Virus record (IMG/VR): IMGVR_UViG_3300049215_000771
Coordinates: 372,001-436,000 of that record
Direction: 5' to 3' (one strand)
Length of the DNA stretch: 64,000 nucleotides
Shown: positions 1-64,000 of the stretch, piece after piece
Layout: each line of letters opens with the position of its first letter
How positions within the stretch are numbered: the stretch's first letter is position 1
Position numbers and translations under genes: made by a program
The notes under the pieces: model-generated
What the model was told of the DNA's origin: nothing
What the model saw: only the letters and a program-made list of their open reading frames with translations
Database searches by the model: none

Positions 1-351
1 CCACATTCTCCATCTAGTTGGTGGAGACTGAACAGGGTGCGCTTCTCGCAAGGCGTCCAGTTCCTCATCGAATGCTTGGACAAGTTGGTTTTGTTCGTAG
101 AGGACTTGATCCCGGCTGGTACGGATAAAAAAGCCGCCGTTATCTCGCTCCTGGACAAGTTGTTCGATTACGTTGTTACACCATGTTTACCGATCTGGCT
201 GAAACCATTCGCCCCGATCATCAAAGACATCGTGATTAACTTCGTGATCTCCAGCATTATCGACTTGATTGTGTCCAAGTACAACAAAGGCATTTGGAAA
301 AAGGATGTGACATATGCCAAGACGAAGACCTACTACCTCCCACGCAGATAA
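1..351 (+). CDS. hypothetical protein, 5'-partial
   Basis: Frame is open from base 1 (PHSPSSWWRLNRVRFSQ...) to the stop at 351; amphipathic/hydrophobic helices. Confidence 0.7.
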   Translation, partial: PHSPSSWWRLNRVRFSQGVQFLIECLDKLVLFVEDLIPAGTDKKAAVISLLDKLFDYVVTPCLPIWLKPFAPIIKDIVINFVISSIIDLIVSKYNKGIWKKDVTYAKTKTYYLPRR

Positions 352-1285
352 GTTTCATTGCAAACTCCTGCCGTATGTACGGGAAGACCTACTTACGATG
401 CAGGATGTGCAAAAACAAGTTGGCTGGGAAATTACAGCTTTCAACTTGCCATTGGCCTGGAACTACTCGCAAGGCGAGGGCGTCAAAGTCGCCGTCATCG
501 ACAGTGGTGCCGACCTAGACCACCATGACCTTGTAGAAAACCTGCTGCCCGGCAAAAACTTTGTCGATCCAACCAAGACCCCGGAGGACGACTGCGGCCA
601 CGGTACGCACGTCACAGGCATCATCTGCGCTAAAAACACCGAGATGGGTATGGTGGGTGTTGCCCCGAAATGCAAAGTCATTCCGGTGAAGGCTTTGAAC
701 AACAAGGGAGTCGGGGATTTGCGAAACGTCGCTGAGGCTATTCGCTGGTCAGCAGATCAGGGTGTAGACTTCATCACGATGTCGCTTGGCTCCCCCGCAC
801 CACTTCAACAAGTACGCAAGGCTTTGCAGTATGCGGTATCGAAAGGTGTTGTGATTTTCTGTGCAGCCGGCAACGCTGGCACGACACGGGAGATTTTCTA
901 CCCTGCGGCTTACCCGGAAGCAATTGGCGTAGGAGCAATTGACGAAAAATTCGAGCGTGCAAACTTCAGTTGCACAGGCAATGACCTGGACTTCCTGGCC
1001 CCTGGCGTCCGCATCCTGAGTACGGTCCCCGACAACTGGTACGCCGTGATGTCTGGTACAAGCCAGGCGAACCCGTTCCTGGTGGGCGTGGCAGCCCTGC
1101 TACTGTCCTACAAGCGGGCACGCAACCTGGACTTGAAGCTGGACACGAATGATGATTACTGCAATGCTTTGAAACAGTACACGATCCCGTTGGCCGATCC
1201 GCAATTTGCCGGCAACAGATTCTTCCAGGGCTTTGGAATCATTGATCCACGGAAGATGGAGGAGTGGGCGGCGGCGCACCAGTAA
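314..1285 (+). CDS. subtilisin-like S8 serine protease
   Basis: Catalytic triad motifs VAVIDSG, HGTHVTG, SGTSQA; oxyanion AAGN. Confidence 0.95.
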   Translation: MPRRRPTTSHADKFHCKLLPYVREDLLTMQDVQKQVGWEITAFNLPLAWNYSQGEGVKVAVIDSGADLDHHDLVENLLPGKNFVDPTKTPEDDCGHGTHVTGIICAKNTEMGMVGVAPKCKVIPVKALNNKGVGDLRNVAEAIRWSADQGVDFITMSLGSPAPLQQVRKALQYAVSKGVVIFCAAGNAGTTREIFYPAAYPEAIGVGAIDEKFERANFSCTGNDLDFLAPGVRILSTVPDNWYAVMSGTSQANPFLVGVAALLLSYKRARNLDLKLDTNDDYCNALKQYTIPLADPQFAGNRFFQGFGIIDPRKMEEWAAAHQ

Positions 1286-1907
1286 GCTGGGCTTGAAGCG
1301 ATTCAATCTGCTTCTTCAGTGCCCCTGCTGCCTCGTAGTTTTCAATCTCAATGGCTTTCGCCATTTTCAGCCTGTAAGATTTGATGCGTTCCTCAATGGA
1401 AGCGTTCTGATCCACAGGCTGTTCTGTTTTTGGAACAGGCTTGTTGACTTTGGGCGACTTGCCGACATGCTGCGTGGCCCCTGCGTGGGAATGCTTGGCA
1501 ACTATCTTCAACTCCTCGCTGAAGTGTTCCCAGCACGTTGCGCAGCCAACCTTGCCATTCTCGGCAAGTTTTCTGACAGTCATGCCACATGATGGGCATG
1601 GCGGTTTGCCAGCGTTTCTAAGTTGAGATTTTGGTTGTTGGGGTTGTTGCATCGTTTTAGCCAACATAGCGCCAAGTAATGCGGTCAAGAAACTAGACAA
1701 TAAAGTGGGAGCAGGCGGCGCAGGAGGCGGCTGTGGGACCGCCTCCTGTTTTACCTGTTTCGTTGTTTCTGGAGCCATATCCATATATTTGGCAGAACAA
1801 TCCTTGCACAAATGCAACTCCACGAACGACCCATCTGGCTTCAGTTCTGTGATATGAGTCGTCCTGCGTTTTGGACAGGGCTGACCAGAAAACGGGCAGA
1901 GGTCCAT
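1239..1907 (-). CDS. mcsA: McsA-like protein (CxxC Zn motifs + C-terminal UVR domain)
   Basis: LHLCKDC, CPSCGMT..GKVGCATCWEHF, HVGKSP, UVR motif MAKAIEIENYEAAGALKKQI. Confidence 0.85.
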   Translation of the reverse strand: MDLCPFSGQPCPKRRTTHITELKPDGSFVELHLCKDCSAKYMDMAPETTKQVKQEAVPQPPPAPPAPTLLSSFLTALLGAMLAKTMQQPQQPKSQLRNAGKPPCPSCGMTVRKLAENGKVGCATCWEHFSEELKIVAKHSHAGATQHVGKSPKVNKPVPKTEQPVDQNASIEERIKSYRLKMAKAIEIENYEAAGALKKQIESLQAQLTGAPPPTPPSSVDQ

Positions 1908-2497
1908 TATTTTTTCCTTTCGATGAGATTGTTCTCATCGTTGAAATCACGGACTTCTTTCAAGTATAGCTCACGTTCCTTCTCAGGAATCTCATCCTTG
2001 AAATCGTTGCATACTTTCTCGACGAATTTCTCATACCTCACCGCTGAGGCTTTGCGCAGGTCCGTGAGTTGCTTGAGGTATTTTTCGACATCGGCCTTGG
2101 CAGCCGGTTCTTGCTTGGCGTCCTCGATTTTTTCCAGCTTCTTCGGAGTGTATTTGGGATCATCGAATCTTTTGAGTTCCATGATCCAGAAATGATGAAT
2201 GTTGGTCATCATATCATTAACCCGATAGCCATTGGACAGCAAATACATATGTTTGTCGAAATTCGACAGTTTGTCAAACTCAACCTTATCCTTGTTGCGT
2301 CTGTGGATAAGTGTGCGTCCTTTCCAGGCTTTCAAATCGACAGCTTCTTTGGAAGCGGTCTTGTAGTACGACAGCACCTTCTCATAATCCCCAATGGTCG
2401 GGGCAGGACGCTCACCGCCCAATTGGATAATCACCTGTGCCCTGGCTGGCAGCACCAGCCCCAGGCACAAAATCAGCGAGGCGATCAAATATCTCAT
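1907..2497 (-). CDS. secreted hypothetical protein
   Basis: Signal peptide MRYLIASLILCLGLVLPARA; AAGGAG RBS upstream of ATG 2497. Confidence 0.75.
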   Translation of the reverse strand: MRYLIASLILCLGLVLPARAQVIIQLGGERPAPTIGDYEKVLSYYKTASKEAVDLKAWKGRTLIHRRNKDKVEFDKLSNFDKHMYLLSNGYRVNDMMTNIHHFWIMELKRFDDPKYTPKKLEKIEDAKQEPAAKADVEKYLKQLTDLRKASAVRYEKFVEKVCNDFKDEIPEKERELYLKEVRDFNDENNLIERKK

Positions 2498-2557
2498 CGT
2501 TGCATATCTCCTTGAGAAACCTTCCATCTGTATCATATTCGATACGCAAAGAAAGGT

Positions 2558-3379
2558 CTAGTTTGGAAAAGGAGTGCCAGAAATCTTCAAGGTGAATGTG
2601 TCACCAGCTACCGGACCCATATTGGGCGGACAAACCCTTTGTATCCAAACCGGCACGATGTCTGTGCCTCGTATATCCCCAACGAGAAGCTGCGATGTGG
2701 GAGAAGGCGTATAAAACAAAATACCGTTCGGGGCTGTAGTTGTGGCATCGACAAGCGGGGCGATGCTGTTCAGTGGTGCCCCATCGAATATCTTCAGAAC
2801 GCTCACGCTACCAGGGGGCACACCAACCAGCGTACTATCGTCGATGACGGCCAGAACATCATGGAACCGATTCCCAGCATCTCCGATGAAGTTTACCTGG
2901 AATATAAAAGCACTGCCGTTGATGCCGCCAGTGACCGTGACATCAGTGAGATTCGTTAGCGCTGAGATAGCAGTTTGAAAATTCGCAGCCCACGCACTGA
3001 AAGAAGAAGCCCAATTCACCGTAAAATTCGTTCCTTCGTATTGAAGTGTCATCGAGCCGCCCGTGACATTTACGCCGTTGGCAACAGTGACTTGCTGGGT
3101 ATCATCTTGAAACTGAAACCCCAAAGCTACAGGAACACCGCCTGAACTTTCATCGTCGATATACACCGAGGCTCCGTACAAACTGTCAATGCTGTTGTCG
3201 TTCACAATGTACAAGCAATGGTAGTCCGTGTAGCCAGCCTGGGCCTGGGCTGTGGTAATATCAGGAAGCAACTGTCCAGTCAACGGCACGGCAGAAGGCT
3301 CCCCGCCCAGGGACTTCGTGGGATCGCTGTTGGAAGCACCACCAGAAAATAAGAAGGTAATGTCGGAAGGGCTTATCAT
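2558..3379 (-). CDS. putative virion structural protein (beta-rich)
   Basis: G/T/S/V/N-rich acidic protein, SGGASNSDPTKSLGG N-terminus; ATGA-coupled to a gene with a late promoter. Confidence 0.6.
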   Translation of the reverse strand: MISPSDITFLFSGGASNSDPTKSLGGEPSAVPLTGQLLPDITTAQAQAGYTDYHCLYIVNDNSIDSLYGASVYIDDESSGGVPVALGFQFQDDTQQVTVANGVNVTGGSMTLQYEGTNFTVNWASSFSAWAANFQTAISALTNLTDVTVTGGINGSAFIFQVNFIGDAGNRFHDVLAVIDDSTLVGVPPGSVSVLKIFDGAPLNSIAPLVDATTTAPNGILFYTPSPTSQLLVGDIRGTDIVPVWIQRVCPPNMGPVAGDTFTLKISGTPFPN

Positions 3380-3681
3380 TTTTGTCCTTCGGTCATGGTT
3401 TTAGCCAAAATGTAGCGGACATTTCGAGGGGTGTAGCCAGTGAATTCCGCAATTTCCTGGACGCCCCATCCTAAACTAGCGAGGTTGTGTACTTTCTGAT
3501 GATTTGCTTTAAGTCGATTTGGCGCAACATCATTGGCGTGAAGGATTCGGTAAATTTCAGCCTGCGACCGCTCGAAACAATGGGCAATTTCCGACACGGG
3601 CATCTTGGGATTTTCCAAGTACATCTGGATGATTTGCTCGTCGATACCGTTGGTCGTCAGGAATTCTCTAAAACCATACAT
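3376..3681 (-). CDS. double HTH DNA-binding protein with CTS-like N-terminus
   Basis: VSEIAHCFERSQAEIYRIL and VQEIAEFTGYTPRNVRYIL; starts MYGFREFL; ATAAATA 4 nt upstream of ATG. Confidence 0.8.
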   Translation of the reverse strand: MYGFREFLTTNGIDEQIIQMYLENPKMPVSEIAHCFERSQAEIYRILHANDVAPNRLKANHQKVHNLASLGWGVQEIAEFTGYTPRNVRYILAKTMTEGQK

Positions 3682-3820
3682 GCTGTATTTATCCAGGTTG
3701 ATATTGAAATCGAGGCATATAGGACTGATAATATCATCACCGGGACGTGAGCAAAGTATTTCTTGCGGTAATCGTAGGCAAAGGATTTCTCACGTCCCGG
3801 ATATTCTCAAGGAGCCTGTC

Positions 3821-4771
3821 ATGAACTTCACCTTCGGATCGGACCCTGAATTTGCACTGGCACAAAAAGGCCAGTTCAGGAGCGCCATCGGCGTTCTTCC
3901 CGAAAAGAAAAAAGCTATCAAACTTGGCGAAAGTAGTTTCTACTTCGACAACGTGCTGGCTGAAGTAGGTGTCCGCCCGACGAAGACTAAGCAGGAAGCC
4001 ACTTCTGCCATTCGTACTGCCTTGCAACACCTGCAAGAACTGGTTCGCCCGGCAAAAATCACGATTCGGGCCTCGATGAACTTCCCGGCTACAGAACTCA
4101 AGCATAAAAAAGCTATGGAGGCTGGCTGTGTTGCCGAATACTCGGCTTACACACTGCGCCGGATCGTTCCCCCGGTGGAATTCGTTGTCAAAGATGAAGA
4201 CACCGAGGAGATGTGTCACATCACGTCGTTCCGAACGGTAGGCGGACACATCCACCTGGGCGGGGAAGGAGTTCTCCAACATGGAATGCTTCAGCCCTAC
4301 ATCATCAAGATGATGGATTTGTTCATTGGCATCCCGGAGTTGTTCTTCAACAAGGACAAAACCGCACGAGATCGCCGCCAGGTATATGGCGTGGCCGGCT
4401 CGCACCGCAGACCGGATTACGGTATTGAATATCGCCCCCTGAGCAACTACTGGCTTTCTAGCCCTGTATATGTCGGCCTCGTATACGATCTTTGCGACTT
4501 CGTATTGAAGTTCGTCACCAAGAACGGCCATCTGAAATTCTGGCAGATCGACGAAGACTTGTTGGATGAGGATGATCCTTCAGTCGCTCATCGCTGCTAT
4601 GGCTACGATGTGAATGTGCTGCGCCAGGCCATCGACCAATACGACAAGAAACTCGCCAAACCTTTCTTGACACTGATCGCCAACGAACTGCCTGGCTCGT
4701 TGTATCAGGACATCGAGTCGGCGATTGATTACCAACCCCTTGAACTGAGCGAAGAATGGAGCATCAAATGA
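3821..4771 (+). CDS. phiEco32-like COOH-NH2 ligase type 2
   Basis: GSDPEF, DNVLAE, RTVGGHIHLG, RRQVYG, GIEYRPLSNYW motifs; GGAG RBS before ATG 3821. Confidence 0.85.
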   Translation: MNFTFGSDPEFALAQKGQFRSAIGVLPEKKKAIKLGESSFYFDNVLAEVGVRPTKTKQEATSAIRTALQHLQELVRPAKITIRASMNFPATELKHKKAMEAGCVAEYSAYTLRRIVPPVEFVVKDEDTEEMCHITSFRTVGGHIHLGGEGVLQHGMLQPYIIKMMDLFIGIPELFFNKDKTARDRRQVYGVAGSHRRPDYGIEYRPLSNYWLSSPVYVGLVYDLCDFVLKFVTKNGHLKFWQIDEDLLDEDDPSVAHRCYGYDVNVLRQAIDQYDKKLAKPFLTLIANELPGSLYQDIESAIDYQPLELSEEWSIK

Positions 4772-5394
4772 ACTTCTCGCATCAGTGGTATGTCCCCGAA
4801 GGTGATTGCGACGGCAGCGCCGTTGTTTTCTTGCCTGGTCGTGGGGCGTCCGCTCGCAGTCTGATGATGCAATATGAAGATTACCTTGATGACGAGGACC
4901 AGAAAATCCTCATCGCTATCGACCCGGAGAATGCCTCCTGGTATCCACCTCCCAACGGACCAAACGATCAAGACAGCGCCGTAACGGGGTGTGAGAAAAC
5001 TACAAAGGAATTGAACGCCTACATCGGCGAATTGCTGGCCAAACTTCACGTCCAGAAAGAAAATGTCGTGTTGGTTGGATTCTCGGCAGGCGGCGTCATG
5101 GCGATCCAGTTGGCCCTGCACGACAAATACGCAGGAGCCATCTGCCACAACGGATGCGTATTGGAACCTGGTATTCTCGACAAGAAGGTTCACAATCCGA
5201 CTATTTACCTATACCACGCCAGGGATGATGGTGTTTTCGGCTGGAAGGAGCGTTACCTTCCGACGAAGAAAGCCCTGATTGAGAAGGGCTATAACGTGGT
5301 GTGCAAGGAACACAACAAAGGCGGGCATCATATTCAGCACAGCGATATGCAGGATGCTCTCAAAGCGCTCGCCAAACTGCTGGAGAGGAAATGA
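4768..5394 (+). CDS. alpha/beta hydrolase (phospholipase/carboxylesterase family)
   Basis: LPGRG, nucleophile elbow GFSAGG, HARDD, GGHHI; ATGA overlap with upstream gene. Confidence 0.9.
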   Translation: MNFSHQWYVPEGDCDGSAVVFLPGRGASARSLMMQYEDYLDDEDQKILIAIDPENASWYPPPNGPNDQDSAVTGCEKTTKELNAYIGELLAKLHVQKENVVLVGFSAGGVMAIQLALHDKYAGAICHNGCVLEPGILDKKVHNPTIYLYHARDDGVFGWKERYLPTKKALIEKGYNVVCKEHNKGGHHIQHSDMQDALKALAKLLERK

Positions 5395-5762
5395 GAAAGT
5401 TTCTAATTGCTTTGCTGTTACTGGTTGGCGCAGGTGTGGCCCTGGCGGACGACACCTACCAATTGGTGTATGAAGGAACCTGGGTGACGACCAACCGTAA
5501 ATTGAACGGCACCATGACAGCTACCATCACGGAAGTAAGCGAAAACAAGTGGAAGGGTACTTTCGCCGGGGTGTGGGAAGGGCAGAAGTTCTCCTACAAC
5601 GTGGAGTTCAGCGGACCTCCCGATAACTTGACCGGCAAGGCTACCATCGACGGAGCAAGTTACCAGTGGACAGGCAAGATGTCACCAACTTCCCCTGGTA
5701 AGTTTGACGGTACGTTCGATGGCAGCCGCTACAAAGGCTACTTCAACTTGAAGCAAAAATAA
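5391..5762 (+). CDS. secreted beta-barrel-like hypothetical protein
   Basis: Signal peptide MRKFLIALLLLVGAGVALA; repeated GT(F/W)xG motifs; ATGA overlap. Confidence 0.8.
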   Translation: MRKFLIALLLLVGAGVALADDTYQLVYEGTWVTTNRKLNGTMTATITEVSENKWKGTFAGVWEGQKFSYNVEFSGPPDNLTGKATIDGASYQWTGKMSPTSPGKFDGTFDGSRYKGYFNLKQK

Positions 5763-6468
5763 CCACTTTGGGTTGTTCGAGTGTTTGCCGAATACGACGA
5801 CATGCTTCACGCACATCCATCTTCCGGCAACAATGGCACATCCACGGGAGATGGTGTTCGGCAAACGCTCGCACTTCCAACATCAAACGCTTCTTGTGGA
5901 TAACCTCCACTTTCCCGCAGCAACTACACGTCGTTTTCTTCAAGCCATGCGGCAGTGGCTTCGGTCCTCTCCTGAAAAAGTACCTGGGCCGCACTTCACG
6001 TCGGTTCTTGAAGTAAAAATCCCGAAGTTCCTGTGGCATATCTGGAATATCCAGCGATGTGCCACGAAGCCACAAATATCCAGTACCATCTTCGTGCGTG
6101 GATGGAGGAAGTACGGATTGGTGCAGTTGTCCACGAAACTCGATGTCCTGAAAACGGGTTGCGGTCAGGTGCGGGTCGGGATTGATGAATAGATGATGTA
6201 TCGAGCGAGAGCTACGGTACATGGGGTGTGGCAGGCCATCAATCATCCTAGTGAGAAGATCGTTGGCTTCAGGCGTGTCGCCCTCGACATCCACGATGTC
6301 GCCGAGCAGGATGCCAAGGTTGTAGTTGCCGGTTGCAATCATCTCCCGGCATTTTTCTTTGTTCCAGTTACGATTCCAGTTTTTGCCTACAGGAACTTTG
6401 GAGTTCTTGTACACCGGAATGATCTGCATACCCTTGAGGGTGTACAAATCGAAATACTTCAACAGCAT
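5743..6468 (-). CDS. bifunctional primase/polymerase (Prim-Pol) domain protein with C-terminal Zn finger
   Basis: IIPV..SKVP, NLGILLG, DVE, HHLF, VLPPSTH..G..Y.W; CSCC...CHCC tail. Confidence 0.8.
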   Translation of the reverse strand: MLLKYFDLYTLKGMQIIPVYKNSKVPVGKNWNRNWNKEKCREMIATGNYNLGILLGDIVDVEGDTPEANDLLTRMIDGLPHPMYRSSRSIHHLFINPDPHLTATRFQDIEFRGQLHQSVLPPSTHEDGTGYLWLRGTSLDIPDMPQELRDFYFKNRREVRPRYFFRRGPKPLPHGLKKTTCSCCGKVEVIHKKRLMLEVRAFAEHHLPWMCHCCRKMDVREACRRIRQTLEQPKVVIFASS

Positions 6469-6485
6469 GTCCGGCCCTGTGGGGG

Positions 6486-6647
6486 TTAGGAGGCATGAGA
6501 CGCCTCACGCAAATGGGCTTTGAAGGCTTCTCGAATGTCGTTTTGAGTGAGTTTTTCGACTGGTTTGTTGTGGCGGTGCGCCCACTCAATAATCTTTAAC
6601 AGCGCCCGCTCCCTTGTTTTGTCCAGCCAGTAGTTTCGCAGTTTCAT
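6486..6647 (-). CDS. small hypothetical protein (53 aa, below ORF-track cutoff)
   Basis: Translated by hand: MKLRNYWLDKTRERALLKIIEWAHRHNKPVEKLTQNDIREAFKAHLREASHAS; GAGG RBS. Confidence 0.6.
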   Translation of the reverse strand: MKLRNYWLDKTRERALLKIIEWAHRHNKPVEKLTQNDIREAFKAHLREASHAS

Positions 6648-6686
6648 GAGGTTCCCTCACTATAATGGAGCCAGGAGGAAAAAGCA

Positions 6687-7616
6687 ATGCGTATTCTAGT
6701 CACAGGCGGTACTGGTTTTATAGGCTCACACCTGGTTGACTACTTGACCCACGAAGGTCACGAAGTCATCGTAGTAGGCACCAAAACAGAGCAATCACCC
6801 AAAGCGGCCCGCTTCCTTAACCTGGGACTCGAAGGCAGAAGTTACGACTTCTTGCAGAAACTTGGCAACATCGACATCTGCTTCCACCAGGCTGCCAACA
6901 ACGACACCCTGGACATGGACCGAGATGAGATGATGTGGTGTAATGTCGAAGCTCCTATGAAGTTTCTCGGCGAGGTTCGCAACTGTTGCAACTGCCGCAA
7001 ATTTGTATACGCATCATCCTCCGCTGTGTATGGTAATTCACCAGCCCCGTACAGGGAAGAGGAAACTCCAGAAATTCCACTCAATCCATATGGCGAGTCG
7101 AAAGCAGAATTCGACAAGCGCATCATACAATTTGCCAACAATTGGTACGATACCCGTGCTGTAGGGCTTCGCTATACCAACGTCTATGGACCCGGTGAAG
7201 GACACAAAGGTAAACGGGCAAGCATGATCTACCAGATGGTCAAGACCATGATGAAAGGCGATAGTCCCAACTTGTTTTGGGATGGAAGCCAACGTCGTGA
7301 TTGGATTTACATCAAAGATGTAGTACGAGCAAACATGCAGGCTGTACGTTACCTGAGCGGCGGCGGCAAATCTGGCGTATTCAACTGTGGGTCCGGGAAA
7401 GCAGTCAGTTTCAATGAACTTGTCGATGTAATCAACAAATATCTCTATACCGACATCCACCCTACCTGGATTGATTGTACATTCAAAAATGCCTACCAAG
7501 ACTTCACGCAGGCCGACATGACAAAGGCCAAGGAGCAACTTGGATTTGCTCCAGCCTATGACGTGAATTGGGGTATCAGGGAACTGATCGAAGAAATGAA
7601 AAAAGGCCAGGTTTGA
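6687..7616 (+). CDS. hldD: NAD-dependent epimerase, ADP-L-glycero-D-manno-heptose 6-epimerase-like
   Basis: GGTGFIG, YASSSAVYG, YGESK, HldD-like GLRYTNVYGPGEGHKG; YQDFTQAD. Confidence 0.8.
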   Translation: MRILVTGGTGFIGSHLVDYLTHEGHEVIVVGTKTEQSPKAARFLNLGLEGRSYDFLQKLGNIDICFHQAANNDTLDMDRDEMMWCNVEAPMKFLGEVRNCCNCRKFVYASSSAVYGNSPAPYREEETPEIPLNPYGESKAEFDKRIIQFANNWYDTRAVGLRYTNVYGPGEGHKGKRASMIYQMVKTMMKGDSPNLFWDGSQRRDWIYIKDVVRANMQAVRYLSGGGKSGVFNCGSGKAVSFNELVDVINKYLYTDIHPTWIDCTFKNAYQDFTQADMTKAKEQLGFAPAYDVNWGIRELIEEMKKGQV

Positions 7617-7629
7617 AACCTGGCCTTTG
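7601..7629. terminator. bidirectional intrinsic terminator
   Basis: AAAGGCCAGGTT-TGA-AACCTGGCCTTT between convergent genes. Confidence 0.75.
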
Positions 7630-7633
7630 AAAG

Positions 7634-8431
7634 TTAGCGAATCTCACCGATTCGTCCCTGCGGAGCAAATCCCGGCTCGCCTGCCTGCGGCTCATCTCGA
7701 ACCGCCTGAGTCAAATTGTTCACATCAACTGGAGTGAACAATGCGTCCTCGTAGTAGCGGCTGAAGCCGTCGTCGTACTTGCGGGTTGTGTGCTGAGGAT
7801 CGAGCATGTTCTTAACACTCGCCATCCACTCAGCTTCGTCATCCAGGAAGGCTTCCTTCTTCATTTTCTTCTTGGAACCCTTCTTGCTCATCATCGGAAC
7901 TGGAGCCTTCTTGTCCATCGTGGCGTCCATTCCGCCCTCATCGTCACCCTCATCGCTGGTGCCGCCGTCGCCGTCACCGGAATCATCGTCGTCGTCATCA
8001 GAAGGCTCGCCTGCATCATCGTCGGCGTCGGACCACATTTTCTTCTTGGACTTCATCATCTTCTTCTTGGACTTCTTGGCGCACATGCGACCGCAGGCGT
8101 CTCCACCCATTTCATCGTCGCCCATGCCCATGTCATCGTCGCCCGCACCCATGTCATCACCGCCGCCCATATCGTCGCCGCCATCAACGTCTACGTCAAC
8201 GTCCGGGTGGTCCTTGGGTGCCTTGGCTTTAACGAGTTCGTCGCCGCCATCATCGTCACCACCGAACATCTTCTTCTTGGATTTCTTCATGGCCTTGGCT
8301 TTTTCTTCGTCGAGAGGAAGTCCAAATCCATTGGACGAAGTGATGCCAAGATTGGTTGGCTGGGCCAAACCGAGGGTGATGGGTCCGGCGAAGGACTCGT
8401 TCAACATTTTCCATTGCTTGTATGACAACAT
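7634..8431 (-). CDS. low-complexity acidic/basic-block protein, putative internal head protein
   Basis: MLSYKQWKMLNE N-terminus; KKSKKKM repeats alternating with D/G/M tracts; GGAG RBS; TATATA upstream. Confidence 0.8.
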   Translation of the reverse strand: MLSYKQWKMLNESFAGPITLGLAQPTNLGITSSNGFGLPLDEEKAKAMKKSKKKMFGGDDDGGDELVKAKAPKDHPDVDVDVDGGDDMGGGDDMGAGDDDMGMGDDEMGGDACGRMCAKKSKKKMMKSKKKMWSDADDDAGEPSDDDDDDSGDGDGGTSDEGDDEGGMDATMDKKAPVPMMSKKGSKKKMKKEAFLDDEAEWMASVKNMLDPQHTTRKYDDGFSRYYEDALFTPVDVNNLTQAVRDEPQAGEPGFAPQGRIGEIR

Positions 8432-8494
8432 GATTTTTCTCCAGCTTGTTACGGGTATATATTGCTGTCTATTAGCTTTCTCAACAGGTGCTTC

Positions 8495-9355
8495 ATGAAA
8501 AAAGTCCTGCTGTTCCTAGTCTTCGTCGGATTCCTTGTGGGGTTGTATTTCTACCTCAAGACCCCGGACAGCAATCCACTGTATCTATCCCCTGGACAGC
8601 AAATCTCACCAACTCCCGCAGAAAAAGCGTCGAACCAACAGATCATTGCAACCATCAATGCCATCAATGCCCGGAACGCTAAACTGCGCAATTTCATTTG
8701 TGACAACGTGGACATCAAATACAACCAAAAAATTCGAGTACACATCACTGGCACGATAGCAATGGAGAAGGAAAAAAAGTTTCGCATGAAGGTGAGATCA
8801 ATTGCCGGCCAGGAGTTGGACTTGGGATCAAACGACACTCACTTTTGGTTCTGGTCGAAACGGATGAACCCGCCTGTGTTGCACTACGCCAAGCATGAAG
8901 ATTTGGGAAAGTCGATGCTGAAGACTCCATTGAACCCAGGCTGGATGATGGGGAGCCTCAACCTTGGCACCATCGACACAACCGGGGCAGAAGTCTTCAG
9001 ATATGGTCAGCACTACGGCGTCCTAGCCCCAAAAACTGCTGCTAACGGCGAGAACGTGACCGTTTTTACCCTCATCGACCCTCAGAAACAAGCAGTAATA
9101 GGCCACTACTTATACGGAGCTAATGGCAAGTTACAAGCCAGTTCCGAGGTAAAATCCCATCAAAACATCAACGGATTCATCGTTCCGAAGGAAATGTTCA
9201 TCATTTGGTACTCGGAAGGCGTAAGTTTGGAATGGACTCTCAACAATCCGAGAATCAACACAACAATTAACCCAAGCAATTGGATCATGCCTACAATGCG
9301 AGGAGCGATTGATATGGGGCAAACAGGAATGATTACCCCACGCAAACGACGTTAG
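8495..9355 (+). CDS. membrane-anchored protein, possible LolA-like fold
   Basis: N-terminal TM anchor; ELDLGSNDTHFWFWSKR motif; beta-rich. Confidence 0.7.
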   Translation: MKKVLLFLVFVGFLVGLYFYLKTPDSNPLYLSPGQQISPTPAEKASNQQIIATINAINARNAKLRNFICDNVDIKYNQKIRVHITGTIAMEKEKKFRMKVRSIAGQELDLGSNDTHFWFWSKRMNPPVLHYAKHEDLGKSMLKTPLNPGWMMGSLNLGTIDTTGAEVFRYGQHYGVLAPKTAANGENVTVFTLIDPQKQAVIGHYLYGANGKLQASSEVKSHQNINGFIVPKEMFIIWYSEGVSLEWTLNNPRINTTINPSNWIMPTMRGAIDMGQTGMITPRKRR

Positions 9356-17651: not shown

Positions 17652-17707
17652 CACCCAGCACATCGTAATTTCCCACGAAGCCCAGGAATTGCCCTGGGCT
17701 TCTGCAC

Positions 17708-17736
17708 TTTACAACCCCACTAAAACGTGGTAGGAT
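17708..17736 (+). promoter_or_regulatory. early-type promoter, copy 1
   Basis: TTTACA-N17-TAGGAT with CCAC/GTGG inverted repeat in the spacer. Confidence 0.7.
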
Positions 17737-17857
17737 AGGCTCCGTGGCATACTTTGGCGATACGGTCTGCTGAATACCCGAAGAGGAAAATTCCGAACCT
17801 TGTATTGGCTAGGGGCGTCTTCCCTTCGGAGCAACAAGGTCAAACGGAGAGCGTTTC

Positions 17858-19219
17858 ATGCCTGAGCAACTGATTCTTCGGCGGCGGTTGGGCAAGAAAA
17901 CTGGCGATGACAAGATCGAGGCGCAGGTTGATTACATCATCCGACGTGGGCTGCATGGCAGCCGAGGCAAGGGATGGGAAGTCAACAAGCGTCGTCACCC
18001 GCCCCGCAAAAACGGCGACTGGTGGGAGTTTCGCTACGACCTGTCGTTTGAAAAAACCGGGGGTCGTGGTCGTGGTACGGACACCGAATACCGGCAGTGG
18101 GAAGACATCAAGGCGATGATTATCCAGCAGGGTGCTGCCGCCAAATTCGGCGACTACCCCTGGGAAATCTTCAAGCCAACCGGAGAAGCCATCGGCACAA
18201 CTGCTGAAAACATTCGGGCGGCTCAACAAGAAGTCCGCACGAACAATGCCCTGGCGAACCTGGGTGGCGCTCCCCAACTGACGGCCCCGCCCCCGCCCGC
18301 TCCCGACAACGCCGTGACGCCCGACGCCAACGCCGAATCCATCGGTGACGTGGTGGGCGAGTTGAACAAGATCGTGACCAGCCTGGGTGGGGTCCGGGAA
18401 GTCCAGACGACCTTCAGCGTGGTCAAATCCTGGTCCGACCTTCAGATTCCCCCTGAACTGCTCGGTCGTGACAGTGACTTCCATCTGTCGCAACACCCGG
18501 CCTGGGCCGAGTTGTACGGCGTCGGGGCACAGATTCGTACTGTGCTTTCCAACATCAAGCGGGCGCACGACACGGATGGTCGCAGCCGCAACCACGGCGT
18601 CCTTTACGGACACGCCGGCTGTGGCAAGACAACCACCTTGCTGGCGCTGGAAGCAATGTTCGGACCTGGCTCCGTCCTTCGCCTGGATGCTACCAGCACC
18701 ACCAGGGCAGGCATCGAGAAGCTGTTCTTCTCCGATCTGCCCGTCATTCCGCCGCTGGTGTTCATGGAAGAAGCTGAGAAGGCAGACCCGGAAGCGTTGA
18801 AGGTTTGGCTGGGTGCCCTCGACGACCGTGGCGAGATTCGGAAGGTCAACTTCCGGGTCAACCAGCTTCGTGAAGTCAAGGTTCTGTTCATCTGCACTGT
18901 CAACAACAAGACGTTGTTCGACAAGATGATGGGTTCCGATGGCAGCGAGGCGGGCGCTCTGTCGAGCCGTTGTGTCAGCCAAATTTACTTCCCCCGGCCC
19001 AGCGACGTGGTTCTCCGTCAGATTCTTCTGAAGGAAGTCCACCGCAACGGCGGCGAGGAAGCCTGGATCAATCCGTGTATTCTCATGGCCCAGGAATTGG
19101 GCGTCACCGACCCTCGCATCGTCCGGTCGTACCTGGCAGGTGGTGAACGGCTGCTGGACGGCAGCTACCAGCGGGACTGGCAGGCCATCGCCGAGGCTGC
19201 CAAGACTTTCAGGAAGTAA
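17858..19219 (+). CDS. AAA+ ATPase with unknown N-terminal domain
   Basis: Walker A GHAGCGKTT, Walker B LVFMEE, ICTVN sensor 1, ALSSRC arginine finger. Confidence 0.88.
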   Translation: MPEQLILRRRLGKKTGDDKIEAQVDYIIRRGLHGSRGKGWEVNKRRHPPRKNGDWWEFRYDLSFEKTGGRGRGTDTEYRQWEDIKAMIIQQGAAAKFGDYPWEIFKPTGEAIGTTAENIRAAQQEVRTNNALANLGGAPQLTAPPPPAPDNAVTPDANAESIGDVVGELNKIVTSLGGVREVQTTFSVVKSWSDLQIPPELLGRDSDFHLSQHPAWAELYGVGAQIRTVLSNIKRAHDTDGRSRNHGVLYGHAGCGKTTTLLALEAMFGPGSVLRLDATSTTRAGIEKLFFSDLPVIPPLVFMEEAEKADPEALKVWLGALDDRGEIRKVNFRVNQLREVKVLFICTVNNKTLFDKMMGSDGSEAGALSSRCVSQIYFPRPSDVVLRQILLKEVHRNGGEEAWINPCILMAQELGVTDPRIVRSYLAGGERLLDGSYQRDWQAIAEAAKTFRK

Positions 19220-19291
19220 CCCCCGGCGTACAATGGAGAACCGGCCAGATCGCCCCTGGCCGGTTTTCTTGCGAACCTGGGGAGCGAAACC

Positions 19292-19582
19292 TTGTCTATT
19301 ATGATACCCTGGCTGATTGGCTTGCTTGCCTTGACGCTGGTGTACTTGTGGATTCGGATAACTGCAAAACCGATCAGTGCCAATACGCTGCCGATATTGC
19401 CGCCCAACCCGATACCCAAGTTTATATGCCCGGCCTGCGGCTCCGAGTACAACGATGGTGGGCATTGCAAATGTCCACAAATCAACCTGGCAATGCTTGA
19501 TGCCGCCATGCAAGCAGAACGCATGAAGCCAGTCAAAGTGAAGAAGTACCGAAGTATCGACGACGATTGGAGGAGCGAATGA
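19292..19582 (+). CDS. small membrane protein with Zn-binding motif
   Basis: N-terminal TM; CPAC...CKC. Confidence 0.55.
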   Translation: MSIMIPWLIGLLALTLVYLWIRITAKPISANTLPILPPNPIPKFICPACGSEYNDGGHCKCPQINLAMLDAAMQAERMKPVKVKKYRSIDDDWRSE

Positions 19583-20766
19583 GCAGCTTGATTGTTGAAG
19601 TTTGCAAAGTGGATGAGGTTACGCCTCATCCCAACGCCGACCGGATGGCCGTCGCCAAAATCAAGGGATGGTACGTTTGTGTGGCGAAGGACGCTACTAC
19701 CGGCGAACCGTGGTGCAAGGCCGGCGACAAGGTGGTTTACTTCCCGCCCGACAGCGTTCTTCAGCCCGACGTGGCTGACAAGTTCGGCGTGACGAAATAC
19801 CTGGGCCACCTGCCCAAGAACGAGGATGGCACCCGGCCTCCGGGCGGGCGTGTCCTCGTGGCGAACCTCCGTGGCTTCAAAAGCTACGGCTTCGCTGGCC
19901 ATCTGGAAGACCCGACCTGGGAAGTCGGCAAGGACGTGGCCGAATACTACAAGGTCACGAAGTACGAGCCGCCGCTCCGGGCCAACCAGGGTGACGCCGA
20001 GCGTCCGCACCCGGCCTTCCACCGTTACTACGACATGGAGAACATCCGAAACTTCCTGGATGTCTTCAAGGAAGGCGAGGAAGTTGTCGTAACGGAGAAG
20101 ATTCACGGCGAGAACTGTCGCCTGGGTCTGATCCGGGACACCAACGACAAGGGCGAGGCCGTCTGGAAGTGGGCGGCAGGCACGCACGATGTTCGCCGCA
20201 AGAAGTTCTGGTACAAAAAGGACAAGGAAACCGGCCAGCCGGTCGGCGACCCGATCCTGTCGGCCCCGTGGCAGTGCTTCAACGACGCCATTCGGCAACT
20301 GTTGTGCCACATGACCAACTGTGGCTACACGCCGGAAGAAATCGACCAGGAGCCGCCCGTCCAGGGCGATACCAACTTCAATGTTGTTTTGTTCGGCGAG
20401 CGCTATGGCTGTGTTCAGGACTTGCACTACGGGTTCTCGAACGGGGCATTCGGTTTCCGAGCCTTCGACGTGACCCAGGATGGCAAGTACGCCGACCATG
20501 ACGTGAAGGCCAACTTGTTCCAGCGATTCGGCGTCGAACAAGTTCCAGTCCTGTGGCAAGGCCCGTACAGCTTCGAGCAGGTCGAGAAGCTGGCCGAGGA
20601 ACCAAAATCGGCGATGAGCGACAAGATGACCTTCCGGGAAGGCGTGGTCGTCACTACGGCGCAGGAACGTCCGGCCATCACGGAGAAGAAGGTCATGGAG
20701 CGGGCACAACTGAAGTGCATCAGCTTCGCTTACCTGAACCGGAAAGATGGGACCGAGTTCAAGTAA
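19579..20766 (+). CDS. RNA ligase, DRB0094-like (OB domain + Rnl2-type ligase)
   Basis: HPNADR, GDKVVYFPPDS, motif I TEKIHGEN, FGE, FRAFDV, REGVVV. Confidence 0.92.
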   Translation: MSSLIVEVCKVDEVTPHPNADRMAVAKIKGWYVCVAKDATTGEPWCKAGDKVVYFPPDSVLQPDVADKFGVTKYLGHLPKNEDGTRPPGGRVLVANLRGFKSYGFAGHLEDPTWEVGKDVAEYYKVTKYEPPLRANQGDAERPHPAFHRYYDMENIRNFLDVFKEGEEVVVTEKIHGENCRLGLIRDTNDKGEAVWKWAAGTHDVRRKKFWYKKDKETGQPVGDPILSAPWQCFNDAIRQLLCHMTNCGYTPEEIDQEPPVQGDTNFNVVLFGERYGCVQDLHYGFSNGAFGFRAFDVTQDGKYADHDVKANLFQRFGVEQVPVLWQGPYSFEQVEKLAEEPKSAMSDKMTFREGVVVTTAQERPAITEKKVMERAQLKCISFAYLNRKDGTEFK

Positions 20767-20796
20767 GCCGAAAAAACCTGACATCAAGAACGTATT

Positions 20797-20831
20797 AAGG
20801 GGTAGCGATGTCCAAATCGCTGCCCTTTTTT
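20797..20831 (+). terminator. intrinsic terminator
   Basis: GGGTAGCGAT-loop-ATCGCTGCCC followed by T6. Confidence 0.7.
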
Positions 20832-21155
20832 CGTTTTTGTATGCACACGGATGCCTTCTCATGGACATACCTATGAGGAGGTAATCAAAATCGGGCGGCG
20901 TGCGTATCTTATTGTGTCAGGTTTTCCGTTCTCGATTGTTTTCTTTGTTACAGATCGCCGTTCTCAGTCCCATATTAGATAGAGGGAAAAACGGGGGAGA
21001 AATCCGCCCGCCGAGCGACTTTTTGTTTCTACGGGATGTAATGCAGTGGAACGCTTGGCCGTCTTCAAGAATGTTGGGAAAAATCGGACGACTGAAAGCG
21101 TTTACCTGTCAGCGAGACTTAACCAGCGGCGTATTATTCAAGGGAGGGAACAGAG

Positions 21156-21593
21156 ATGAAACATCTGCACCGTCGCAACCGGAACGTCCGCAGCATTGGC
21201 TATTTGGACAAAAAATCCACGCTCGATGCCATCGAGCAGGAGGAACGGATGTCCTACGTCAACGGGACCATGCGGGTCAGCGATCTGCAAGAAGTTCAAA
21301 AATTTGTGAACCTCTTCAAGCAGGGCGATGTCTTGAAGGTGACACTGCGTCGGCGCTCTTTCCAGGGAACCCTGCTTGGCTATCGTCGCCATGAACGGCG
21401 GGGCTGGGTGATGGGTATTCTTGAGAGCAGGCCCGGCACGGTGAAAGATGTCACCATCGACCCGAAAGGGTATGAGAGCATCTTGGACGACATCTTGGAG
21501 ATCATGGTGGACAGCAAGTCCCGTTACATCTCCCTGGTCACGCCCTACGAGGCGATCCTGCAAATTACACCATTGGAGAAGATGACAGCATGA
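21156..21593 (+). CDS. hypothetical protein
   Basis: GGAGG RBS; ATGA-coupled to Thg1 gene. Confidence 0.75.
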   Translation: MKHLHRRNRNVRSIGYLDKKSTLDAIEQEERMSYVNGTMRVSDLQEVQKFVNLFKQGDVLKVTLRRRSFQGTLLGYRRHERRGWVMGILESRPGTVKDVTIDPKGYESILDDILEIMVDSKSRYISLVTPYEAILQITPLEKMTA

Positions 21594-22396
21594 ACGATTC
21601 ACTTGGCGACCGCATGAAATTCTACGAGATGGAGCAGGCGGGCCGTCGCCTGCTCCCGTTGATCCCGGTTATGGCTCGGATCGACGGGCGCTCCTTCTCG
21701 GCCTTCACTCGTGGTCTGGAACGGCCTTACGACAGCCGCCTGTCGGATTTGATGATCGAGACAGTGAAATATCTCGTCCAGGAAACAAACGCCAACTGTG
21801 GCTACACTCAGTCGGACGAAATCTCGCTGACGTGGTACACTCCCACGACCGAGAGCGAAATTTTCTTCAACGGACGTGTGCAGAAGATGGAATCCGTGTT
21901 GGCTGGTATGACCAGCACCTACTTCCTCTACATGCTCCCGAAGTTCCTGCCGGCTGAGTACGCCGAGAAGCTGCCGCACTTCGACGCCCGTGTGTGGAAT
22001 GTTCCCACGCTGGAAGAAGGTGCCAACTGCTTCCTGTGGCGGGAATGGGACGCCACGAAGAACAGCATCAGCATGGCTGCCCAGCACTACTACAGCCACA
22101 ACGAATTGATGGGCAAGAATGGTTCCGACAAGCAAGAAATGCTGTGGCAGAAGGGTGTGAACTGGAACGACTACCCTGATTTCTTCAAGCGGGGCAGCTA
22201 CATCCAGCGCCGCAAAACCGAGCGGAAGTTCACAACCAACGAGTTGGAGGCGCTGCCGCCCAAGCACCAGGCTCGTCTGAACCCGGACCTGATCGTTGAA
22301 CGAACGGATTACGTTCGTGTTGACATGCCGCCCCTGGGCAAAATCATCAACCGGGTCAATGTCATCTACAACGGCGAGGAACCCGTCGTTGGCTAA
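21590..22396 (+). CDS. thg1: tRNA(His) guanylyltransferase / Thg1-like 3'-5' polymerase
   Basis: RMKFYE, RIDGRSFS, YTQSDEIS, FDAR, WREWDATKNSI, GVNWND. Confidence 0.93.
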   Translation: MNDSLGDRMKFYEMEQAGRRLLPLIPVMARIDGRSFSAFTRGLERPYDSRLSDLMIETVKYLVQETNANCGYTQSDEISLTWYTPTTESEIFFNGRVQKMESVLAGMTSTYFLYMLPKFLPAEYAEKLPHFDARVWNVPTLEEGANCFLWREWDATKNSISMAAQHYYSHNELMGKNGSDKQEMLWQKGVNWNDYPDFFKRGSYIQRRKTERKFTTNELEALPPKHQARLNPDLIVERTDYVRVDMPPLGKIINRVNVIYNGEEPVVG

Positions 22397-22454
22397 AAAT
22401 ACGACCCCAGCATTGTTGCTGGGGTCGTACTCTTTTACGGGCAAGGAGGATCGT

Positions 22455-22916
22455 ATGATCTTGAAAATTGAAAAACCCTTGCCGGAATATGTTGTAAAAC
22501 AAATCGAGAAACTAGAATTCGACAAGTCGTGCATTCGTCGTTGTCCTGTCTACATCGCAGAAGAAGATGCAGCGACCTACATTCACCCTGAATCTTTCGA
22601 TTTCTCGGACGTGTTTGGCCAATGCGAAATCATCCAACTGAAGGGATACCCGCCCGTAGTTTCCAAGTTCGAGTTTGAGAAAAACCAACGCTCTTTCGAG
22701 GCGGAAGCGGCTGCCAACATTGAGCAGTACGGCGCAGAAAAATACATGCAGGAAGAATATGGCGTGCGCTGGTCTGAGAAAGACCGGGCATGGGAAACCA
22801 TCAAGCCAACTGTCGATGTCGGAGTAGAAGAACTTGCCAGCCTCAGTGAAGAAGAACTGGAGAGCGCCTACATCGAAGCAATGGAAATCATCAAGAAAAG
22901 AAGGGAGCAACAATGA
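22455..22916 (+). CDS. hypothetical protein
   Basis: AAGGAGG RBS; ATGA overlap with next gene. Confidence 0.75.
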   Translation: MILKIEKPLPEYVVKQIEKLEFDKSCIRRCPVYIAEEDAATYIHPESFDFSDVFGQCEIIQLKGYPPVVSKFEFEKNQRSFEAEAAANIEQYGAEKYMQEEYGVRWSEKDRAWETIKPTVDVGVEELASLSEEELESAYIEAMEIIKKRREQQ

Positions 22917-23764
22917 AAGGAATTATCCTTGCGGGCGGTCTAGGTACGAGATTATACCCATTGACCAAAGTGACAAATAAATGCCTGCTGCCTGTTTACA
23001 ACAAGCCGATGATCTACTATCCCATCCAGACGATGGTGGATTCCGGCATCAATGACATCTTGCTGGTTTGCGGCGGTAACGCAGCCGGCGAGTTTTTGCG
23101 CATCTTGGGCAATGGTGAAGAATTCGGCCTGAAACATCTTCACTACACCTATCAAAGCGAACCTCGTGGTATTGCCGACGCCTTGGGCCTGGCAGAAGAA
23201 TGGGCTGACGGCGAGCCAGTAACGGTCATCCTCGCTGACAACGTGTTGGAAAATCCCTTCCCGAAGATCGTCAAGGAATTCGAGGCTCACCCTGAAGGAG
23301 CGAGGATTTTTCTCACTGAGGTTGAACACCCGGAGTGGTACGGCGTTGTTGAATTGAACGATAAGGGCAAGGTATTGAGTATTGAGGAAAAACCCAAACA
23401 ACCCAAAAGTAAGCTGGTGGCGATTGGTGTGTATATGTATGATAGCGGGGTGTGGCGATATATACGCACCCTCACTCCATCGGCCAGGAATGAATTGGAA
23501 ATTACCGATCTGAACAACCGCTATCTTGCGAAAGGTAAACTGCGGGCGTATAAAATCGACGGATGGTGGGCCGACTGTGGCGAAAGCATCGACGCCTACC
23601 TCGCATCCTGTGTCAAAGCGAGTCAATTCAATGCCAAGCGAGCAAGCCAGGAAAAAAATCGAGTTGTACGTTCTGAAGTACAGAGAGAAAAGCGGGACTG
23701 CTGCACACCCCGATCCGGCAGTGACGGAGGGTGTTGTGTTGGGTCTGGCGCAAAATCTGGATGA
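22913..23764 (+). CDS. rmlA: glucose-1-phosphate thymidylyltransferase (RmlA/SpsI-like)
   Basis: GIILAGGLGTRLYPLT, LLPVYNKPMIYY, Q..PRGIADA, EEKP, SARNELEITD. Confidence 0.9.
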   Translation: MKGIILAGGLGTRLYPLTKVTNKCLLPVYNKPMIYYPIQTMVDSGINDILLVCGGNAAGEFLRILGNGEEFGLKHLHYTYQSEPRGIADALGLAEEWADGEPVTVILADNVLENPFPKIVKEFEAHPEGARIFLTEVEHPEWYGVVELNDKGKVLSIEEKPKQPKSKLVAIGVYMYDSGVWRYIRTLTPSARNELEITDLNNRYLAKGKLRAYKIDGWWADCGESIDAYLASCVKASQFNAKRASQEKNRVVRSEVQREKRDCCTPRSGSDGGCCVGSGAKSG

Positions 23765-24011
23765 ACTCGGTCGCCCGCTTTGCCCCTGCAACTACTACCC
23801 GGACAAGGCGGCTGAAGTTGCCAGGGGCAGGGAGTGGTTTTGTGCTTGTGACGAAATGAAGAAATACAAGTTCTGCCACTGCCTGCTATTCACCACTCCC
23901 GAAGGACTTCCCATCACGGAGTACCTGCCGGAAGGTCACTACGCCCGTGATACTTACGGCATCATCAAAGACCCTACGCCTGGAAAGGGGAGAGAAAGTG
24001 CTGCAAAGTGA
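23631..24011 (+). CDS. ftrC: ferredoxin:thioredoxin reductase catalytic subunit
   Basis: GLAQNLDELGRPLCPC, WFCAC, CHCLLF pattern. Confidence 0.85.
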   Translation: MPSEQARKKIELYVLKYREKSGTAAHPDPAVTEGVVLGLAQNLDELGRPLCPCNYYPDKAAEVARGREWFCACDEMKKYKFCHCLLFTTPEGLPITEYLPEGHYARDTYGIIKDPTPGKGRESAAK

Positions 24012-24573
24012 AGCTCTCCAACTGTTGAGCAACAAAGTCTGCGGCTGTAACAAGTGCCCGGAAATGTTGCTCAGTCGTAGCAAGGTCGTGTTCGGTGAAG
24101 GAAACCCGAATGCCGACATCGTGTTCTGCGGCGAGGCTCCCGGCAAAACCGAAGACAAAGAAGGTCGTCCCTTCTGCGGCGAGGCTGGAAGGCTGCTCGA
24201 CAACATCATCAAGGCATGTGGATGGAAACGAGATGAAGTTTACATCCTCAACACAGTCAAGTGCCATCCCGACAACAACCGAGTGCCCAGCCAGGAAGAA
24301 GTTGCCAACTGCCGGCCATACCTCGATCTTCAACTGAAAGTCATCAAGCCGAAGATCATCGTGTGCCTGGGAGCGACGGCTGCACAAAATCTGCTAAAGT
24401 GTGCCGAACCAGTTAGCAAACTGCGGAATTCGTGGTATCATTACGTCAATGAGCCTGTCAAGGCCAAAGTGCGAGTAACTTTCCACCCTGCGTATCTGCT
24501 GAGGAATCCAGCAGATAAGTCAAAAGTGTGGGATGATATGCAAGAAGTCCTGAAGGAACTCCACAATGGATGA
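23998..24573 (+). CDS. uracil-DNA glycosylase family 4
   Basis: CNKC, GEAPG, GRPF.GEAGRLL, NTVKCHP..NR.P, TFHPAYLLRNP. Confidence 0.93.
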   Translation: MLQSEALQLLSNKVCGCNKCPEMLLSRSKVVFGEGNPNADIVFCGEAPGKTEDKEGRPFCGEAGRLLDNIIKACGWKRDEVYILNTVKCHPDNNRVPSQEEVANCRPYLDLQLKVIKPKIIVCLGATAAQNLLKCAEPVSKLRNSWYHYVNEPVKAKVRVTFHPAYLLRNPADKSKVWDDMQEVLKELHNG

Positions 24574-24763
24574 ACTTGTCATCACTGTCAACGGCGTGAG
24601 ATTGACCCAAGGGCAAGCCCTGACCGTTCATGTCGCCCTAAACGCTTACGCCGGCCACCTTTCCGCCAAGGAAAACACTTTGGGGGATGACGAACACGGC
24701 AAGGCGATGAAGGAAGGATACCTTCGTAATATCCAAGGGATTCAGAAACTCTACATCAAATGA
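24566..24763 (+). CDS. small hypothetical protein
   Basis: Coupled ORF with AAGGA RBS. Confidence 0.7.
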   Translation: MDELVITVNGVRLTQGQALTVHVALNAYAGHLSAKENTLGDDEHGKAMKEGYLRNIQGIQKLYIK

Positions 24764-25575
24764 AAGAAGTCGTAGACATCCCGGTTCTTTGGCGCTCGCA
24801 CAGCCCGCACGAGATCGGCCCCAGGCCGACCAAGCTGGAAATCCCCGGCTGGGCGGGTGAGAAAACCAGCGGCGACGGTGCCAAACCACAGCCCTGGCAC
24901 TGTATGCCCTGGGTAGAAGCGAGCATCTACGGCATCGAGTTGGTTTTTCCCTGGGAAGAATTCCGCATCTCTACCAAGAACAACAAACTCATCGTTGAAG
25001 GAAACGAACCACGCCTTGAAGGTCACATTCCCTTCAAAGCCTTCGCTCCGGGCCACTATGGGTTCGGGTCTGGTCTGGATATTCAGGTTCCGCCTAACCA
25101 CATCCTTCGCCTGGAACCCCATCCACGATATTTCGTTGACACCACTGGCACTGTACCCCTGCTTGTTCCTGGACACCTTCAGACCGAATGGTGGACCAGG
25201 ACATTCTTCATTGTCTTCAAGATGCCCCCGGAAGGGCAGACACATATTTTTCGCAAGAATGAAGGTTACGGCCAGGCGTTTATCCTTCCCCAAAAAGTCA
25301 AGTACGATATTGCCCGCATGACCGATGAGCAGGCCGAGAAGCGTATACGCTGGGAGCGTATCAGTTACTTCTACGATACTCAGATCGGCAGGAAAGACTG
25401 GACCGCCCATGACGGCCATCGCTTCAACGACAAATACAAAGTAATGGCCCATGCGTGGAAAAATGGAGGCGAGGCAGCTTTGGAGAAGCTGTTCAGTATC
25501 GCTGCCATGAAAGCTGAAGTCAAACCAACGCAGAAGAAGATCAAGAACCGACTCGTAAAAAGGGGAAAACCATGA
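24760..25575 (+). CDS. hypothetical protein (possibly DUF6065 / dUTPase-like fold)
   Basis: CMPWVEAS.YGIEL, G.LQTEWW motifs; coupled in operon. Confidence 0.65.
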   Translation: MKEVVDIPVLWRSHSPHEIGPRPTKLEIPGWAGEKTSGDGAKPQPWHCMPWVEASIYGIELVFPWEEFRISTKNNKLIVEGNEPRLEGHIPFKAFAPGHYGFGSGLDIQVPPNHILRLEPHPRYFVDTTGTVPLLVPGHLQTEWWTRTFFIVFKMPPEGQTHIFRKNEGYGQAFILPQKVKYDIARMTDEQAEKRIRWERISYFYDTQIGRKDWTAHDGHRFNDKYKVMAHAWKNGGEAALEKLFSIAAMKAEVKPTQKKIKNRLVKRGKP

Positions 25576-26954
25576 ACGACTGGCTCAACAACATCTGCTG
25601 GCTCACTGACTCCTACAAGGTCAGCCACTTCAAGCAGTACCCGCCCGGCACGCAGAAGGTGTACTCGTACTTCGAGTCCCGGTCTGGCAGCGTTTACCCG
25701 GAAGTCACCTTCTTCGGCCTCCAGTATTTCCTGAAAACTTACCTGGAGGGTCCGGTCGTCACGCACAAGAAGATCGACACTGCTGAGGAGTTGTTCAACC
25801 TGCACTTCGGCGGCAAAGTTTTCAACCGGGACGGCTGGAAGAACCTCTACTACAAGCACGGAGGGCGGCTGCCTATCGAGATCAGGGCCGTGCCGGAAGG
25901 CACCGTGGTCCCGGAATCCAACGTCCTGATGACGGTGGAAAACACCGACCCGGAATTCTACTGGCTCACCAATTATCTCGAAACCCTGCTCGTGCAAACA
26001 TGGTATCCCTCCACGGTCGCCACGCAAAGCCGGGCCATGAAGAAGGTGATCCTGGGATATTTGAACGACACGGGCGATCCCGCCCTCATTCCGTTCAAGT
26101 TGCACGACTTCGGGTTCCGTGGTGTGACATGCCCGGAGCAGGCCGCTTTGGGCGGTGCCGCACACTTGGTCAACTTCATGGGGACGGATACTGTCGCCGG
26201 CCTGGTGCTGGCACGAGAATTCTACAACGAACCCATCGCTGGCTTCAGCATCCCTGCTGCCGAACACTCGACCATCACAAGCTGGGGCGAGGAAAACGAA
26301 GTCGCAGCGATGAGAAACATGCTTCGCAGTTATCCAACGGGACTGGTCGCCGTCGTTTCCGACAGCTTCGATGTGTTCCGGGCGTGCAGTGAGTATTGGG
26401 GCGGGGTGTTGAAAGCAGAAGTGCTGGCGAGGGACGGCACCCTCGTCGTTCGGCCCGATAGTGGTGATCCGCCCAGGGTCGTATGCAAAGTTCTCGAACT
26501 CCTTGGGGAGAAGTTCGGTTTCTCCCTCAATGAGAAAGGATACCGAGTCCTTCACCCCAAGGTTCGAGTGATCCAAGGCGATGGAATCGACTACAGGATG
26601 CTGGGCTTGATCCTGGAGGCGATGAAGAACGACCACTGGTCTGCTGACAATATCGCCTTCGGCAGCGGCGGCGGGCTACTGCAAAAAGTGAATCGTGATA
26701 CCGAGCGATTCGCCTTCAAGTGTGCTTCCGTCACAGTGAACAATATCGAGAGGGACGTATTCAAACGTCCCATCACGGACGGAGGCAAGAAGTCCAAGGC
26801 CGGGCGATTGAAGCTGGTGAAAGATCAAACCAAAGGCTTCATTACTGTCCCCGTCACCGAAGCCGGCAACGACATTCTTGAACCCGTATTCAAGAACGGA
26901 CAAGTCCTCAAAACCACCAACTTCAAGGCCATTCGTGAACGAGCCTCTGCCTGA
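25572..26954 (+). CDS. nadV: nicotinamide phosphoribosyltransferase (NAMPT)
   Basis: TDSYKVSH, FFGLQY, KLHDFGFRG, SIPAAEHST, VVSDS, RPDSGDP, IQGDG, FGSGGGLLQ. Confidence 0.97.
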   Translation: MNDWLNNICWLTDSYKVSHFKQYPPGTQKVYSYFESRSGSVYPEVTFFGLQYFLKTYLEGPVVTHKKIDTAEELFNLHFGGKVFNRDGWKNLYYKHGGRLPIEIRAVPEGTVVPESNVLMTVENTDPEFYWLTNYLETLLVQTWYPSTVATQSRAMKKVILGYLNDTGDPALIPFKLHDFGFRGVTCPEQAALGGAAHLVNFMGTDTVAGLVLAREFYNEPIAGFSIPAAEHSTITSWGEENEVAAMRNMLRSYPTGLVAVVSDSFDVFRACSEYWGGVLKAEVLARDGTLVVRPDSGDPPRVVCKVLELLGEKFGFSLNEKGYRVLHPKVRVIQGDGIDYRMLGLILEAMKNDHWSADNIAFGSGGGLLQKVNRDTERFAFKCASVTVNNIERDVFKRPITDGGKKSKAGRLKLVKDQTKGFITVPVTEAGNDILEPVFKNGQVLKTTNFKAIRERASA

Positions 26955-26990
26955 AAACGCTAAACGCCTGAGAAGTCTGTTGAAGGCTTC

Positions 26991-27248
26991 TCAGGCGCAG
27001 GCAGATGCGGGCATGTACTCCCTCACTCCTCCCTCATCCTCCTGCTTGACGAGAACGCCATTGTTGACGAGGCGCATAAGCGCCTGATGAACAACATTCG
27101 ACAAGCGCTCCCTGCTTCGGTTGATGTAGCCCCTCTCCAACAAGGCCGTGACAAACTCGGCATGGCGAAGCCCGTCCGGGTGATCGTGAGCGATCTCCTG
27201 AAGCAAGTTATCCAGGTTGGCGGTCTGGATGCCAATTTCGTGTGCCAT
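26991..27248 (-). CDS. winged-HTH (HARE-HTH-like) protein
   Basis: GLRHAEFVTALLERGY...VHQALMRLV..GVL; GGAG RBS. Confidence 0.65.
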   Translation of the reverse strand: MAHEIGIQTANLDNLLQEIAHDHPDGLRHAEFVTALLERGYINRSRERLSNVVHQALMRLVNNGVLVKQEDEGGVREYMPASACA

Positions 27249-27427
27249 TTCAAGGACTCCAGCGCTAATCGTTGTTCTCCTTCGGTCTGATCTTCCTTTA
27301 CACTCATCGCAGCTACGATGCCAACGAGGGTGTTTTCAAGAAGAAGTTTTTTCTGTGGTTGTACACACCACTAGATGGACGTAATTTAACTGGAAAATGG
27401 TCGCTTCGCAAGCGGTAAAACGCAGTT

Positions 27428-28033
27428 TCATCCTTTTTTCTTGTTGTACAACCAGGAAGAAAACGACTCGGCCTTGACGCCGAAGTGTGCGGAAATGGCT
27501 TTCAGGTATGCGGGAATAGCCTCCTTCAACTTAGGATGGAGGCGGTAATCGTCAAGATCGTCGAATGGAATCCACTTGTAGTCACTGTGTTCGTCGCTCA
27601 GTTTGATCTTGAACTCCTTGGGGACCGCCATCAGAAAAACGTGGAAATGGTATGCCTTGTCCTTCATGTCAAAATGACCGAACTGCTTGGCATCAGGCAA
27701 CTTACCGATTTCCTCCCCTGTCTCTCGAATGGCGCAGTCCATCGGCGTTTCGCCGTCGTCTGCCCGTCCACCAGGGATGCACCACGTTTCTTTTTCGTCG
27801 CCTTTCTCTCGCTTGAGCAACAAGATGCTCTTCCCGTCCGTGTAAATGATGCCGGCTCCGAGCCGGCCCAGGTCGCCCTTGCCCTTGCCCTCAAAAAGAT
27901 CGGTGATCGTTGGGAAGACTTCTTCTCGTGTGATCCCCCATTCTGCGCATAGTGAACAAATGGCCCCCTGGCAGTGAATCCAGGAAGAAGAAACTGGCTT
28001 CCCGCAGTTGCAGCAGATGTTATAATCGGTCAT
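27428..28033 (-). CDS. Nudix hydrolase with N-terminal Zn finger
   Basis: Nudix box GGRADDGETPMDCAIRETGEEIG; LSDEHSDYKW; CCNC...CSLC. Confidence 0.92.
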   Translation of the reverse strand: MTDYNICCNCGKPVSSSWIHCQGAICSLCAEWGITREEVFPTITDLFEGKGKGDLGRLGAGIIYTDGKSILLLKREKGDEKETWCIPGGRADDGETPMDCAIRETGEEIGKLPDAKQFGHFDMKDKAYHFHVFLMAVPKEFKIKLSDEHSDYKWIPFDDLDDYRLHPKLKEAIPAYLKAISAHFGVKAESFSSWLYNKKKG

Positions 28034-28623
28034 GTTTTCGGGCCTCGCTTGAGCGGGACGGGTTTCAGCTTCTCCATGTGACGGTCAGGCTCGTTCCTGA
28101 CCGAGTGCATGAGGTTGTGCAGTTCCTTGGCGACATCAGCCGCCGAGTCCCCCGTGCATTTCCTGCTGTGCTGGAGGGAAGTGGTTTTTCGTTCACGGTT
28201 ATAGAAACCCTTGGATATTACGAAGCAGTTATGCTCGTGGTTCCAGGTGACGACGCCGCACCATTCGCCATCGTCCCAATTGCGGCTCGATACCATGAGC
28301 CGCAATGGTTTCTCCGTGAATACATGCTTGGTATGGAAACCGTGGTTCTTCAAGGCTGCCGATACATATCCGAGTGCGATCTTGGCGAACCCTTCTTGCG
28401 CTTCTGCCGCCGTGGTTCTGAAGTTGACCTCAATGGCGTATCGAGAAGTTTCCACAGCTTCGACGAGGTTTTCCTGACGATATTCGTATACAGTTTTCAT
28501 GTCACCACGCAGCGTTGCCTTGAAATACTCCAGGCATATGCGTGCGAATTCCTCTCGGCTGATCGTTTTGATGACAGCCGGATCGACAGTTAGTTCATCT
28601 TTCCAGTCTTGGAAACTCTTCAT
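28030..28623 (-). CDS. hypothetical protein with CTS-like N-terminus
   Basis: MKSFQDWKDE start with GGAGG RBS. Confidence 0.8.
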   Translation of the reverse strand: MKSFQDWKDELTVDPAVIKTISREEFARICLEYFKATLRGDMKTVYEYRQENLVEAVETSRYAIEVNFRTTAAEAQEGFAKIALGYVSAALKNHGFHTKHVFTEKPLRLMVSSRNWDDGEWCGVVTWNHEHNCFVISKGFYNRERKTTSLQHSRKCTGDSAADVAKELHNLMHSVRNEPDRHMEKLKPVPLKRGPKT

Positions 28624-28850
28624 CAATATCCTCCAGCCACTCTCGACGGCACGGCGAACAACTGATTCGTCTGCTGGGCCGGGACGGGGTAGCCCACGGT
28701 ATCCCTTGGCTTTTTCTTCTTGCATGGGCAGTCGGGCGGCAGTTGAACCTTTCTGTTCAACACTTCGTCATTCTCCAGCCATTGTCTGAAGGTTATCCCC
28801 AGGTCGGGCCGAGAACATCGCCGAATCTCGTTATCAGCCTTTCTTCCCAT
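28623..28850 (-). CDS. small protein with internal CTS-like motif; start uncertain
   Basis: ITFRQWLENDE; stop TGA overlaps the next ATG. Confidence 0.45.
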   Translation of the reverse strand: MGRKADNEIRRCSRPDLGITFRQWLENDEVLNRKVQLPPDCPCKKKKPRDTVGYPVPAQQTNQLFAVPSRVAGGY

Positions 28851-29668
28851 TCTTCCTTCTCCTTAGTGCCACGCTGAAGAATATCTTGTCCGTTCAACTG
28901 GACACCGCCGTTTGGTCCTGGCGGGTTCTGAATACGGGAACGAATCTCACCCAACATAATCCGAGCGAAAGCCAAGGCACCTTCCTGCATGGCTTGCTTC
29001 ACTTCCCTGAAGTTCGCTTTCTTCTGTAGATAGTGGACAACAACTGTATATGTACGGAAAGGAACAGGGTACAACTTCACATGGTTGTAACCACCCAGCC
29101 ATTCCCAACCGCCCTGCTGAGAAGAAATACGCTGGAACATGGCCTCGTATTGCTTGTAGAGTACCCACTCCGACATCTTGCCCCACACAGGTTGCTGTGG
29201 GTTGATACCACCAGCGATGGAGCCATAAGCACCAGCACCCATGTACTCCAGGGGGATAACGCCGCCCAGGTCAGAGGCCGAGAAAGCATAGACCGGCGTG
29301 CTGAGGTAAGAAACCTTGCGGATCAAACCAACATCTGGCGGCATCTCGTAAACGCTTTGGCCGGGGACGGTGTTGAAGGTGTGATACTGAAAGTATTCCA
29401 TCGGGGCGTAATCTTCAAAAATCATCAACGCCTCATCGACGGCCAAATCCAATTGTTGTTCATCAAGTTCCAATTTAATTGATGGCGCACCGAGCATACC
29501 TAGAACATAATGCTTGATCTGCTCACGAACGACCTCCCGTTCCTTCCTGGGACCGAGCAAGCGGACGTAAGTTGGATCGCATGGACCCAATGAGTTACAG
29601 TTGTTGCATTGAGCGTTGGCGTAGTCGGCCTTGGTAGGTCTGGAAACAAACAGCATATTGTGGTTCAT
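28793..29668 (-). CDS. gp13: neck protein, T4 gp13-like
   Basis: IKHYVLGMLGAPSIKLELDEQQL, LGEIRSR, PGPNGGVQLNG; TATATA 5 nt upstream of ATG 29668. Confidence 0.8.
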   Translation of the reverse strand: MNHNMLFVSRPTKADYANAQCNNCNSLGPCDPTYVRLLGPRKEREVVREQIKHYVLGMLGAPSIKLELDEQQLDLAVDEALMIFEDYAPMEYFQYHTFNTVPGQSVYEMPPDVGLIRKVSYLSTPVYAFSASDLGGVIPLEYMGAGAYGSIAGGINPQQPVWGKMSEWVLYKQYEAMFQRISSQQGGWEWLGGYNHVKLYPVPFRTYTVVVHYLQKKANFREVKQAMQEGALAFARIMLGEIRSRIQNPPGPNGGVQLNGQDILQRGTKEKEEWEERLITRFGDVLGPTWG

Positions 29669-29690
29669 GAAGCTATATACCGATACAGAA

Positions 29691-32561
29691 ATGAAATCTC
29701 TAAAGGATAGACGAGGCATGTTGCAAGAGACTTCCGTGACATTCAGGGACTTTTTCCAAGACAAGTTCTTCCATGTAGACAGGAAGTACGTCGATATTAC
29801 TATGTCCAACGTCCTGGCTGAAATGGCCGTCCCCCTGGACATCCAGAAGCTCCCTATTAAGCCAGACAAAGATGACATTGCCTTCCTACAACAATTTCCT
29901 GCACAGTATTGGGCACAAGCACTCCATCAGCGTTACTATGACGACCTTCGCAATGCCCTGAAAGATCGGGAAGCCCGTCGTGCGCCGGTCGAGAAACGAT
30001 TGTACGGACTTCTCAAACGAGCCTTCTTCACCGGCAACTACGATAAACTCCGTGGTCAGGTATCTGAAGAAATGATGACTCGCCTTGCGAACGGCGACTT
30101 CAAGCACGTCGTTGGGGATGACGATCTCACCGAGAAAGCCGCTCGCAAGTGGGCCGAACTCGAAACTGAGAAGCATACGCCTCATGCCAACCCGCCAGAA
30201 ACAGAAGAAGGTCTGCCGCCTGGCTACAAGCGATACACCTTCAAGGTAAGTCGCAATGGCAACAAAACTGTATCGTTCGTCGCCAAACCAGAAATAAACA
30301 GATTGGTTCACAAACTGGAACGTACAAGGGGACATGAACATCACCCGGAATCCGGGTTGCCGCAACTTGGCATGACTCACGGACAGTACGGGTACGACTT
30401 GTACGGACTTCAGGATGGCGATGATGCGCATCCACACGTCACTCGTGGTATGCAGCTTCCTCCACGAGATGAAGTTGCCACCCGTATGAGCGACTACCTG
30501 AACCACAACGCCCACCAGATGTACGGCAAGATCAAGGCTGACGATCCAGATATTACCTGGAAGCCAGTCGGGTCTGGCCGCACTATGTACAAAGACAATT
30601 GGGCCTGGAAGAAAATATACAACAAGATATTTTCCGGTTGGAACTCTCGCCTGTCTTCCGCCGAGCCTGGCAGCCTCACGCTGCCCAATGGGGATCGTGT
30701 GCCGCCAGAAGGAGGTTTCAGGTCTGAAAATCAGCGACGTGCCACAGCCCACAGGTTGGCAATGGCTGATACCATCAAGATGGCAGAAGAAGGCAAACTC
30801 AAAGGTCCGCCGATCCCAGGGATCGCCCCGGAAGGTTTACCTGTGAAGGTAAAATCGGAAGGCGGCAAGAAGAAACTCGATGCCCCGCCGCTTTACCTGC
30901 CGCACAAGAAGATGCCGGTTCGTGTCAAGAATGGTAATGGACCGCCAACGGTAGAAATGCACGATGTACCACTGGTCAATCCGATGGAATATCTCCGTCA
31001 GTTGGGCAGCGAGCCGGAAGACTACGACAAGGAAACCGGCATGATGTTGGTTCCAAATGACCAGCTTCGTGGACACAACCAAGACTACGTTCACGTTCCT
31101 CACAACGAGTTCAAGAAAGCCAAAGGCTACCTTGCTGGGGGCGCTCTGCATGTTACTCACAACTCAGCCGGTCGTATGCACCTTGATCCCTCCGATCCTG
31201 AATACCAGGAACGGAAGGAACACATTGAAAGCGAGATGCAGCAAACAGGGCTGAACGCCAAGAATGAGCCAGCACAAAATGGTGAGGGCGAATACTTCTA
31301 CGACATCGTGAAGGGCATCTGGAACTGTATTCGTAGTGCCTGCGGTGGTATGACGAATCACGAAGTCGAGATCATGAAGCAAAACGTACACGATCTTCAC
31401 CAGATGGTGTATCAGCGCATGATGATGAATCTTCGTGATGAACGCCTTGACACACCGAAAGGTCGGAGGGCTTTCGCTCGTAACGTCGCTTCTAGCTGGG
31501 CACAACAAGATTTGGGTGCGGGTGGTGGAACTCGTAGGCTTCGTCGTTTGAGCCAAGATGCTCGCAGTGCCAGTATGGACGCAACAACTCAGGGTGAAAG
31601 CGGCGACAGCCTCAGCTTGCGTGACTCCATTCAACAAAGGATGAGAGACAAAGATTCCGGCGAGGCCAAGATTGGTCAGGGTGAGAAGATTCGTCCTGGG
31701 GCTGGGCAGCACGCCTTCCCGTACAACATCGACAACTTGAGAACCACGATTGCCGAAATGGAGCGTGAAGCCCAAGAAGTTGACCAGGCTCGTGACCAAG
31801 CTATTCAGATGAGCAAGTCGCAGATTAGCGACGAGATTGCCGACCTGATCGGCGATGCTATTGCTGACAAGGCTGCGTTGACCATCAAGTTGGAGTATTT
31901 GCTCACTCAGTTGTACCTGCACGCTGGTTCGCCGGCCAACGAAGCCGAGTTTCAGGCCAAGGCCAAAGTCGAACAATACTCCCAAGGCAAAACGGCCAAG
32001 AAAATGATCGCCGCTTTCAAAGGCGATGCAGATATTCGGCAGATGTTGGCAGCCCCGGAAGGCCAACAGGGACCAGGCCAGCAGATGAGTCTGGCGCAAA
32101 AAGATGCTGTAGAAAGACTTGATGGAATCCTGAAGCAACTTCCACCAAACAAGCTGAAGGAGCCAGCCACGCAGCAAATGATCGACAACTACATTTCTGA
32201 GCAACCGCCAGAAGTGCAGGCTGTATTGAAGCCAATGGCAGATAAAGCGTTTGGCAGGGCTGCACCTGCGCAACCCGCTGCACAACCACAAGCGAAAAAA
32301 ACTCAACCTTCAGCCGGTGGCCCGCAGGACGAAGCAAACGCTATGATTCGTTCGCAGAATTGGCTCGGACTAGCCAACAACGCTTATTTCCTACACGTTG
32401 CCAACAAAGTACAGCTTCAGGCTATCATTGGCAAGTTGGAAGCAGCGATGCAGTCCTTGCAGGGCTTTGACCGTGACAACCACGAGTTTGCTGTTGCCCA
32501 TTTGAGAACATTGCTCAGGCAACGGCAGGCTCCAAAAACAGGATTGGACAAGATACAATGA
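29691..32561 (+). CDS. large putative virion-internal protein
   Basis: About 956 aa; CTATATA upstream; TFRDFF CTS-like motif; Q/A/P-rich C-terminus; internal sigma-like segment. Confidence 0.8.
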   Translation: MKSLKDRRGMLQETSVTFRDFFQDKFFHVDRKYVDITMSNVLAEMAVPLDIQKLPIKPDKDDIAFLQQFPAQYWAQALHQRYYDDLRNALKDREARRAPVEKRLYGLLKRAFFTGNYDKLRGQVSEEMMTRLANGDFKHVVGDDDLTEKAARKWAELETEKHTPHANPPETEEGLPPGYKRYTFKVSRNGNKTVSFVAKPEINRLVHKLERTRGHEHHPESGLPQLGMTHGQYGYDLYGLQDGDDAHPHVTRGMQLPPRDEVATRMSDYLNHNAHQMYGKIKADDPDITWKPVGSGRTMYKDNWAWKKIYNKIFSGWNSRLSSAEPGSLTLPNGDRVPPEGGFRSENQRRATAHRLAMADTIKMAEEGKLKGPPIPGIAPEGLPVKVKSEGGKKKLDAPPLYLPHKKMPVRVKNGNGPPTVEMHDVPLVNPMEYLRQLGSEPEDYDKETGMMLVPNDQLRGHNQDYVHVPHNEFKKAKGYLAGGALHVTHNSAGRMHLDPSDPEYQERKEHIESEMQQTGLNAKNEPAQNGEGEYFYDIVKGIWNCIRSACGGMTNHEVEIMKQNVHDLHQMVYQRMMMNLRDERLDTPKGRRAFARNVASSWAQQDLGAGGGTRRLRRLSQDARSASMDATTQGESGDSLSLRDSIQQRMRDKDSGEAKIGQGEKIRPGAGQHAFPYNIDNLRTTIAEMEREAQEVDQARDQAIQMSKSQISDEIADLIGDAIADKAALTIKLEYLLTQLYLHAGSPANEAEFQAKAKVEQYSQGKTAKKMIAAFKGDADIRQMLAAPEGQQGPGQQMSLAQKDAVERLDGILKQLPPNKLKEPATQQMIDNYISEQPPEVQAVLKPMADKAFGRAAPAQPAAQPQAKKTQPSAGGPQDEANAMIRSQNWLGLANNAYFLHVANKVQLQAIIGKLEAAMQSLQGFDRDNHEFAVAHLRTLLRQRQAPKTGLDKIQ

Positions 32562-32776
32562 TAAGCTACAAGGAATGGCGTAGGTTGAGAGAAATGGCTG
32601 GCACTGGAGCTATATGGCCGGGCGGCAAAGAAAAAGGCCAAGTTCCCGCCGCTGCGCCAACCAAGAAAAATCCACTGCCCGCCAACAAACGAGACTACAA
32701 CTGGTGGGGTGCCCCTGAAACGGCGGGCATGACTCAGGGCCAAGCTAAAGCCGAAATGGAGAAAGATACGAAATGA
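32558..32776 (+). CDS. small CTS-bearing protein
   Basis: MISYKEWRRLRE start; ATGA coupling. Confidence 0.8.
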   Translation: MISYKEWRRLREMAGTGAIWPGGKEKGQVPAAAPTKKNPLPANKRDYNWWGAPETAGMTQGQAKAEMEKDTK

Positions 32777-33033
32777 ATTGGCTGACAATGTTGGCGAATC
32801 CCAAAGGATTTGCCATCCGAAAGATGATGTTCGAGTTTTTGAAGGAAAGATATGGGCGAAATGACCAGATCGTTGAACGCCTGTCGGCTTCTTTGACAAC
32901 TGAAGGAGACGTGCAGGCGTTCATTAAACTGATGATTGATGTCTACGAGAAAGGCTACATGCAGGCGGTCGATGACCATAAAGAACAATTAGCCAAGATC
33001 GGATTGAAAGTCAGTGTCAAACCACCGAGCTAA
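32773..33033 (+). CDS. hypothetical protein
   Basis: ATGA coupling. Confidence 0.75.
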   Translation: MNWLTMLANPKGFAIRKMMFEFLKERYGRNDQIVERLSASLTTEGDVQAFIKLMIDVYEKGYMQAVDDHKEQLAKIGLKVSVKPPS

Positions 33034-33698
33034 TCGACGTTATCAAACGCAGGTGTGAAATCGGATGGATAGCCGGCCATCAACCAGCCACCATTTTTTT
33101 CTTCAAGTTCTTGAACCCTCCACCACCTTTGAGCGTCCATCACGCCATCTCTTCTCTTTTTGGGATAAACCACAGAACCTTTCGTCACCAATGCCACGTT
33201 TGTCCACAGAACGATGCGCATATCTTCTTCTTCGAGAATGACACCCTCGAATGAAAATGGTTTGCCATACTGAATTGTTTGATATTTCTCGCCGTACATA
33301 CCATCACGGCGGTCACGCATGGTTGCTGGCAAACAATACATGAAAGTTTTGTTTCTGTCGGGGACGGAAGATTTTTTCCGAGGTTGTTCTGGTTCGGGAA
33401 CGAACTTAACGGGTTCTTCTTTGACTTCGGGGAGTGGCTGTGAGGGTTTTTCCTCAATGGGAGCGGGTCGTTGTTCGGTTACAACGATGTCTGGTTTGGT
33501 TTCAGCCAACGCCTGGGCGAAATCATCCCGAAGGTTGAAATCGCTCTCCATAGTGTTGATTTCTCGATCATCGAGAGCAGTTTCGGGCTGAAACTTCATA
33601 TTGTGAACCTGGAAATCTTGCCAGGTTTCCTGACCCTTCATCATTGGATTGGGGCCACGCAATTTGTACAGTGTGCCGTCACGATTCTTCAGTGCCAT
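33030..33698 (-). CDS. late hypothetical protein, N-terminus similar to the gp14-like protein
   Basis: MALKNRDGTLYKLRG vs MTILNPDGTPYKLTG (35042); TATATA-GAGT-ATG. Confidence 0.75.
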   Translation of the reverse strand: MALKNRDGTLYKLRGPNPMMKGQETWQDFQVHNMKFQPETALDDREINTMESDFNLRDDFAQALAETKPDIVVTEQRPAPIEEKPSQPLPEVKEEPVKFVPEPEQPRKKSSVPDRNKTFMYCLPATMRDRRDGMYGEKYQTIQYGKPFSFEGVILEEEDMRIVLWTNVALVTKGSVVYPKKRRDGVMDAQRWWRVQELEEKNGGWLMAGYPSDFTPAFDNVD

Positions 33699-33727
33699 AC
33701 TCTATATACGTTGAGAGGAGATAACCT

Positions 33728-34162
33728 ATGTCAATAGTAGTGCCAAATACAGCCGAATGTCTCATGTTGCAGTACATCACCAACATGATCGGCCAGGACG
33801 GTGGATCAGCACCATCTGGCGGGCAGCGGTGTCTCCGCTTGTTCACGAACAACATAACTCCAGGCGATACAACCGCCATCAATGACTTAACTGAAGCTAC
33901 TACTCCAACAGGTTATCAGCCGATCACTTTGGCTGGCGCTAGTTGGACGACAGTTATCACAAACGGCTCAGGACTTGCTGTTTACAGTCAACAAATCTTC
34001 ACATTCACAACGGGCGTGACTCTCTACGGTTATTATGTAACCACGATTGGCGTATCGCCACAACTATTGTGGGTGGAAGTATTCACCAACACTCCTTGGA
34101 CCTTACCAGATGGTGGAGGTCAGGTAGGTGTAACCCCACAGTTCGCAATGAACAACCCTTGA
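33728..34162 (+). CDS. putative virion structural protein
   Basis: T/G-rich; LRLFTNNITP, GYQPITL, YGYYV; GAGGAG RBS. Confidence 0.7.
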   Translation: MSIVVPNTAECLMLQYITNMIGQDGGSAPSGGQRCLRLFTNNITPGDTTAINDLTEATTPTGYQPITLAGASWTTVITNGSGLAVYSQQIFTFTTGVTLYGYYVTTIGVSPQLLWVEVFTNTPWTLPDGGGQVGVTPQFAMNNP

Positions 34163-34180
34163 TACCAGAAATCACACTTC

Positions 34181-34211
34181 AACCCGTCCTCATTTTGAGG
34201 ACGGGTTTTTT
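34181..34211 (+). terminator. intrinsic terminator
   Basis: AACCCGTCCTCA-TTT-TGAGGACGGGTT followed by a T-run. Confidence 0.8.
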
Positions 34212-34235
34212 GTTGCCGAACTCCTAAATACCCCC

Positions 34236-35045
34236 ATGATGGACACAACATTCAGACTTTGGCTAATCGACGAGGACTGGCGATCTCTGCTTGGCGCTAT
34301 CCTCCTGGAAACCGACGCCTTCGATGCGGCGATGGTTTCTTTCAATGCGCAGTTCGCACAAGCATTCGGTGGCATCCGTAAGAATTGGTTCGGCATTCTC
34401 ATTAGTCAGGCACAGCGCTACGCCCAAGGTCAGGACATCTTGACGGTCGCCAGCGATGCTGCCCAAGAAATGTTGCAACTACTACAAACCAAACCAGCCG
34501 GCGACCAGTTCGTTCAGGGTGTAGAACATATCCTCGCCATACCGGACGAAACACAGAAAGCAGAAGAACTAACAAACTTCTTCGCCACAGCAGGTCGATT
34601 GCGTGTCCGTCGTCATGCAGGCCAGTTCCATCGGCGACGGGATCAAATGACGACACACTTCAGCGCTATTGACGGAGGTTCGGCGAGCGGCGGTTCTGCT
34701 GTAAACAATGTCCGAGATAGAAGTTCTCCGACTGACTCCGAAGACCGCATGGAGTCTTTGCGTCGTGGCATCATGATGGAACTAGAGAAGATGAAACAAA
34801 GCGCTAACGATAAGCGCACCAAGGAGCGTTTCGAGTTGGCGAAACGGGTCGCCGAGAAGCGAATGGAGAACCCGCCTGAGTTTCCTGGCCTGGACGAACT
34901 GGAAGGAATGTTCCCGGAAGTGGGCAGAACGAAGTTGTTTCAGATTTTGCAAGACATTCAGGCTGCGGCCACGGCTGCGGCGTCGAAGATCGGCATTGAC
35001 ACTGCTAGTATTCAGGATGCAAAAAGGGCCAGGAAACACGGATGA
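34236..35045 (+). CDS. CTS-bearing protein with ECF-sigma-like features
   Basis: MMDTTFRLWLIDE; ASDAAQEML; C-terminal HTH-like GLDELEGMFPEVGRTKLFQILQDI; CTAAATA 5 nt upstream. Confidence 0.6.
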   Translation: MMDTTFRLWLIDEDWRSLLGAILLETDAFDAAMVSFNAQFAQAFGGIRKNWFGILISQAQRYAQGQDILTVASDAAQEMLQLLQTKPAGDQFVQGVEHILAIPDETQKAEELTNFFATAGRLRVRRHAGQFHRRRDQMTTHFSAIDGGSASGGSAVNNVRDRSSPTDSEDRMESLRRGIMMELEKMKQSANDKRTKERFELAKRVAEKRMENPPEFPGLDELEGMFPEVGRTKLFQILQDIQAAATAAASKIGIDTASIQDAKRARKHG

Positions 35046-35584
35046 CGATATTGAACCCGGATGGGACTCCTTACAAGCTGACGGGAAGCATCGAACAGTT
35101 TGATCCAAATGATCCAGAACATGAGTTATTCAACTTGTGGGATCAGGAGGCTATCAGACAGGGTGGATCGCCCATTCTCTACTACGAGGTAATCATCTCG
35201 CCGCAAGATGTTGATCCACAATACCTGGAAGCTAGAAACAAGAGATTCAGCCAATTCCCGGTGTCGTTGTATTGCAGCTACGATCCGAAGAACGCCCAAA
35301 ACTTGGTAAATGCCTTCGGCATCGACGCTCCTGATGAATTGGAGATTGAATTCAACTACAGGGACGTGTTGCAGAAGGTAGGGCACCCACCCAAAATTGG
35401 GTCGAGGTTATACACTCCTCACCTGCGGGAAAATTGGGTAATCATTCAAAGGAACCTTGGTGAGTTCAAGATGTGGGGTGCGTTGCGTTTGACAATCATC
35501 GCACAAAGGTTCCAGGAATCTACAACTACCGGCGAAGGAAAAGTTACACAAAAAAATCCAACGCCCAAGTACAAGATCATCTAA
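35042..35584 (+). CDS. gp14: neck/head-closure protein, T4 gp14-like
   Basis: QEAIRQGG..I.YY, FGIDAPDEL, PKIGSRLY; position near gp13/gp15. Confidence 0.7.
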   Translation: MTILNPDGTPYKLTGSIEQFDPNDPEHELFNLWDQEAIRQGGSPILYYEVIISPQDVDPQYLEARNKRFSQFPVSLYCSYDPKNAQNLVNAFGIDAPDELEIEFNYRDVLQKVGHPPKIGSRLYTPHLRENWVIIQRNLGEFKMWGALRLTIIAQRFQESTTTGEGKVTQKNPTPKYKII

Positions 35585-35592
35585 GGAGCATC

Positions 35593-36072
35593 ATGAAGTC
35601 ATTCTACAAGTTCTATCAGCAAGTTCTCAAAGAAGCAGCCGCTCCTGTTGGGCAGAATTCAGGTCAGCCACAGGCGGCAGGTGGAGCGCCAGGTGGCGCT
35701 GCCCCACCAGCACCAGGAACAGCAGCCCCTCCTGGCCAACCGCCAGCGCCTCCAGGACAAGGGGCACCAGGTCAGCCAGGTCAGCCAGGTCAACAAGGTC
35801 AGCAAGGTGGAGGCGGACAAGGTGTAGCCCCACCAGTACCGCCTCCTGATCCGGCAGTACAACAAATTCAACAATTACTCAATCCGCTGGCGGCGCAACT
35901 TCAGGGACACATTGAGAAGATTCAAGACCCGAAGGTGAAGGAAGCCCTGAAAAGTGTGTTGGGTCAAGGAGGCAATAACCAACAGCATCAGGCTGCTGGA
36001 AATGCACAACCGAAACCGCAACCTGTCCAACCTCCAGCACAGGCAGGCGCAGCAAAACAGCCCGGTCAATAG
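35593..36072 (+). CDS. CTS-bearing Q/P/G/A low-complexity protein
   Basis: MKSFYKFYQQVLKE then PGQ repeats; AAGGAG RBS. Confidence 0.8.
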   Translation: MKSFYKFYQQVLKEAAAPVGQNSGQPQAAGGAPGGAAPPAPGTAAPPGQPPAPPGQGAPGQPGQPGQQGQQGGGGQGVAPPVPPPDPAVQQIQQLLNPLAAQLQGHIEKIQDPKVKEALKSVLGQGGNNQQHQAAGNAQPKPQPVQPPAQAGAAKQPGQ

Positions 36073-36299
36073 CAAGCTGACTCCCGTGTACATTCGTGAT
36101 GAACGCACACGGGAGTTTTGGTTTGGGGAGTTGTGCTGGTGGGTCTAAGTAGTTGATGTAGATTTTTGGTTGTACGCCTTCACGTCTTTTGATTTTGCAA
36201 GCCTTCATTTTTCTCCAGATTCACGACAAGTCATCTCTTTTAGTTTTAGACGCCGATTTTTGCGGCTTAATACCCTATCTACCTTATTAGAGGAGTTAC

Positions 36300-37298
36300 A
36301 TGAGCCAGCTTCCACAAGACCCACAGAAAAGTTTGCCTGAATGCCAGATCAAGTCGGAAACTCCGACACCGAATCTGGACCCGGCACCACCATATTGTGG
36401 GCGTGACGAAGACGACCAGGTGAGCAAGCGTGCTATCAACGACGATTTCTCAAACTGGTTGAAGGACGACCTAAATCAGAAACAAGGCTACGGAGCCAAG
36501 GTTGACTGCGACCCGATGATGACGGGTCACATCCGAAATGATCCCAACAAGCCGAACAAGAACACTCTCTACCGTTATTCCAAGGCATTGAGAGGAACTG
36601 ATGAAGCTATCTTGGATATGTTCGGTGACATTGAAGTAATTGACGAGGATGGCAAGGCACATCCAGTCCCAATCATTTGGGGCAGTCAAGAGAAGGCAGT
36701 CGCCGCCATTATGTTTGATAACGTCAGGAAGGACGAGTCGCTGGTGGTTGATCGGATTAGGCTGCCGATGTTGGCAGTTTCTTCCACGGATTTTTCCTAC
36801 GACATGAATCGTTACACCTACCACCAGGCGTTGGACTTCATGCGATACCTTCGTCCCGACAGAAAGCCGGGCATGACGTTGAATGAAGGAGGGCTGGAAA
36901 GAAGCACAATTTTCGGGAAAACACGGGGTATTCCGGTGAACGTCACCTACACGTTGATAGCGTGGACGATGTACATCGAAGACATGAACCAAATCCTCGA
37001 ACAAATTCTTCTAAAATTCAGCCCCATTGCATACATACGAGTAAGAGGCGTATCCTGGGAAGTCGTCGCCAAGTTAGACAGCATCGCTAATAACTTGGAT
37101 ACGGAACCGGGAGATCAGGCGATCAGGGTGATTAAATTTCAGTTCAACATAACGGCTGAAACATACATCCCACAGCCAATTGCAAGAAGGAAGGCCATCC
37201 TCAAAACGAAAGTTGAACTTGTGGATGGCATGACCGAGGACGAAATCACGCAGGTAATGGCCAGACTGGAAGAAGCTGTTAAGGAGCTAGAATGCTAG
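36300..37298 (+). CDS. gp15: tail terminator/sheath stabilizer, T4 gp15-like
   Basis: VPIIWGSQEK, RLPMLAV, IPVNVTYTL, DMNQILEQIL. Confidence 0.85.
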   Translation: MSQLPQDPQKSLPECQIKSETPTPNLDPAPPYCGRDEDDQVSKRAINDDFSNWLKDDLNQKQGYGAKVDCDPMMTGHIRNDPNKPNKNTLYRYSKALRGTDEAILDMFGDIEVIDEDGKAHPVPIIWGSQEKAVAAIMFDNVRKDESLVVDRIRLPMLAVSSTDFSYDMNRYTYHQALDFMRYLRPDRKPGMTLNEGGLERSTIFGKTRGIPVNVTYTLIAWTMYIEDMNQILEQILLKFSPIAYIRVRGVSWEVVAKLDSIANNLDTEPGDQAIRVIKFQFNITAETYIPQPIARRKAILKTKVELVDGMTEDEITQVMARLEEAVKELEC

Positions 37299-37516
37299 AG
37301 ATCAAGAATAACATGAAACATCCGGTTCAGTTGGTGATTCGTTCAAGGAAGGCTCCTCGTGCTTTCACCTGTCTAAACATTCCAGGAGTAGGTGCCGGAA
37401 AAAATACCTTTCTCTTGGAAGAAGGAAGAGAAACACCGTATATAGACAGGGCCGAGAAAGAAGGATTGATTTCCACAAGGCACATACCAAACAAGATTAG
37501 CGCAAAGGGAGAATAA
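37292..37516 (+). CDS. small hypothetical protein
   Basis: AAGGAG RBS; lies between gp15 and sheath. Confidence 0.7.
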   Translation: MLEIKNNMKHPVQLVIRSRKAPRAFTCLNIPGVGAGKNTFLLEEGRETPYIDRAEKEGLISTRHIPNKISAKGE

Positions 37517-37518
37517 CT

Positions 37519-39879
37519 ATGGCGATTCTACAGGGATTTCCGCCTTCCAATACTATTAGCCCTAGTATTCGGATCACAGAGCAAGATTTGAGTTTCATTC
37601 CGCCAGCGTTGACATTCGCCAATGCGGGTATCGTTGGTTTCGCCAGCAAAGGTCCAGTCAACCTGCCGGTGAACATCACGTCGGTAAGACAACTCAACAC
37701 CGTGTTCGGCTATCCGCACCCGGAAGTAGGCGACCCGTACTTGATTTACGCTGCGATGCAGTATCTTTTGGTTTCGACCACTTTGTACTGTGTTCGTGTA
37801 GCTGTCACCGATCCATTGAGTGACGAGCAGGCTTTGACTGCTCAGGTTGCGGTTCCGGCTGCTGGTACGGTTGTGCAGATCACTTCCGACACAGTTGGCC
37901 CGTACACCTTCAACGTGGACTCGTTCTTCCGTTGGAGGCTGAATGGTGTCCTTTCTTCCAAGACCCTAGTGGTTTTGGCTGGAACATACAACGTAGGCGA
38001 TCTGGTCGCTGACCTGAACGCACAGGTTGACACCGAGAACGACGGCATCCAGTTCTTCGTCAGCAACACGAACACCATTGGTGTCGAGACGCTGTGGGCA
38101 TACGGCCCGAACGCAACGCTGGAATTGGTGTCTGTACAGGACGCCATCTATGGCGACACGGTTCTGAACGGCAACCCAACTGGTTTGGGCACGGGCATGA
38201 CGAAAGCCGAAGTCATTGGTACTTTGGCAATGTACCCGAACGTAGCTTACCAGACACCTGGTAACTACGACTTCACGGGTCTGACTGGCCTGAACTTGGT
38301 TGTCTTGGTAGACGGCACGGACAACGTACTGATCGACCAGGTTGCACAGGTCATTGACCTTTCCTCCTTGGAGGGCCAGGTCAACACCATCGGTCAGGTC
38401 GTCATAGCAATCAACAACGAGTTGGCATCGAACGGTGGAACGCTGCCGGGTGGTTGGCAGGCTGTGGCGGTTGGCAACAACCTCGCCTTCAAGACCCTCA
38501 CCACTGGTCAGGACGCTCGCATTCGCATTAGCTCCTCCAGCACCGCAGCAGGCATCTTCGGCCTGGACACCATCACCCACATCGGTACATCGCCGAGCGG
38601 CGTAACTGGTGATCCGGCAATTGAAACTTTCGCTATCGTTTCTGGTGGCGTCAACAACGCTGGTACACCATCCTTCACCGTTCTGGCTGACAGCACGGGT
38701 ATTGAAGGAAACCAGACTCAGGTAGTCATTACGAACGATGTGAGCGACAGCACGTTCATCATCAACGTGTTCAACAATGGTGGGCCGGTCGAAGCCTGGG
38801 GCAATTTGACCAAGGATCAGTCGAGCGCCTACTACATTGAAACGTACATGGCGTTGGTATCCGACTTCATCAGGGTTGTGGACAACACCAACACCACTGC
38901 TGGACCGACTGCTGGTACTTACCAGTTGTCAGGTGGTACGGACGGTATCCCGGCTGACCCGGACGATCAGGACGCATTGCTGATCGGTAACAATCTCGCC
39001 TTCACCGGAATGTACTCCATCTCCGACCCGGAGCAGATTGACATCGACTTGGTTGCTGTTCCTGGACACTCCAGCACAAGCGTCGTTATGGCGATGCTGA
39101 ACCTTTGCCAGAACATCCGTCAGGACTGCTTGGCAATTGTTGACCCGCCATTCGGCTTGACCGTACAGGAAATCATCGCTTGGCAGAATGGTGCCCACCC
39201 GCTGAACCTGGTGCAGTTCAACTCCGACTTCGGAGCGCTGTACTGGCCGTGGGTACAGATCACCGACACCTTCAACCGTGTCCAGGTCTGGATTCCACCA
39301 TCGGGTAGCGTGATGGCAACCATCGCCCGTTCCGACTTCTTGGCCGCACCGTGGTTCGCCCCGGCTGGTCTGAACCGTGGACAGGTGCCTGGAATTGTGA
39401 ACGTATACAACAGGCCATCTCTCACAGAACGTGATGCGATGTATGGCAACGCAAATGCAATCAACCCGATTGTATCGTTCCCGGATGCTGATGGGTTCTT
39501 CATTTGGGGCCAGAAGACTTTGCAAAGGCTTCCGACACTGCTTGACCGTGTGAACGTCAGGCGATGTCTGTTCTACATCGAGAAGCAGATGCGTCAGGCT
39601 TGCCGCACCCTGCTGTTCGAGCCGAACGATGCTAAATTCCAGCAGCAGTTCGTGACGTTGACAACGAACATCCTGCGGGCCGTCCAGATTGGCCGTGGTA
39701 TTTATGACTTCATCATTGATGCCGGTGCTGACCTGAACACCCCGGACGTTATCGACAGGAATGAGTTCCGTGCGAAGATTGGTATCCAGCCAGTCCCAGC
39801 GGTTGAATTCATCTTCCTTGAGTTCGACGTATTCAAAACTGGTGCCTTCGTCACCGCCAACGGCGTTGACGGTTTCTAA
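37519..39879 (+). CDS. gp18: contractile tail sheath protein
   Basis: ISPSIRITEQD, GFASKGP, GALYWPW, PPSG, PWFAPAGLNRG, INPI, WGQKTL, DRVNVRR, LFEPND. Confidence 0.97.
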   Translation: MAILQGFPPSNTISPSIRITEQDLSFIPPALTFANAGIVGFASKGPVNLPVNITSVRQLNTVFGYPHPEVGDPYLIYAAMQYLLVSTTLYCVRVAVTDPLSDEQALTAQVAVPAAGTVVQITSDTVGPYTFNVDSFFRWRLNGVLSSKTLVVLAGTYNVGDLVADLNAQVDTENDGIQFFVSNTNTIGVETLWAYGPNATLELVSVQDAIYGDTVLNGNPTGLGTGMTKAEVIGTLAMYPNVAYQTPGNYDFTGLTGLNLVVLVDGTDNVLIDQVAQVIDLSSLEGQVNTIGQVVIAINNELASNGGTLPGGWQAVAVGNNLAFKTLTTGQDARIRISSSSTAAGIFGLDTITHIGTSPSGVTGDPAIETFAIVSGGVNNAGTPSFTVLADSTGIEGNQTQVVITNDVSDSTFIINVFNNGGPVEAWGNLTKDQSSAYYIETYMALVSDFIRVVDNTNTTAGPTAGTYQLSGGTDGIPADPDDQDALLIGNNLAFTGMYSISDPEQIDIDLVAVPGHSSTSVVMAMLNLCQNIRQDCLAIVDPPFGLTVQEIIAWQNGAHPLNLVQFNSDFGALYWPWVQITDTFNRVQVWIPPSGSVMATIARSDFLAAPWFAPAGLNRGQVPGIVNVYNRPSLTERDAMYGNANAINPIVSFPDADGFFIWGQKTLQRLPTLLDRVNVRRCLFYIEKQMRQACRTLLFEPNDAKFQQQFVTLTTNILRAVQIGRGIYDFIIDAGADLNTPDVIDRNEFRAKIGIQPVPAVEFIFLEFDVFKTGAFVTANGVDGF

Positions 39880-39909
39880 CATATGAGAACTCAATAAGAG
39901 GAGAGCAAT

Positions 39910-40485
39910 ATGGGAATACCAATGGGTATGGGACTGCTGGGCGGTCCAGACATCGTGTTCAAAAGGAAGTATAGGTGGACTTTCAACCTAGACGTTCCTT
40001 GCGGCCCGCCAATCGGCGAGCAAGTCGTCAAACTGGCTGCTAGGCCAAACCTGACGATTGAAGAAACTGAAATCAACTTCTTGCACGGCAAGATGTGGAT
40101 TCCGGGTAAGGGTACATGGGAAACCATTACCGTTACCTATTACGACATCGGCAACGACCCGACGCTGAGTGGTTTGTACTCGTGGCTTGCTACGATCTAC
40201 GACTTCACCAACCCGGTGAATCTCTACCAGTCGTCTCGTCGTGGTGACGGTGGAGCTACCCCAGGTTACTCCGGTGAGGCGGACCTGGCGCTCTATGACG
40301 GTTGCGGTAACATCATGGAAAACTGGCACCTGAGCAACTTGTGGCCACAGGCCATTAACTTCGGTGAGTTGGACTACTCGTCCTCTGAAGAAGTTACGAT
40401 TGAGTTGACTCTCCGTTACTCCGAAGTTACCTACACCCCGTACTGCGGTGTCAGCTTCACTCCTTGCTGCGACGGTTGCGACTAA
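39910..40485 (+). CDS. gp19: tail tube protein
   Basis: KRKYRW, ARPNL, PGKGTWETITVT, WPQAINFGELDYSSSE..IELTLRY; directly after sheath. Confidence 0.92.
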   Translation: MGIPMGMGLLGGPDIVFKRKYRWTFNLDVPCGPPIGEQVVKLAARPNLTIEETEINFLHGKMWIPGKGTWETITVTYYDIGNDPTLSGLYSWLATIYDFTNPVNLYQSSRRGDGGATPGYSGEADLALYDGCGNIMENWHLSNLWPQAINFGELDYSSSEEVTIELTLRYSEVTYTPYCGVSFTPCCDGCD

Positions 40486-40543
40486 TCCCGTCTCGCAAGA
40501 AAACAACATACATCAGACTCTTGTACTATTGGGTCTGGTATTC

Positions 40544-40576
40544 AAAGCCCACGACCTACAAGTTGTGGGCTTTTTC
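40544..40576 (+). terminator. intrinsic terminator
   Basis: AAAGCCCACGAC...GTTGTGGGCTTTTT. Confidence 0.7.
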
Positions 40577-40594
40577 TTTGTATTTGGAGGATAG

Positions 40595-41110
40595 ATGGGA
40601 AGACCAATGGGCTTCGACTTCGGGCTTCAAGACCCGCAGTCATGCTTCAAACGAAAACACCGCTGGCTTTTCACAATTCCTGATGTGAGCGCCAGCGGCG
40701 TGAATTCCTTGCCGCCCTCGAAGGGTGCAAGACCAAATTTGTCATTCAAGGAAGGTGAGGCACAGCACATCTCGGAAACTGTCTACTACCCTATGAAACC
40801 GGAATGGAAACCCGTCAACTTGACCTTGTACGAGGTCAAACGACCAGGCGGACATCCAGTTTTCAACTGGATAGAAGACATTTACAACCCGGCTGGCGAC
40901 TCGCAATTCCTGCCATCTTGCGATGGATTCAAACAAAACCAATGCACGCTGGAAATGTATGATGGTTGCGGTAAAGTCATCGAAACCTGGGTATTCGAGA
41001 ATGTGTGGGTCCAAAGCGTCGAGTTTGGTGATCTTGACATGGCGTCGAGCGATCTGGTGGTTTGTGAATTAACCCTCCGGTACGACCGTGCTTATGTAGA
41101 AAGCAATTAG
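40595..41110 (+). CDS. tail tube protein paralogue 2
   Basis: FKRKHRW, ARPNL, YDGCG, FGDLDM..ELTLRYD. Confidence 0.88.
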   Translation: MGRPMGFDFGLQDPQSCFKRKHRWLFTIPDVSASGVNSLPPSKGARPNLSFKEGEAQHISETVYYPMKPEWKPVNLTLYEVKRPGGHPVFNWIEDIYNPAGDSQFLPSCDGFKQNQCTLEMYDGCGKVIETWVFENVWVQSVEFGDLDMASSDLVVCELTLRYDRAYVESN

Positions 41111-41343
41111 TCGAGGGAACAATCTTCTTTCAGTATCTCACGGCAGGCTTCCAAGGCATCTTCTAATTCCTTCGCTTTCCAGCCAAGGACTCTACATGCG
41201 CCGCTTTTGTTAAGCCGGCCTTTCTTTGTATACACCTTGCTGTCATTAAGCAGGAGGGCGTCGATCAAAGGTCCATAACCACGGTCGATTAGCTTTTGTA
41301 TCAACTCCTGCCTTTCCAGTAATTCTATAAGGTTGTTTTTCAT
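41107..41343 (-). CDS. small HTH-like protein
   Basis: GRLNKSGACRVLGW; GGAG RBS. Confidence 0.7.
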   Translation of the reverse strand: MKNNLIELLERQELIQKLIDRGYGPLIDALLLNDSKVYTKKGRLNKSGACRVLGWKAKELEDALEACREILKEDCSLD

Positions 41344-41362
41344 TCAGGCTCCTAGAGAAAAA

Positions 41363-41392
41363 AGGCTAATGGGGATCGACTCCCCATTAGCC
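41363..41392. terminator. hairpin, likely minus-strand terminator
   Basis: GGCTAATGGGGA-TCGAC-TCCCCATTAGCC preceded by an A-run (T-run on the minus strand). Confidence 0.7.
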
Positions 41393-41425
41393 ACCCGGAA
41401 ATTGTAGTTCACACATGAATGTACA

Positions 41426-41965
41426 TCAAGATTTCGTACTATTGTTGTGAACACTTCGTTGCGTTTTTTGCGTCCGAACTGACTGATCTACCTGCGTTTG
41501 CATGAAATCATGGTATTTCTTCTTCAGTTCGTTGTAGTTTCTGGCTGTTCGATATAGTTGTCGAAAATGGTTGAGTATGCAAGTAGTCATGTAATTGAAA
41601 GCCTTGCCTTTGGCGGGGTCGAACCTGTCGATCTTCTCGAAACATATCATCACCCCTTCCTGGATGGCATCGTCCTGGTCGATTAGGTTGAACTTGGCAT
41701 AGCGAACAATGTTCTCCGACAAAGTGTAGAACGCCGTCGCCAGTTCCTTCTGCGCATCAATAAACCTCTTGCTCACAACTTCAAATGCCGCCTGGGTAAG
41801 AACCCAAGATTCCGGCTTCTGATACTTGTTTCTTTTCGCCGTTCTCGCTTCCGTTGCCATGATGTCTTCGATTATCATTTCATACTTTGCCCGCTCCCGT
41901 TTCGCTTCTTGGAACTTCGAGATGATCTTCTCGAAGTTTTTGTTGTTCAAATACTCCGTCGCCAT
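41426..41965 (-). CDS. gp55: late-transcription sigma factor, T4 gp55-like
   Basis: EYLNNKNF N-terminus; DDAIQEGVMICFEKIDRFDPAKGKAFNYMT; no region 4. Confidence 0.85.
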   Translation of the reverse strand: MATEYLNNKNFEKIISKFQEAKRERAKYEMIIEDIMATEARTAKRNKYQKPESWVLTQAAFEVVSKRFIDAQKELATAFYTLSENIVRYAKFNLIDQDDAIQEGVMICFEKIDRFDPAKGKAFNYMTTCILNHFRQLYRTARNYNELKKKYHDFMQTQVDQSVRTQKTQRSVHNNSTKS

Positions 41966-42053
41966 CTAGCTCCTTGTGTCTCACCCGTGGGGGAGAAATA
42001 GTTGAAAAGATCGGGTATCTATATACTGCGCCTAGTGTTGTTTTCACTTTCAT

Positions 42054-42917
42054 TCATTCATTCTCCCAGGTGGCAATCCTCGCAAGGGCGGCGGTCTTCG
42101 CATCTTGATACCAGCCGTTGGCAGTCTCGTAATAGTCGGGGTTGTATAATTTGCCGGATGTGAAGCTGCGGAAATGGTCGATGTTTTCGTCAGTTTGTCG
42201 TTGAAAATTCTTGTCGTGCCCAATCAGATGCGGCTTCACCTTGTACATGCGCAAGATGTAGTTTCCCAAAATTTCAGTGTCGGGCCAATTTGGTCGCAGT
42301 GGTGTCGGGCGATAATCTTCCATGTCGTAGAGATTACAAAGCCTGCGCTGGCTCCATCCGAATCCCATCTTGTCCATCGAAGGCATATGGTACATAGTCG
42401 CCGTATGGCTCACCATGCCATGCCAGTCGGAATGATTCCGTGGACTGAGTTCATAGCCAACCACGGGGGATGTGGCCGGGCACAAAGTCAGCAAATACTC
42501 AATGAAATCTCGTTTTTTGAGAAAACAATCGGCGTGGGTAGCGTATAAAAATGGAGTACGGCAAAGAGTGAAGGCCAAATCCATAGCCATAGCGGGGAAA
42601 TCAGATGGATGTAGGACTCCGTTCAATCGAATGGCGTGTACCTCGATGTTGTCGCTTCTCAGGGACTCGATCTTAGCGTACTCTTCCGGGGTACTGCCAG
42701 TGTCGATGACGAGTATGTATGGTTTGATGGTCTGAAGATTCAACAATTTCACGCATATTTCCAACTGCTCGAAAGTATCAATAACAGGAATGGCCGCAGT
42801 TACCTGGTAGCTCCAGGGCTTCTGAGTGCATGACCCTTCCCACGGTCGCTGATGTGCTAACTTTCCCCGCAGTGGGGCCAAATCGGTTTTCGTGTCGCTC
42901 TTTTGGGGCATGGACAT
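42054..42917 (-). CDS. GT2-like glycosyltransferase
   Basis: AAIPV, LVIDTGST, HADCF. Confidence 0.75.
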   Translation of the reverse strand: MSMPQKSDTKTDLAPLRGKLAHQRPWEGSCTQKPWSYQVTAAIPVIDTFEQLEICVKLLNLQTIKPYILVIDTGSTPEEYAKIESLRSDNIEVHAIRLNGVLHPSDFPAMAMDLAFTLCRTPFLYATHADCFLKKRDFIEYLLTLCPATSPVVGYELSPRNHSDWHGMVSHTATMYHMPSMDKMGFGWSQRRLCNLYDMEDYRPTPLRPNWPDTEILGNYILRMYKVKPHLIGHDKNFQRQTDENIDHFRSFTSGKLYNPDYYETANGWYQDAKTAALARIATWENE

Positions 42918-43119
42918 CTTCCAAATACTCGTGCAACTGCTCGAAAGGCCAAACGCCCCACGACACTATCGCCAGATGAGAGATTTCTACATCTCCCAGG
43001 GCAAAGTCGTTGAAGCTGAAGCAGTTAGCCACCTAATAGAGAAGAGATTCGGCAAAAATGAAGTTGGCGACCCATCTGATCTTGAGGAACAACAAACACA
43101 CGCTGGAACGGGCAGTTGA
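42910..43119 (+). CDS. small hypothetical protein
   Basis: Short ORF overlapping the start of the next gene. Confidence 0.55.
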   Translation: MDIFQILVQLLERPNAPRHYRQMRDFYISQGKVVEAEAVSHLIEKRFGKNEVGDPSDLEEQQTHAGTGS

Positions 43120-44020
43120 ATCCATTCTCCCGCTCAACACTGAAATCTACGTCGGAGACATAGGCTCGGACGACGGTAGCTTGTACATTGCCAAGCGCTA
43201 CGGAGCCAAGATAAAACGATATTACCTTACCGACGACTACAGCGAGATTCGCAACACCATGATCGCCGACACGGAAGAAGATTGGATATTATTCATCGAA
43301 CCGTGGGAAGCTATCATGAAAGGGCAAGGTAACATCGCTAATGTCATCAAAAACAAGCCAGCAGCCTACCGCTTCAGCGTCATTCAGGGCGACATCATCA
43401 CCAAGGAAGTCCGCCTGTGGCACAAAGACCTTGGGCTGAAATTCATCAACCCTGTGTACGAAACAATCATCGAAGATCGAGCCAAAGATTTGCCCGTGTA
43501 TGTCCACTCGGCGGGCGGGCACAAAGACCACAAAGAACTGGTGGCCCGCTGGAAACAAAAAAAACCCCTGGCGACGGAACCAATCTACTACGAAGCCTGC
43601 ACTTTACTGATCGAGAAGAAGTGGGACTCCTTCTTGAACGTGGCCGATCACTACATTTTCACGGAGAAGAAACCGAAGATGGCCTTGACCATGATCCGCT
43701 ACTACTGTGCGATGGTCAATTGCTACGTCAAGAAAAACTACCAGAAGGCTTTGGAATACCTACTTCCAAGCATCGCCGAGAAGCCAACAATGGCCGAGTT
43801 TTGGTGCTTGTTGGGGGACGTGTTTTACGCCACGAAACAATATGAGAAGGCGACGGTTTTCTACGAGAATGCGGCGATTCTTGGCAGTCGTCGCCTGAAA
43901 AATGATGATTGGCCGTTCGAGATCACCAAGTACAAAGAGTACCCGGCCAAGATGATGGAAGCGTGCGCCCAGGTCATCGGAGCGTCTAGGCTTTATGCAG
44001 GGCCACGGACAACTCTTTGA
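43058..44020 (+). CDS. GT2-like glycosyltransferase with TPR-like C-terminus
   Basis: VGDIGSDDGS, DYSEIRN, WILFIEPWE, VRLW, PVYETI; helical C-terminus. Confidence 0.8.
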   Translation: MKLATHLILRNNKHTLERAVESILPLNTEIYVGDIGSDDGSLYIAKRYGAKIKRYYLTDDYSEIRNTMIADTEEDWILFIEPWEAIMKGQGNIANVIKNKPAAYRFSVIQGDIITKEVRLWHKDLGLKFINPVYETIIEDRAKDLPVYVHSAGGHKDHKELVARWKQKKPLATEPIYYEACTLLIEKKWDSFLNVADHYIFTEKKPKMALTMIRYYCAMVNCYVKKNYQKALEYLLPSIAEKPTMAEFWCLLGDVFYATKQYEKATVFYENAAILGSRRLKNDDWPFEITKYKEYPAKMMEACAQVIGASRLYAGPRTTL

Positions 44021-44426
44021 TCTTCTGCTTCATGCCTTCTTGTATAATGCTCAGTTTCTTCGTCTCAATTGCCATCCGGTCTTCCATCACTTTGAGTGCG
44101 GTAACGTCGGTCAAAGAGCCTTCGATATAGCCTTCTTCTGGATACACCTTGCCAGTGACGGAAACCCAAATATGTTTGCCGTTCCCCAGGACGAGTTCGA
44201 CGTGGTAATCGTTGATCTCGCCATTCGCCGTCAACTCATCAAGGATGTGCTTGCGGTCGCCGTTGACATAGAGATGGATTGAGTTATCTTGCAATAGTGT
44301 GTCTACAGAGTCATGCCCTAGCAGTTTGGCACAAGCCAAATTCGCCATGAGGAATTGTCCGCCGTCAATTGATGTTCGCCAGAAGGCAATGGGCGAGTTC
44401 TCGTAGAACGATTTGTATTCATTCAT
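43986..44426 (-). CDS. stand-alone PAS-domain protein
   Basis: YKSFYENSPIAF, ANLACAKLLG, NGKHIWVSV, EGSLTDVT. Confidence 0.85.
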   Translation of the reverse strand: MNEYKSFYENSPIAFWRTSIDGGQFLMANLACAKLLGHDSVDTLLQDNSIHLYVNGDRKHILDELTANGEINDYHVELVLGNGKHIWVSVTGKVYPEEGYIEGSLTDVTALKVMEDRMAIETKKLSIIQEGMKQKIKELSVALHKA

Positions 44427-44451
44427 AATATACCCTGGAGTATATAGCCAC

Positions 44452-44829
44452 TCAATAAATCAAATCCAACTCATTTACGATGACCGTAACCTGGTCCTCG
44501 TAACGAGCTACAGCAATTTGTTTCCTTCCTGGGCCGAGCCGGCGCAGCTTCTCCTCCAACTCATCCTTGGAGCAGTTGATGACGGAGAAATTGTTCTTCG
44601 CCAGGTTGGAGATTTCTTCTTCGACGTTGAGCAATTCACGGCCCGGATAGTAAGCCATCAACTGATCTTTGGCTTCACGGAGGATGCGCCTGTAGATCGG
44701 CAGATTGCAGGCGCATCCTGGGTTGTGCAGAAATTTTTGAACGTCGTCTTTGAATTCTTGTGGCAGGCTATCACGGAAACGAGAGTCCCGTAGAGCTTGC
44801 TTCACTTCCATCAGGCTGATTTGTTTCAT
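44452..44829 (-). CDS. hypothetical protein
   Basis: NPGCACN motif; coupled in minus-strand operon. Confidence 0.7.
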   Translation of the reverse strand: MKQISLMEVKQALRDSRFRDSLPQEFKDDVQKFLHNPGCACNLPIYRRILREAKDQLMAYYPGRELLNVEEEISNLAKNNFSVINCSKDELEEKLRRLGPGRKQIAVARYEDQVTVIVNELDLIY

Positions 44830-45115
44830 ATTCTGTCTTCTGAATCTGACGGGCCATAATGACTCGACCACACTTTGGACACCGAAACTTCTTTCTTTGA
44901 AGACTCGGTTTTGGAACAAACAACTTACTTGTTTCAACAGCAGGTTGGTGCATCCCTCCAGGCTGACGTTCTTTCTTAGCCATTGGGTCTAATTGAGGGA
45001 CGCCTCCTGGGACTGGAGATTGCTTGATCTCGTATAAATCCTGGCAGTCTGATCCATCGCTGATTCGCTTGTACCCACAATAATCACAGTACAATTGGTA
45101 ACACTTGACGCTCAC
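44771..45115 (-). CDS. Zn-ribbon protein
   Basis: CDYC...CPKC. Confidence 0.7.
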   Translation of the reverse strand: MSVKCYQLYCDYCGYKRISDGSDCQDLYEIKQSPVPGGVPQLDPMAKKERQPGGMHQPAVETSKLFVPKPSLQRKKFRCPKCGRVIMARQIQKTEYETNQPDGSEASSTGLSFP

Positions 45116-45447
45116 TTACCCTCCTGCTTTTGCTCCTGCTCATCCAGCGCTACCATTGTTTGTGACTCGTAGTAATTCAACAGCACTGCCGCCATGTTTG
45201 CCAGAAATCCGCCCGCAAACCCACAAGCAACAATCTTGAAGGGGTTGTAGCTGATCCAGATCAAACCCATCAGGAAGCCGACCCAGGTGCCGCAACAAAG
45301 ATAGCAATCGACAAGACCGCCCAGCTTCGTCCCGTCAAATTTCTTTTTCCACCACTCCCTGAATCCGGCGAGTATAGACCCATCAATGATAATGTGAGTC
45401 ATGCCGATGGTGCAAAGGGCGAACAACAATACCAGTCCAAAGTCCAT
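45112..45447 (-). CDS. membrane protein, DUF1360-like
   Basis: TM segments; LVDCYLCCGTWVG. Confidence 0.75.
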   Translation of the reverse strand: MDFGLVLLFALCTIGMTHIIIDGSILAGFREWWKKKFDGTKLGGLVDCYLCCGTWVGFLMGLIWISYNPFKIVACGFAGGFLANMAAVLLNYYESQTMVALDEQEQKQEGK

Positions 45448-45456
45448 AGCGACTCC

Positions 45457-45816
45457 TTAGTTGAAAGGAATGTATTCCACTCTAGTCCTACCACCACGGA
45501 CGGGGATGAAGAATACTTCTTGATCTTTCTTTATTCTACACAGCCCATCCCTGTCGTTTAGCTGTTGCTTCATTCTTTCAACAAACGCTTCTGCCTTGAA
45601 AGGGGGAAGTTGTCCTACGTCGATGTAGAAAACAAGACAACCACGAACGTAGTCGTTCAGTTTTTCTTTTTTTCCGCTGTCCCATTCAGCATCTTGACCA
45701 TTGCCAGGCTCGGCTTGTTCGTGTTGTTGATACATAGTCCATTCACCTTGCTTGCCCCACACGGCATCAGGACTCCACGATTCCATCTTCTTCTCGTCCA
45801 TTGGCTCTCCTTTCAT
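45457..45816 (-). CDS. small protein resembling a T4 gp20 portal sub-domain
   Basis: VFYIDVGQLPPFKAEAFV and FFIPVRGG. Confidence 0.7.
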   Translation of the reverse strand: MKGEPMDEKKMESWSPDAVWGKQGEWTMYQQHEQAEPGNGQDAEWDSGKKEKLNDYVRGCLVFYIDVGQLPPFKAEAFVERMKQQLNDRDGLCRIKKDQEVFFIPVRGGRTRVEYIPFN

Positions 45817-45819
45817 GAG

Positions 45820-46182
45820 TTATCGCCAGTACGTTATGTATGCTTTGTCTGCGTCACGATGAACGCAAAAATCCTGGAAGCCGACAAACTTGCACAAATC
45901 AGTTTCGATAAGGTCCAAACCACCTTCATGGTGCTGCACAAGCCGTCCGTCGATTTTGTCGATAAGAATTGTTGTACCGACGTACTCTTCTAGCCTACGG
46001 ACGTGTTCTATTTTCAAGGAGTTGAGGAATTCAATAATGGTCCTCTTGCCAAGGGTTTGTAGCCCTGGCACTCTTTTGCTGAGACTCCACTGATCGAACA
46101 AGTGTCGGAATTCCGGGAGCAGTGATTGCAGATTTTTGTCGAAGAAAATAACCTCCTCGACATTTTGCAGATTTAGTTCCAT
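45820..46182 (-). CDS. hypothetical protein
   Basis: 120-aa ORF heading the minus-strand operon. Confidence 0.7.
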   Translation of the reverse strand: MELNLQNVEEVIFFDKNLQSLLPEFRHLFDQWSLSKRVPGLQTLGKRTIIEFLNSLKIEHVRRLEEYVGTTILIDKIDGRLVQHHEGGLDLIETDLCKFVGFQDFCVHRDADKAYITYWR

Positions 46183-46233
46183 GACACTATTTTAGCCTAC
46201 TCTACATTAGAGAGTAGAACCAAGGAGATAATT

Positions 46234-47415
46234 ATGGCTGATGAAACTTTCCGCCCACGACGCCCAATGGGTCAAGCCACCCCGAAGCCGGGTGACGAAG
46301 ACCAGGTTGAAGGTCAGGGACCGGGAGTGGCAGCTTTCGCCAAGATCGACGCAATGCGTCAGGCTGCCGCACAAGATGAAAGAGAAGAAAGAGAAGAAGG
46401 ACAGCCTGAGCGTGAACGTCAGGTAAGCCCGGCTGAATTGCCTTTCAAAGTTGAAGGCAAAGTGCCGCAGGGTTTCTTGGACGCCATGAAGTCTGGCGGT
46501 CGTAGTGTGCCTGGTGCTGAACCAAAACGTGGTTTTGGTCAGATGGGCCAGGGGCAGCAAGGCAAGAAGCCGGCCAAGAAGAAAGACCAGCAAAGCGCCA
46601 TCCTGTCCGCAAGCAGTGGACAGTTGAAGGAATTGCTTGAGGGCTTGAAGGGTTCGACCACTTTGTATGAAGAAATCGAACTTCCTTCCAAGGGTCGTTT
46701 CTACGATGGCACTAACGGGCCGACCAACGGCGTCGTTGCGATTCGTCCAATGACGGGTGAGGAAGAACAAATCTTGGCAACCCCAAGGTTCGTCCGTAAA
46801 GGCCAGGCCATCAACATGATCTTCTCCAAGTGCATGAAAGATGACCTTCGCCCGGAAAACCTGTTGACAGTTGACCGCACTTACCTGTTGATTTACCTCC
46901 GTGGTATTTCCTACAGCCCACAGTACGATGTTGAAGTCAAGTGCCCGGAATGCGAGAAGAAGTTCGCCACGACCATTGACTTGAACACCTTGTACGTCGA
47001 ACCGTGTCCTGAAGATTTCGGGCCGGACCTGACCGACGTGCTGCCTACTTCAAAATACAAGTTCACCTATCGCCTCTCGACAGGTAAAGATGAGCAGGAA
47101 ATCCAGGACTACCGTGATCGTCGTATCAAGCACTTCGGCGATGCCGCCGCTGACGATACCCTGACGCACCGCACGGCACAGTTGCTTGTTGACATTGAGG
47201 GATTGACCGACAAGCGTGAACTTCAGATGCTCATCAAAAGCCTGCCAATCAACGACGTGGCTTACATTCGTAACTGCGTGAATGAACCGCCGTTCGGCGT
47301 GGATACCGACGTGGAGATTATTTGTCCTTCTTGCTTGCATGAGTTCCAGGTGGACCTGCCATTGGAGGCCAATTTTTTCTTCCCTCGGAAGAAGAAGGAG
47401 AGCAGGCAAGCCTAA
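46234..47415 (+). CDS. baseplate hub assembly / tail chaperone, T4 gp26-like
   Basis: IELPSKGRFY, RPMTGEEEQIL, DRTYLL..LR.ISY, CPEC, CPSC, NFFFP. Confidence 0.85.
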   Translation: MADETFRPRRPMGQATPKPGDEDQVEGQGPGVAAFAKIDAMRQAAAQDEREEREEGQPERERQVSPAELPFKVEGKVPQGFLDAMKSGGRSVPGAEPKRGFGQMGQGQQGKKPAKKKDQQSAILSASSGQLKELLEGLKGSTTLYEEIELPSKGRFYDGTNGPTNGVVAIRPMTGEEEQILATPRFVRKGQAINMIFSKCMKDDLRPENLLTVDRTYLLIYLRGISYSPQYDVEVKCPECEKKFATTIDLNTLYVEPCPEDFGPDLTDVLPTSKYKFTYRLSTGKDEQEIQDYRDRRIKHFGDAAADDTLTHRTAQLLVDIEGLTDKRELQMLIKSLPINDVAYIRNCVNEPPFGVDTDVEIICPSCLHEFQVDLPLEANFFFPRKKKESRQA

Positions 47416-47417
47416 CG

Positions 47418-47609
47418 ATGTGGAAGCAGCTTGCAGAAGAAATCTTCTTCTTCCAGTATCACATGCACTTGCCTATGGCTGCGTCGATGACACTTCCGAT
47501 CAACCTGAGAAAATGGATGATCGAACGCTACATCGAGCAGAAAGAAAAAGAACACGAGGCTATGGAGGCCCAGCGTCGGAAAGCAAGTGCCGGCGTCAAG
47601 AAGCGTTGA
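47418..47609 (+). CDS. gp51-like small tail/baseplate chaperone, probably also made as a -1 frameshift fusion
   Basis: EEIFFFQYH..MTLPINLRKWMIER; in the -1 frame of the upstream slippery site. Confidence 0.75.
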   Translation: MWKQLAEEIFFFQYHMHLPMAASMTLPINLRKWMIERYIEQKEKEHEAMEAQRRKASAGVKKR

Positions 47610-47626
47610 TCGCAGCGTGAGGAAAC

Positions 47627-48352
47627 TTGATGAGTACGAAAGAAAGATACCAAAACCCAACCTGCGGGGATACGGTGAATTTGAGGTTGTTCGTGTACAA
47701 CGCCAACAACCTTTCAAATGTAGAATCCGTAGTCCAGGTTCAGATTTTTCAAGTAAACGACAAAGAACGCAGGTTGATTGAAACCATCGACGGCAGCCAG
47801 GTAGAACTCCTGGACACAGGCTCCTACATGCTGCCGTTGACGTTGACTGCGCCGCAATACACAATTGGAAATTACCATGATGTATGGACGCTCCAGTTTG
47901 TGCAAGATACAACATGCGGCCAGGGAGCAGTCGAGAATCACTTCCAGGTTTATCCGAACTTGTGGTTTACGACGCCGATCCCACCTGTCTACGATTTCAA
48001 TTTTACTTTCCGCCCCAACAAGGTGGTGAAAGGCAGTAAGCGGTATCTCATCATCAACATAATCCCGAATGTCCCACGAGGGGCCGACATCATACCATAC
48101 TACGAAAACCTCGCCATAGTATCTGACTTGAGGGTATCTATCAGTCTTAACTGCGGGGAGTGTGTCCCCAAAGAAAAAGACCTACGCCTTGTGGTAGATC
48201 GGCAACTCGTGGACTATCGGGAAAAAGGAACAGCTTACTTCTTCCTGGATACGGAGGACTTGGACCCTGGCATATACGATGTTTGGTTTGAGTTGTGCTA
48301 CGGTGAGAACGTATTTGTATCCGAGAAGAATCAACTTCAAATATACGAGTGA
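47627..48352 (+). CDS. putative virion structural protein (Ig-like domains)
   Basis: Beta-rich; GNYHDVW, LDTEDLDPGIYDVW. Confidence 0.7.
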   Translation: MMSTKERYQNPTCGDTVNLRLFVYNANNLSNVESVVQVQIFQVNDKERRLIETIDGSQVELLDTGSYMLPLTLTAPQYTIGNYHDVWTLQFVQDTTCGQGAVENHFQVYPNLWFTTPIPPVYDFNFTFRPNKVVKGSKRYLIINIIPNVPRGADIIPYYENLAIVSDLRVSISLNCGECVPKEKDLRLVVDRQLVDYREKGTAYFFLDTEDLDPGIYDVWFELCYGENVFVSEKNQLQIYE

Positions 48353-48775
48353 GTGAATATGGATCAGCAAGAACAGACCCAGGTGCCAGTCCCGCACGCA
48401 GATGCGTTTCAAGTAGTGTCGGAAAACTGTGGCAGCTTAACCGGACAAGTTAAACGCTGCTATCTCAACTTCTGTCACAACATTTTGGAACTGGACATCG
48501 CCGAAACGAAAGATTTCGCCATCCTCAATTGGGTTGTGGGATTGGCGAAAGAAGAAGTGTCGAAAGATATAGTCACAGTCATGTCGCTAGACACCAAGGG
48601 CAAAATCCTTTGTATGCTTCGCTTCACCGACCTGACCTTGCTCGATCATGAGTCCACCTTCAATGTTGCCGCCCGCACCGAAATCGGCGGCGACCCAATG
48701 TCACTGATGCACATGGTTCATCTGAAGTTCGAGGCCGTCGAGCGGGTCGCAGAACCACCAAACATTGGAGGATAA
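48353..48775 (+). CDS. divergent tail-tube-like protein
   Basis: VMSLDTKGKIL..LRF..L pattern like the tube C-terminal half. Confidence 0.5.
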   Translation: MNMDQQEQTQVPVPHADAFQVVSENCGSLTGQVKRCYLNFCHNILELDIAETKDFAILNWVVGLAKEEVSKDIVTVMSLDTKGKILCMLRFTDLTLLDHESTFNVAARTEIGGDPMSLMHMVHLKFEAVERVAEPPNIGG

Positions 48776-49224
48776 TGGACAGCAAACCAGTCCCGATGGG
48801 CCTTGGCCCAATTGGATCAGAACGAGTATTCCCACGCACCTTCCGATTCCTTTTCATATCCAAGAAGAACCCTGATATGCACTACTTCACCAATAAGGTG
48901 GGTATTGATTACTTCAATAAGGGTATCGAAATCAGCGTATATGAGCGAGTAACGCTCCAGACACATGACTGGATCATGGATATGATCCAGGACGGCTACG
49001 CCGATGACTTCACACTCACAGCCTTGGATGGCTGCGGTGAAAAACTCTATATTCTTGAGTTTCAGGGTGTCAAGATAGCCGGACATCGGGTAGACTACGA
49101 CTACGCCAACAGCGATGTTGTCCAGCACAAACTCACGCTGGGCTACCAGAACATGGTCAAGAAATTCACTGTGCCACAAGAACGCTGTGCATGGGAAATC
49201 GCCGCCGACCTTCCGAAGAAATAA
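48775..49224 (+). CDS. divergent tail tube paralogue
   Basis: MGLG..VFPRTFRFLF, LDGCG, DYDYANSDVV..LTLGY align with 39910 and 40595 products. Confidence 0.75.
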   Translation: MDSKPVPMGLGPIGSERVFPRTFRFLFISKKNPDMHYFTNKVGIDYFNKGIEISVYERVTLQTHDWIMDMIQDGYADDFTLTALDGCGEKLYILEFQGVKIAGHRVDYDYANSDVVQHKLTLGYQNMVKKFTVPQERCAWEIAADLPKK

Positions 49225-49227
49225 AAA

Positions 49228-49259
49228 ACAGGGGGCATAACTTTCATTATGCCCCCTGT
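49228..49259. terminator. hairpin between convergent genes
   Basis: ACAGGGGGCATAA-loop-TTATGCCCCCTGT. Confidence 0.75.
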
Positions 49260-49267
49260 CATTTCCA

Positions 49268-50050
49268 TCAGTCCACTTCCATCTGCTTGAAGGATTCAAC
49301 CAGCTTATCGAGACGCTTCTCAGCATCCCATAGCGCCTGGAACAGCTTGTTCTTGATGTCCTCTACTTCCTTCCTCATTTTTTCCTTGGTCGTGACGTAT
49401 TTCAGACCGGCCAACTTGCAATACTTCAACATCTCCTCGTCGTACTGGTCTTCCTTGCCCTCAGTAATCATTTGCATGTATGTCGGCATTCCCGAAGATT
49501 GCAATTCGCCCTTCTCGGCTTTGTTAGCCCATTCCCGACGAACAGTGCCTTCGGCACATTCCTTGTATTGTTCCAAGATCGGACGGGTTGGTTCGGCAGG
49601 TGGCGGTGGTAACTTACCATCGAACAGATCGGGGTCGTTAGCCTTTGTAGCCTCAGTCCACGAGTCCATTCGTTTCTTTTTTAGCTTCTTTCGCTTCGGC
49701 GGGGACTCAACGAGTCGATCTACCAGATTGGACTCCTGCTTGAGCGACTTGGCGCTCTCAAGTCCTGTAAGGATACGGAGTTCCCTCATCATGTCTCGCT
49801 CGGCATCGCCAAGTTCAACAGCCCCTTCTTCATCTGATTTCTTCTCAAAATTGACCCGCCGCACACGAGCAGCAGCCAAATCAGCGAATGCCTGGGGCGA
49901 GTCTTCACGCCTCAAATCCGGCATTTCAGCCGTTTCCTCGTACCCTTCCCGCAATAGCGGTTCGGGTTCCGGTTCTGCCCACGCAGGCAGGGTGGTGTGG
50001 GAACACTGGCCTAAGTAAAAGCAGTCGTCCCACGGTTTCTTGTCATCCAT
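49268..50050 (-). CDS. charged hypothetical late protein
   Basis: AAGGAG RBS; CTAAATA at 50105-50111. Confidence 0.75.
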   Translation of the reverse strand: MDDKKPWDDCFYLGQCSHTTLPAWAEPEPEPLLREGYEETAEMPDLRREDSPQAFADLAAARVRRVNFEKKSDEEGAVELGDAERDMMRELRILTGLESAKSLKQESNLVDRLVESPPKRKKLKKKRMDSWTEATKANDPDLFDGKLPPPPAEPTRPILEQYKECAEGTVRREWANKAEKGELQSSGMPTYMQMITEGKEDQYDEEMLKYCKLAGLKYVTTKEKMRKEVEDIKNKLFQALWDAEKRLDKLVESFKQMEVD

Positions 50051-50366
50051 TTGTTTCTCCTTTGTGCCTTTCTAAGAGAGTAACCCGGTTTTCACCGTAT
50101 CCCCTATTTAGTGAGCCGGGAAGATTTTTTCACCAGAAATACTGCGTCCGAGCGGACGTGTTCTGCGTTACCCAAGTCGTTGCCACGGCTGCGGTTAAGT
50201 CCCGCAAGATGGCTGGGATTCCGCACTAACTTTTTGGTGTACAAAATGCCAGATCAGGAAAGAAATCTGGAATTTTTCATGTTTTGGGCTTTTACAGTCA
50301 GACTTTTTAGCGTATCCTCGGATTGTGCGTCGAGTTTTCATCCCGTGTCTACGGAGGGAGTCTCCG

Positions 50367-51641
50367 ATGTCGAGCAAACGCCGCAAGCGCCGTGAAGCCG
50401 AGCGTCAAGCCCAGGCCAACAACCTTCGGGGAGGGCTGGGTGATAGTCCCGCTTCCATGTTGAAGGACGGCCAGATGGGTCAGACGAAGAGCTTCGCCGA
50501 CCGCATCTTGAGTCGAGGTCTGGCCTTGCACGGGCGAAACGAAGGGCCGGTGCCCACGTTGCCCGCTCCCCCGCCCCAGCCGGCGAAGCTGCCCCCGGCA
50601 GGCAAGATCGAGATGCCGGCCCCCAAGTTGCCCCCGGCCCCGCCGCTGACGCCCCCGGCAGTGGTCCAGCCGTCGAAGGCCGAAGTCGATCTGGTTCAGC
50701 AAAACCACGATCAGAAGGCGCTCATCTGGAAGATGGCGCAGGACAACCAGGACTACTACCTCCTGATGCAGATGGAGGACAACAAGTCCCCCGGTGGTCC
50801 GAAGCCCTGGTTCATGTTCCCCCGCTACCCCTACCAGTACAGCGAGTTCGTCATGGTCACGCCGGACATGGCGAGGATCATGCTCGCTTTCCTTTGGTCG
50901 AAGGAGGAAGGCAACCGGAACAAGAAGCCGGGCCTCGTCGATTCGTACAAGCGGGACATCATGAACGACTGTTGGGTGCCGAGCGATGAAGCCATCGGCA
51001 TCAACCTGTCGTTCGAGGTCTACAACGGCCAGCACCGGCTGTGGGCCATCATCGAGTCCGGCAAGCCGATGCCGATGTACGTCACCTGGAACGTGCTGGA
51101 TGCCGCCAAGTTCTTCGTCGAGTCCGGGGCCAAGCGCACGCTGGCCGAGCGGTTGAAGATGGTCGTGGAGCCGAAGCTGGGCAACCGCACCAGCGGCTTC
51201 TGCAAGGCCATCATGAGGGGTTTGACGCCCAGGGTGAAGTACACGGACGCCGAGATCGCCGCCTTCGCCGACAAGTGGGACCATTTGTTGGAATGGGTCG
51301 CCGAACACCTGCCCATCGGTCGAGCCGAAGTCCAGGCGGCAATCGGCAAGGCGTACTTGTGGTACGGCCCGGAGAAGGTCGAGCCGTTCTGCTACCGCCT
51401 CCGGGAGATCAAGTTCCCCGACGACGGCGATCCCGCCAAGGCGCTTTTCCGGGCGCTGGACGCCGCCAAGAAGAACCGCATCAACGTGGCGCTGATGGCG
51501 TACAAGAAAACGCTACAGGCGATGCACGCCCTCCACGACGAGCGGGAGATCAACAAGCTGCACGAGTCGAACGAAGACATCTTCCAGTGGGAGCCGGGGT
51601 GGGAACTCCCCAAGACCGCCCCCACCCTCCAGAAGAAGTAA
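50367..51641 (+). CDS. ParB-like nuclease/CTPase-domain protein with Pro-rich N-terminus
   Basis: VTPDMA, NR.K...V..YKRDI...W, NGQHRL.AI; GGAGG RBS. Confidence 0.75.
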   Translation: MSSKRRKRREAERQAQANNLRGGLGDSPASMLKDGQMGQTKSFADRILSRGLALHGRNEGPVPTLPAPPPQPAKLPPAGKIEMPAPKLPPAPPLTPPAVVQPSKAEVDLVQQNHDQKALIWKMAQDNQDYYLLMQMEDNKSPGGPKPWFMFPRYPYQYSEFVMVTPDMARIMLAFLWSKEEGNRNKKPGLVDSYKRDIMNDCWVPSDEAIGINLSFEVYNGQHRLWAIIESGKPMPMYVTWNVLDAAKFFVESGAKRTLAERLKMVVEPKLGNRTSGFCKAIMRGLTPRVKYTDAEIAAFADKWDHLLEWVAEHLPIGRAEVQAAIGKAYLWYGPEKVEPFCYRLREIKFPDDGDPAKALFRALDAAKKNRINVALMAYKKTLQAMHALHDEREINKLHESNEDIFQWEPGWELPKTAPTLQKK

Positions 51642-51657
51642 CGTCGGCCCAGCTTCG

Positions 51658-51696
51658 CAACCCGCCCACCGTATTCTTTGCGGTGGGCGGGTTTTT
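51658..51696 (+). terminator. intrinsic terminator
   Basis: AACCCGCCCACCG...CGGTGGGCGGGTTTTT. Confidence 0.8.
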
Positions 51697-51721
51697 GTGT
51701 TTATCTCGCCGAGTTTTCGCA

Positions 51722-51750
51722 TTTACAACCACGATATAATGGGGTAGGAT
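51722..51750 (+). promoter_or_regulatory. early-type promoter, copy 2
   Basis: TTTACA-N17-TAGGAT. Confidence 0.7.
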
Positions 51751-51859
51751 ATTCAAGTCACGACCGAGCCGAAAAAAGTTGCGAAAGTTGCGAACCTTCG
51801 GCGAACAACACGGTCTACTTTACAGGACGACAACCAAGGCGACGAAAGGGGTCAATATC

Positions 51860-53464
51860 GTGAGCAGCAGCAACATTAGGGAAGAGAAGCTGGACTTCTG
51901 GATCAAGAACAACCTGAATGTCCTCTTCATCGGCAAGCACGGCGTCGGCAAGACCAGCATGGTCAAAGACGCCTACGAGCGGAACGAACTCCGCTGGCTG
52001 TATTTTTCCGCTGCCACGATGGACCCGTGGGTAGACTTCATCGGCGTCCCGAAGGAAAACCAGAACAAGATGGCTGAAAGTTTCGAGGTCGTCAAACAAT
52101 TGGCGACCTGGGACCGGAAGCTGGCCATCCAGTGGATCGTCTCCAACTGGAAGATGGAAGAAGAAGCTGCCGACCGCATCCTCAACTACATGGACAAGAT
52201 GGGCGAGAAGGTCGCCTTCCTCGATCTTGTTCGCCCCAAGATGTTCGCCGAAGACGACGTGGAAGCGTTGTTCTTCGACGAATTCAACCGTGCCCCGAAG
52301 AAGGTAAGAAATGCCGTGATGGAATTGTTGCAATTCAAATCCATCAACGGCAAGAAGTTCAAGAACCTGAAGATGGTGTGGGCAGCCATCAACCCCGACG
52401 ACGACGAAGACGCCGAGTACGACGTTGAGAAGCTGGACCCGGCCCAGGCCGACCGCTTCCATATCACCATCGAGATTCCCTACGCCCCGAACGGCGAATG
52501 GTTCCGCCAGGAATTCGGCGAGCAGACCGCCAAGATCGCCATCGCCTGGTGGCAGGAACTCCCGGAAGAAGAGAAGAAGAAGGTTTCTCCTCGCCGCCTG
52601 GAGTACGCCCTCATGGTCCGTCGCATGAAGGGTGACATGAGGGACGTGTTGCCGATCACGTCGAACGTCAGCAAGCTGACGACGGCGCTGAACACCGGGC
52701 ACACTCCCGACAAGCTGGAAGCCTTGATGAAGGCGAACGACGTGACCGGCGCTCGGCAGTTCATGTCGAACGAGAACAACTACGCTTCGGCGATGAAGTA
52801 CATCCCCGGTTCCGACACCATGATGTCCTTCTTCCTGCCGTTGCTGCCGAAGGAAAAGCTGGGCAGCTTGATGGCCGACCAGGACGCCTGCTGCAAGCAT
52901 ATCATCAACAGCAGCGACCGGGTGCCGCTGTTCCAAGCGGTCTGCAAAGAAATCCTGGCGGCGAACACTAACCAGCGCTTGGTGAAGAAGATTCGCCGGG
53001 CCTTGACCGACAACCAGGACTTGGCGAATTCCTTCACGACCGGCGTGCAGGACGGCGGGTCGCACGCCCCCACTGCCGCCTTCTTCGTGAAGAAACCTTC
53101 CGAGAAATACGGCAAGGTCGTCGCCGATCTCAAGATGGCCCCGCAAGGTACGGCACAGCAGAAGTTCGCCGTGTTCGAGCGGATCGAGAAGCAAATCCCG
53201 GAGCAGATGACCGCTGACGAAGCGCTCGCCACCCTGGAATTGCTGTCGGCTTCCACCAAGGACGCCTTCCCCTCGACGTTGACCAGCCAGCCCATGAAGA
53301 ACCTGATGGGCATCGTCAACCACTGCATCGGGGAAATCCACCGCAACACCGGCCTGGATTGGACCGGCATCCTGAATCGGTTCGGAACCAAGTTCAAAGA
53401 CTTGCTCTCGAACCTCAAGAAGTCCGGTCTGACCGCCACGATGTTGGCTCCGGGAGCCAAGTAA
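51860..53464 (+). CDS. MoxR-like AAA+ ATPase
   Basis: GKHGVGKT, LFFDEFNRA, WAAINP, LDPAQADRF, SPRRL. Confidence 0.92.
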   Translation: MSSSNIREEKLDFWIKNNLNVLFIGKHGVGKTSMVKDAYERNELRWLYFSAATMDPWVDFIGVPKENQNKMAESFEVVKQLATWDRKLAIQWIVSNWKMEEEAADRILNYMDKMGEKVAFLDLVRPKMFAEDDVEALFFDEFNRAPKKVRNAVMELLQFKSINGKKFKNLKMVWAAINPDDDEDAEYDVEKLDPAQADRFHITIEIPYAPNGEWFRQEFGEQTAKIAIAWWQELPEEEKKKVSPRRLEYALMVRRMKGDMRDVLPITSNVSKLTTALNTGHTPDKLEALMKANDVTGARQFMSNENNYASAMKYIPGSDTMMSFFLPLLPKEKLGSLMADQDACCKHIINSSDRVPLFQAVCKEILAANTNQRLVKKIRRALTDNQDLANSFTTGVQDGGSHAPTAAFFVKKPSEKYGKVVADLKMAPQGTAQQKFAVFERIEKQIPEQMTADEALATLELLSASTKDAFPSTLTSQPMKNLMGIVNHCIGEIHRNTGLDWTGILNRFGTKFKDLLSNLKKSGLTATMLAPGAK

Positions 53465-53472
53465 CATCAACC

Positions 53473-53502
53473 CAGGGCGGCGGCAACCCCGCCGCCCTGT
53501 TT
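53473..53502 (+). terminator. hairpin/terminator
   Basis: CAGGGCGGCGG-CAACC-CCGCCGCCCTG-TTT. Confidence 0.65.
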
Positions 53503-53504
53503 GC

Positions 53505-53533
53505 TTTACAACCACGAGCAATCGTGGTACTAT
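53505..53533 (+). promoter_or_regulatory. early-type promoter, copy 3
   Basis: TTTACA-N17-TACTAT with CCACGA-GCAA-TCGTGG palindrome. Confidence 0.72.
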
Positions 53534-53557
53534 CCCCTTTAAGGAAACACCACCACT

Positions 53558-55021
53558 ATGGATAATGAGAACATGACTGAAGGCGACAAAACCGCTGTGC
53601 CGGACGAATTCAAGGACGGCGAGTTGATGGCGAAGGATACCACCGCCGTCGCCGAAAAACCAGCGCCCTACGACCGCAGCAAGCGCATGAGGATCAGCCG
53701 GGACGAATGGTTCGAGATCAGCGCCGGTCTGGAAGAACACCACGCCGTTTTCTACAAGGTGTGGCAGATGGGTCGCCCCCACTTCACTGAAGACGTGGAG
53801 ACGGCGGCGGTTCAGTTCGACGAAACCGGCGATTTCGTCTGGTTCCACTTCAACCCGAAATTCTGGAAGTCCCTCGACTTCTACAACAAGCTGTTCGTAA
53901 TTTCCCACGAGGCGTTGCACGTCATTCTCAATCACGGCGTCCGTATTTCGGATGCCGCCAGGGTGAACCGTGGAGCCTGCAACGCCGCCCTCGACGTGGT
54001 GGTGAACCACTCGCTGCTCCGCAACTTCGGTTTCGAGCGCAACAAGATCATCAACCAGGAGAAGTTGTGCTGGACCGATACTGTCTATAAGGGTCGGAAG
54101 CCGCTTCCACCCGATGACGAAATGTACGAGTTCTACTACAACCTGTTCGAGAAGGTGTACGGACACGGCGGACAGGGTGATGGGGGCGACGGTGACGGCG
54201 ATAACCAGATGGGTTCCAACCCTGGTGGAACGGTTGACGACCACTCCATGATGAGCGGCGAAAAGTCCGGCGATTGGGGCAAGGTCATCGACAAGCTGCA
54301 AGAAGGCTTGTCCGACGAGGAGAAGGAATCTCTCAAGAAACTGGTGCAGAAGCACTTCCAACAGGACAAGAACAAGAAGCAGTCCACCAACCAACAGGCC
54401 GGCACAGGCACGGGCGGTCAGTGGGTCTTCGCCAACATCGCCAAGGTGAAGAAAAAGAAGAAGTGGGAAACCGTCATCAAGAAGTGGAGCAAGAAGTACC
54501 TCAAGGAATCCGACAAGGAAATCGAACAGTGGGCACGCCTCAATCGGCGCATGGCGATGCTGCCGAAAGATATGTTCCTGCCGTCCGACATGGAAGTTGA
54601 AGAAGAAGCTGACGAGAAGACCAGGATCAAGGTCTACTTCTATCTCGACACTTCTGGTTCGTGCTGGGGGCTGAAGGATCGCTTCTTCGCCGCCGCCATG
54701 AGCCTGCCGACCGAACGGTTCGACATTCGCCTGTTTTGTTTCGACACCACAGTTGTCGAAACCACGCTCGCCAGCCAGAAGATTTACGGTGGCGGCGGCA
54801 CGTCATTCTCGATTCTGGAAGCCCATATCCAGAAGGAAATTCAACAGGGCGTCAATGGCAACACCAAGTACCCGGAAGCGGTGTTTGTCATCACGGATGG
54901 CTACGGCGACCGTGTTTCCCCGGAAAAACCGGAGAAATGGTACTGGTTCCTCACCGCTGGCGGTTCGAGAAGCTACATCCACAAGGATTGTAACTTCTTC
55001 AACCTCGACGACTATGAGTAA
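53558..55021 (+). CDS. HExxH metallopeptidase-like + VWA domain protein (DUF2201 type)
   Basis: HEALH, NAALDVVVN, MIDAS DTSGS, GGGGTSF, ITDGY. Confidence 0.92.
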   Translation: MDNENMTEGDKTAVPDEFKDGELMAKDTTAVAEKPAPYDRSKRMRISRDEWFEISAGLEEHHAVFYKVWQMGRPHFTEDVETAAVQFDETGDFVWFHFNPKFWKSLDFYNKLFVISHEALHVILNHGVRISDAARVNRGACNAALDVVVNHSLLRNFGFERNKIINQEKLCWTDTVYKGRKPLPPDDEMYEFYYNLFEKVYGHGGQGDGGDGDGDNQMGSNPGGTVDDHSMMSGEKSGDWGKVIDKLQEGLSDEEKESLKKLVQKHFQQDKNKKQSTNQQAGTGTGGQWVFANIAKVKKKKKWETVIKKWSKKYLKESDKEIEQWARLNRRMAMLPKDMFLPSDMEVEEEADEKTRIKVYFYLDTSGSCWGLKDRFFAAAMSLPTERFDIRLFCFDTTVVETTLASQKIYGGGGTSFSILEAHIQKEIQQGVNGNTKYPEAVFVITDGYGDRVSPEKPEKWYWFLTAGGSRSYIHKDCNFFNLDDYE

Positions 55022-55027
55022 CAGTTC

Positions 55028-64000: not shown

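What the first reader, a model, noticed from the sequence alone, without database searches (positions are those of the whole stretch)
3376..36072. About ten unrelated proteins share a T4-like capsid-targeting N-terminus
Seen: MYGFREFL (3681-), MLSYKQWKMLNE (8431-), MKTFLNWAGE (14410+), MKSFIQW (14641+), MKSFQDWKDE (28623-), ITFRQWLENDE (~28799-), TFRDFF (29691+), MISYKEWRRLRE (32558+), TTFRLWLIDE (34236+) and MKSFYKFYQQVLKE (35593+). Several follow a late promoter. Known: T4 internal proteins use MKTYQEFIAE-type signals cleaved after Glu by gp21. Inference: a large cargo set is packaged in the head and injected, including an HTH protein and sigma-like proteins.
Basis: partly seen in the sequence, partly recalled or inferred. 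Interest (0 to 1): 0.7.

Follow-up and report, generated by a model that had tools for sequence, protein, structure and literature searches.

The report
T4-type capsid-targeting tags on many megaphage proteins
A 0.53-Mb T4-like phage from a moss metagenome puts a short N-terminal tag, of the kind phage T4 uses to load proteins into its head, on about 35 unrelated proteins, some from counter-defence enzyme families, so it probably injects a large pre-made protein toolkit together with its DNA.

Summary
The window lies in a 532,729-bp T4-like phage record with a gp21-type prohead protease and a gp23 capsid protein. The pattern M-x-[ST]-[FY]-x-x-[WF] occurs at 16 start-like ATGs against 2.6 expected. 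Outside the window, which is an independent test, it is 10 against 1.8. A profile of these N-termini finds about 35 genes, roughly 5% of the genome.

A Glu follows at positions 9-15 in 18 of 18 strict members, and a T4-like [LIVM]-x-E in 13 of 18. The bodies are unrelated. Run on phage T4, the same profile ranks IPIII, IPII and IPI among the top four of 1,560 ORFs. In an Acb1-like enzyme family the tag is a modular prefix, present in about a third of homologs.

Tagged proteins include Acb1-like, SAM-lyase-like (DUF3293), NUDIX and C39-peptidase domains. A related 595-kb phage shows the same pattern.

Packaging, cleavage and injection are inferred, not shown. The upstream TAnATA element looks like a promoter, but it is not shown to be late.

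The parts
3376..3681 (-). 101-aa protein, N-terminus MYGFREFL...IDE. Probable tag member with a weak HTH.
   Evidence: Translation. HTH_23/HTH_24 hits at E 1e-4, below cut-off. PHROG HTH hits. ATAAATAC lies 4 nt before the ATG.
3685..3692 (-). ATAAATAC promoter-like element 4 nt upstream of ATG 3681.
   Evidence: Genome-wide peak of TAnATA at 4-5 nt before ATG.
7634..8431 (-). 265-aa acidic low-complexity protein with tag MLSYKQWKMLNE|S.
   Evidence: No Pfam or PHROG family. Ortholog-like MISYKQWKILSE in LR756511. ATATATAC at 8455-8462.
14410..14637 (+). 75-aa protein with tag MKTFLNWAGE|N. First of a tandem paralog pair.
   Evidence: CTATATAC at 14382-14389 plus an SD. RNA contigs 14454-14886 in 4 metatranscriptomes while the flanks are near 0.
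14641..14943 (+). 100-aa paralog with tag MKSFIQWAWMNKKE|L.
28030..28623 (-). 197-aa protein with tag MKSFQDWKDE|L. Member of a large conserved family of unknown fold.
   Evidence: 903 homologs. In 77 homologs of the same length, F4 is present in 64/77, W7 in 76/77 and E/D10 in 57/77. AF2 model has helix 4-11 followed by a loop. No fold match.
28623..28850 (-). 75-aa ORF with ITFRQWLENDE at residues 19-29. Doubtful member because the motif is not N-terminal.
29691..32561 (+). About 956-aa protein starting MKSLKDRRGMLQETSVTFRDFF. Doubtful member.
   Evidence: CTATATAC at 29673-29680. No family.
32558..32776 (+). 72-aa basic Gly/Pro/Ala-rich protein with tag MISYKEWRRLRE|M.
   Evidence: RNA contig 32623-32784.
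34236..35045 (+). 269-aa protein with tag MMDTTFRLWLIDE|D. Weak sigma-70-like structural lead.
   Evidence: CTAAATAC at 34224-34231, 5 nt before the ATG.
35593..36072 (+). 159-aa Pro/Gly/Gln-rich protein with tag MKSFYKFYQQVLKE|A.
   Evidence: AAGGAG SD 5 nt upstream.
33702..33709 (+). CTATATAC element upstream of the untagged ORF 33728-34162. RNA contigs of three runs begin at 33726-33730.

Best explanation
The shared N-terminus is the counterpart, in this megaphage clade, of the phage T4 capsid targeting sequence (CTS).

Proposed mechanism:
- A 10-20-residue amphipathic helix carries aromatic residues three apart. In the canonical register these are F/Y at position 4 and W/F at position 7.
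- The helix docks the newly made protein onto the scaffolding core of the prohead.
- A Glu-terminated site follows, mostly [LIVM]-x-E at positions 9-15. The gp21-type prohead protease cuts there and releases the mature protein inside the head.
- In many members a Pro/Gly/Ala/Gln-rich linker follows the cut site.
- The freed proteins leave with the DNA at infection.

About 35 genes (roughly 5% of the genome) carry the tag, 8-10 of them in this window. Their bodies are unrelated. They include an Acb1-like 2H phosphoesterase, DUF3293/SAM-lyase-like proteins, a NUDIX hydrolase, a C39-like cysteine peptidase, small basic low-complexity proteins, a weak-HTH protein and a possible sigma-like protein.

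Shown: the motif, its enrichment, its modularity, its match to the T4 determinants, the presence of the protease, conservation across the clade, and RNA-library coverage consistent with transcription for one pair.

Inferred: docking to the core, cleavage, residence in the virion, and ejection.
For: 1. The genome is T4-like. Peptidase_S77 scores 99.6 bits and Gp23 scores E 1e-86. Portal, sheath and TerL homologs are present. The order portal, 649-aa protein, gp21, an acidic helical 299-aa protein, gp23 follows T4.
2. Enrichment at gene starts: 16 observed against 2.6 expected genome-wide, and 10 against 1.8 outside the window. By profile, 22 of 1,239 near-start ATGs score 10 bits or more, against 1 of 2,423 internal ATGs.
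3. Features not used to define the motif: Glu at positions 9-15 in 18/18 members against 39% of other genes (p 7e-8); [LIVM]xE in 13/18 against 13% (p 4e-8); P/G/A/Q content of residues 16-60 is 42% against 24% (p 3e-6).
4. Positive control: the profile built from this phage ranks T4 gp61.1, IPIII, IPII and IPI as the top 4 of 1,560 T4 ORFs. The T4 tags were read from AF158101.
5. T4 genetics place targeting at residues 4 and 7 and processing at residues 8 and 10, with L/I-X-E cleavage (PMC9026906). In 77 orthologs of the 197-aa protein, F4 (64/77), W7 (76/77) and E/D10 (57/77) are conserved while positions 3, 5 and 9 vary.
6. Modularity. Known domains start after the tag: NUDIX at residue 14, DUF3293 at 21, C39 at 27. 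Of 102 Acb1-like homologs, 53 start directly at the domain; 47 have a 9-30-aa extension, and 35 of those match the aromatic-x-x-aromatic pattern (about 32 on inspection).
7. Selection is at the amino-acid level: six codons in three codon families encode position 3.
8. The bodies are unrelated.
9. Clade-wide occurrence: 24 regex hits, about 19 of them motif-like, in 1 Mb around the MCP genes of 80 relatives, including orthologs that keep the tag. About 20 tags were found in 200 kb of LR756511 at 43% GC.
10. gp21 itself starts MNKEELQLLIE, against T4 MNEPQLLIE. gp23 has several LxE sites ahead of the region that aligns with mature T4 gp23.
11. The tandem tagged genes 14410 and 14641 form a sharp RNA-contig peak in 4 metatranscriptomes.
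Against: - There is no virion proteome and no N-terminal sequence, so packaging, cleavage and ejection are untested.
- Five of the 18 strict members lack a hydrophobic residue at P3 of the Glu. The 197-aa family has R/K at position 8, where T4 has I/L.
- No homolog of T4 gp22 is detectable by sequence. The scaffold is assigned only by position and composition.
- A three-chain prediction of gp21, the gp22 candidate and a tag peptide gave no answer.
- Several members start at ATGs without an SD, and one source gene call omits the tag (P0002). Those starts rest on homolog conservation and on the promoter geometry.
- The upstream TAnATA element also precedes replication and recombination genes. 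Co-expression with head assembly is therefore not established.
Confidence: 0.7

Rival explanations
1. The N-terminal helix is a shared docking peptide for some other common partner, such as host RNA polymerase, a chaperone, a membrane or a phage compartment. The proteins would act in the cytoplasm of the producing cell and would not be packaged.
For: There is no direct virion evidence. Enzymes such as NUDIX, Acb1-like and SAM-lyase-like proteins are cytoplasmic, unpackaged proteins in the phages I know of (own knowledge, not tested). The TAnATA element is shared with gp41-like and gp46-like genes. The complex prediction was uninformative.
Against: The profile specifically recovers the three experimentally proven T4 CTS proteins. 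The conserved positions are those that T4 genetics tie to capsid targeting. A following Glu site and linker are expected for a cleaved propeptide, not for a permanent docking helix. A gp21-type protease is present.
Confidence: 0.15
2. The similarity is a by-product of translation initiation on leaderless or short-leader mRNAs, or of general N-terminal codon preferences. It would not be a peptide signal.
For: In 20 of 35 tagged genes TAnATA lies 4-9 nt before the ATG, which would give essentially leaderless mRNAs. Lys at position 2 is enriched genome-wide.
Against: Position 3 uses ACN, TCN and AGY codons, and position 4 uses TTC, TTT and TAC, so the conservation is in amino acids and not bases. 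Tagged genes with classical SD leaders (8431-, 14410+, 28623-, 35593+) carry the same motif. More than half of the leaderless-type genes have no tag (26 of 46). T4 IP genes carry the motif behind ordinary SDs.
Confidence: 0.05
3. The tags mark a recombination cassette: a shared 5' gene end that lets accessory genes be swapped between phages. In this reading they have little function of their own.
For: Tagged genes are concentrated in a variable region, with 14 of about 37 lying in genome 352-408 kb. In T4-even phages the IP loci are hypervariable behind a conserved CTS (PMC3012670).
Against: The tags differ at the DNA level and are too short and too diverged for homologous recombination. Orthologs keep the aromatic and Glu positions while the rest drifts. 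This reading is compatible with, and secondary to, a targeting function.
Confidence: 0.1

Closest known systems
Phage T4 capsid targeting sequence of internal proteins IPI, IPII and IPIII (MKTYQEFIAE / MKTFKEF...), removed by the gp21 prohead protease
   Same: N-terminal position, a length of 10-20 aa, aromatic residues at positions 4 and 7, a following Glu (L/I-x-E), unrelated mature bodies, and a gp21-type protease in the genome. The profile built here recognises the T4 tags.
   Different: - About 35 tagged genes, against 3-4 in T4.
- The tag is fused to recognisable enzyme domains: Acb1-like, DUF3293/SAM-lyase-like, NUDIX and C39.
- Trp is preferred at position 7.
- The Glu is often at position 12-14 and is followed by a Pro/Gly/Ala-rich linker.
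- Many of the genes sit 4-5 nt behind a TAnATA element with no SD.
- Nothing has been verified experimentally.
T4 Alt and the prohead core proteins gp67 and gp68 (other gp21 substrates)
   Same: They are packaged through the scaffolding core and cleaved after Glu (PMC5694885; PMC9026906). Alt shows that an enzyme can be delivered this way.
   Different: Their N-termini (MELITELFDE, MEGLIE, MLLIPE) do not carry the aromatic 4/7 pattern seen here.
Ejection proteins of giant phages phiKZ, 201phi2-1 and SPN3US
   Same: Large sets of head-internal proteins are processed after Glu by a gp21-related protease and enter the host (PMC5694885; PMC9026906).
   Different: Those propeptides are mostly longer than 100 residues, the cleavage motif is S/A-x-E, and there is no shared short tag. 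The capsid lineage is different, and those cases have proteomic proof.
Phage P1 Dar system (DarA, Hdf and others), anti-restriction proteins packaged in the head
   Same: The concept of counter-defence proteins pre-loaded in the capsid and injected (PMC12810830 and PMC9024508, listed; not read in detail).
   Different: P1 is not known to use a T4-type tag (own knowledge, not tested here), and its capsid and protease lineage are unrelated.

Membership tests
T4-type capsid targeting sequence (CTS) / internal-protein system | A short (10-20 aa) propeptide at the extreme N-terminus with the targeting determinants at residues 4 and 7 (aromatic in T4) | tested here: met
   Regex and profile hits lie at gene starts. 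F4 is present in 64/77 and W7 in 76/77 orthologs. T4 determinants are given in PMC9026906.
T4-type capsid targeting sequence (CTS) / internal-protein system | Sequence kinship with the proven T4 tags | tested here: met
   The profile built from this phage ranks IPIII, IPII and IPI 2nd to 4th of 1,560 T4 ORFs, with gp61.1 first.
T4-type capsid targeting sequence (CTS) / internal-protein system | A processing site ending in Glu, L/I-x-E, just after the targeting residues | tested here: inconclusive
   Glu at positions 9-15 in 18/18 members and [LIVM]xE in 13/18, against 13% of other genes. Five members and the 197-aa family (R/K at position 8) lack the hydrophobic P3 residue. Cleavage itself was not observed.
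T4-type capsid targeting sequence (CTS) / internal-protein system | A gp21-type (Peptidase_S77) prohead protease encoded by the same phage | tested here: met
   Genome 337220-337906, 99.6 bits against a cut-off of 27; 35% identity to T4 gp21; a shared QLLIE N-terminus.
T4-type capsid targeting sequence (CTS) / internal-protein system | A gp22-type scaffolding core to which the tag binds | tested here: inconclusive
   There is no sequence match to T4 gp22 and no Pfam or PHROG family. A 299-aa acidic protein with 18 [LIVM]xE sites sits between gp21 and gp23 as in T4. The complex prediction gave no answer.
T4-type capsid targeting sequence (CTS) / internal-protein system | The same tag on otherwise unrelated mature proteins (a modular signal) | tested here: met
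   All-vs-all BLASTP found only one related pair. Domains start after the tag. Tagged and untagged forms occur within one enzyme family.
T4-type capsid targeting sequence (CTS) / internal-protein system | Proteins physically present in the head, trimmed, and ejected into the host | not testable with these tools
   The phage is uncultured and from a moss metagenome. No proteome is available.
T4-family late promoter (TATAAATA at -13..-6; Aeh1 variant CTAAATA from -12) | A consensus element at the right distance from the transcript start, found in front of late (virion) genes only | tested here: inconclusive
   - (C/G)TAnATA is 7-10 times enriched upstream of genes, with a peak 4-5 nt before the ATG.
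- It precedes 26 of 35 tagged genes, against 62 of 706 others.
- RNA contig boundaries lie 8 nt after CATATAC (12807) and 17-21 nt after CTATATAC (33726-33730).
- The T4 geometry comes from PMC1524935.
- The element is also found before gp41-like, gp46-like and dTMP-kinase-like genes.
- No gp55 homolog was found with the T4 protein as query.

The most novel reading that the evidence does not exclude
Megaphages of this T4-like clade use one short tag to pre-load their very large heads with dozens of different proteins. The load would include ready-made counter-defence enzymes: an Acb1-like cyclic-nucleotide phosphodiesterase, SAM-lyase-like proteins, a NUDIX hydrolase and a C39 protease. It may also include a sigma-like factor. 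Host immune signalling, restriction and transcription would then be attacked at the moment of DNA entry, before any phage gene is expressed. The tag would also be a portable address label, which explains why it appears and disappears within enzyme families.
Probability: 0.4. Interest if true: 0.8.

Novelty: new variant of a known kind. Interest (0 to 1): 0.66.

Why it matters
The T4 CTS is a textbook device, but it is known from only a handful of small internal proteins. Here the same device appears to address about 5% of the genes of a half-megabase phage, and it recurs across a widespread environmental clade: 353 related capsid loci in IMG/VR and a 595-kb GenBank genome.

If the tagged proteins are packaged, three things follow.
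- It would explain part of what huge phages do with their extra genes and their extra head volume.
- It would add delivery with the DNA as a route for anti-CBASS and anti-restriction enzyme families that I know only as enzymes expressed after infection (own knowledge, not tested here).
- It would give a simple sequence rule for predicting virion cargo in uncultured T4-like phages.

There is also an annotation point. Many tagged genes sit directly behind a TAnATA element with no ribosome-binding site, and at least one public gene call starts downstream of the tag.

Tried and rejected
- My own ZOOPS-EM motif search on crude gene calls did find SF.E.L-type motifs with a higher likelihood than shuffled or internal controls, but the result was diffuse.
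- Exact-residue triplet enrichment on the same crude calls was not significant after Bonferroni correction, because my caller mis-placed many of the relevant starts. I replaced both approaches with start-independent tests.
- Single-sequence searches with T4 gp55 and gp22 in the genome found nothing.
- Most tagged proteins have no Pfam or PHROG family.
- The AF2 model of the 197-aa protein (pLDDT 79) matched no known fold in PDB or BFVD.
- The complex prediction of gp21, the gp22 candidate and a 30-aa tag gave 'no answer'. It is not evidence either way.
- A megablast of the 947-aa gene against GenBank phages found nothing.
- A look-up for the 673-kb source contig returned only a 149-kb contig.
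- I rejected the idea that the motif is a nucleotide-level signal.
- I rejected the idea that TAnATA is a strictly late promoter.

Full report
**What the window is.** The window is bases 372,001-436,000 of a 532,729-bp IMG/VR virus record with 52.7% GC. The DNA occurs in moss metagenomes and in metatranscriptomes that appear to come from the same kind of samples. The genome is T4-like:
- a Peptidase_S77 (gp21) prohead protease at genome 337,220-337,906 (99.6 bits);
- a gp23 major capsid protein at 338,843-340,279 (E 1e-86, 28% identical to T4 gp23);
- a T4-type portal that carries an intein;
- homologs of the sheath, large terminase, gp25, gp41, gp46 and gp47.

The head genes run portal, a 649-aa protein, gp21, a 299-aa acidic protein, gp23. 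The nearest GenBank record is the 595-kb uncultured phage LR756511, with 81.5% capsid identity. IMG/VR holds 353 loci whose capsid genes relate to this one; the 80 kept are 83-96% identical.

**Checking the observation.**
- Seven are clean N-terminal matches: 8431-, 14410+, 14641+, 28623-, 32558+, 34236+ and 35593+.
- 3681- is a probable member.
- ~28799- is doubtful. Its motif lies at residues 19-29 of a 75-aa ORF that has its own ATG and a strong SD.
- 29691+ is doubtful. Its motif lies at residues 17-22.

The bodies of the proteins are unrelated, apart from the tandem pair 14410/14641.

The strict pattern M-x-[ST]-[FY]-x-x-[WF] was tested on every ATG of the genome in six frames.
- 23 hits were seen against 11.2 expected.
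- 16 of them lie at start-like ATGs, where 2.6 are expected.

A profile built from 18 such N-termini then finds further members whose Met sits one to eight residues further upstream, or one residue closer to the motif (MNFRQFLEHE). Examples are MKRVTFKEWLEKRE, MTSSFREWLEATE and MNFRQFLEHE. This gives about 35 genes. At 10 bits or more the profile hits 22 of 1,239 near-start ATGs and 1 of 2,423 ATGs inside genes. The conserved Ser/Thr is written with ACN, TCN and AGY codons, so selection acts on the peptide and not on the DNA.

**What else the tagged N-termini share.** These features were not used to define the motif.
- All 18 strict members have a Glu at positions 9-15, against 39% of other genes.
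- 13 of 18 have [LIVM]-x-E there, against 13% of other genes.
- Residues 16-60 are rich in Pro, Gly, Ala and Gln (42% against 24%).

The common architecture is therefore helix, Glu site, flexible linker, body. An AlphaFold model of the 197-aa protein at 28030-28623 shows a helix at residues 4-11 followed by a loop.

**Comparison with T4.**
- Read from the T4 record, IPII and IPIII begin MKTYQEFIAE and IPI begins MKTFKEF.
- The review PMC9026906 reports that the first ten residues of IPIII suffice for packaging. It places targeting mainly at residues 4 and 7 and processing at residues 8 and 10, and it gives L/I-X-E as the gp21 cleavage site.
- In 77 orthologs of the 197-aa protein, the conserved N-terminal positions are F4 (64/77), W7 (76/77) and E/D10 (57/77). 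Positions 3, 5 and 9 drift.
- As a positive control I ran the profile built from this phage on all 1,560 ATG ORFs of T4. The top four are gp61.1 (MKTFKEFIKE), IPIII, IPII and IPI.
- The protease here begins MNKEELQLLIE and T4 gp21 begins MNEPQLLIE.
- gp23 here has four LxE sites ahead of the part that aligns with mature T4 gp23.

**Modularity.** Where a known domain is present, it starts after the tag.
- NUDIX starts at residue 14.
- DUF3293/S-AdoMet-lyase-like starts at residue 21.
- Peptidase_C39 starts at residue 27.
- The Acb1/2H-phosphoesterase match covers residues 63-152, which corresponds to profile position 33.

The Acb1-like family provides a natural experiment. Of 102 homologs, 53 begin within 8 residues of the conserved YDYSS anchor and cannot hold a tag. 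Another 47 have a 9-30-residue extension. Of these, 35 match the aromatic-x-x-aromatic pattern and about 32 are convincing on inspection (MSFKQFLANE, MKTTTFRQFLAE, MKTWNQFLIEKE and similar). Orthologs of small head-module proteins in relatives also keep the tag while the remainder diverges.

**Replication.** Four 50-kb samples of LR756511 (42-46% GC) contain about 20 such N-termini.

**Upstream DNA.**
- (C/G)TAnATA is strongly enriched in front of genes.
- Its end lies most often 4-5 nt before the ATG (24 genes).
- It precedes 26 of 35 tagged genes against 62 of 706 others (odds ratio 30).
- 20 of 35 tagged genes have it 4-9 nt before the ATG.
- The same arrangement recurs in LR756511.

The element resembles T4-family late promoters: TATAAATA at -13 to -6 in T4, and CTAAATA from -12 in Aeh1 (PMC1524935). 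With that geometry transcription would start on or next to the A of the ATG, giving leaderless mRNAs.

RNA contigs from four metatranscriptomes give limited support.
- Contig ends lie at 12807 in two runs, 8 nt after a CATATAC.
- Contigs begin at 33726-33730 in three runs, 17-21 nt after a CTATATAC.
- The tagged pair 14410/14641 forms a sharp peak while neighbouring DNA is uncovered. That argues for RNA and against carried-over DNA.

The element cannot be called late. It also sits directly before the gp41-like helicase, gp46/SbcC-like and dTMP-kinase-like genes. As TATATAC it lies 38-75 nt upstream of the terminase, the sheath and the head operon. No gp55 homolog was found with the T4 protein as query.

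**Interpretation.** The most economical reading is that these are T4-type capsid targeting sequences. The helix binds the prohead core, the gp21-type protease removes it after the Glu, and the mature protein stays in the head and leaves with the DNA. I give this 0.7.

The steps shown are the signal, its statistics, its modularity, its match to the T4 determinants, the presence of the protease, and conservation in the clade. Docking, cleavage, residence in virions and ejection are inferred. The scaffold is identified only by position and composition. A structure prediction of protease, scaffold candidate and tag gave no answer.

The rival readings fit the data less well. They are a docking helix for another partner, a side effect of leaderless translation, and a recombination cassette.

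**What is new.** The CTS principle is known, and the review already suggests that it lets T4-like phages load varied proteins. Three things are new here.
- The scale: about 35 genes against 3-4 in T4.
- The fusion of the tag to enzyme families known from counter-defence or nucleotide metabolism.
- The coupling to an SD-less promoter-like element.

In the paper that describes the huge-phage clades, the words 'injected' and 'packaged' do not occur and 'capsid' appears only in phylogeny and gene-list contexts. My literature searches found no report of CTS tags in such phages. I file the finding as a new variant of a known kind.

Noticed in passing
Genome 58147-58311, 351363-351485, 453534-453695, 475584-475757 (-), 517823-517981, 518357-518440, 524427-524744. 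All lie outside the window.: At least seven short ORF pieces match different parts of the gp23 capsid protein at 36-78% identity. Together they cover most of its length and are scattered over the genome. Whether they are debris of a second capsid gene, leftovers of homing-endonuclease events, or functional fragments is unknown.
   Followed up: partly
window:45466-45633 (-) and genome 27573-27878 (+): There are two portal-like fragments. One is a 71-aa stretch 41% identical to portal residues 515-585. The other is a 101-aa ORF whose start MASWTDFFKLW mimics the portal N-terminus MPIWSDFFKLF.
   Followed up: no
Genome 330903-333470 (outside the window): The T4-type portal gene is interrupted by an intein: an Intein_splicing domain plus HTH at residues 157-335, with Portal_T4 at residues 366-724.
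   Followed up: no
Genome 238229-238600 (-): A second, diverged prohead-protease paralog is present, 39% identical to gp21 over 124 aa. It recalls the protease paralog reported for SPN3US-like giant phages (PMC5694885).
   Followed up: no
Genome-wide, for example window 3685-3692 (-) and 34224-34231 (+): The end of TAnATA lies 4-5 nt before the ATG of 24 genes, with no Shine-Dalgarno sequence. With T4 late-promoter geometry the mRNAs would be leaderless. The same arrangement is seen in LR756511.
   Followed up: partly
window:12482-12775 (-) and window:33728-34162 (+): Two small untagged ORFs (97 and 144 aa) give the highest RNA-contig depth of the two 6-kb stretches examined, in all four metatranscriptomes. 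Their function is unknown.
   Followed up: no
Whole record: Two of the genome's own proteins are recorded on a contig of 673,178 bp, while the IMG/VR record is 532,729 bp and is classed as 'provirus'. The phage contig may have been trimmed and the true genome may be larger. A look-up did not retrieve that contig.
   Followed up: partly
Phage T4 record AF158101: gene 61.1 (18966-19130, -) and gene 57B (73952-74410, -): The T4 hypothetical protein gp61.1 (54 aa) begins MKTFKEFIKE and is the best T4 match to the tag profile. T4 Acb1 (gp57B), encoded next to ipI, begins MMEFKDF, with Phe at positions 4 and 7. Whether either protein is packaged was not looked up.
   Followed up: no
Genome 315000-315569 (-): The public gene call for the Acb1-like protein (157 aa, P0002) starts 32 residues downstream of the tagged start, which its closest homologs conserve. 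Automatic annotation may cut off tags on genes without an SD.
   Followed up: partly
window:37519-39879 (+): The 786-aa protein just downstream of the finding is the T4 gp18 tail-sheath homolog (30% identity over 290 aa), with a TATATAG about 75 nt upstream.
   Followed up: no

What the first reader, a model, noticed from the sequence alone, without database searches (positions are those of the whole stretch)
34236..35045. Candidate virion-packaged ECF-like sigma factor within the neck gene cluster
Seen: late promoter, CTS-like start, ASDAAQEML (region 2.2-like), basic region-2.4-like helix, linker, then AKRVAEKRM...GLDELEGMFPEVGRTKLFQILQDI (region 4 HTH-like). It is translationally coupled to gp14. 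Inference: a sigma made late, packaged, and injected to start the next infection. That would be an unusual strategy.
Basis: inference. Interest (0 to 1): 0.62.

Follow-up and report, generated by a model that had tools for sequence, protein, structure and literature searches.

The report
Sigma-like protein with capsid-targeting-like leader
A giant T4-like phage from moss metagenomes has, in its neck gene cluster, a conserved gene whose product is predicted to fold like a two-domain bacterial sigma factor and starts with a leader resembling phage T4's capsid-targeting tag, so it may be loaded into the phage head and injected, but that is not yet shown.

Summary
The ORF at 34236-35045 (+, 269 aa) is real. 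Every quoted motif is present, and it overlaps the next ORF by ATGA.

It belongs to an unannotated family of about 25 cluster representatives. In five related contigs it sits at the same place: gp13 ... 143 aa | this gene | 180 aa | P/Q-rich | gp15 | sheath.

No sequence library calls it a sigma factor. AlphaFold models give two confident helical domains joined by a disordered linker. The N-domain alone finds sigma-2 domains as its top seven PDB matches. The C-domain fully covers sigma-4 structures. A profile comparison with ECF sigmas is colinear but weak (P about 0.015).

The 'late promoter' (CTAAATA, 5 nt, ATG, just after a strong terminator) and the 'CTS-like start' belong to a genome-wide class. 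Of 31 ORFs with [CG]TAnATA-N5-ATG, 19 begin M-x(0-5)-[FY]-x-x-[WFY]-[LIVF]-...-E, much like T4's MKTYQEFIAE. The same promoter type precedes gp13. A T4-type prohead protease is encoded, and no phage multisubunit RNA polymerase was found.

Sigma-like fold, neck context and both signals are supported. RNA polymerase binding, late timing, cleavage, packaging and injection are inferred. The 'gp14' label for the 180-aa neighbour is unverified.

The parts
34181..34207 (+). Intrinsic terminator hairpin (12-bp stem, T-run) that ends the upstream 144-aa gene. It sets this gene at the start of a new transcription unit.
   Evidence: Equivalent hairpins precede the homologous gene in L002, L007, L009 and L010.
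34224..34230 (+). CTAAATA promoter-like heptamer, 5 nt before the ATG. It resembles a T4-type late -10 element, and the spacing implies a leaderless or near-leaderless mRNA.
   Evidence: spacing 5 has 26 sites within 1 mismatch, other spacings 1-10. CTANATA occurs 85 times against about 217 expected. The motif is conserved in homologous loci. The same type precedes gp13.
34236..35045 (+). ORF of 269 aa: a sigma-like protein of an unannotated phage family.
34236..34310 (+). N-terminal leader, residues 1-25. It holds the CTS-like motif MMDTTFRLWLIDE and two [LIV]-x-E sites, ending at E13 and E25. It is acidic and modelled with low confidence.
   Evidence: F6 and W9 are at least 90% conserved. 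The motif is shared by at least 19 other ORFs of this genome. T4 CTS sequence. [LIVM]-x-E positions.
34344..34646 (+). Sigma-2-like four-helix domain, residues 37-137. ASDAAQEML aligns with region 2.2 and the basic FFATAGRLRVRR... helix aligns with regions 2.3/2.4.
   Evidence: pLDDT is about 90-97. The top seven VIA matches are all sigma-2 domains. hhalign alignment.
34647..34724 (+). Disordered Gly/Ser-rich linker, residues 138-163. No sigma-3 domain.
   Evidence: pLDDT below 50. These alignment columns are variable and gappy.
34728..35003 (+). Sigma-4-like helix-turn-helix domain, residues 165-256.
   Evidence: Sigma-4-only structures are fully covered: 2h27_D 69/69, 5fgm_A 65/65, 3vep_D 68/68. 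hhalign alignment to region 4.
35042..35584 (+). 180-aa ORF whose start overlaps the stop of the sigma-like ORF (ATGA).
   Evidence: Conserved as the next gene in all five homologous loci. No family hit.
35593..36072 (+). Third gene of the unit: a 159-aa Pro/Gln/Gly-rich protein that also begins with a CTS-like leader, MKSFYKFYQQVLKE.
   Evidence: The leader is conserved in L002, L007, L009 and L010.
28793..29668 (-). gp13-like neck/adaptor gene (291 aa), preceded by GTATATA-N5-ATG.
   Evidence: Orthologues carry PF26809 Phage_T4_gp13. Weak SU10_adaptor hit. Promoter.
36300..37298 (+). gp15 tail sheath stabiliser (tail completion).
   Evidence: PF16724, E = 2e-20.
37519..39879 (+). Tail sheath.
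   Evidence: PF04984, PF17482 and phrog_23.
41426..41965 (-). Recognisable gp55-like late sigma (179 aa, Sigma70_r2 only). Presumed reader of the [CG]TAnATA promoters.
   Evidence: PF04542 at 31.4 bits, above the 24-bit cut-off.

Best explanation
The gene encodes a very divergent derivative of the sigma-70 family with ECF-like architecture: a sigma-2-like domain, a flexible linker and a sigma-4-like helix-turn-helix domain, with no sigma-3. A 25-36-residue acidic leader precedes these domains.

**Proposed mechanism.**
1. The gene is the first of a three-gene unit (sigma-like, 180 aa, P/Q-rich) in the neck/tail module. The unit starts just after a terminator at a CTAAATA element placed 5 nt before the ATG.
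2. This element is read as a T4-type late promoter served by the phage's gp55-like sigma. It would give a leaderless mRNA.
3. The leader (F-R-x-W-L-I-D-E ... L-L-E) works like the T4 capsid-targeting sequence. It takes the protein into the prohead core.
4. The phage's T4-type prohead protease trims the leader after a [LIV]-x-E site.
5. The mature protein of about 245-256 aa travels in the head and enters the next cell with the DNA.
6. There it binds host core RNA polymerase. The phage has no recognisable multisubunit polymerase of its own.
7. It directs the polymerase to phage promoters before any phage gene is expressed.

**Shown here:** the ORF, its family, the conserved synteny, the overlap with the next gene, the terminator, the motif and its spacing, the leader class, and the fold-level likeness to sigma-2 and sigma-4.

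**Inferred:** late timing, leaderless start, targeting, cleavage, packaging, RNA polymerase binding and promoter specificity.

**My estimates:**
- Sigma-derived fold: about 0.8.
- Acts on RNA polymerase: about 0.6.
- Packaged: about 0.45.
- The whole chain: about 0.3-0.4.
For: **Fold.**
- The whole-protein AF2 model has mean pLDDT 80.8, with two helical domains and a linker below pLDDT 50.
- Against 48,161 PDB representatives, about 21 of the top 50 rows are sigma-70-family chains. The top row, ECF SigL 6dv9_F, aligns 158 residues across both domains in order. Sigma-4-only entries are fully covered.
- The N-domain folded alone has pLDDT 84.5 and pTM 0.71. Its top seven matches are all sigma-2 domains (Z 5.5-6.1, rmsd 3.0-4.1 A, 73-80 residues), and about 19 of the top 42 are sigma-2.
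- The ESM Atlas feature search and the search with the Atlas's own model both put sigma-70 clusters first.

**Sequence profile.**
- hhalign of the family against 11 ECF sigmas aligns 185 columns colinearly, P = 0.017 local and 0.014 global.
- The reversed template gives P 0.29-0.4. The best of 30 column shuffles gives P 0.33.

**Context.**
- Synteny is identical in L002, L007, L008, L009 and L010 at 37-77% identity.
- No PF00562 or PF00623 polymerase genes were found in the 532-kb record.

**Promoter.**
- The spacing is rigid, the motif is under-represented genome-wide, and it is conserved in homologous loci.
- The same type precedes gp13 and the conserved gene of about 225 aa.
- A gp55-like sigma is encoded nearby.

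**Leader.**
- 19 of 31 ORFs with this promoter type carry the leader, against 20 of 6,867 others.
- The leader also occurs on genes led by a Shine-Dalgarno site. One is a 114-aa gene inside the head module, and another is the third gene of this unit.
- The T4 CTS is MKTYQEFIAE and is cut once by the prohead protease.
- PF03420 prohead protease scores 99.6 bits.

**Expression.** Pieces of the ORF lie in RNA-library contigs of three samples. A neighbouring minus-strand gene has none and the sheath gene is deep.
Against: - No Pfam, NCBIfam, PHROG or PDB sequence or profile hit to any sigma.
- Foldseek finds nothing at E <= 0.001 for the whole model or the N-domain.
- VIA Z-scores of 5-7.5 lie in the range the tool warns can arise by chance for helical proteins.
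- The Atlas shape search with my whole model returned no sigma.
- The hhalign P of about 0.015 is weak.
- The complex prediction gave no verdict.
- The leader class includes a thymidylate kinase and a NUDIX hydrolase, which one would not expect to be packaged.
- The regex for the leader was written after seeing the data, so its P-value is inflated.
- The gp55-like gene also sits in the structural module, so location alone does not argue for packaging.
- P0002 and several other members lack a clean [LIV]-x-E right after the motif.
- RNA contigs cannot show start sites or timing.
Confidence: 0.38

Rival explanations
1. It is a sigma-like transcription factor that is not packaged. It is made with the structural genes and acts in the same infection, for example on a very-late promoter class or alongside the gp55-like sigma, which lacks a sigma-4 domain. 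The shared N-terminal motif would then be something other than a capsid tag. It could be a conserved 5' cassette (promoter plus first codons) spread by recombination, or a feature that helps translation or stability of these proteins.
For: - The fold evidence is the same as for the best explanation.
- The recognisable gp55-like sigma also lies inside the tail module, so regulators do sit among structural genes here.
- The leader class includes metabolic-type enzymes: a thymidylate kinase and a NUDIX hydrolase.
- In the one proteomic report I found, a phage sigma in a virion preparation was judged to be carry-over (PMC5618024).
Against: - The leader occurs on both leaderless-type and Shine-Dalgarno-led genes, with variable Met-to-Phe distance. 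This points to a peptide-level signal.
- It closely resembles the experimentally defined T4 CTS.
- A T4-type prohead protease is present.
- Tight coupling to a conserved neck-module gene has no obvious reason for a pure regulator.
Confidence: 0.3
2. It is not a sigma factor at all. It would be a helical virion, scaffold or assembly protein of the neck/head, for example an internal or ejection protein or an assembly chaperone. The predicted helices would resemble sigma-2 and sigma-4 only as a common helical arrangement.
For: - No sequence model of any sigma region is matched.
- All structural scores are modest, and Foldseek E-values are 0.19 or worse.
- The Atlas shape search gave unrelated helical proteins.
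- The position in the neck module is conserved, with overlap to the next gene.
- The leader and the neighbouring P/Q-rich protein look like head-internal cargo.
Against: - Sigma factors are a small fraction of the PDB representatives, yet they fill the top seven rows for the N-domain and about 21 of 50 rows for the whole model. Both domains match in the right order, with a linker where ECF sigmas have one.
- An independent language-model search also ranks sigma clusters first.
- The profile alignment is colinear over 185 columns and beats all controls.
Confidence: 0.2
3. It is a sigma mimic that binds host core RNA polymerase as a decoy or inhibitor (host shut-off) and does not direct initiation. 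It could be packaged or not.
For: - The protein is sigma-like but strongly diverged.
- The helix that would read the -35 element carries a conserved acidic/neutral D-I-Q motif, not the usual basic run.
Against: - Net charge of the domain is within the range of 11 real ECF sigmas, so this argument is weak.
- The basic region-2.4-like helix is conserved: R123 is at least 90% conserved.
Confidence: 0.1

Closest known systems
ECF (group 4) sigma-70 family factors, e.g. M. tuberculosis SigL/SigH and E. coli sigma-E
   Same: Two-domain architecture (sigma-2, flexible linker, sigma-4, no sigma-3). These are the best structural matches for each domain and for both in order.
   Different: It fails all curated sequence models. 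It has an extra N-terminal leader of about 36 residues and an extra short helix (91-100) in the sigma-2-like domain. It is encoded in a phage neck operon. No anti-sigma partner or promoter is known.
Phage T4 internal proteins IPI/IPII/IPIII and their capsid targeting sequence
   Same: An N-terminal leader of about 10 residues with the pattern aromatic-x-E-aromatic-aliphatic-x-E (T4: MKTYQEFIAE). A late-type promoter. A T4-type prohead protease in the genome. Many unrelated cargo proteins share only the leader.
   Different: Packaging and cleavage are untested here. The cargo would be a sigma-like protein, not a small basic anti-restriction protein. The Met-to-motif spacing varies, and some members lack a clean cleavage motif.
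T4 gp55 late sigma
   Same: A phage-encoded sigma-family protein of a T4-like phage.
   Different: gp55 is a sigma-2-only protein, and this phage has its own recognisable copy at 41426-41965 (-). The family studied here shows no detectable relation to it and carries a sigma-4-like domain.
Virion-packaged transcription machinery (N4 vRNAP, AR9/phiKZ virion RNA polymerases)
   Same: The proposed logic is the same: made late, packaged, injected, and transcribes early genes (PMC4496689 and PMC5449584, listed).
   Different: Those phages inject a whole polymerase. Here only a specificity subunit for the host enzyme would be injected. I found no established case of that.

Membership tests
Sigma-70 family (ECF-like, group 4) | Sigma-2 domain fold (regions 2.1-2.4) | tested here: met
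   The N-domain model (pLDDT 84.5) has sigma-2 domains as its top seven PDB-representative matches and as about 19 of the top 42. Z is 5-6.1 and rmsd about 3-4 A over 73-80 residues. The Z values are modest, so the case rests on rank and enrichment.
Sigma-70 family (ECF-like, group 4) | Sigma-4 helix-turn-helix domain | tested here: met
   Residues about 165-256 cover whole sigma-4 structures: 2h27_D 69/69, 5fgm_A 65/65, 3vep_D 68/68, Z about 6.5. Other HTH folds score similarly, so this alone is not specific.
Sigma-70 family (ECF-like, group 4) | Sigma-2 and sigma-4 in this order, joined by a flexible linker, with no sigma-3 | tested here: met
   The linker at 138-163 has pLDDT below 50. 6dv9_F aligns 158 of its 174 residues across both domains.
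Sigma-70 family (ECF-like, group 4) | Match to curated sequence models (Pfam Sigma70_r2, r4, r4_2, ECF; NCBIfam sigma models) | tested here: not met
   No hit for the protein or for any of 24 family members. A family profile against PDB sequences finds no sigma.
Sigma-70 family (ECF-like, group 4) | Profile-profile sequence similarity to ECF sigmas | tested here: inconclusive
   hhalign gives P = 0.014-0.017 over 185-201 colinear columns. Reversed and 30 shuffled controls give P >= 0.29.
Sigma-70 family (ECF-like, group 4) | Binds core RNA polymerase (beta' clamp helices, beta flap) | not testable with these tools
   The one complex prediction, with E. coli beta' 215-350, returned 'no answer'. 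This is not evidence either way.
Sigma-70 family (ECF-like, group 4) | Directs promoter-specific initiation | not testable with these tools
   Needs in vitro transcription. No cognate promoter was identified.
T4-type CTS-targeted head internal proteins | N-terminal targeting leader resembling MKTYQEFIAE and ending at a prohead protease site ([LIV]-x-E) | tested here: met
   The leader is MMDTTFRLWLIDE, with I-D-E ending at residue 13 and L-L-E at residue 25. F6 and W9 are at least 90% conserved in the family. T4 sequence from PMC8442874. This is a resemblance of pattern only.
T4-type CTS-targeted head internal proteins | The same leader shared by several otherwise unrelated proteins of the phage | tested here: met
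   At least 19 ORFs carry it, among them SAM-lyase-like, C39 peptidase, NUDIX and dTMP kinase proteins and many of unknown function.
T4-type CTS-targeted head internal proteins | T4-type prohead protease (gp21, Peptidase_S77) encoded | tested here: met
   PF03420 at 99.6 bits at G000 337280-337738, next to the scaffold and major capsid genes.
T4-type CTS-targeted head internal proteins | Late expression | tested here: inconclusive
   The promoter-like motif resembles the T4 late TATA box and also precedes gp13. No time-resolved data exist. RNA contigs show only presence.
T4-type CTS-targeted head internal proteins | Presence of the processed protein in virions and ejection with the DNA | not testable with these tools
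   Needs virion proteomics.
T4 gp55 late sigma | Sigma70_r2-only protein of about 180 aa | tested here: not met
   Another gene fills this role (41426-41965 (-), PF04542 at 31.4 bits). hhalign of the family against it gives P = 0.43.

The most novel reading that the evidence does not exclude
A giant T4-like phage loads a sigma-like specificity subunit into its head through a T4-type capsid-targeting leader. It does this together with about twenty other leader-tagged cargo enzymes. It injects the protein with the DNA, so host RNA polymerase is reprogrammed from the first moment of infection without any prior phage gene expression. The phage would deliver a sigma factor where others deliver a whole virion RNA polymerase.
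Probability: 0.27. Interest if true: 0.85.

Novelty: new variant of a known kind. Interest (0 to 1): 0.62.

Why it matters
Phages are known to seize host transcription in three ways: by injecting a whole RNA polymerase, by making sigma factors after entry, or by injecting enzymes that modify the host polymerase. I found no established case of an injected sigma factor. The one proteomic detection I found was dismissed by its authors as carry-over (PMC5618024).

If this protein is packaged, that would be a new and economical take-over strategy. It would also explain how a 0.5-Mb phage without its own polymerase can use non-host promoters at time zero.

Two results stand independently of that question.
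- The family is an unannotated, very divergent branch of sigma-like proteins that current models miss.
- The leader plus leaderless late-type promoter defines a candidate set of about 20 head-cargo proteins in an uncultured megaphage. This can be tested with reporter fusions in T4 and with proteomics of virus-like particles.

Tried and rejected
**Searches that found nothing.**
- Sequence searches found no sigma and no annotated relative. These were Pfam, PHROGs and NCBIfam on the protein, Pfam on all 24 family members, and PDB by sequence and by family profile.
- tblastn and megablast against 50,697 phage records gave no match.
- The search for related loci in IMG/VR gave none.

**Structure searches.**
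- Foldseek against the PDB found nothing at E <= 0.001 for either model.
- The ESM Atlas shape search with my whole model gave unrelated helical proteins. This is probably because the relative position of the two domains is arbitrary.

**Complex prediction.** The N-domain with E. coli beta' residues 215-350 returned 'no answer'. This is not evidence for or against binding.

**Paralogue checks.**
- hhalign of the family against the 175-aa leader-bearing protein just beyond the window gave P = 0.14.
- hhalign against the gp55-like sigma gave P = 0.43.
- There is no relation in either case.

**Charge of the sigma-4-like domain as a test of DNA binding.** It does not discriminate, because real ECF sigmas span the same range.

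**Deepening the ECF profile.** A database search returned only relatives at least 80% identical, so the profile could not be improved.

**RNA-library contigs.** They show presence only. They cannot show a transcript start, a strand or timing.

**The 180-aa neighbour.** I could not confirm it as gp14. Its only notable feature is an N-terminal 'DGT-YKL-G' motif shared with the divergent 222-aa gene.

**Other intergenic motifs.** A scan for a second intergenic motif that might be this protein's own promoter found only the TAnATA family clearly enriched.
Full report
**Setting.** The window is bases 372001-436000 of a 532,729-bp IMG/VR virus record. The identical protein also lies on a 673-kb contig. 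The record encodes:
- T4-type head genes: portal, prohead protease, scaffold and major capsid protein at genome 330-340 kb.
- In the window, gp13-like, gp15, sheath and two tube genes.

No multisubunit RNA polymerase domains were found. The DNA is held by moss metagenome runs.

**The observation.**
- ORF 34236-35045 (+) encodes 269 aa, and all quoted peptide strings are present.
- Its stop overlaps the ATG of the next ORF, 35042-35584, as ATGA.
- A strong intrinsic terminator (34181-34207, 12-bp stem) closes the upstream 144-aa gene.
- CTAAATA (34224-34230) lies exactly 5 nt before the ATG.

**Is it a real gene?**
- An exhaustive HMMER search of 1.8 billion representatives finds 25 relatives, 19 of them at E <= 1e-10. 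Most are 220-290 aa and aligned end to end.
- Alignment A1 shows conserved blocks in both halves and a variable middle.
- Five related contigs at 37-77% identity carry the gene at the same place: gp13 (-) | about 940 aa | small ORFs | about 225 aa (-) | 143 aa | this gene | 180 aa | P/Q-rich | gp15 | 73 aa | sheath | tube.
- In L008 the gene is tandemly duplicated.
- Contigs from three metatranscriptome runs cover parts of the ORF at low depth. The sheath gene is deep in the same runs, and the neighbouring minus-strand 222-aa gene has none. This fits transcription better than DNA carry-over, but contigs cannot show starts or timing.

**Is it a sigma factor?**

*By sequence: no.* There is no Pfam, NCBIfam or PHROG family, no PDB relative even with the family profile, and no hit for any member.

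*By predicted structure: yes, at fold level.*
- The AF2 model (mean pLDDT 80.8) has two confident helical domains, 6-137 and 165-268, and a linker below pLDDT 50.
- I aligned the model to one chain from each of 48,161 PDB clusters. About 21 of the top 50 rows are sigma-70-family chains.
- The top row, ECF sigma L in an initiation complex (6dv9_F), aligns 158 residues across both domains in order.
- Isolated sigma-4 structures are fully covered by residues about 165-255.
- Because the two domains float relative to each other, I folded residues 1-140 alone (pLDDT 84.5, pTM 0.71).
- Its seven best matches are all sigma-2 domains: ShbA, SigH, an M. tuberculosis sigma, an EcfG-type RpoE, SigL, the sigma of an RNA-guided transcription complex, and SigW. 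Z is 5.5-6.1 and rmsd 3.0-4.1 A over 73-80 residues. About 19 of the top 42 are sigma-2.
- The Z values are in the range the tool warns about for helical proteins, and Foldseek gives nothing significant. The argument therefore rests on rank, enrichment and colinearity, not on any single score.

*Independent leads agree.*
- The ESM Atlas feature search and the search with the Atlas's own model put sigma-70 clusters first.
- The shape search with my whole model did not.

*Profile test.*
- I took 11 ECF sigma genes from the MAG that holds contig L008.
- hhalign of A1 against them aligns 185 columns colinearly, P = 0.017 (0.014 global).
- ASDAAQEML falls on region 2.2, the basic helix on regions 2.3/2.4, and GLDEL...ILQDI on the region 4.2 helix-turn-helix.
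- The reversed template gives P 0.29-0.4, and the best of 30 column shuffles gives 0.33.

*Conclusion.* The protein is most likely a very divergent sigma-70-family derivative with ECF-like architecture. It fails the curated sequence criteria, so I do not file it as a family member on sequence grounds.

**The phage's other sigmas.**
- A gp55-like, Sigma70_r2-only protein at 41426-41965 (-).
- A 322-aa protein at genome 90260-91228 with region 4 above Pfam's cut-off and region 2 just below it on the called ORF.

Neither is related to this family.

**The 'late promoter'.**
- Genome-wide, heptamers within one mismatch of CTAAATA lie 5 nt before an ATG that opens an ORF of at least 40 aa 26 times. 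Any other spacing has 1-10.
- CTANATA occurs 85 times against about 217 expected from base composition.
- TATATA-type words are the most enriched intergenic 7-mers.
- The element keeps its position before the homologous gene in L002 (6 nt), L007 and L009 (5 nt), and as TATATAA in L010. Each time it follows a terminator.
- The same [CG]TAnATA-N4/5-ATG arrangement precedes gp13 and the conserved gene of about 225 aa, here and in L007, L009 and L010.
- A copy with a leader of about 20 nt and a GGAG site precedes the 144-aa gene.
- T4 late promoters are an 8-bp TATA box at the -10 position (PMC2988020). From my own knowledge its sequence is TATAAATA, whose last six bases equal TAAATA here.
- Together with the gp55-like sigma, this makes 'late-type promoter' the best reading, and the spacing implies leaderless mRNAs. 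Neither point is measured.

**The 'CTS-like start'.**
- Of 31 ORFs with [CG]TAnATA-N5-ATG, 19 begin with M-x(0-5)-[FY]-x-x-[WFY]-[LIVF]-x(0-4)-[EDQ]. Among 6,867 other ATG-ORFs, 20 do (Fisher 1e-37). The regex was written after seeing the data.
- A stricter five-residue pattern has 18 hits in 163,719 residues, five of them within six residues of the initiator Met.
- Examples: MKTFYEWLHEA, MKTFLEWLKLRE, MSNFKEFVDLDE, MRFKEFLLIE.
- The motif also occurs on Shine-Dalgarno-led genes. One is a 114-aa gene between portal and protease (MKTFSQFV), and another is the third gene of this unit (MKSFYKFYQQVLKE, conserved in four homologous loci). This argues for a peptide signal, not an RNA feature.
- The T4 capsid-targeting sequence is MKTYQEFIAE. 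It is removed by a single cut, and it carries any fused protein into the head (PMC8442874; PMC3012670).
- In the family studied here, F6 and W9 are at least 90% conserved. Most members have a hydrophobic-x-E site about 20-26 residues in.
- Proteins of the class with a recognisable domain are two SAM-lyase-like proteins, a C39-type peptidase, a NUDIX hydrolase and a thymidylate kinase. The rest are unknown.
- The first two kinds fit an injected counter-defence arsenal. The kinase fits less well.

**Mechanism and rivals.**
- Best reading: a sigma-like protein made from a late-type leaderless promoter as the first gene of a neck-module unit, tagged for the prohead, trimmed, carried in the head, injected, and acting on host core polymerase. 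I give the whole chain about 0.3-0.4.
- Rivals are a non-packaged sigma-like regulator (0.3), a helical virion or assembly protein that only resembles sigma (0.2), and an RNA-polymerase-binding decoy (0.1).
- The complex prediction with an E. coli beta' fragment gave no verdict and counts for nothing.
- I found no established case of a packaged sigma. A phage sigma seen in a Twort-like virion preparation was attributed to carry-over by its authors (PMC5618024).

**Host hint.** The MAG holding the related contig L008 has ECF sigmas whose near-identical database relatives are named Acidobacteriota/Pyrinomonadaceae. Binning of a phage contig is weak evidence of host.

**Verdict.**
- The feature is a new, unannotated variant of a sigma-like protein with an unusual leader and context.
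- Packaging is untested.

Noticed in passing
G000 genome-wide, e.g. G000:C1:157336(-), 202824(+), 237232(-), 352580(+), 352827(+), 436542(-), 503663(+); in the window 34236(+), 35593(+), 14410(+): A class of about 20 or more genes begins with a T4-CTS-like leader (M-x-x-F-K/R-E-W/F-L-...-E). Most are preceded by [CG]TAnATA exactly 5 nt before the ATG, a leaderless-type arrangement. Recognisable cargo: two SAM-lyase-like proteins, a C39 peptidase, a NUDIX hydrolase and a thymidylate kinase. This is a candidate head-cargo set.
   Followed up: partly
window 41426-41965 (-): A gp55-like late sigma (179 aa, Sigma70_r2 at 31.4 bits) lies between the tube and baseplate genes. A GTATATA element lies about 55 nt upstream.
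   Followed up: partly
G000:C1:90260-91228 (+) (L046:261-1229): A 322-aa sigma-70-family gene elsewhere in the genome. On the called ORF, region 4 scores 28.2 bits (cut-off 24.1) and region 2 scores 22.9 bits (cut-off 24). The six-frame search gave region 2 26 bits.
   Followed up: partly
window 29673-29680 and 33702-33709; also 14382/14389, 42019/42026, 44440/44447, 57245/57252: Palindromic (C/G)TATATA(G/C) elements sit between divergent genes (gp13 and the 956-aa gene; the 222-aa and 144-aa genes). They look like bidirectional promoters.
   Followed up: partly
window 29691-32561 (+): A conserved protein of about 956 aa with no known family lies next to gp13. It has a CTS-like motif (VTFRDFFQDKFF) near its N-terminus. 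In L009 the motif is at the very start. It may be a large internal or ejection protein.
   Followed up: no
window 35593-36072 (+): A 159-aa Pro/Gln/Gly-rich low-complexity protein lies between the 180-aa ORF and gp15. It has a conserved leader MKSFYKFYQQVLKE and a Shine-Dalgarno site.
   Followed up: partly
window 35042-35584 (+) and 33030-33698 (-): The 180-aa and 222-aa proteins share an N-terminal motif, M-x-(L/I)-x-N-x-DGT-x-YKL-x-G. The rest of the two proteins does not align. The 222-aa gene has GTATATA 4 nt before its ATG.
   Followed up: no
G000:C1:58177-58380, 351378-351485, 453543-453695, 517826-517984: Four short ORFs (88-149 aa), scattered over the genome, each match a different segment of the T4 major capsid protein model (Gp23). 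The full-length capsid gene is at 338843-340279.
   Followed up: no
window 39910-40485 and 40595-41110 (+): Two adjacent gp19-type tail tube paralogues.
   Followed up: no
window 25572-26954 (+) and 27428-28033 (-): An NAMPT/NAPRTase gene and a NUDIX hydrolase gene (an NAD salvage pair) lie just upstream of the neck module. The pair is conserved in L002.
   Followed up: no
L008:5192-6004 and 6001-6849: In a related contig the sigma-like gene is tandemly duplicated (P0008 and P0005). The upstream copy lacks the CTAnATA element.
   Followed up: partly
window 37079-38400: In three of the four metatranscriptome runs, long deep contigs over the sheath gene begin at 37079-37120, about 400-440 nt upstream of its ATG and inside gp15. 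No promoter motif was seen there. Contig ends are not reliable starts.
   Followed up: no
window 42054-42917 (-) and 43058-44020 (+): Glycosyltransferase family 2-like genes inside the tail/baseplate region, the first only a weak match below Pfam's cut-off and the second carrying TPR repeats.
   Followed up: no

Follow-up and report, generated by a model that had tools for sequence, protein, structure and literature searches.

Does a 119-residue open reading frame of a huge moss-associated phage that bears motifs of a T4-type portal encode a genuine free-standing copy of part of the portal, and if so, what might such a protein do? The frame lies in a 64,000-nt stretch (here the window, positions 372001-436000) of a 532,729-bp IMG/VR virus record (G000:C1), and had been proposed in a first-pass annotation to encode a free clip-domain mimic that may regulate packaging, block a competitor's terminase or decoy portal-sensing defences such as Avs. 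The observation itself is confirmed, as the frame exists at 45457-45816 on the minus strand and contains both of the portal-like motifs on which the annotation rested, whereas its interpretation is only partly supported, in that the homology to the clip is borne out but none of the three proposed functions was shown. The features to which we refer below are, in window coordinates:

45457-45801 (minus): most likely coding sequence of the mini-protein, 114 aa from Met6, stop codon included; the 119-aa frame runs on to 45816.
45807-45812 (minus): Shine-Dalgarno-like AAGGAG serving the Met6 start.
45460-45645 (minus): portal-clip-like domain, residues 58-119 in 119-aa numbering; predicted strand, tip turn, helix, short helix, two strands.
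45589-45615 (minus): clip tip GQLPPFKAE, residues 68-76, equal to T4 gp20 G290-A298.
45718-45765 (minus): gp13-like motif in the N-terminal tail, residues 18-33 (AVWGKQGEWTMYQQHE).
45820-46182 (minus): upstream gene, 120 aa, with no function assigned; its stop lies 3 nt before the first ATG of the 119-aa frame and 18 nt before the Met6 start.
45112-45447 (minus): downstream gene for a 111-aa hydrophobic, probably membrane protein, 9 nt after the stop of the mini-protein.
28793-29668 (minus): gp13-like neck adaptor gene, 291 aa (PF26809), the source of the tail motif.
29144-29188 (minus): the VWGKMSEWVLYKQYE segment inside the gp13-like gene.

The likely start is Met6 (ATG at 45801-45799) rather than the first codon of the frame, as AAGGAG lies 5 nt upstream of this ATG, the identical database protein P0002 (114 aa) begins there, and homologues begin at the same point with MDEK, MEEK or MDKK. 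Pfam Portal_T4 (PF07230) matches residues 62-89 only (E 1.6e-4), covering positions 208-235 of the 433-position model at 21.0 bits, below the cut-off of 22.9, and phrog_213 'portal protein' matches the same stretch at E 7.5e-5. The protein is thus not itself a portal, and with 114-119 residues it has no wing, stem or crown domain and cannot form the portal channel as a full portal does. The true portal of this phage is a separate 855-aa gene (P0019) about 85 kb away at G000:C1:330903-333470 (L001:406-2973), and BLASTP aligns residues 62-117 of the mini-protein with portal residues 515-585 at 41% identity (E 9e-13), with a deletion of about 15 residues. This is far beyond chance, as a profile of the small homologues hits only this gene and the portal in the 533-kb genome. 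The portal appears to carry an intein-like insert of about 230 residues (roughly 104-334, starting with Cys and ending in HN followed by Cys) ahead of the region that aligns with T4 gp20 (portal 366-730), as well as a long Pro/Gly/Gln-rich acidic C-terminal tail.

A three-way alignment places residues 58-119 on T4 gp20 284-351, inside the clip domain (279-358), which is described as three strands and helix alpha6, projects from the capsid and serves as the site of attachment for the terminase gp17 and later the neck (PMC4493910; PDB 3JA7). The mini-protein therefore begins about where the clip begins and stops just short of its end. Residues 68-76 hold the equivalents of T4 N291, M292, R295 and K296, residues implicated in gp17 and gp13 contacts (PMC4493910, PMC12929587), and R107 equals T4 R339. 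At the two clip motifs T4 itself reads VWYVDTGNMPARKA and EDYWLQRR, whereas the portal of this phage reads VFYVDVGQLPPFKAEAF and EDYWLPIRP, such that the motifs given in the first-pass annotation are those of other T4-type portals. An AF2 model computed with 15 homologues gives a confident core (pLDDT about 86-95 for residues 56-119) with strand 59-66, helices 72-86 and 88-95, and strands 99-106 and 112-117, an element order matching that of the clip, whereas residues 1-50 are disordered. Foldseek against predicted viral structures (BFVD) ranks T4-type portals first (E 1.7e-4, probability 1.0, 72-81 aligned columns). Foldseek and a wide VIA-align search against solved structures gave only weak thioredoxin-like or mitoribosomal matches and no portal (best Z 4.1), and the ESM Atlas gave no usable hit by features, so that structural support is real but rests on predicted models only.

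To establish whether the frame is a gene or a remnant, we examined its relatives. Seventeen proteins match at E<=0.01 (close homologues at 46-79% identity), of which fifteen are small (86-171 aa) and two are fragments of true portals. An exhaustive profile search finds 396 clusters at E<=1e-3 and 162 at E<=1e-10, with true portals hit at about 1e-13; of the best 150 only 11 are true portals or pieces of them, and the rest are 63-324 aa with a median of 126. The small proteins share a shorter helix-to-strand loop (median 28 residues against 44 in portals), which argues for a single origin. The mini-protein carries all the features of this family, namely a core of about 60 residues with a G-x-(L/M)-P-P-x-K-A-E tip, P-x-R, T, and a loop of about 25-32 residues. 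Between two orthologues whose synonymous sites are not saturated, dN/dS is 0.11 overall, 0.12 in the tail and 0.07 in the clip; evidence of a pseudogene fragment had been named beforehand as grounds for rejecting the observation, and this condition fails. A search of viral loci with the family alignment returned mostly true portals, and tblastn of the clip core and of the relative P0011 against cultured phages found only an uncultured 595-kb phage (LR756511) and the true portal of Caulobacter phage Cr30, such that no cultured phage in that collection carries a detectable mini-protein.

The gene sits in a cluster whose neighbours recur in three related contigs (L003, L005 and L012). The 120-aa gene stands upstream of the mini-protein in L005 and L012, and as an 83-aa call in L003; some of its 17 homologues lie on contigs equal in length (1250, 12370, 93486 and 29096 nt) to those of mini-protein homologues, its dN/dS is 0.08, and its AF2 model (pLDDT 77.6) has no informative fold match. 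The downstream 111-aa protein has weak DUF1360 and phrog_781 matches, is syntenic in L005 and L012, and has a dN/dS of 0.10. Further downstream lie a Cys-rich (CxxC) protein and a gene whose counterparts in L005 and L012 carry PAS domains. The cluster diverges from a gp26-like baseplate hub gene, with tail sheath and a late sigma factor nearby, and the 51-bp gap between them (46183-46233) holds a perfect 7-bp inverted repeat (CTACTCT...AGAGTAG) and the only TAAAATAG of the genome. No T4-type TATAAATA is present in the window. A candidate phage promoter element, GTATATAG, occurs 25 times in the genome (25 of 27 TATATAG sites are preceded by G), with window sites at 29673(-), 33702(-), 37439(+), 42019(-), 57246(+), 14382(-) and 44441(+), and lies upstream of the gp13-like, tail-sheath and late-sigma genes but not of this operon. 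The stretch 43900-47500 is held at 100% of sampled words by moss metagenome runs, and moss and plant metatranscriptome contigs match parts of it exactly (43951-44121, 44991-45150, 45842-46027, 46371-46573 and 46759-47073), covering the upstream 120-aa gene, the downstream genes and gp26 but not the mini-protein itself; although DNA carry-over cannot be excluded, this suggests that the phage may be active in moss-associated communities.

The N-terminal tail, which is disordered, acidic and tryptophan-rich, revealed a second parent that the first-pass annotation had not seen. The gp13-like neck adaptor of the window (phrog_211, E 3e-18; weak match to T4 gp13 chains; 100% identical to the 291-aa P0163) contains VWGKMSEWVLYKQYE, and the tail of the mini-protein has VWGKQGEWTMYQQHE, with 9 of 15 residues identical (E 6e-5; shared pattern VWGKxxEWxxYKQ). 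Orthologue tails match gp13 over 33-37 residues at E 3e-6 to 1e-5, and an HMM built from the tails of other orthologues finds in the whole genome only the mini-protein (1e-10) and gp13 (1.3e-5), with the next ORF at 0.26. In 24 gp13 homologues that are 59-88% identical to this one, the W, G, W, K, Y and E of the segment are invariant. The protein is nevertheless not a gp13, as it has no helix bundle, adaptor loop or C-terminal arm and gives no Pfam or PHROG hit to gp13. The gp13-like adaptors of this clade carry an N-terminal CxxC...LGPTDP motif, and the mini-protein orthologues P0004, P0005, P0009 and P0010 begin with a similar CGNCGWDGVTPL, which hints that their tails descend from a longer gp13-clip fusion. 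A weak alignment places the tail segment near T4 gp13 165-190, at the end of domain II, the 'swing' domain, although that this segment faces the clip is not established by it. In the T4 virion domain II swings up and packs against clip helix 295-309 and hairpin 311-325, and the gp13 C-terminal arm inserts between adjacent clip helices with salt bridges to R295, K296 and R339 (PMC12929587, PMC12929629). The mini-protein thus joins pieces from the two sides of a known interface.

The family displays several architectures: 12 members carry the gp13 motif plus a clip, about 16 of 146 carry helix-bundle segments of gp13 before or after the clip, 5-6 carry the C-terminal crown helix of the portal, 14 begin with a Tat-like signal peptide, 10 carry a CxCxYC motif, and some carry two clips in tandem. 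Across 146 members the best-kept residues are G68, R107, P105, V67, A75, L/M70, P72, T111 and K/R74 (G68 99%, L/M70 99%, P72 89%, K/R74 87%, A75 91%, R107 96%), which include the equivalents of T4 M292, K296 and R339, residues that genetics and structures tie to terminase and gp13 contact. In T4, M292, R295 and K296 are needed for packaging, and a 24-residue laboratory peptide covering gp20 288-311, the same tip and helix kept by the mini-protein, binds gp17 and inhibits packaging in vitro (cited in PMC4493910), showing that an isolated clip piece can compete for terminase.

The reading we favour, tentatively, is that of a soluble, cytoplasmic mimic of the portal docking surface, acting as a monomeric competitor or cap for the portal-neck junction. 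In this view its clip would bind the ligands of the clip (the gp13 C-terminal arm, possibly TerL), and its tail may occupy the gp13-binding face of a clip, either its own or that of the portal, which would keep neck and motor components from docking at the wrong time or place. The new evidence points at least as much to gp13 as to terminase. The analysis establishes homology to both parents, a confident predicted fold for the core, purifying selection, a large family, and fusions of the clip to gp13 parts in relatives, whereas all binding (including any to terminase or to a host sensor), the direction of the effect (chaperone or inhibitor) and its timing are inferred. A co-fold of the mini-protein with the gp13-like protein, each with its own alignment, scored 0.00 against a mark of 0.32 and counts neither for nor against binding. 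The gp13 arm in T4 needs two adjacent clip helices, which a monomer lacks, and the mini-protein lacks most of the 311-325 hairpin that domain II touches, its helix-to-strand loop being about 28 residues against 44 in portals. The tip matches the phage's own portal almost exactly, so any competitor would also act on the phage itself, and the relatives with Tat-like signal peptides or the interior crown helix are not explained by a cytoplasmic docking mimic. The kind of role proposed resembles that of host Hfq on the T4 gp13/gp14 neck, a small non-virion protein that transiently occupies a connector surface and prevents wrong docking, although Hfq is unrelated in sequence or fold and its role is shown by structures and genetics (PMC12929587).

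The main rival is an immune decoy or antagonist, plausible but in our view doubtful, that would present the portal clip and a gp13 segment to Avs4/Avs11/Avs12-type STAND NTPases sensing the portal or its adaptor, binding them without triggering them or titrating them before the late proteins appear. Portal, portal adaptor, capsid protein and terminase are reported triggers of Avs families (bioRxiv 10.64898/2026.01.04.697583). In a search for paralogues, four small ORFs of the genome were found to match different parts of the capsid-protein profile, and in all at least 14 further mini-proteins end in a shared tag, a basic run followed by [YW]R[SN]ID[DE]PW, with codons that differ between copies. 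Five of these ORFs (81-133 aa; G000:C1:58150-58437, 351357-351617, 453411-453812, 517817-518062 and 518216-518509; loci L094-L097) each carry a different piece of the phage's own major capsid protein (43-88% identical to MCP residues 55-102, 218-310, 316-368, 400-448 and 436-463) followed by a basic run plus YRSIDDPW. The same tag ends a fragment of the prohead maturation protease (phrog_207; true gene at 337220-337906) and two partial SSB-like proteins (phrog_1192), at 238157-238627 (-), 18099-18464 and 36315-36992, and six more small ORFs without a match (loci L187-L195 together). Tagged capsid-protein pieces also occur in other IMG/VR contigs (L180, L183, L184 and L186), and these fragment proteins are conserved in related contigs. 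A regular-expression scan of the mini-protein and all fetched relatives finds no such tag, and the mini-protein belongs to a much wider family.

In two other viral contigs that hold mini-clip genes (L016:2144-3917 and L014:2816-3718), a shortened Gp23-like capsid-protein paralogue (321 or 301 aa) lies directly upstream of the mini-clip gene together with, in L016, a 272-aa TerL ATPase-domain-only protein that begins with the same Tat-like MNRR...GLG peptide seen on 14 mini-clip relatives; a replication module (kinase, SSB) follows. P0011 also lies among replication genes. Against a decoy, no defence-related domain or known anti-defence family matched, a fragment that binds a sensor could just as well activate it, Avs sensors are described as wrapping whole folds over extended interfaces, and in this phage the gene sits among tail, baseplate and late-sigma genes rather than in an obvious early region. 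A broader reading, which is not excluded but which we regard as doubtful, is that this lineage makes a whole repertoire of mini-proteins from pieces of its own most conserved proteins, with the portal clip plus gp13 motif here and tagged pieces of capsid protein, prohead protease and SSB elsewhere in the genome. Related lineages have a TerL ATPase-only protein and clip-gp13 fusions behind a shared Tat-like peptide. If these form one system, it would be a class of self-derived molecular mimics that we did not find described, either a decoy battery against host receptors that sense core phage proteins or a set of interface caps that govern assembly.

An assembly factor or structural part is less likely. 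Such a protein would cap the exposed strand edge of unassembled portal (or gp13) subunits like a chaperone, or co-assemble as an extra ring or plug at the portal vertex. The crown helix and the ring-forming gp13 helix bundle found in relatives are oligomerization elements, tandem clips occur, the region also holds sheath, late-sigma and baseplate-hub genes, and T4 neck assembly uses an accessory factor, Hfq, to prevent mis-assembly. However, the protein is far less widespread and less conserved than the portal or gp13 (17 close homologues, against 539 gp13 homologues of which the best 120 are at least 62% identical), as is typical of an accessory gene, and in other phages it sits among replication or accessory genes. 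More unlikely still is a weapon against co-infecting relatives, a dominant-negative subunit or terminase trap that poisons a competitor's packaging or head-tail joining. The inhibitory T4 clip peptide is in line with this idea. Satellites such as SaPIs and PICIs use structural mimics (Ppi, CpmB, Ccm) to interfere with helper packaging. Yet the tip is nearly identical to that of the phage's own portal and its motif is shared across the whole clade, such that no self/non-self discrimination is visible. A non-functional leftover of a partial portal duplication, suggested by the short length and the sub-threshold Pfam match, is contradicted by the low dN/dS while synonymous sites are near saturation, the intact frame with its Shine-Dalgarno sequence, the loop deletion shared by 396 related clusters and the confident core fold.

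Literature searches found no paper on free clip-domain proteins, no Pfam family other than the portal model matches, and a few members hit unnamed PHROGs (phrog_12349 and phrog_23805). The protein is a portal-domain paralogue with a new, mosaic architecture, in a family of hundreds of clusters in environmental T4-like and huge phages. The portal clip is the hub where DNA packaging hands over to head-tail joining, and is also a target of bacterial immune receptors. A natural, conserved, free-standing copy of that surface, fused to a piece of its neck partner, would be a ready-made probe of how that hand-over is controlled, or of how phages blunt portal sensing, and its appearance alongside other self-derived fragment proteins in the same genome suggests a general strategy rather than a one-off.
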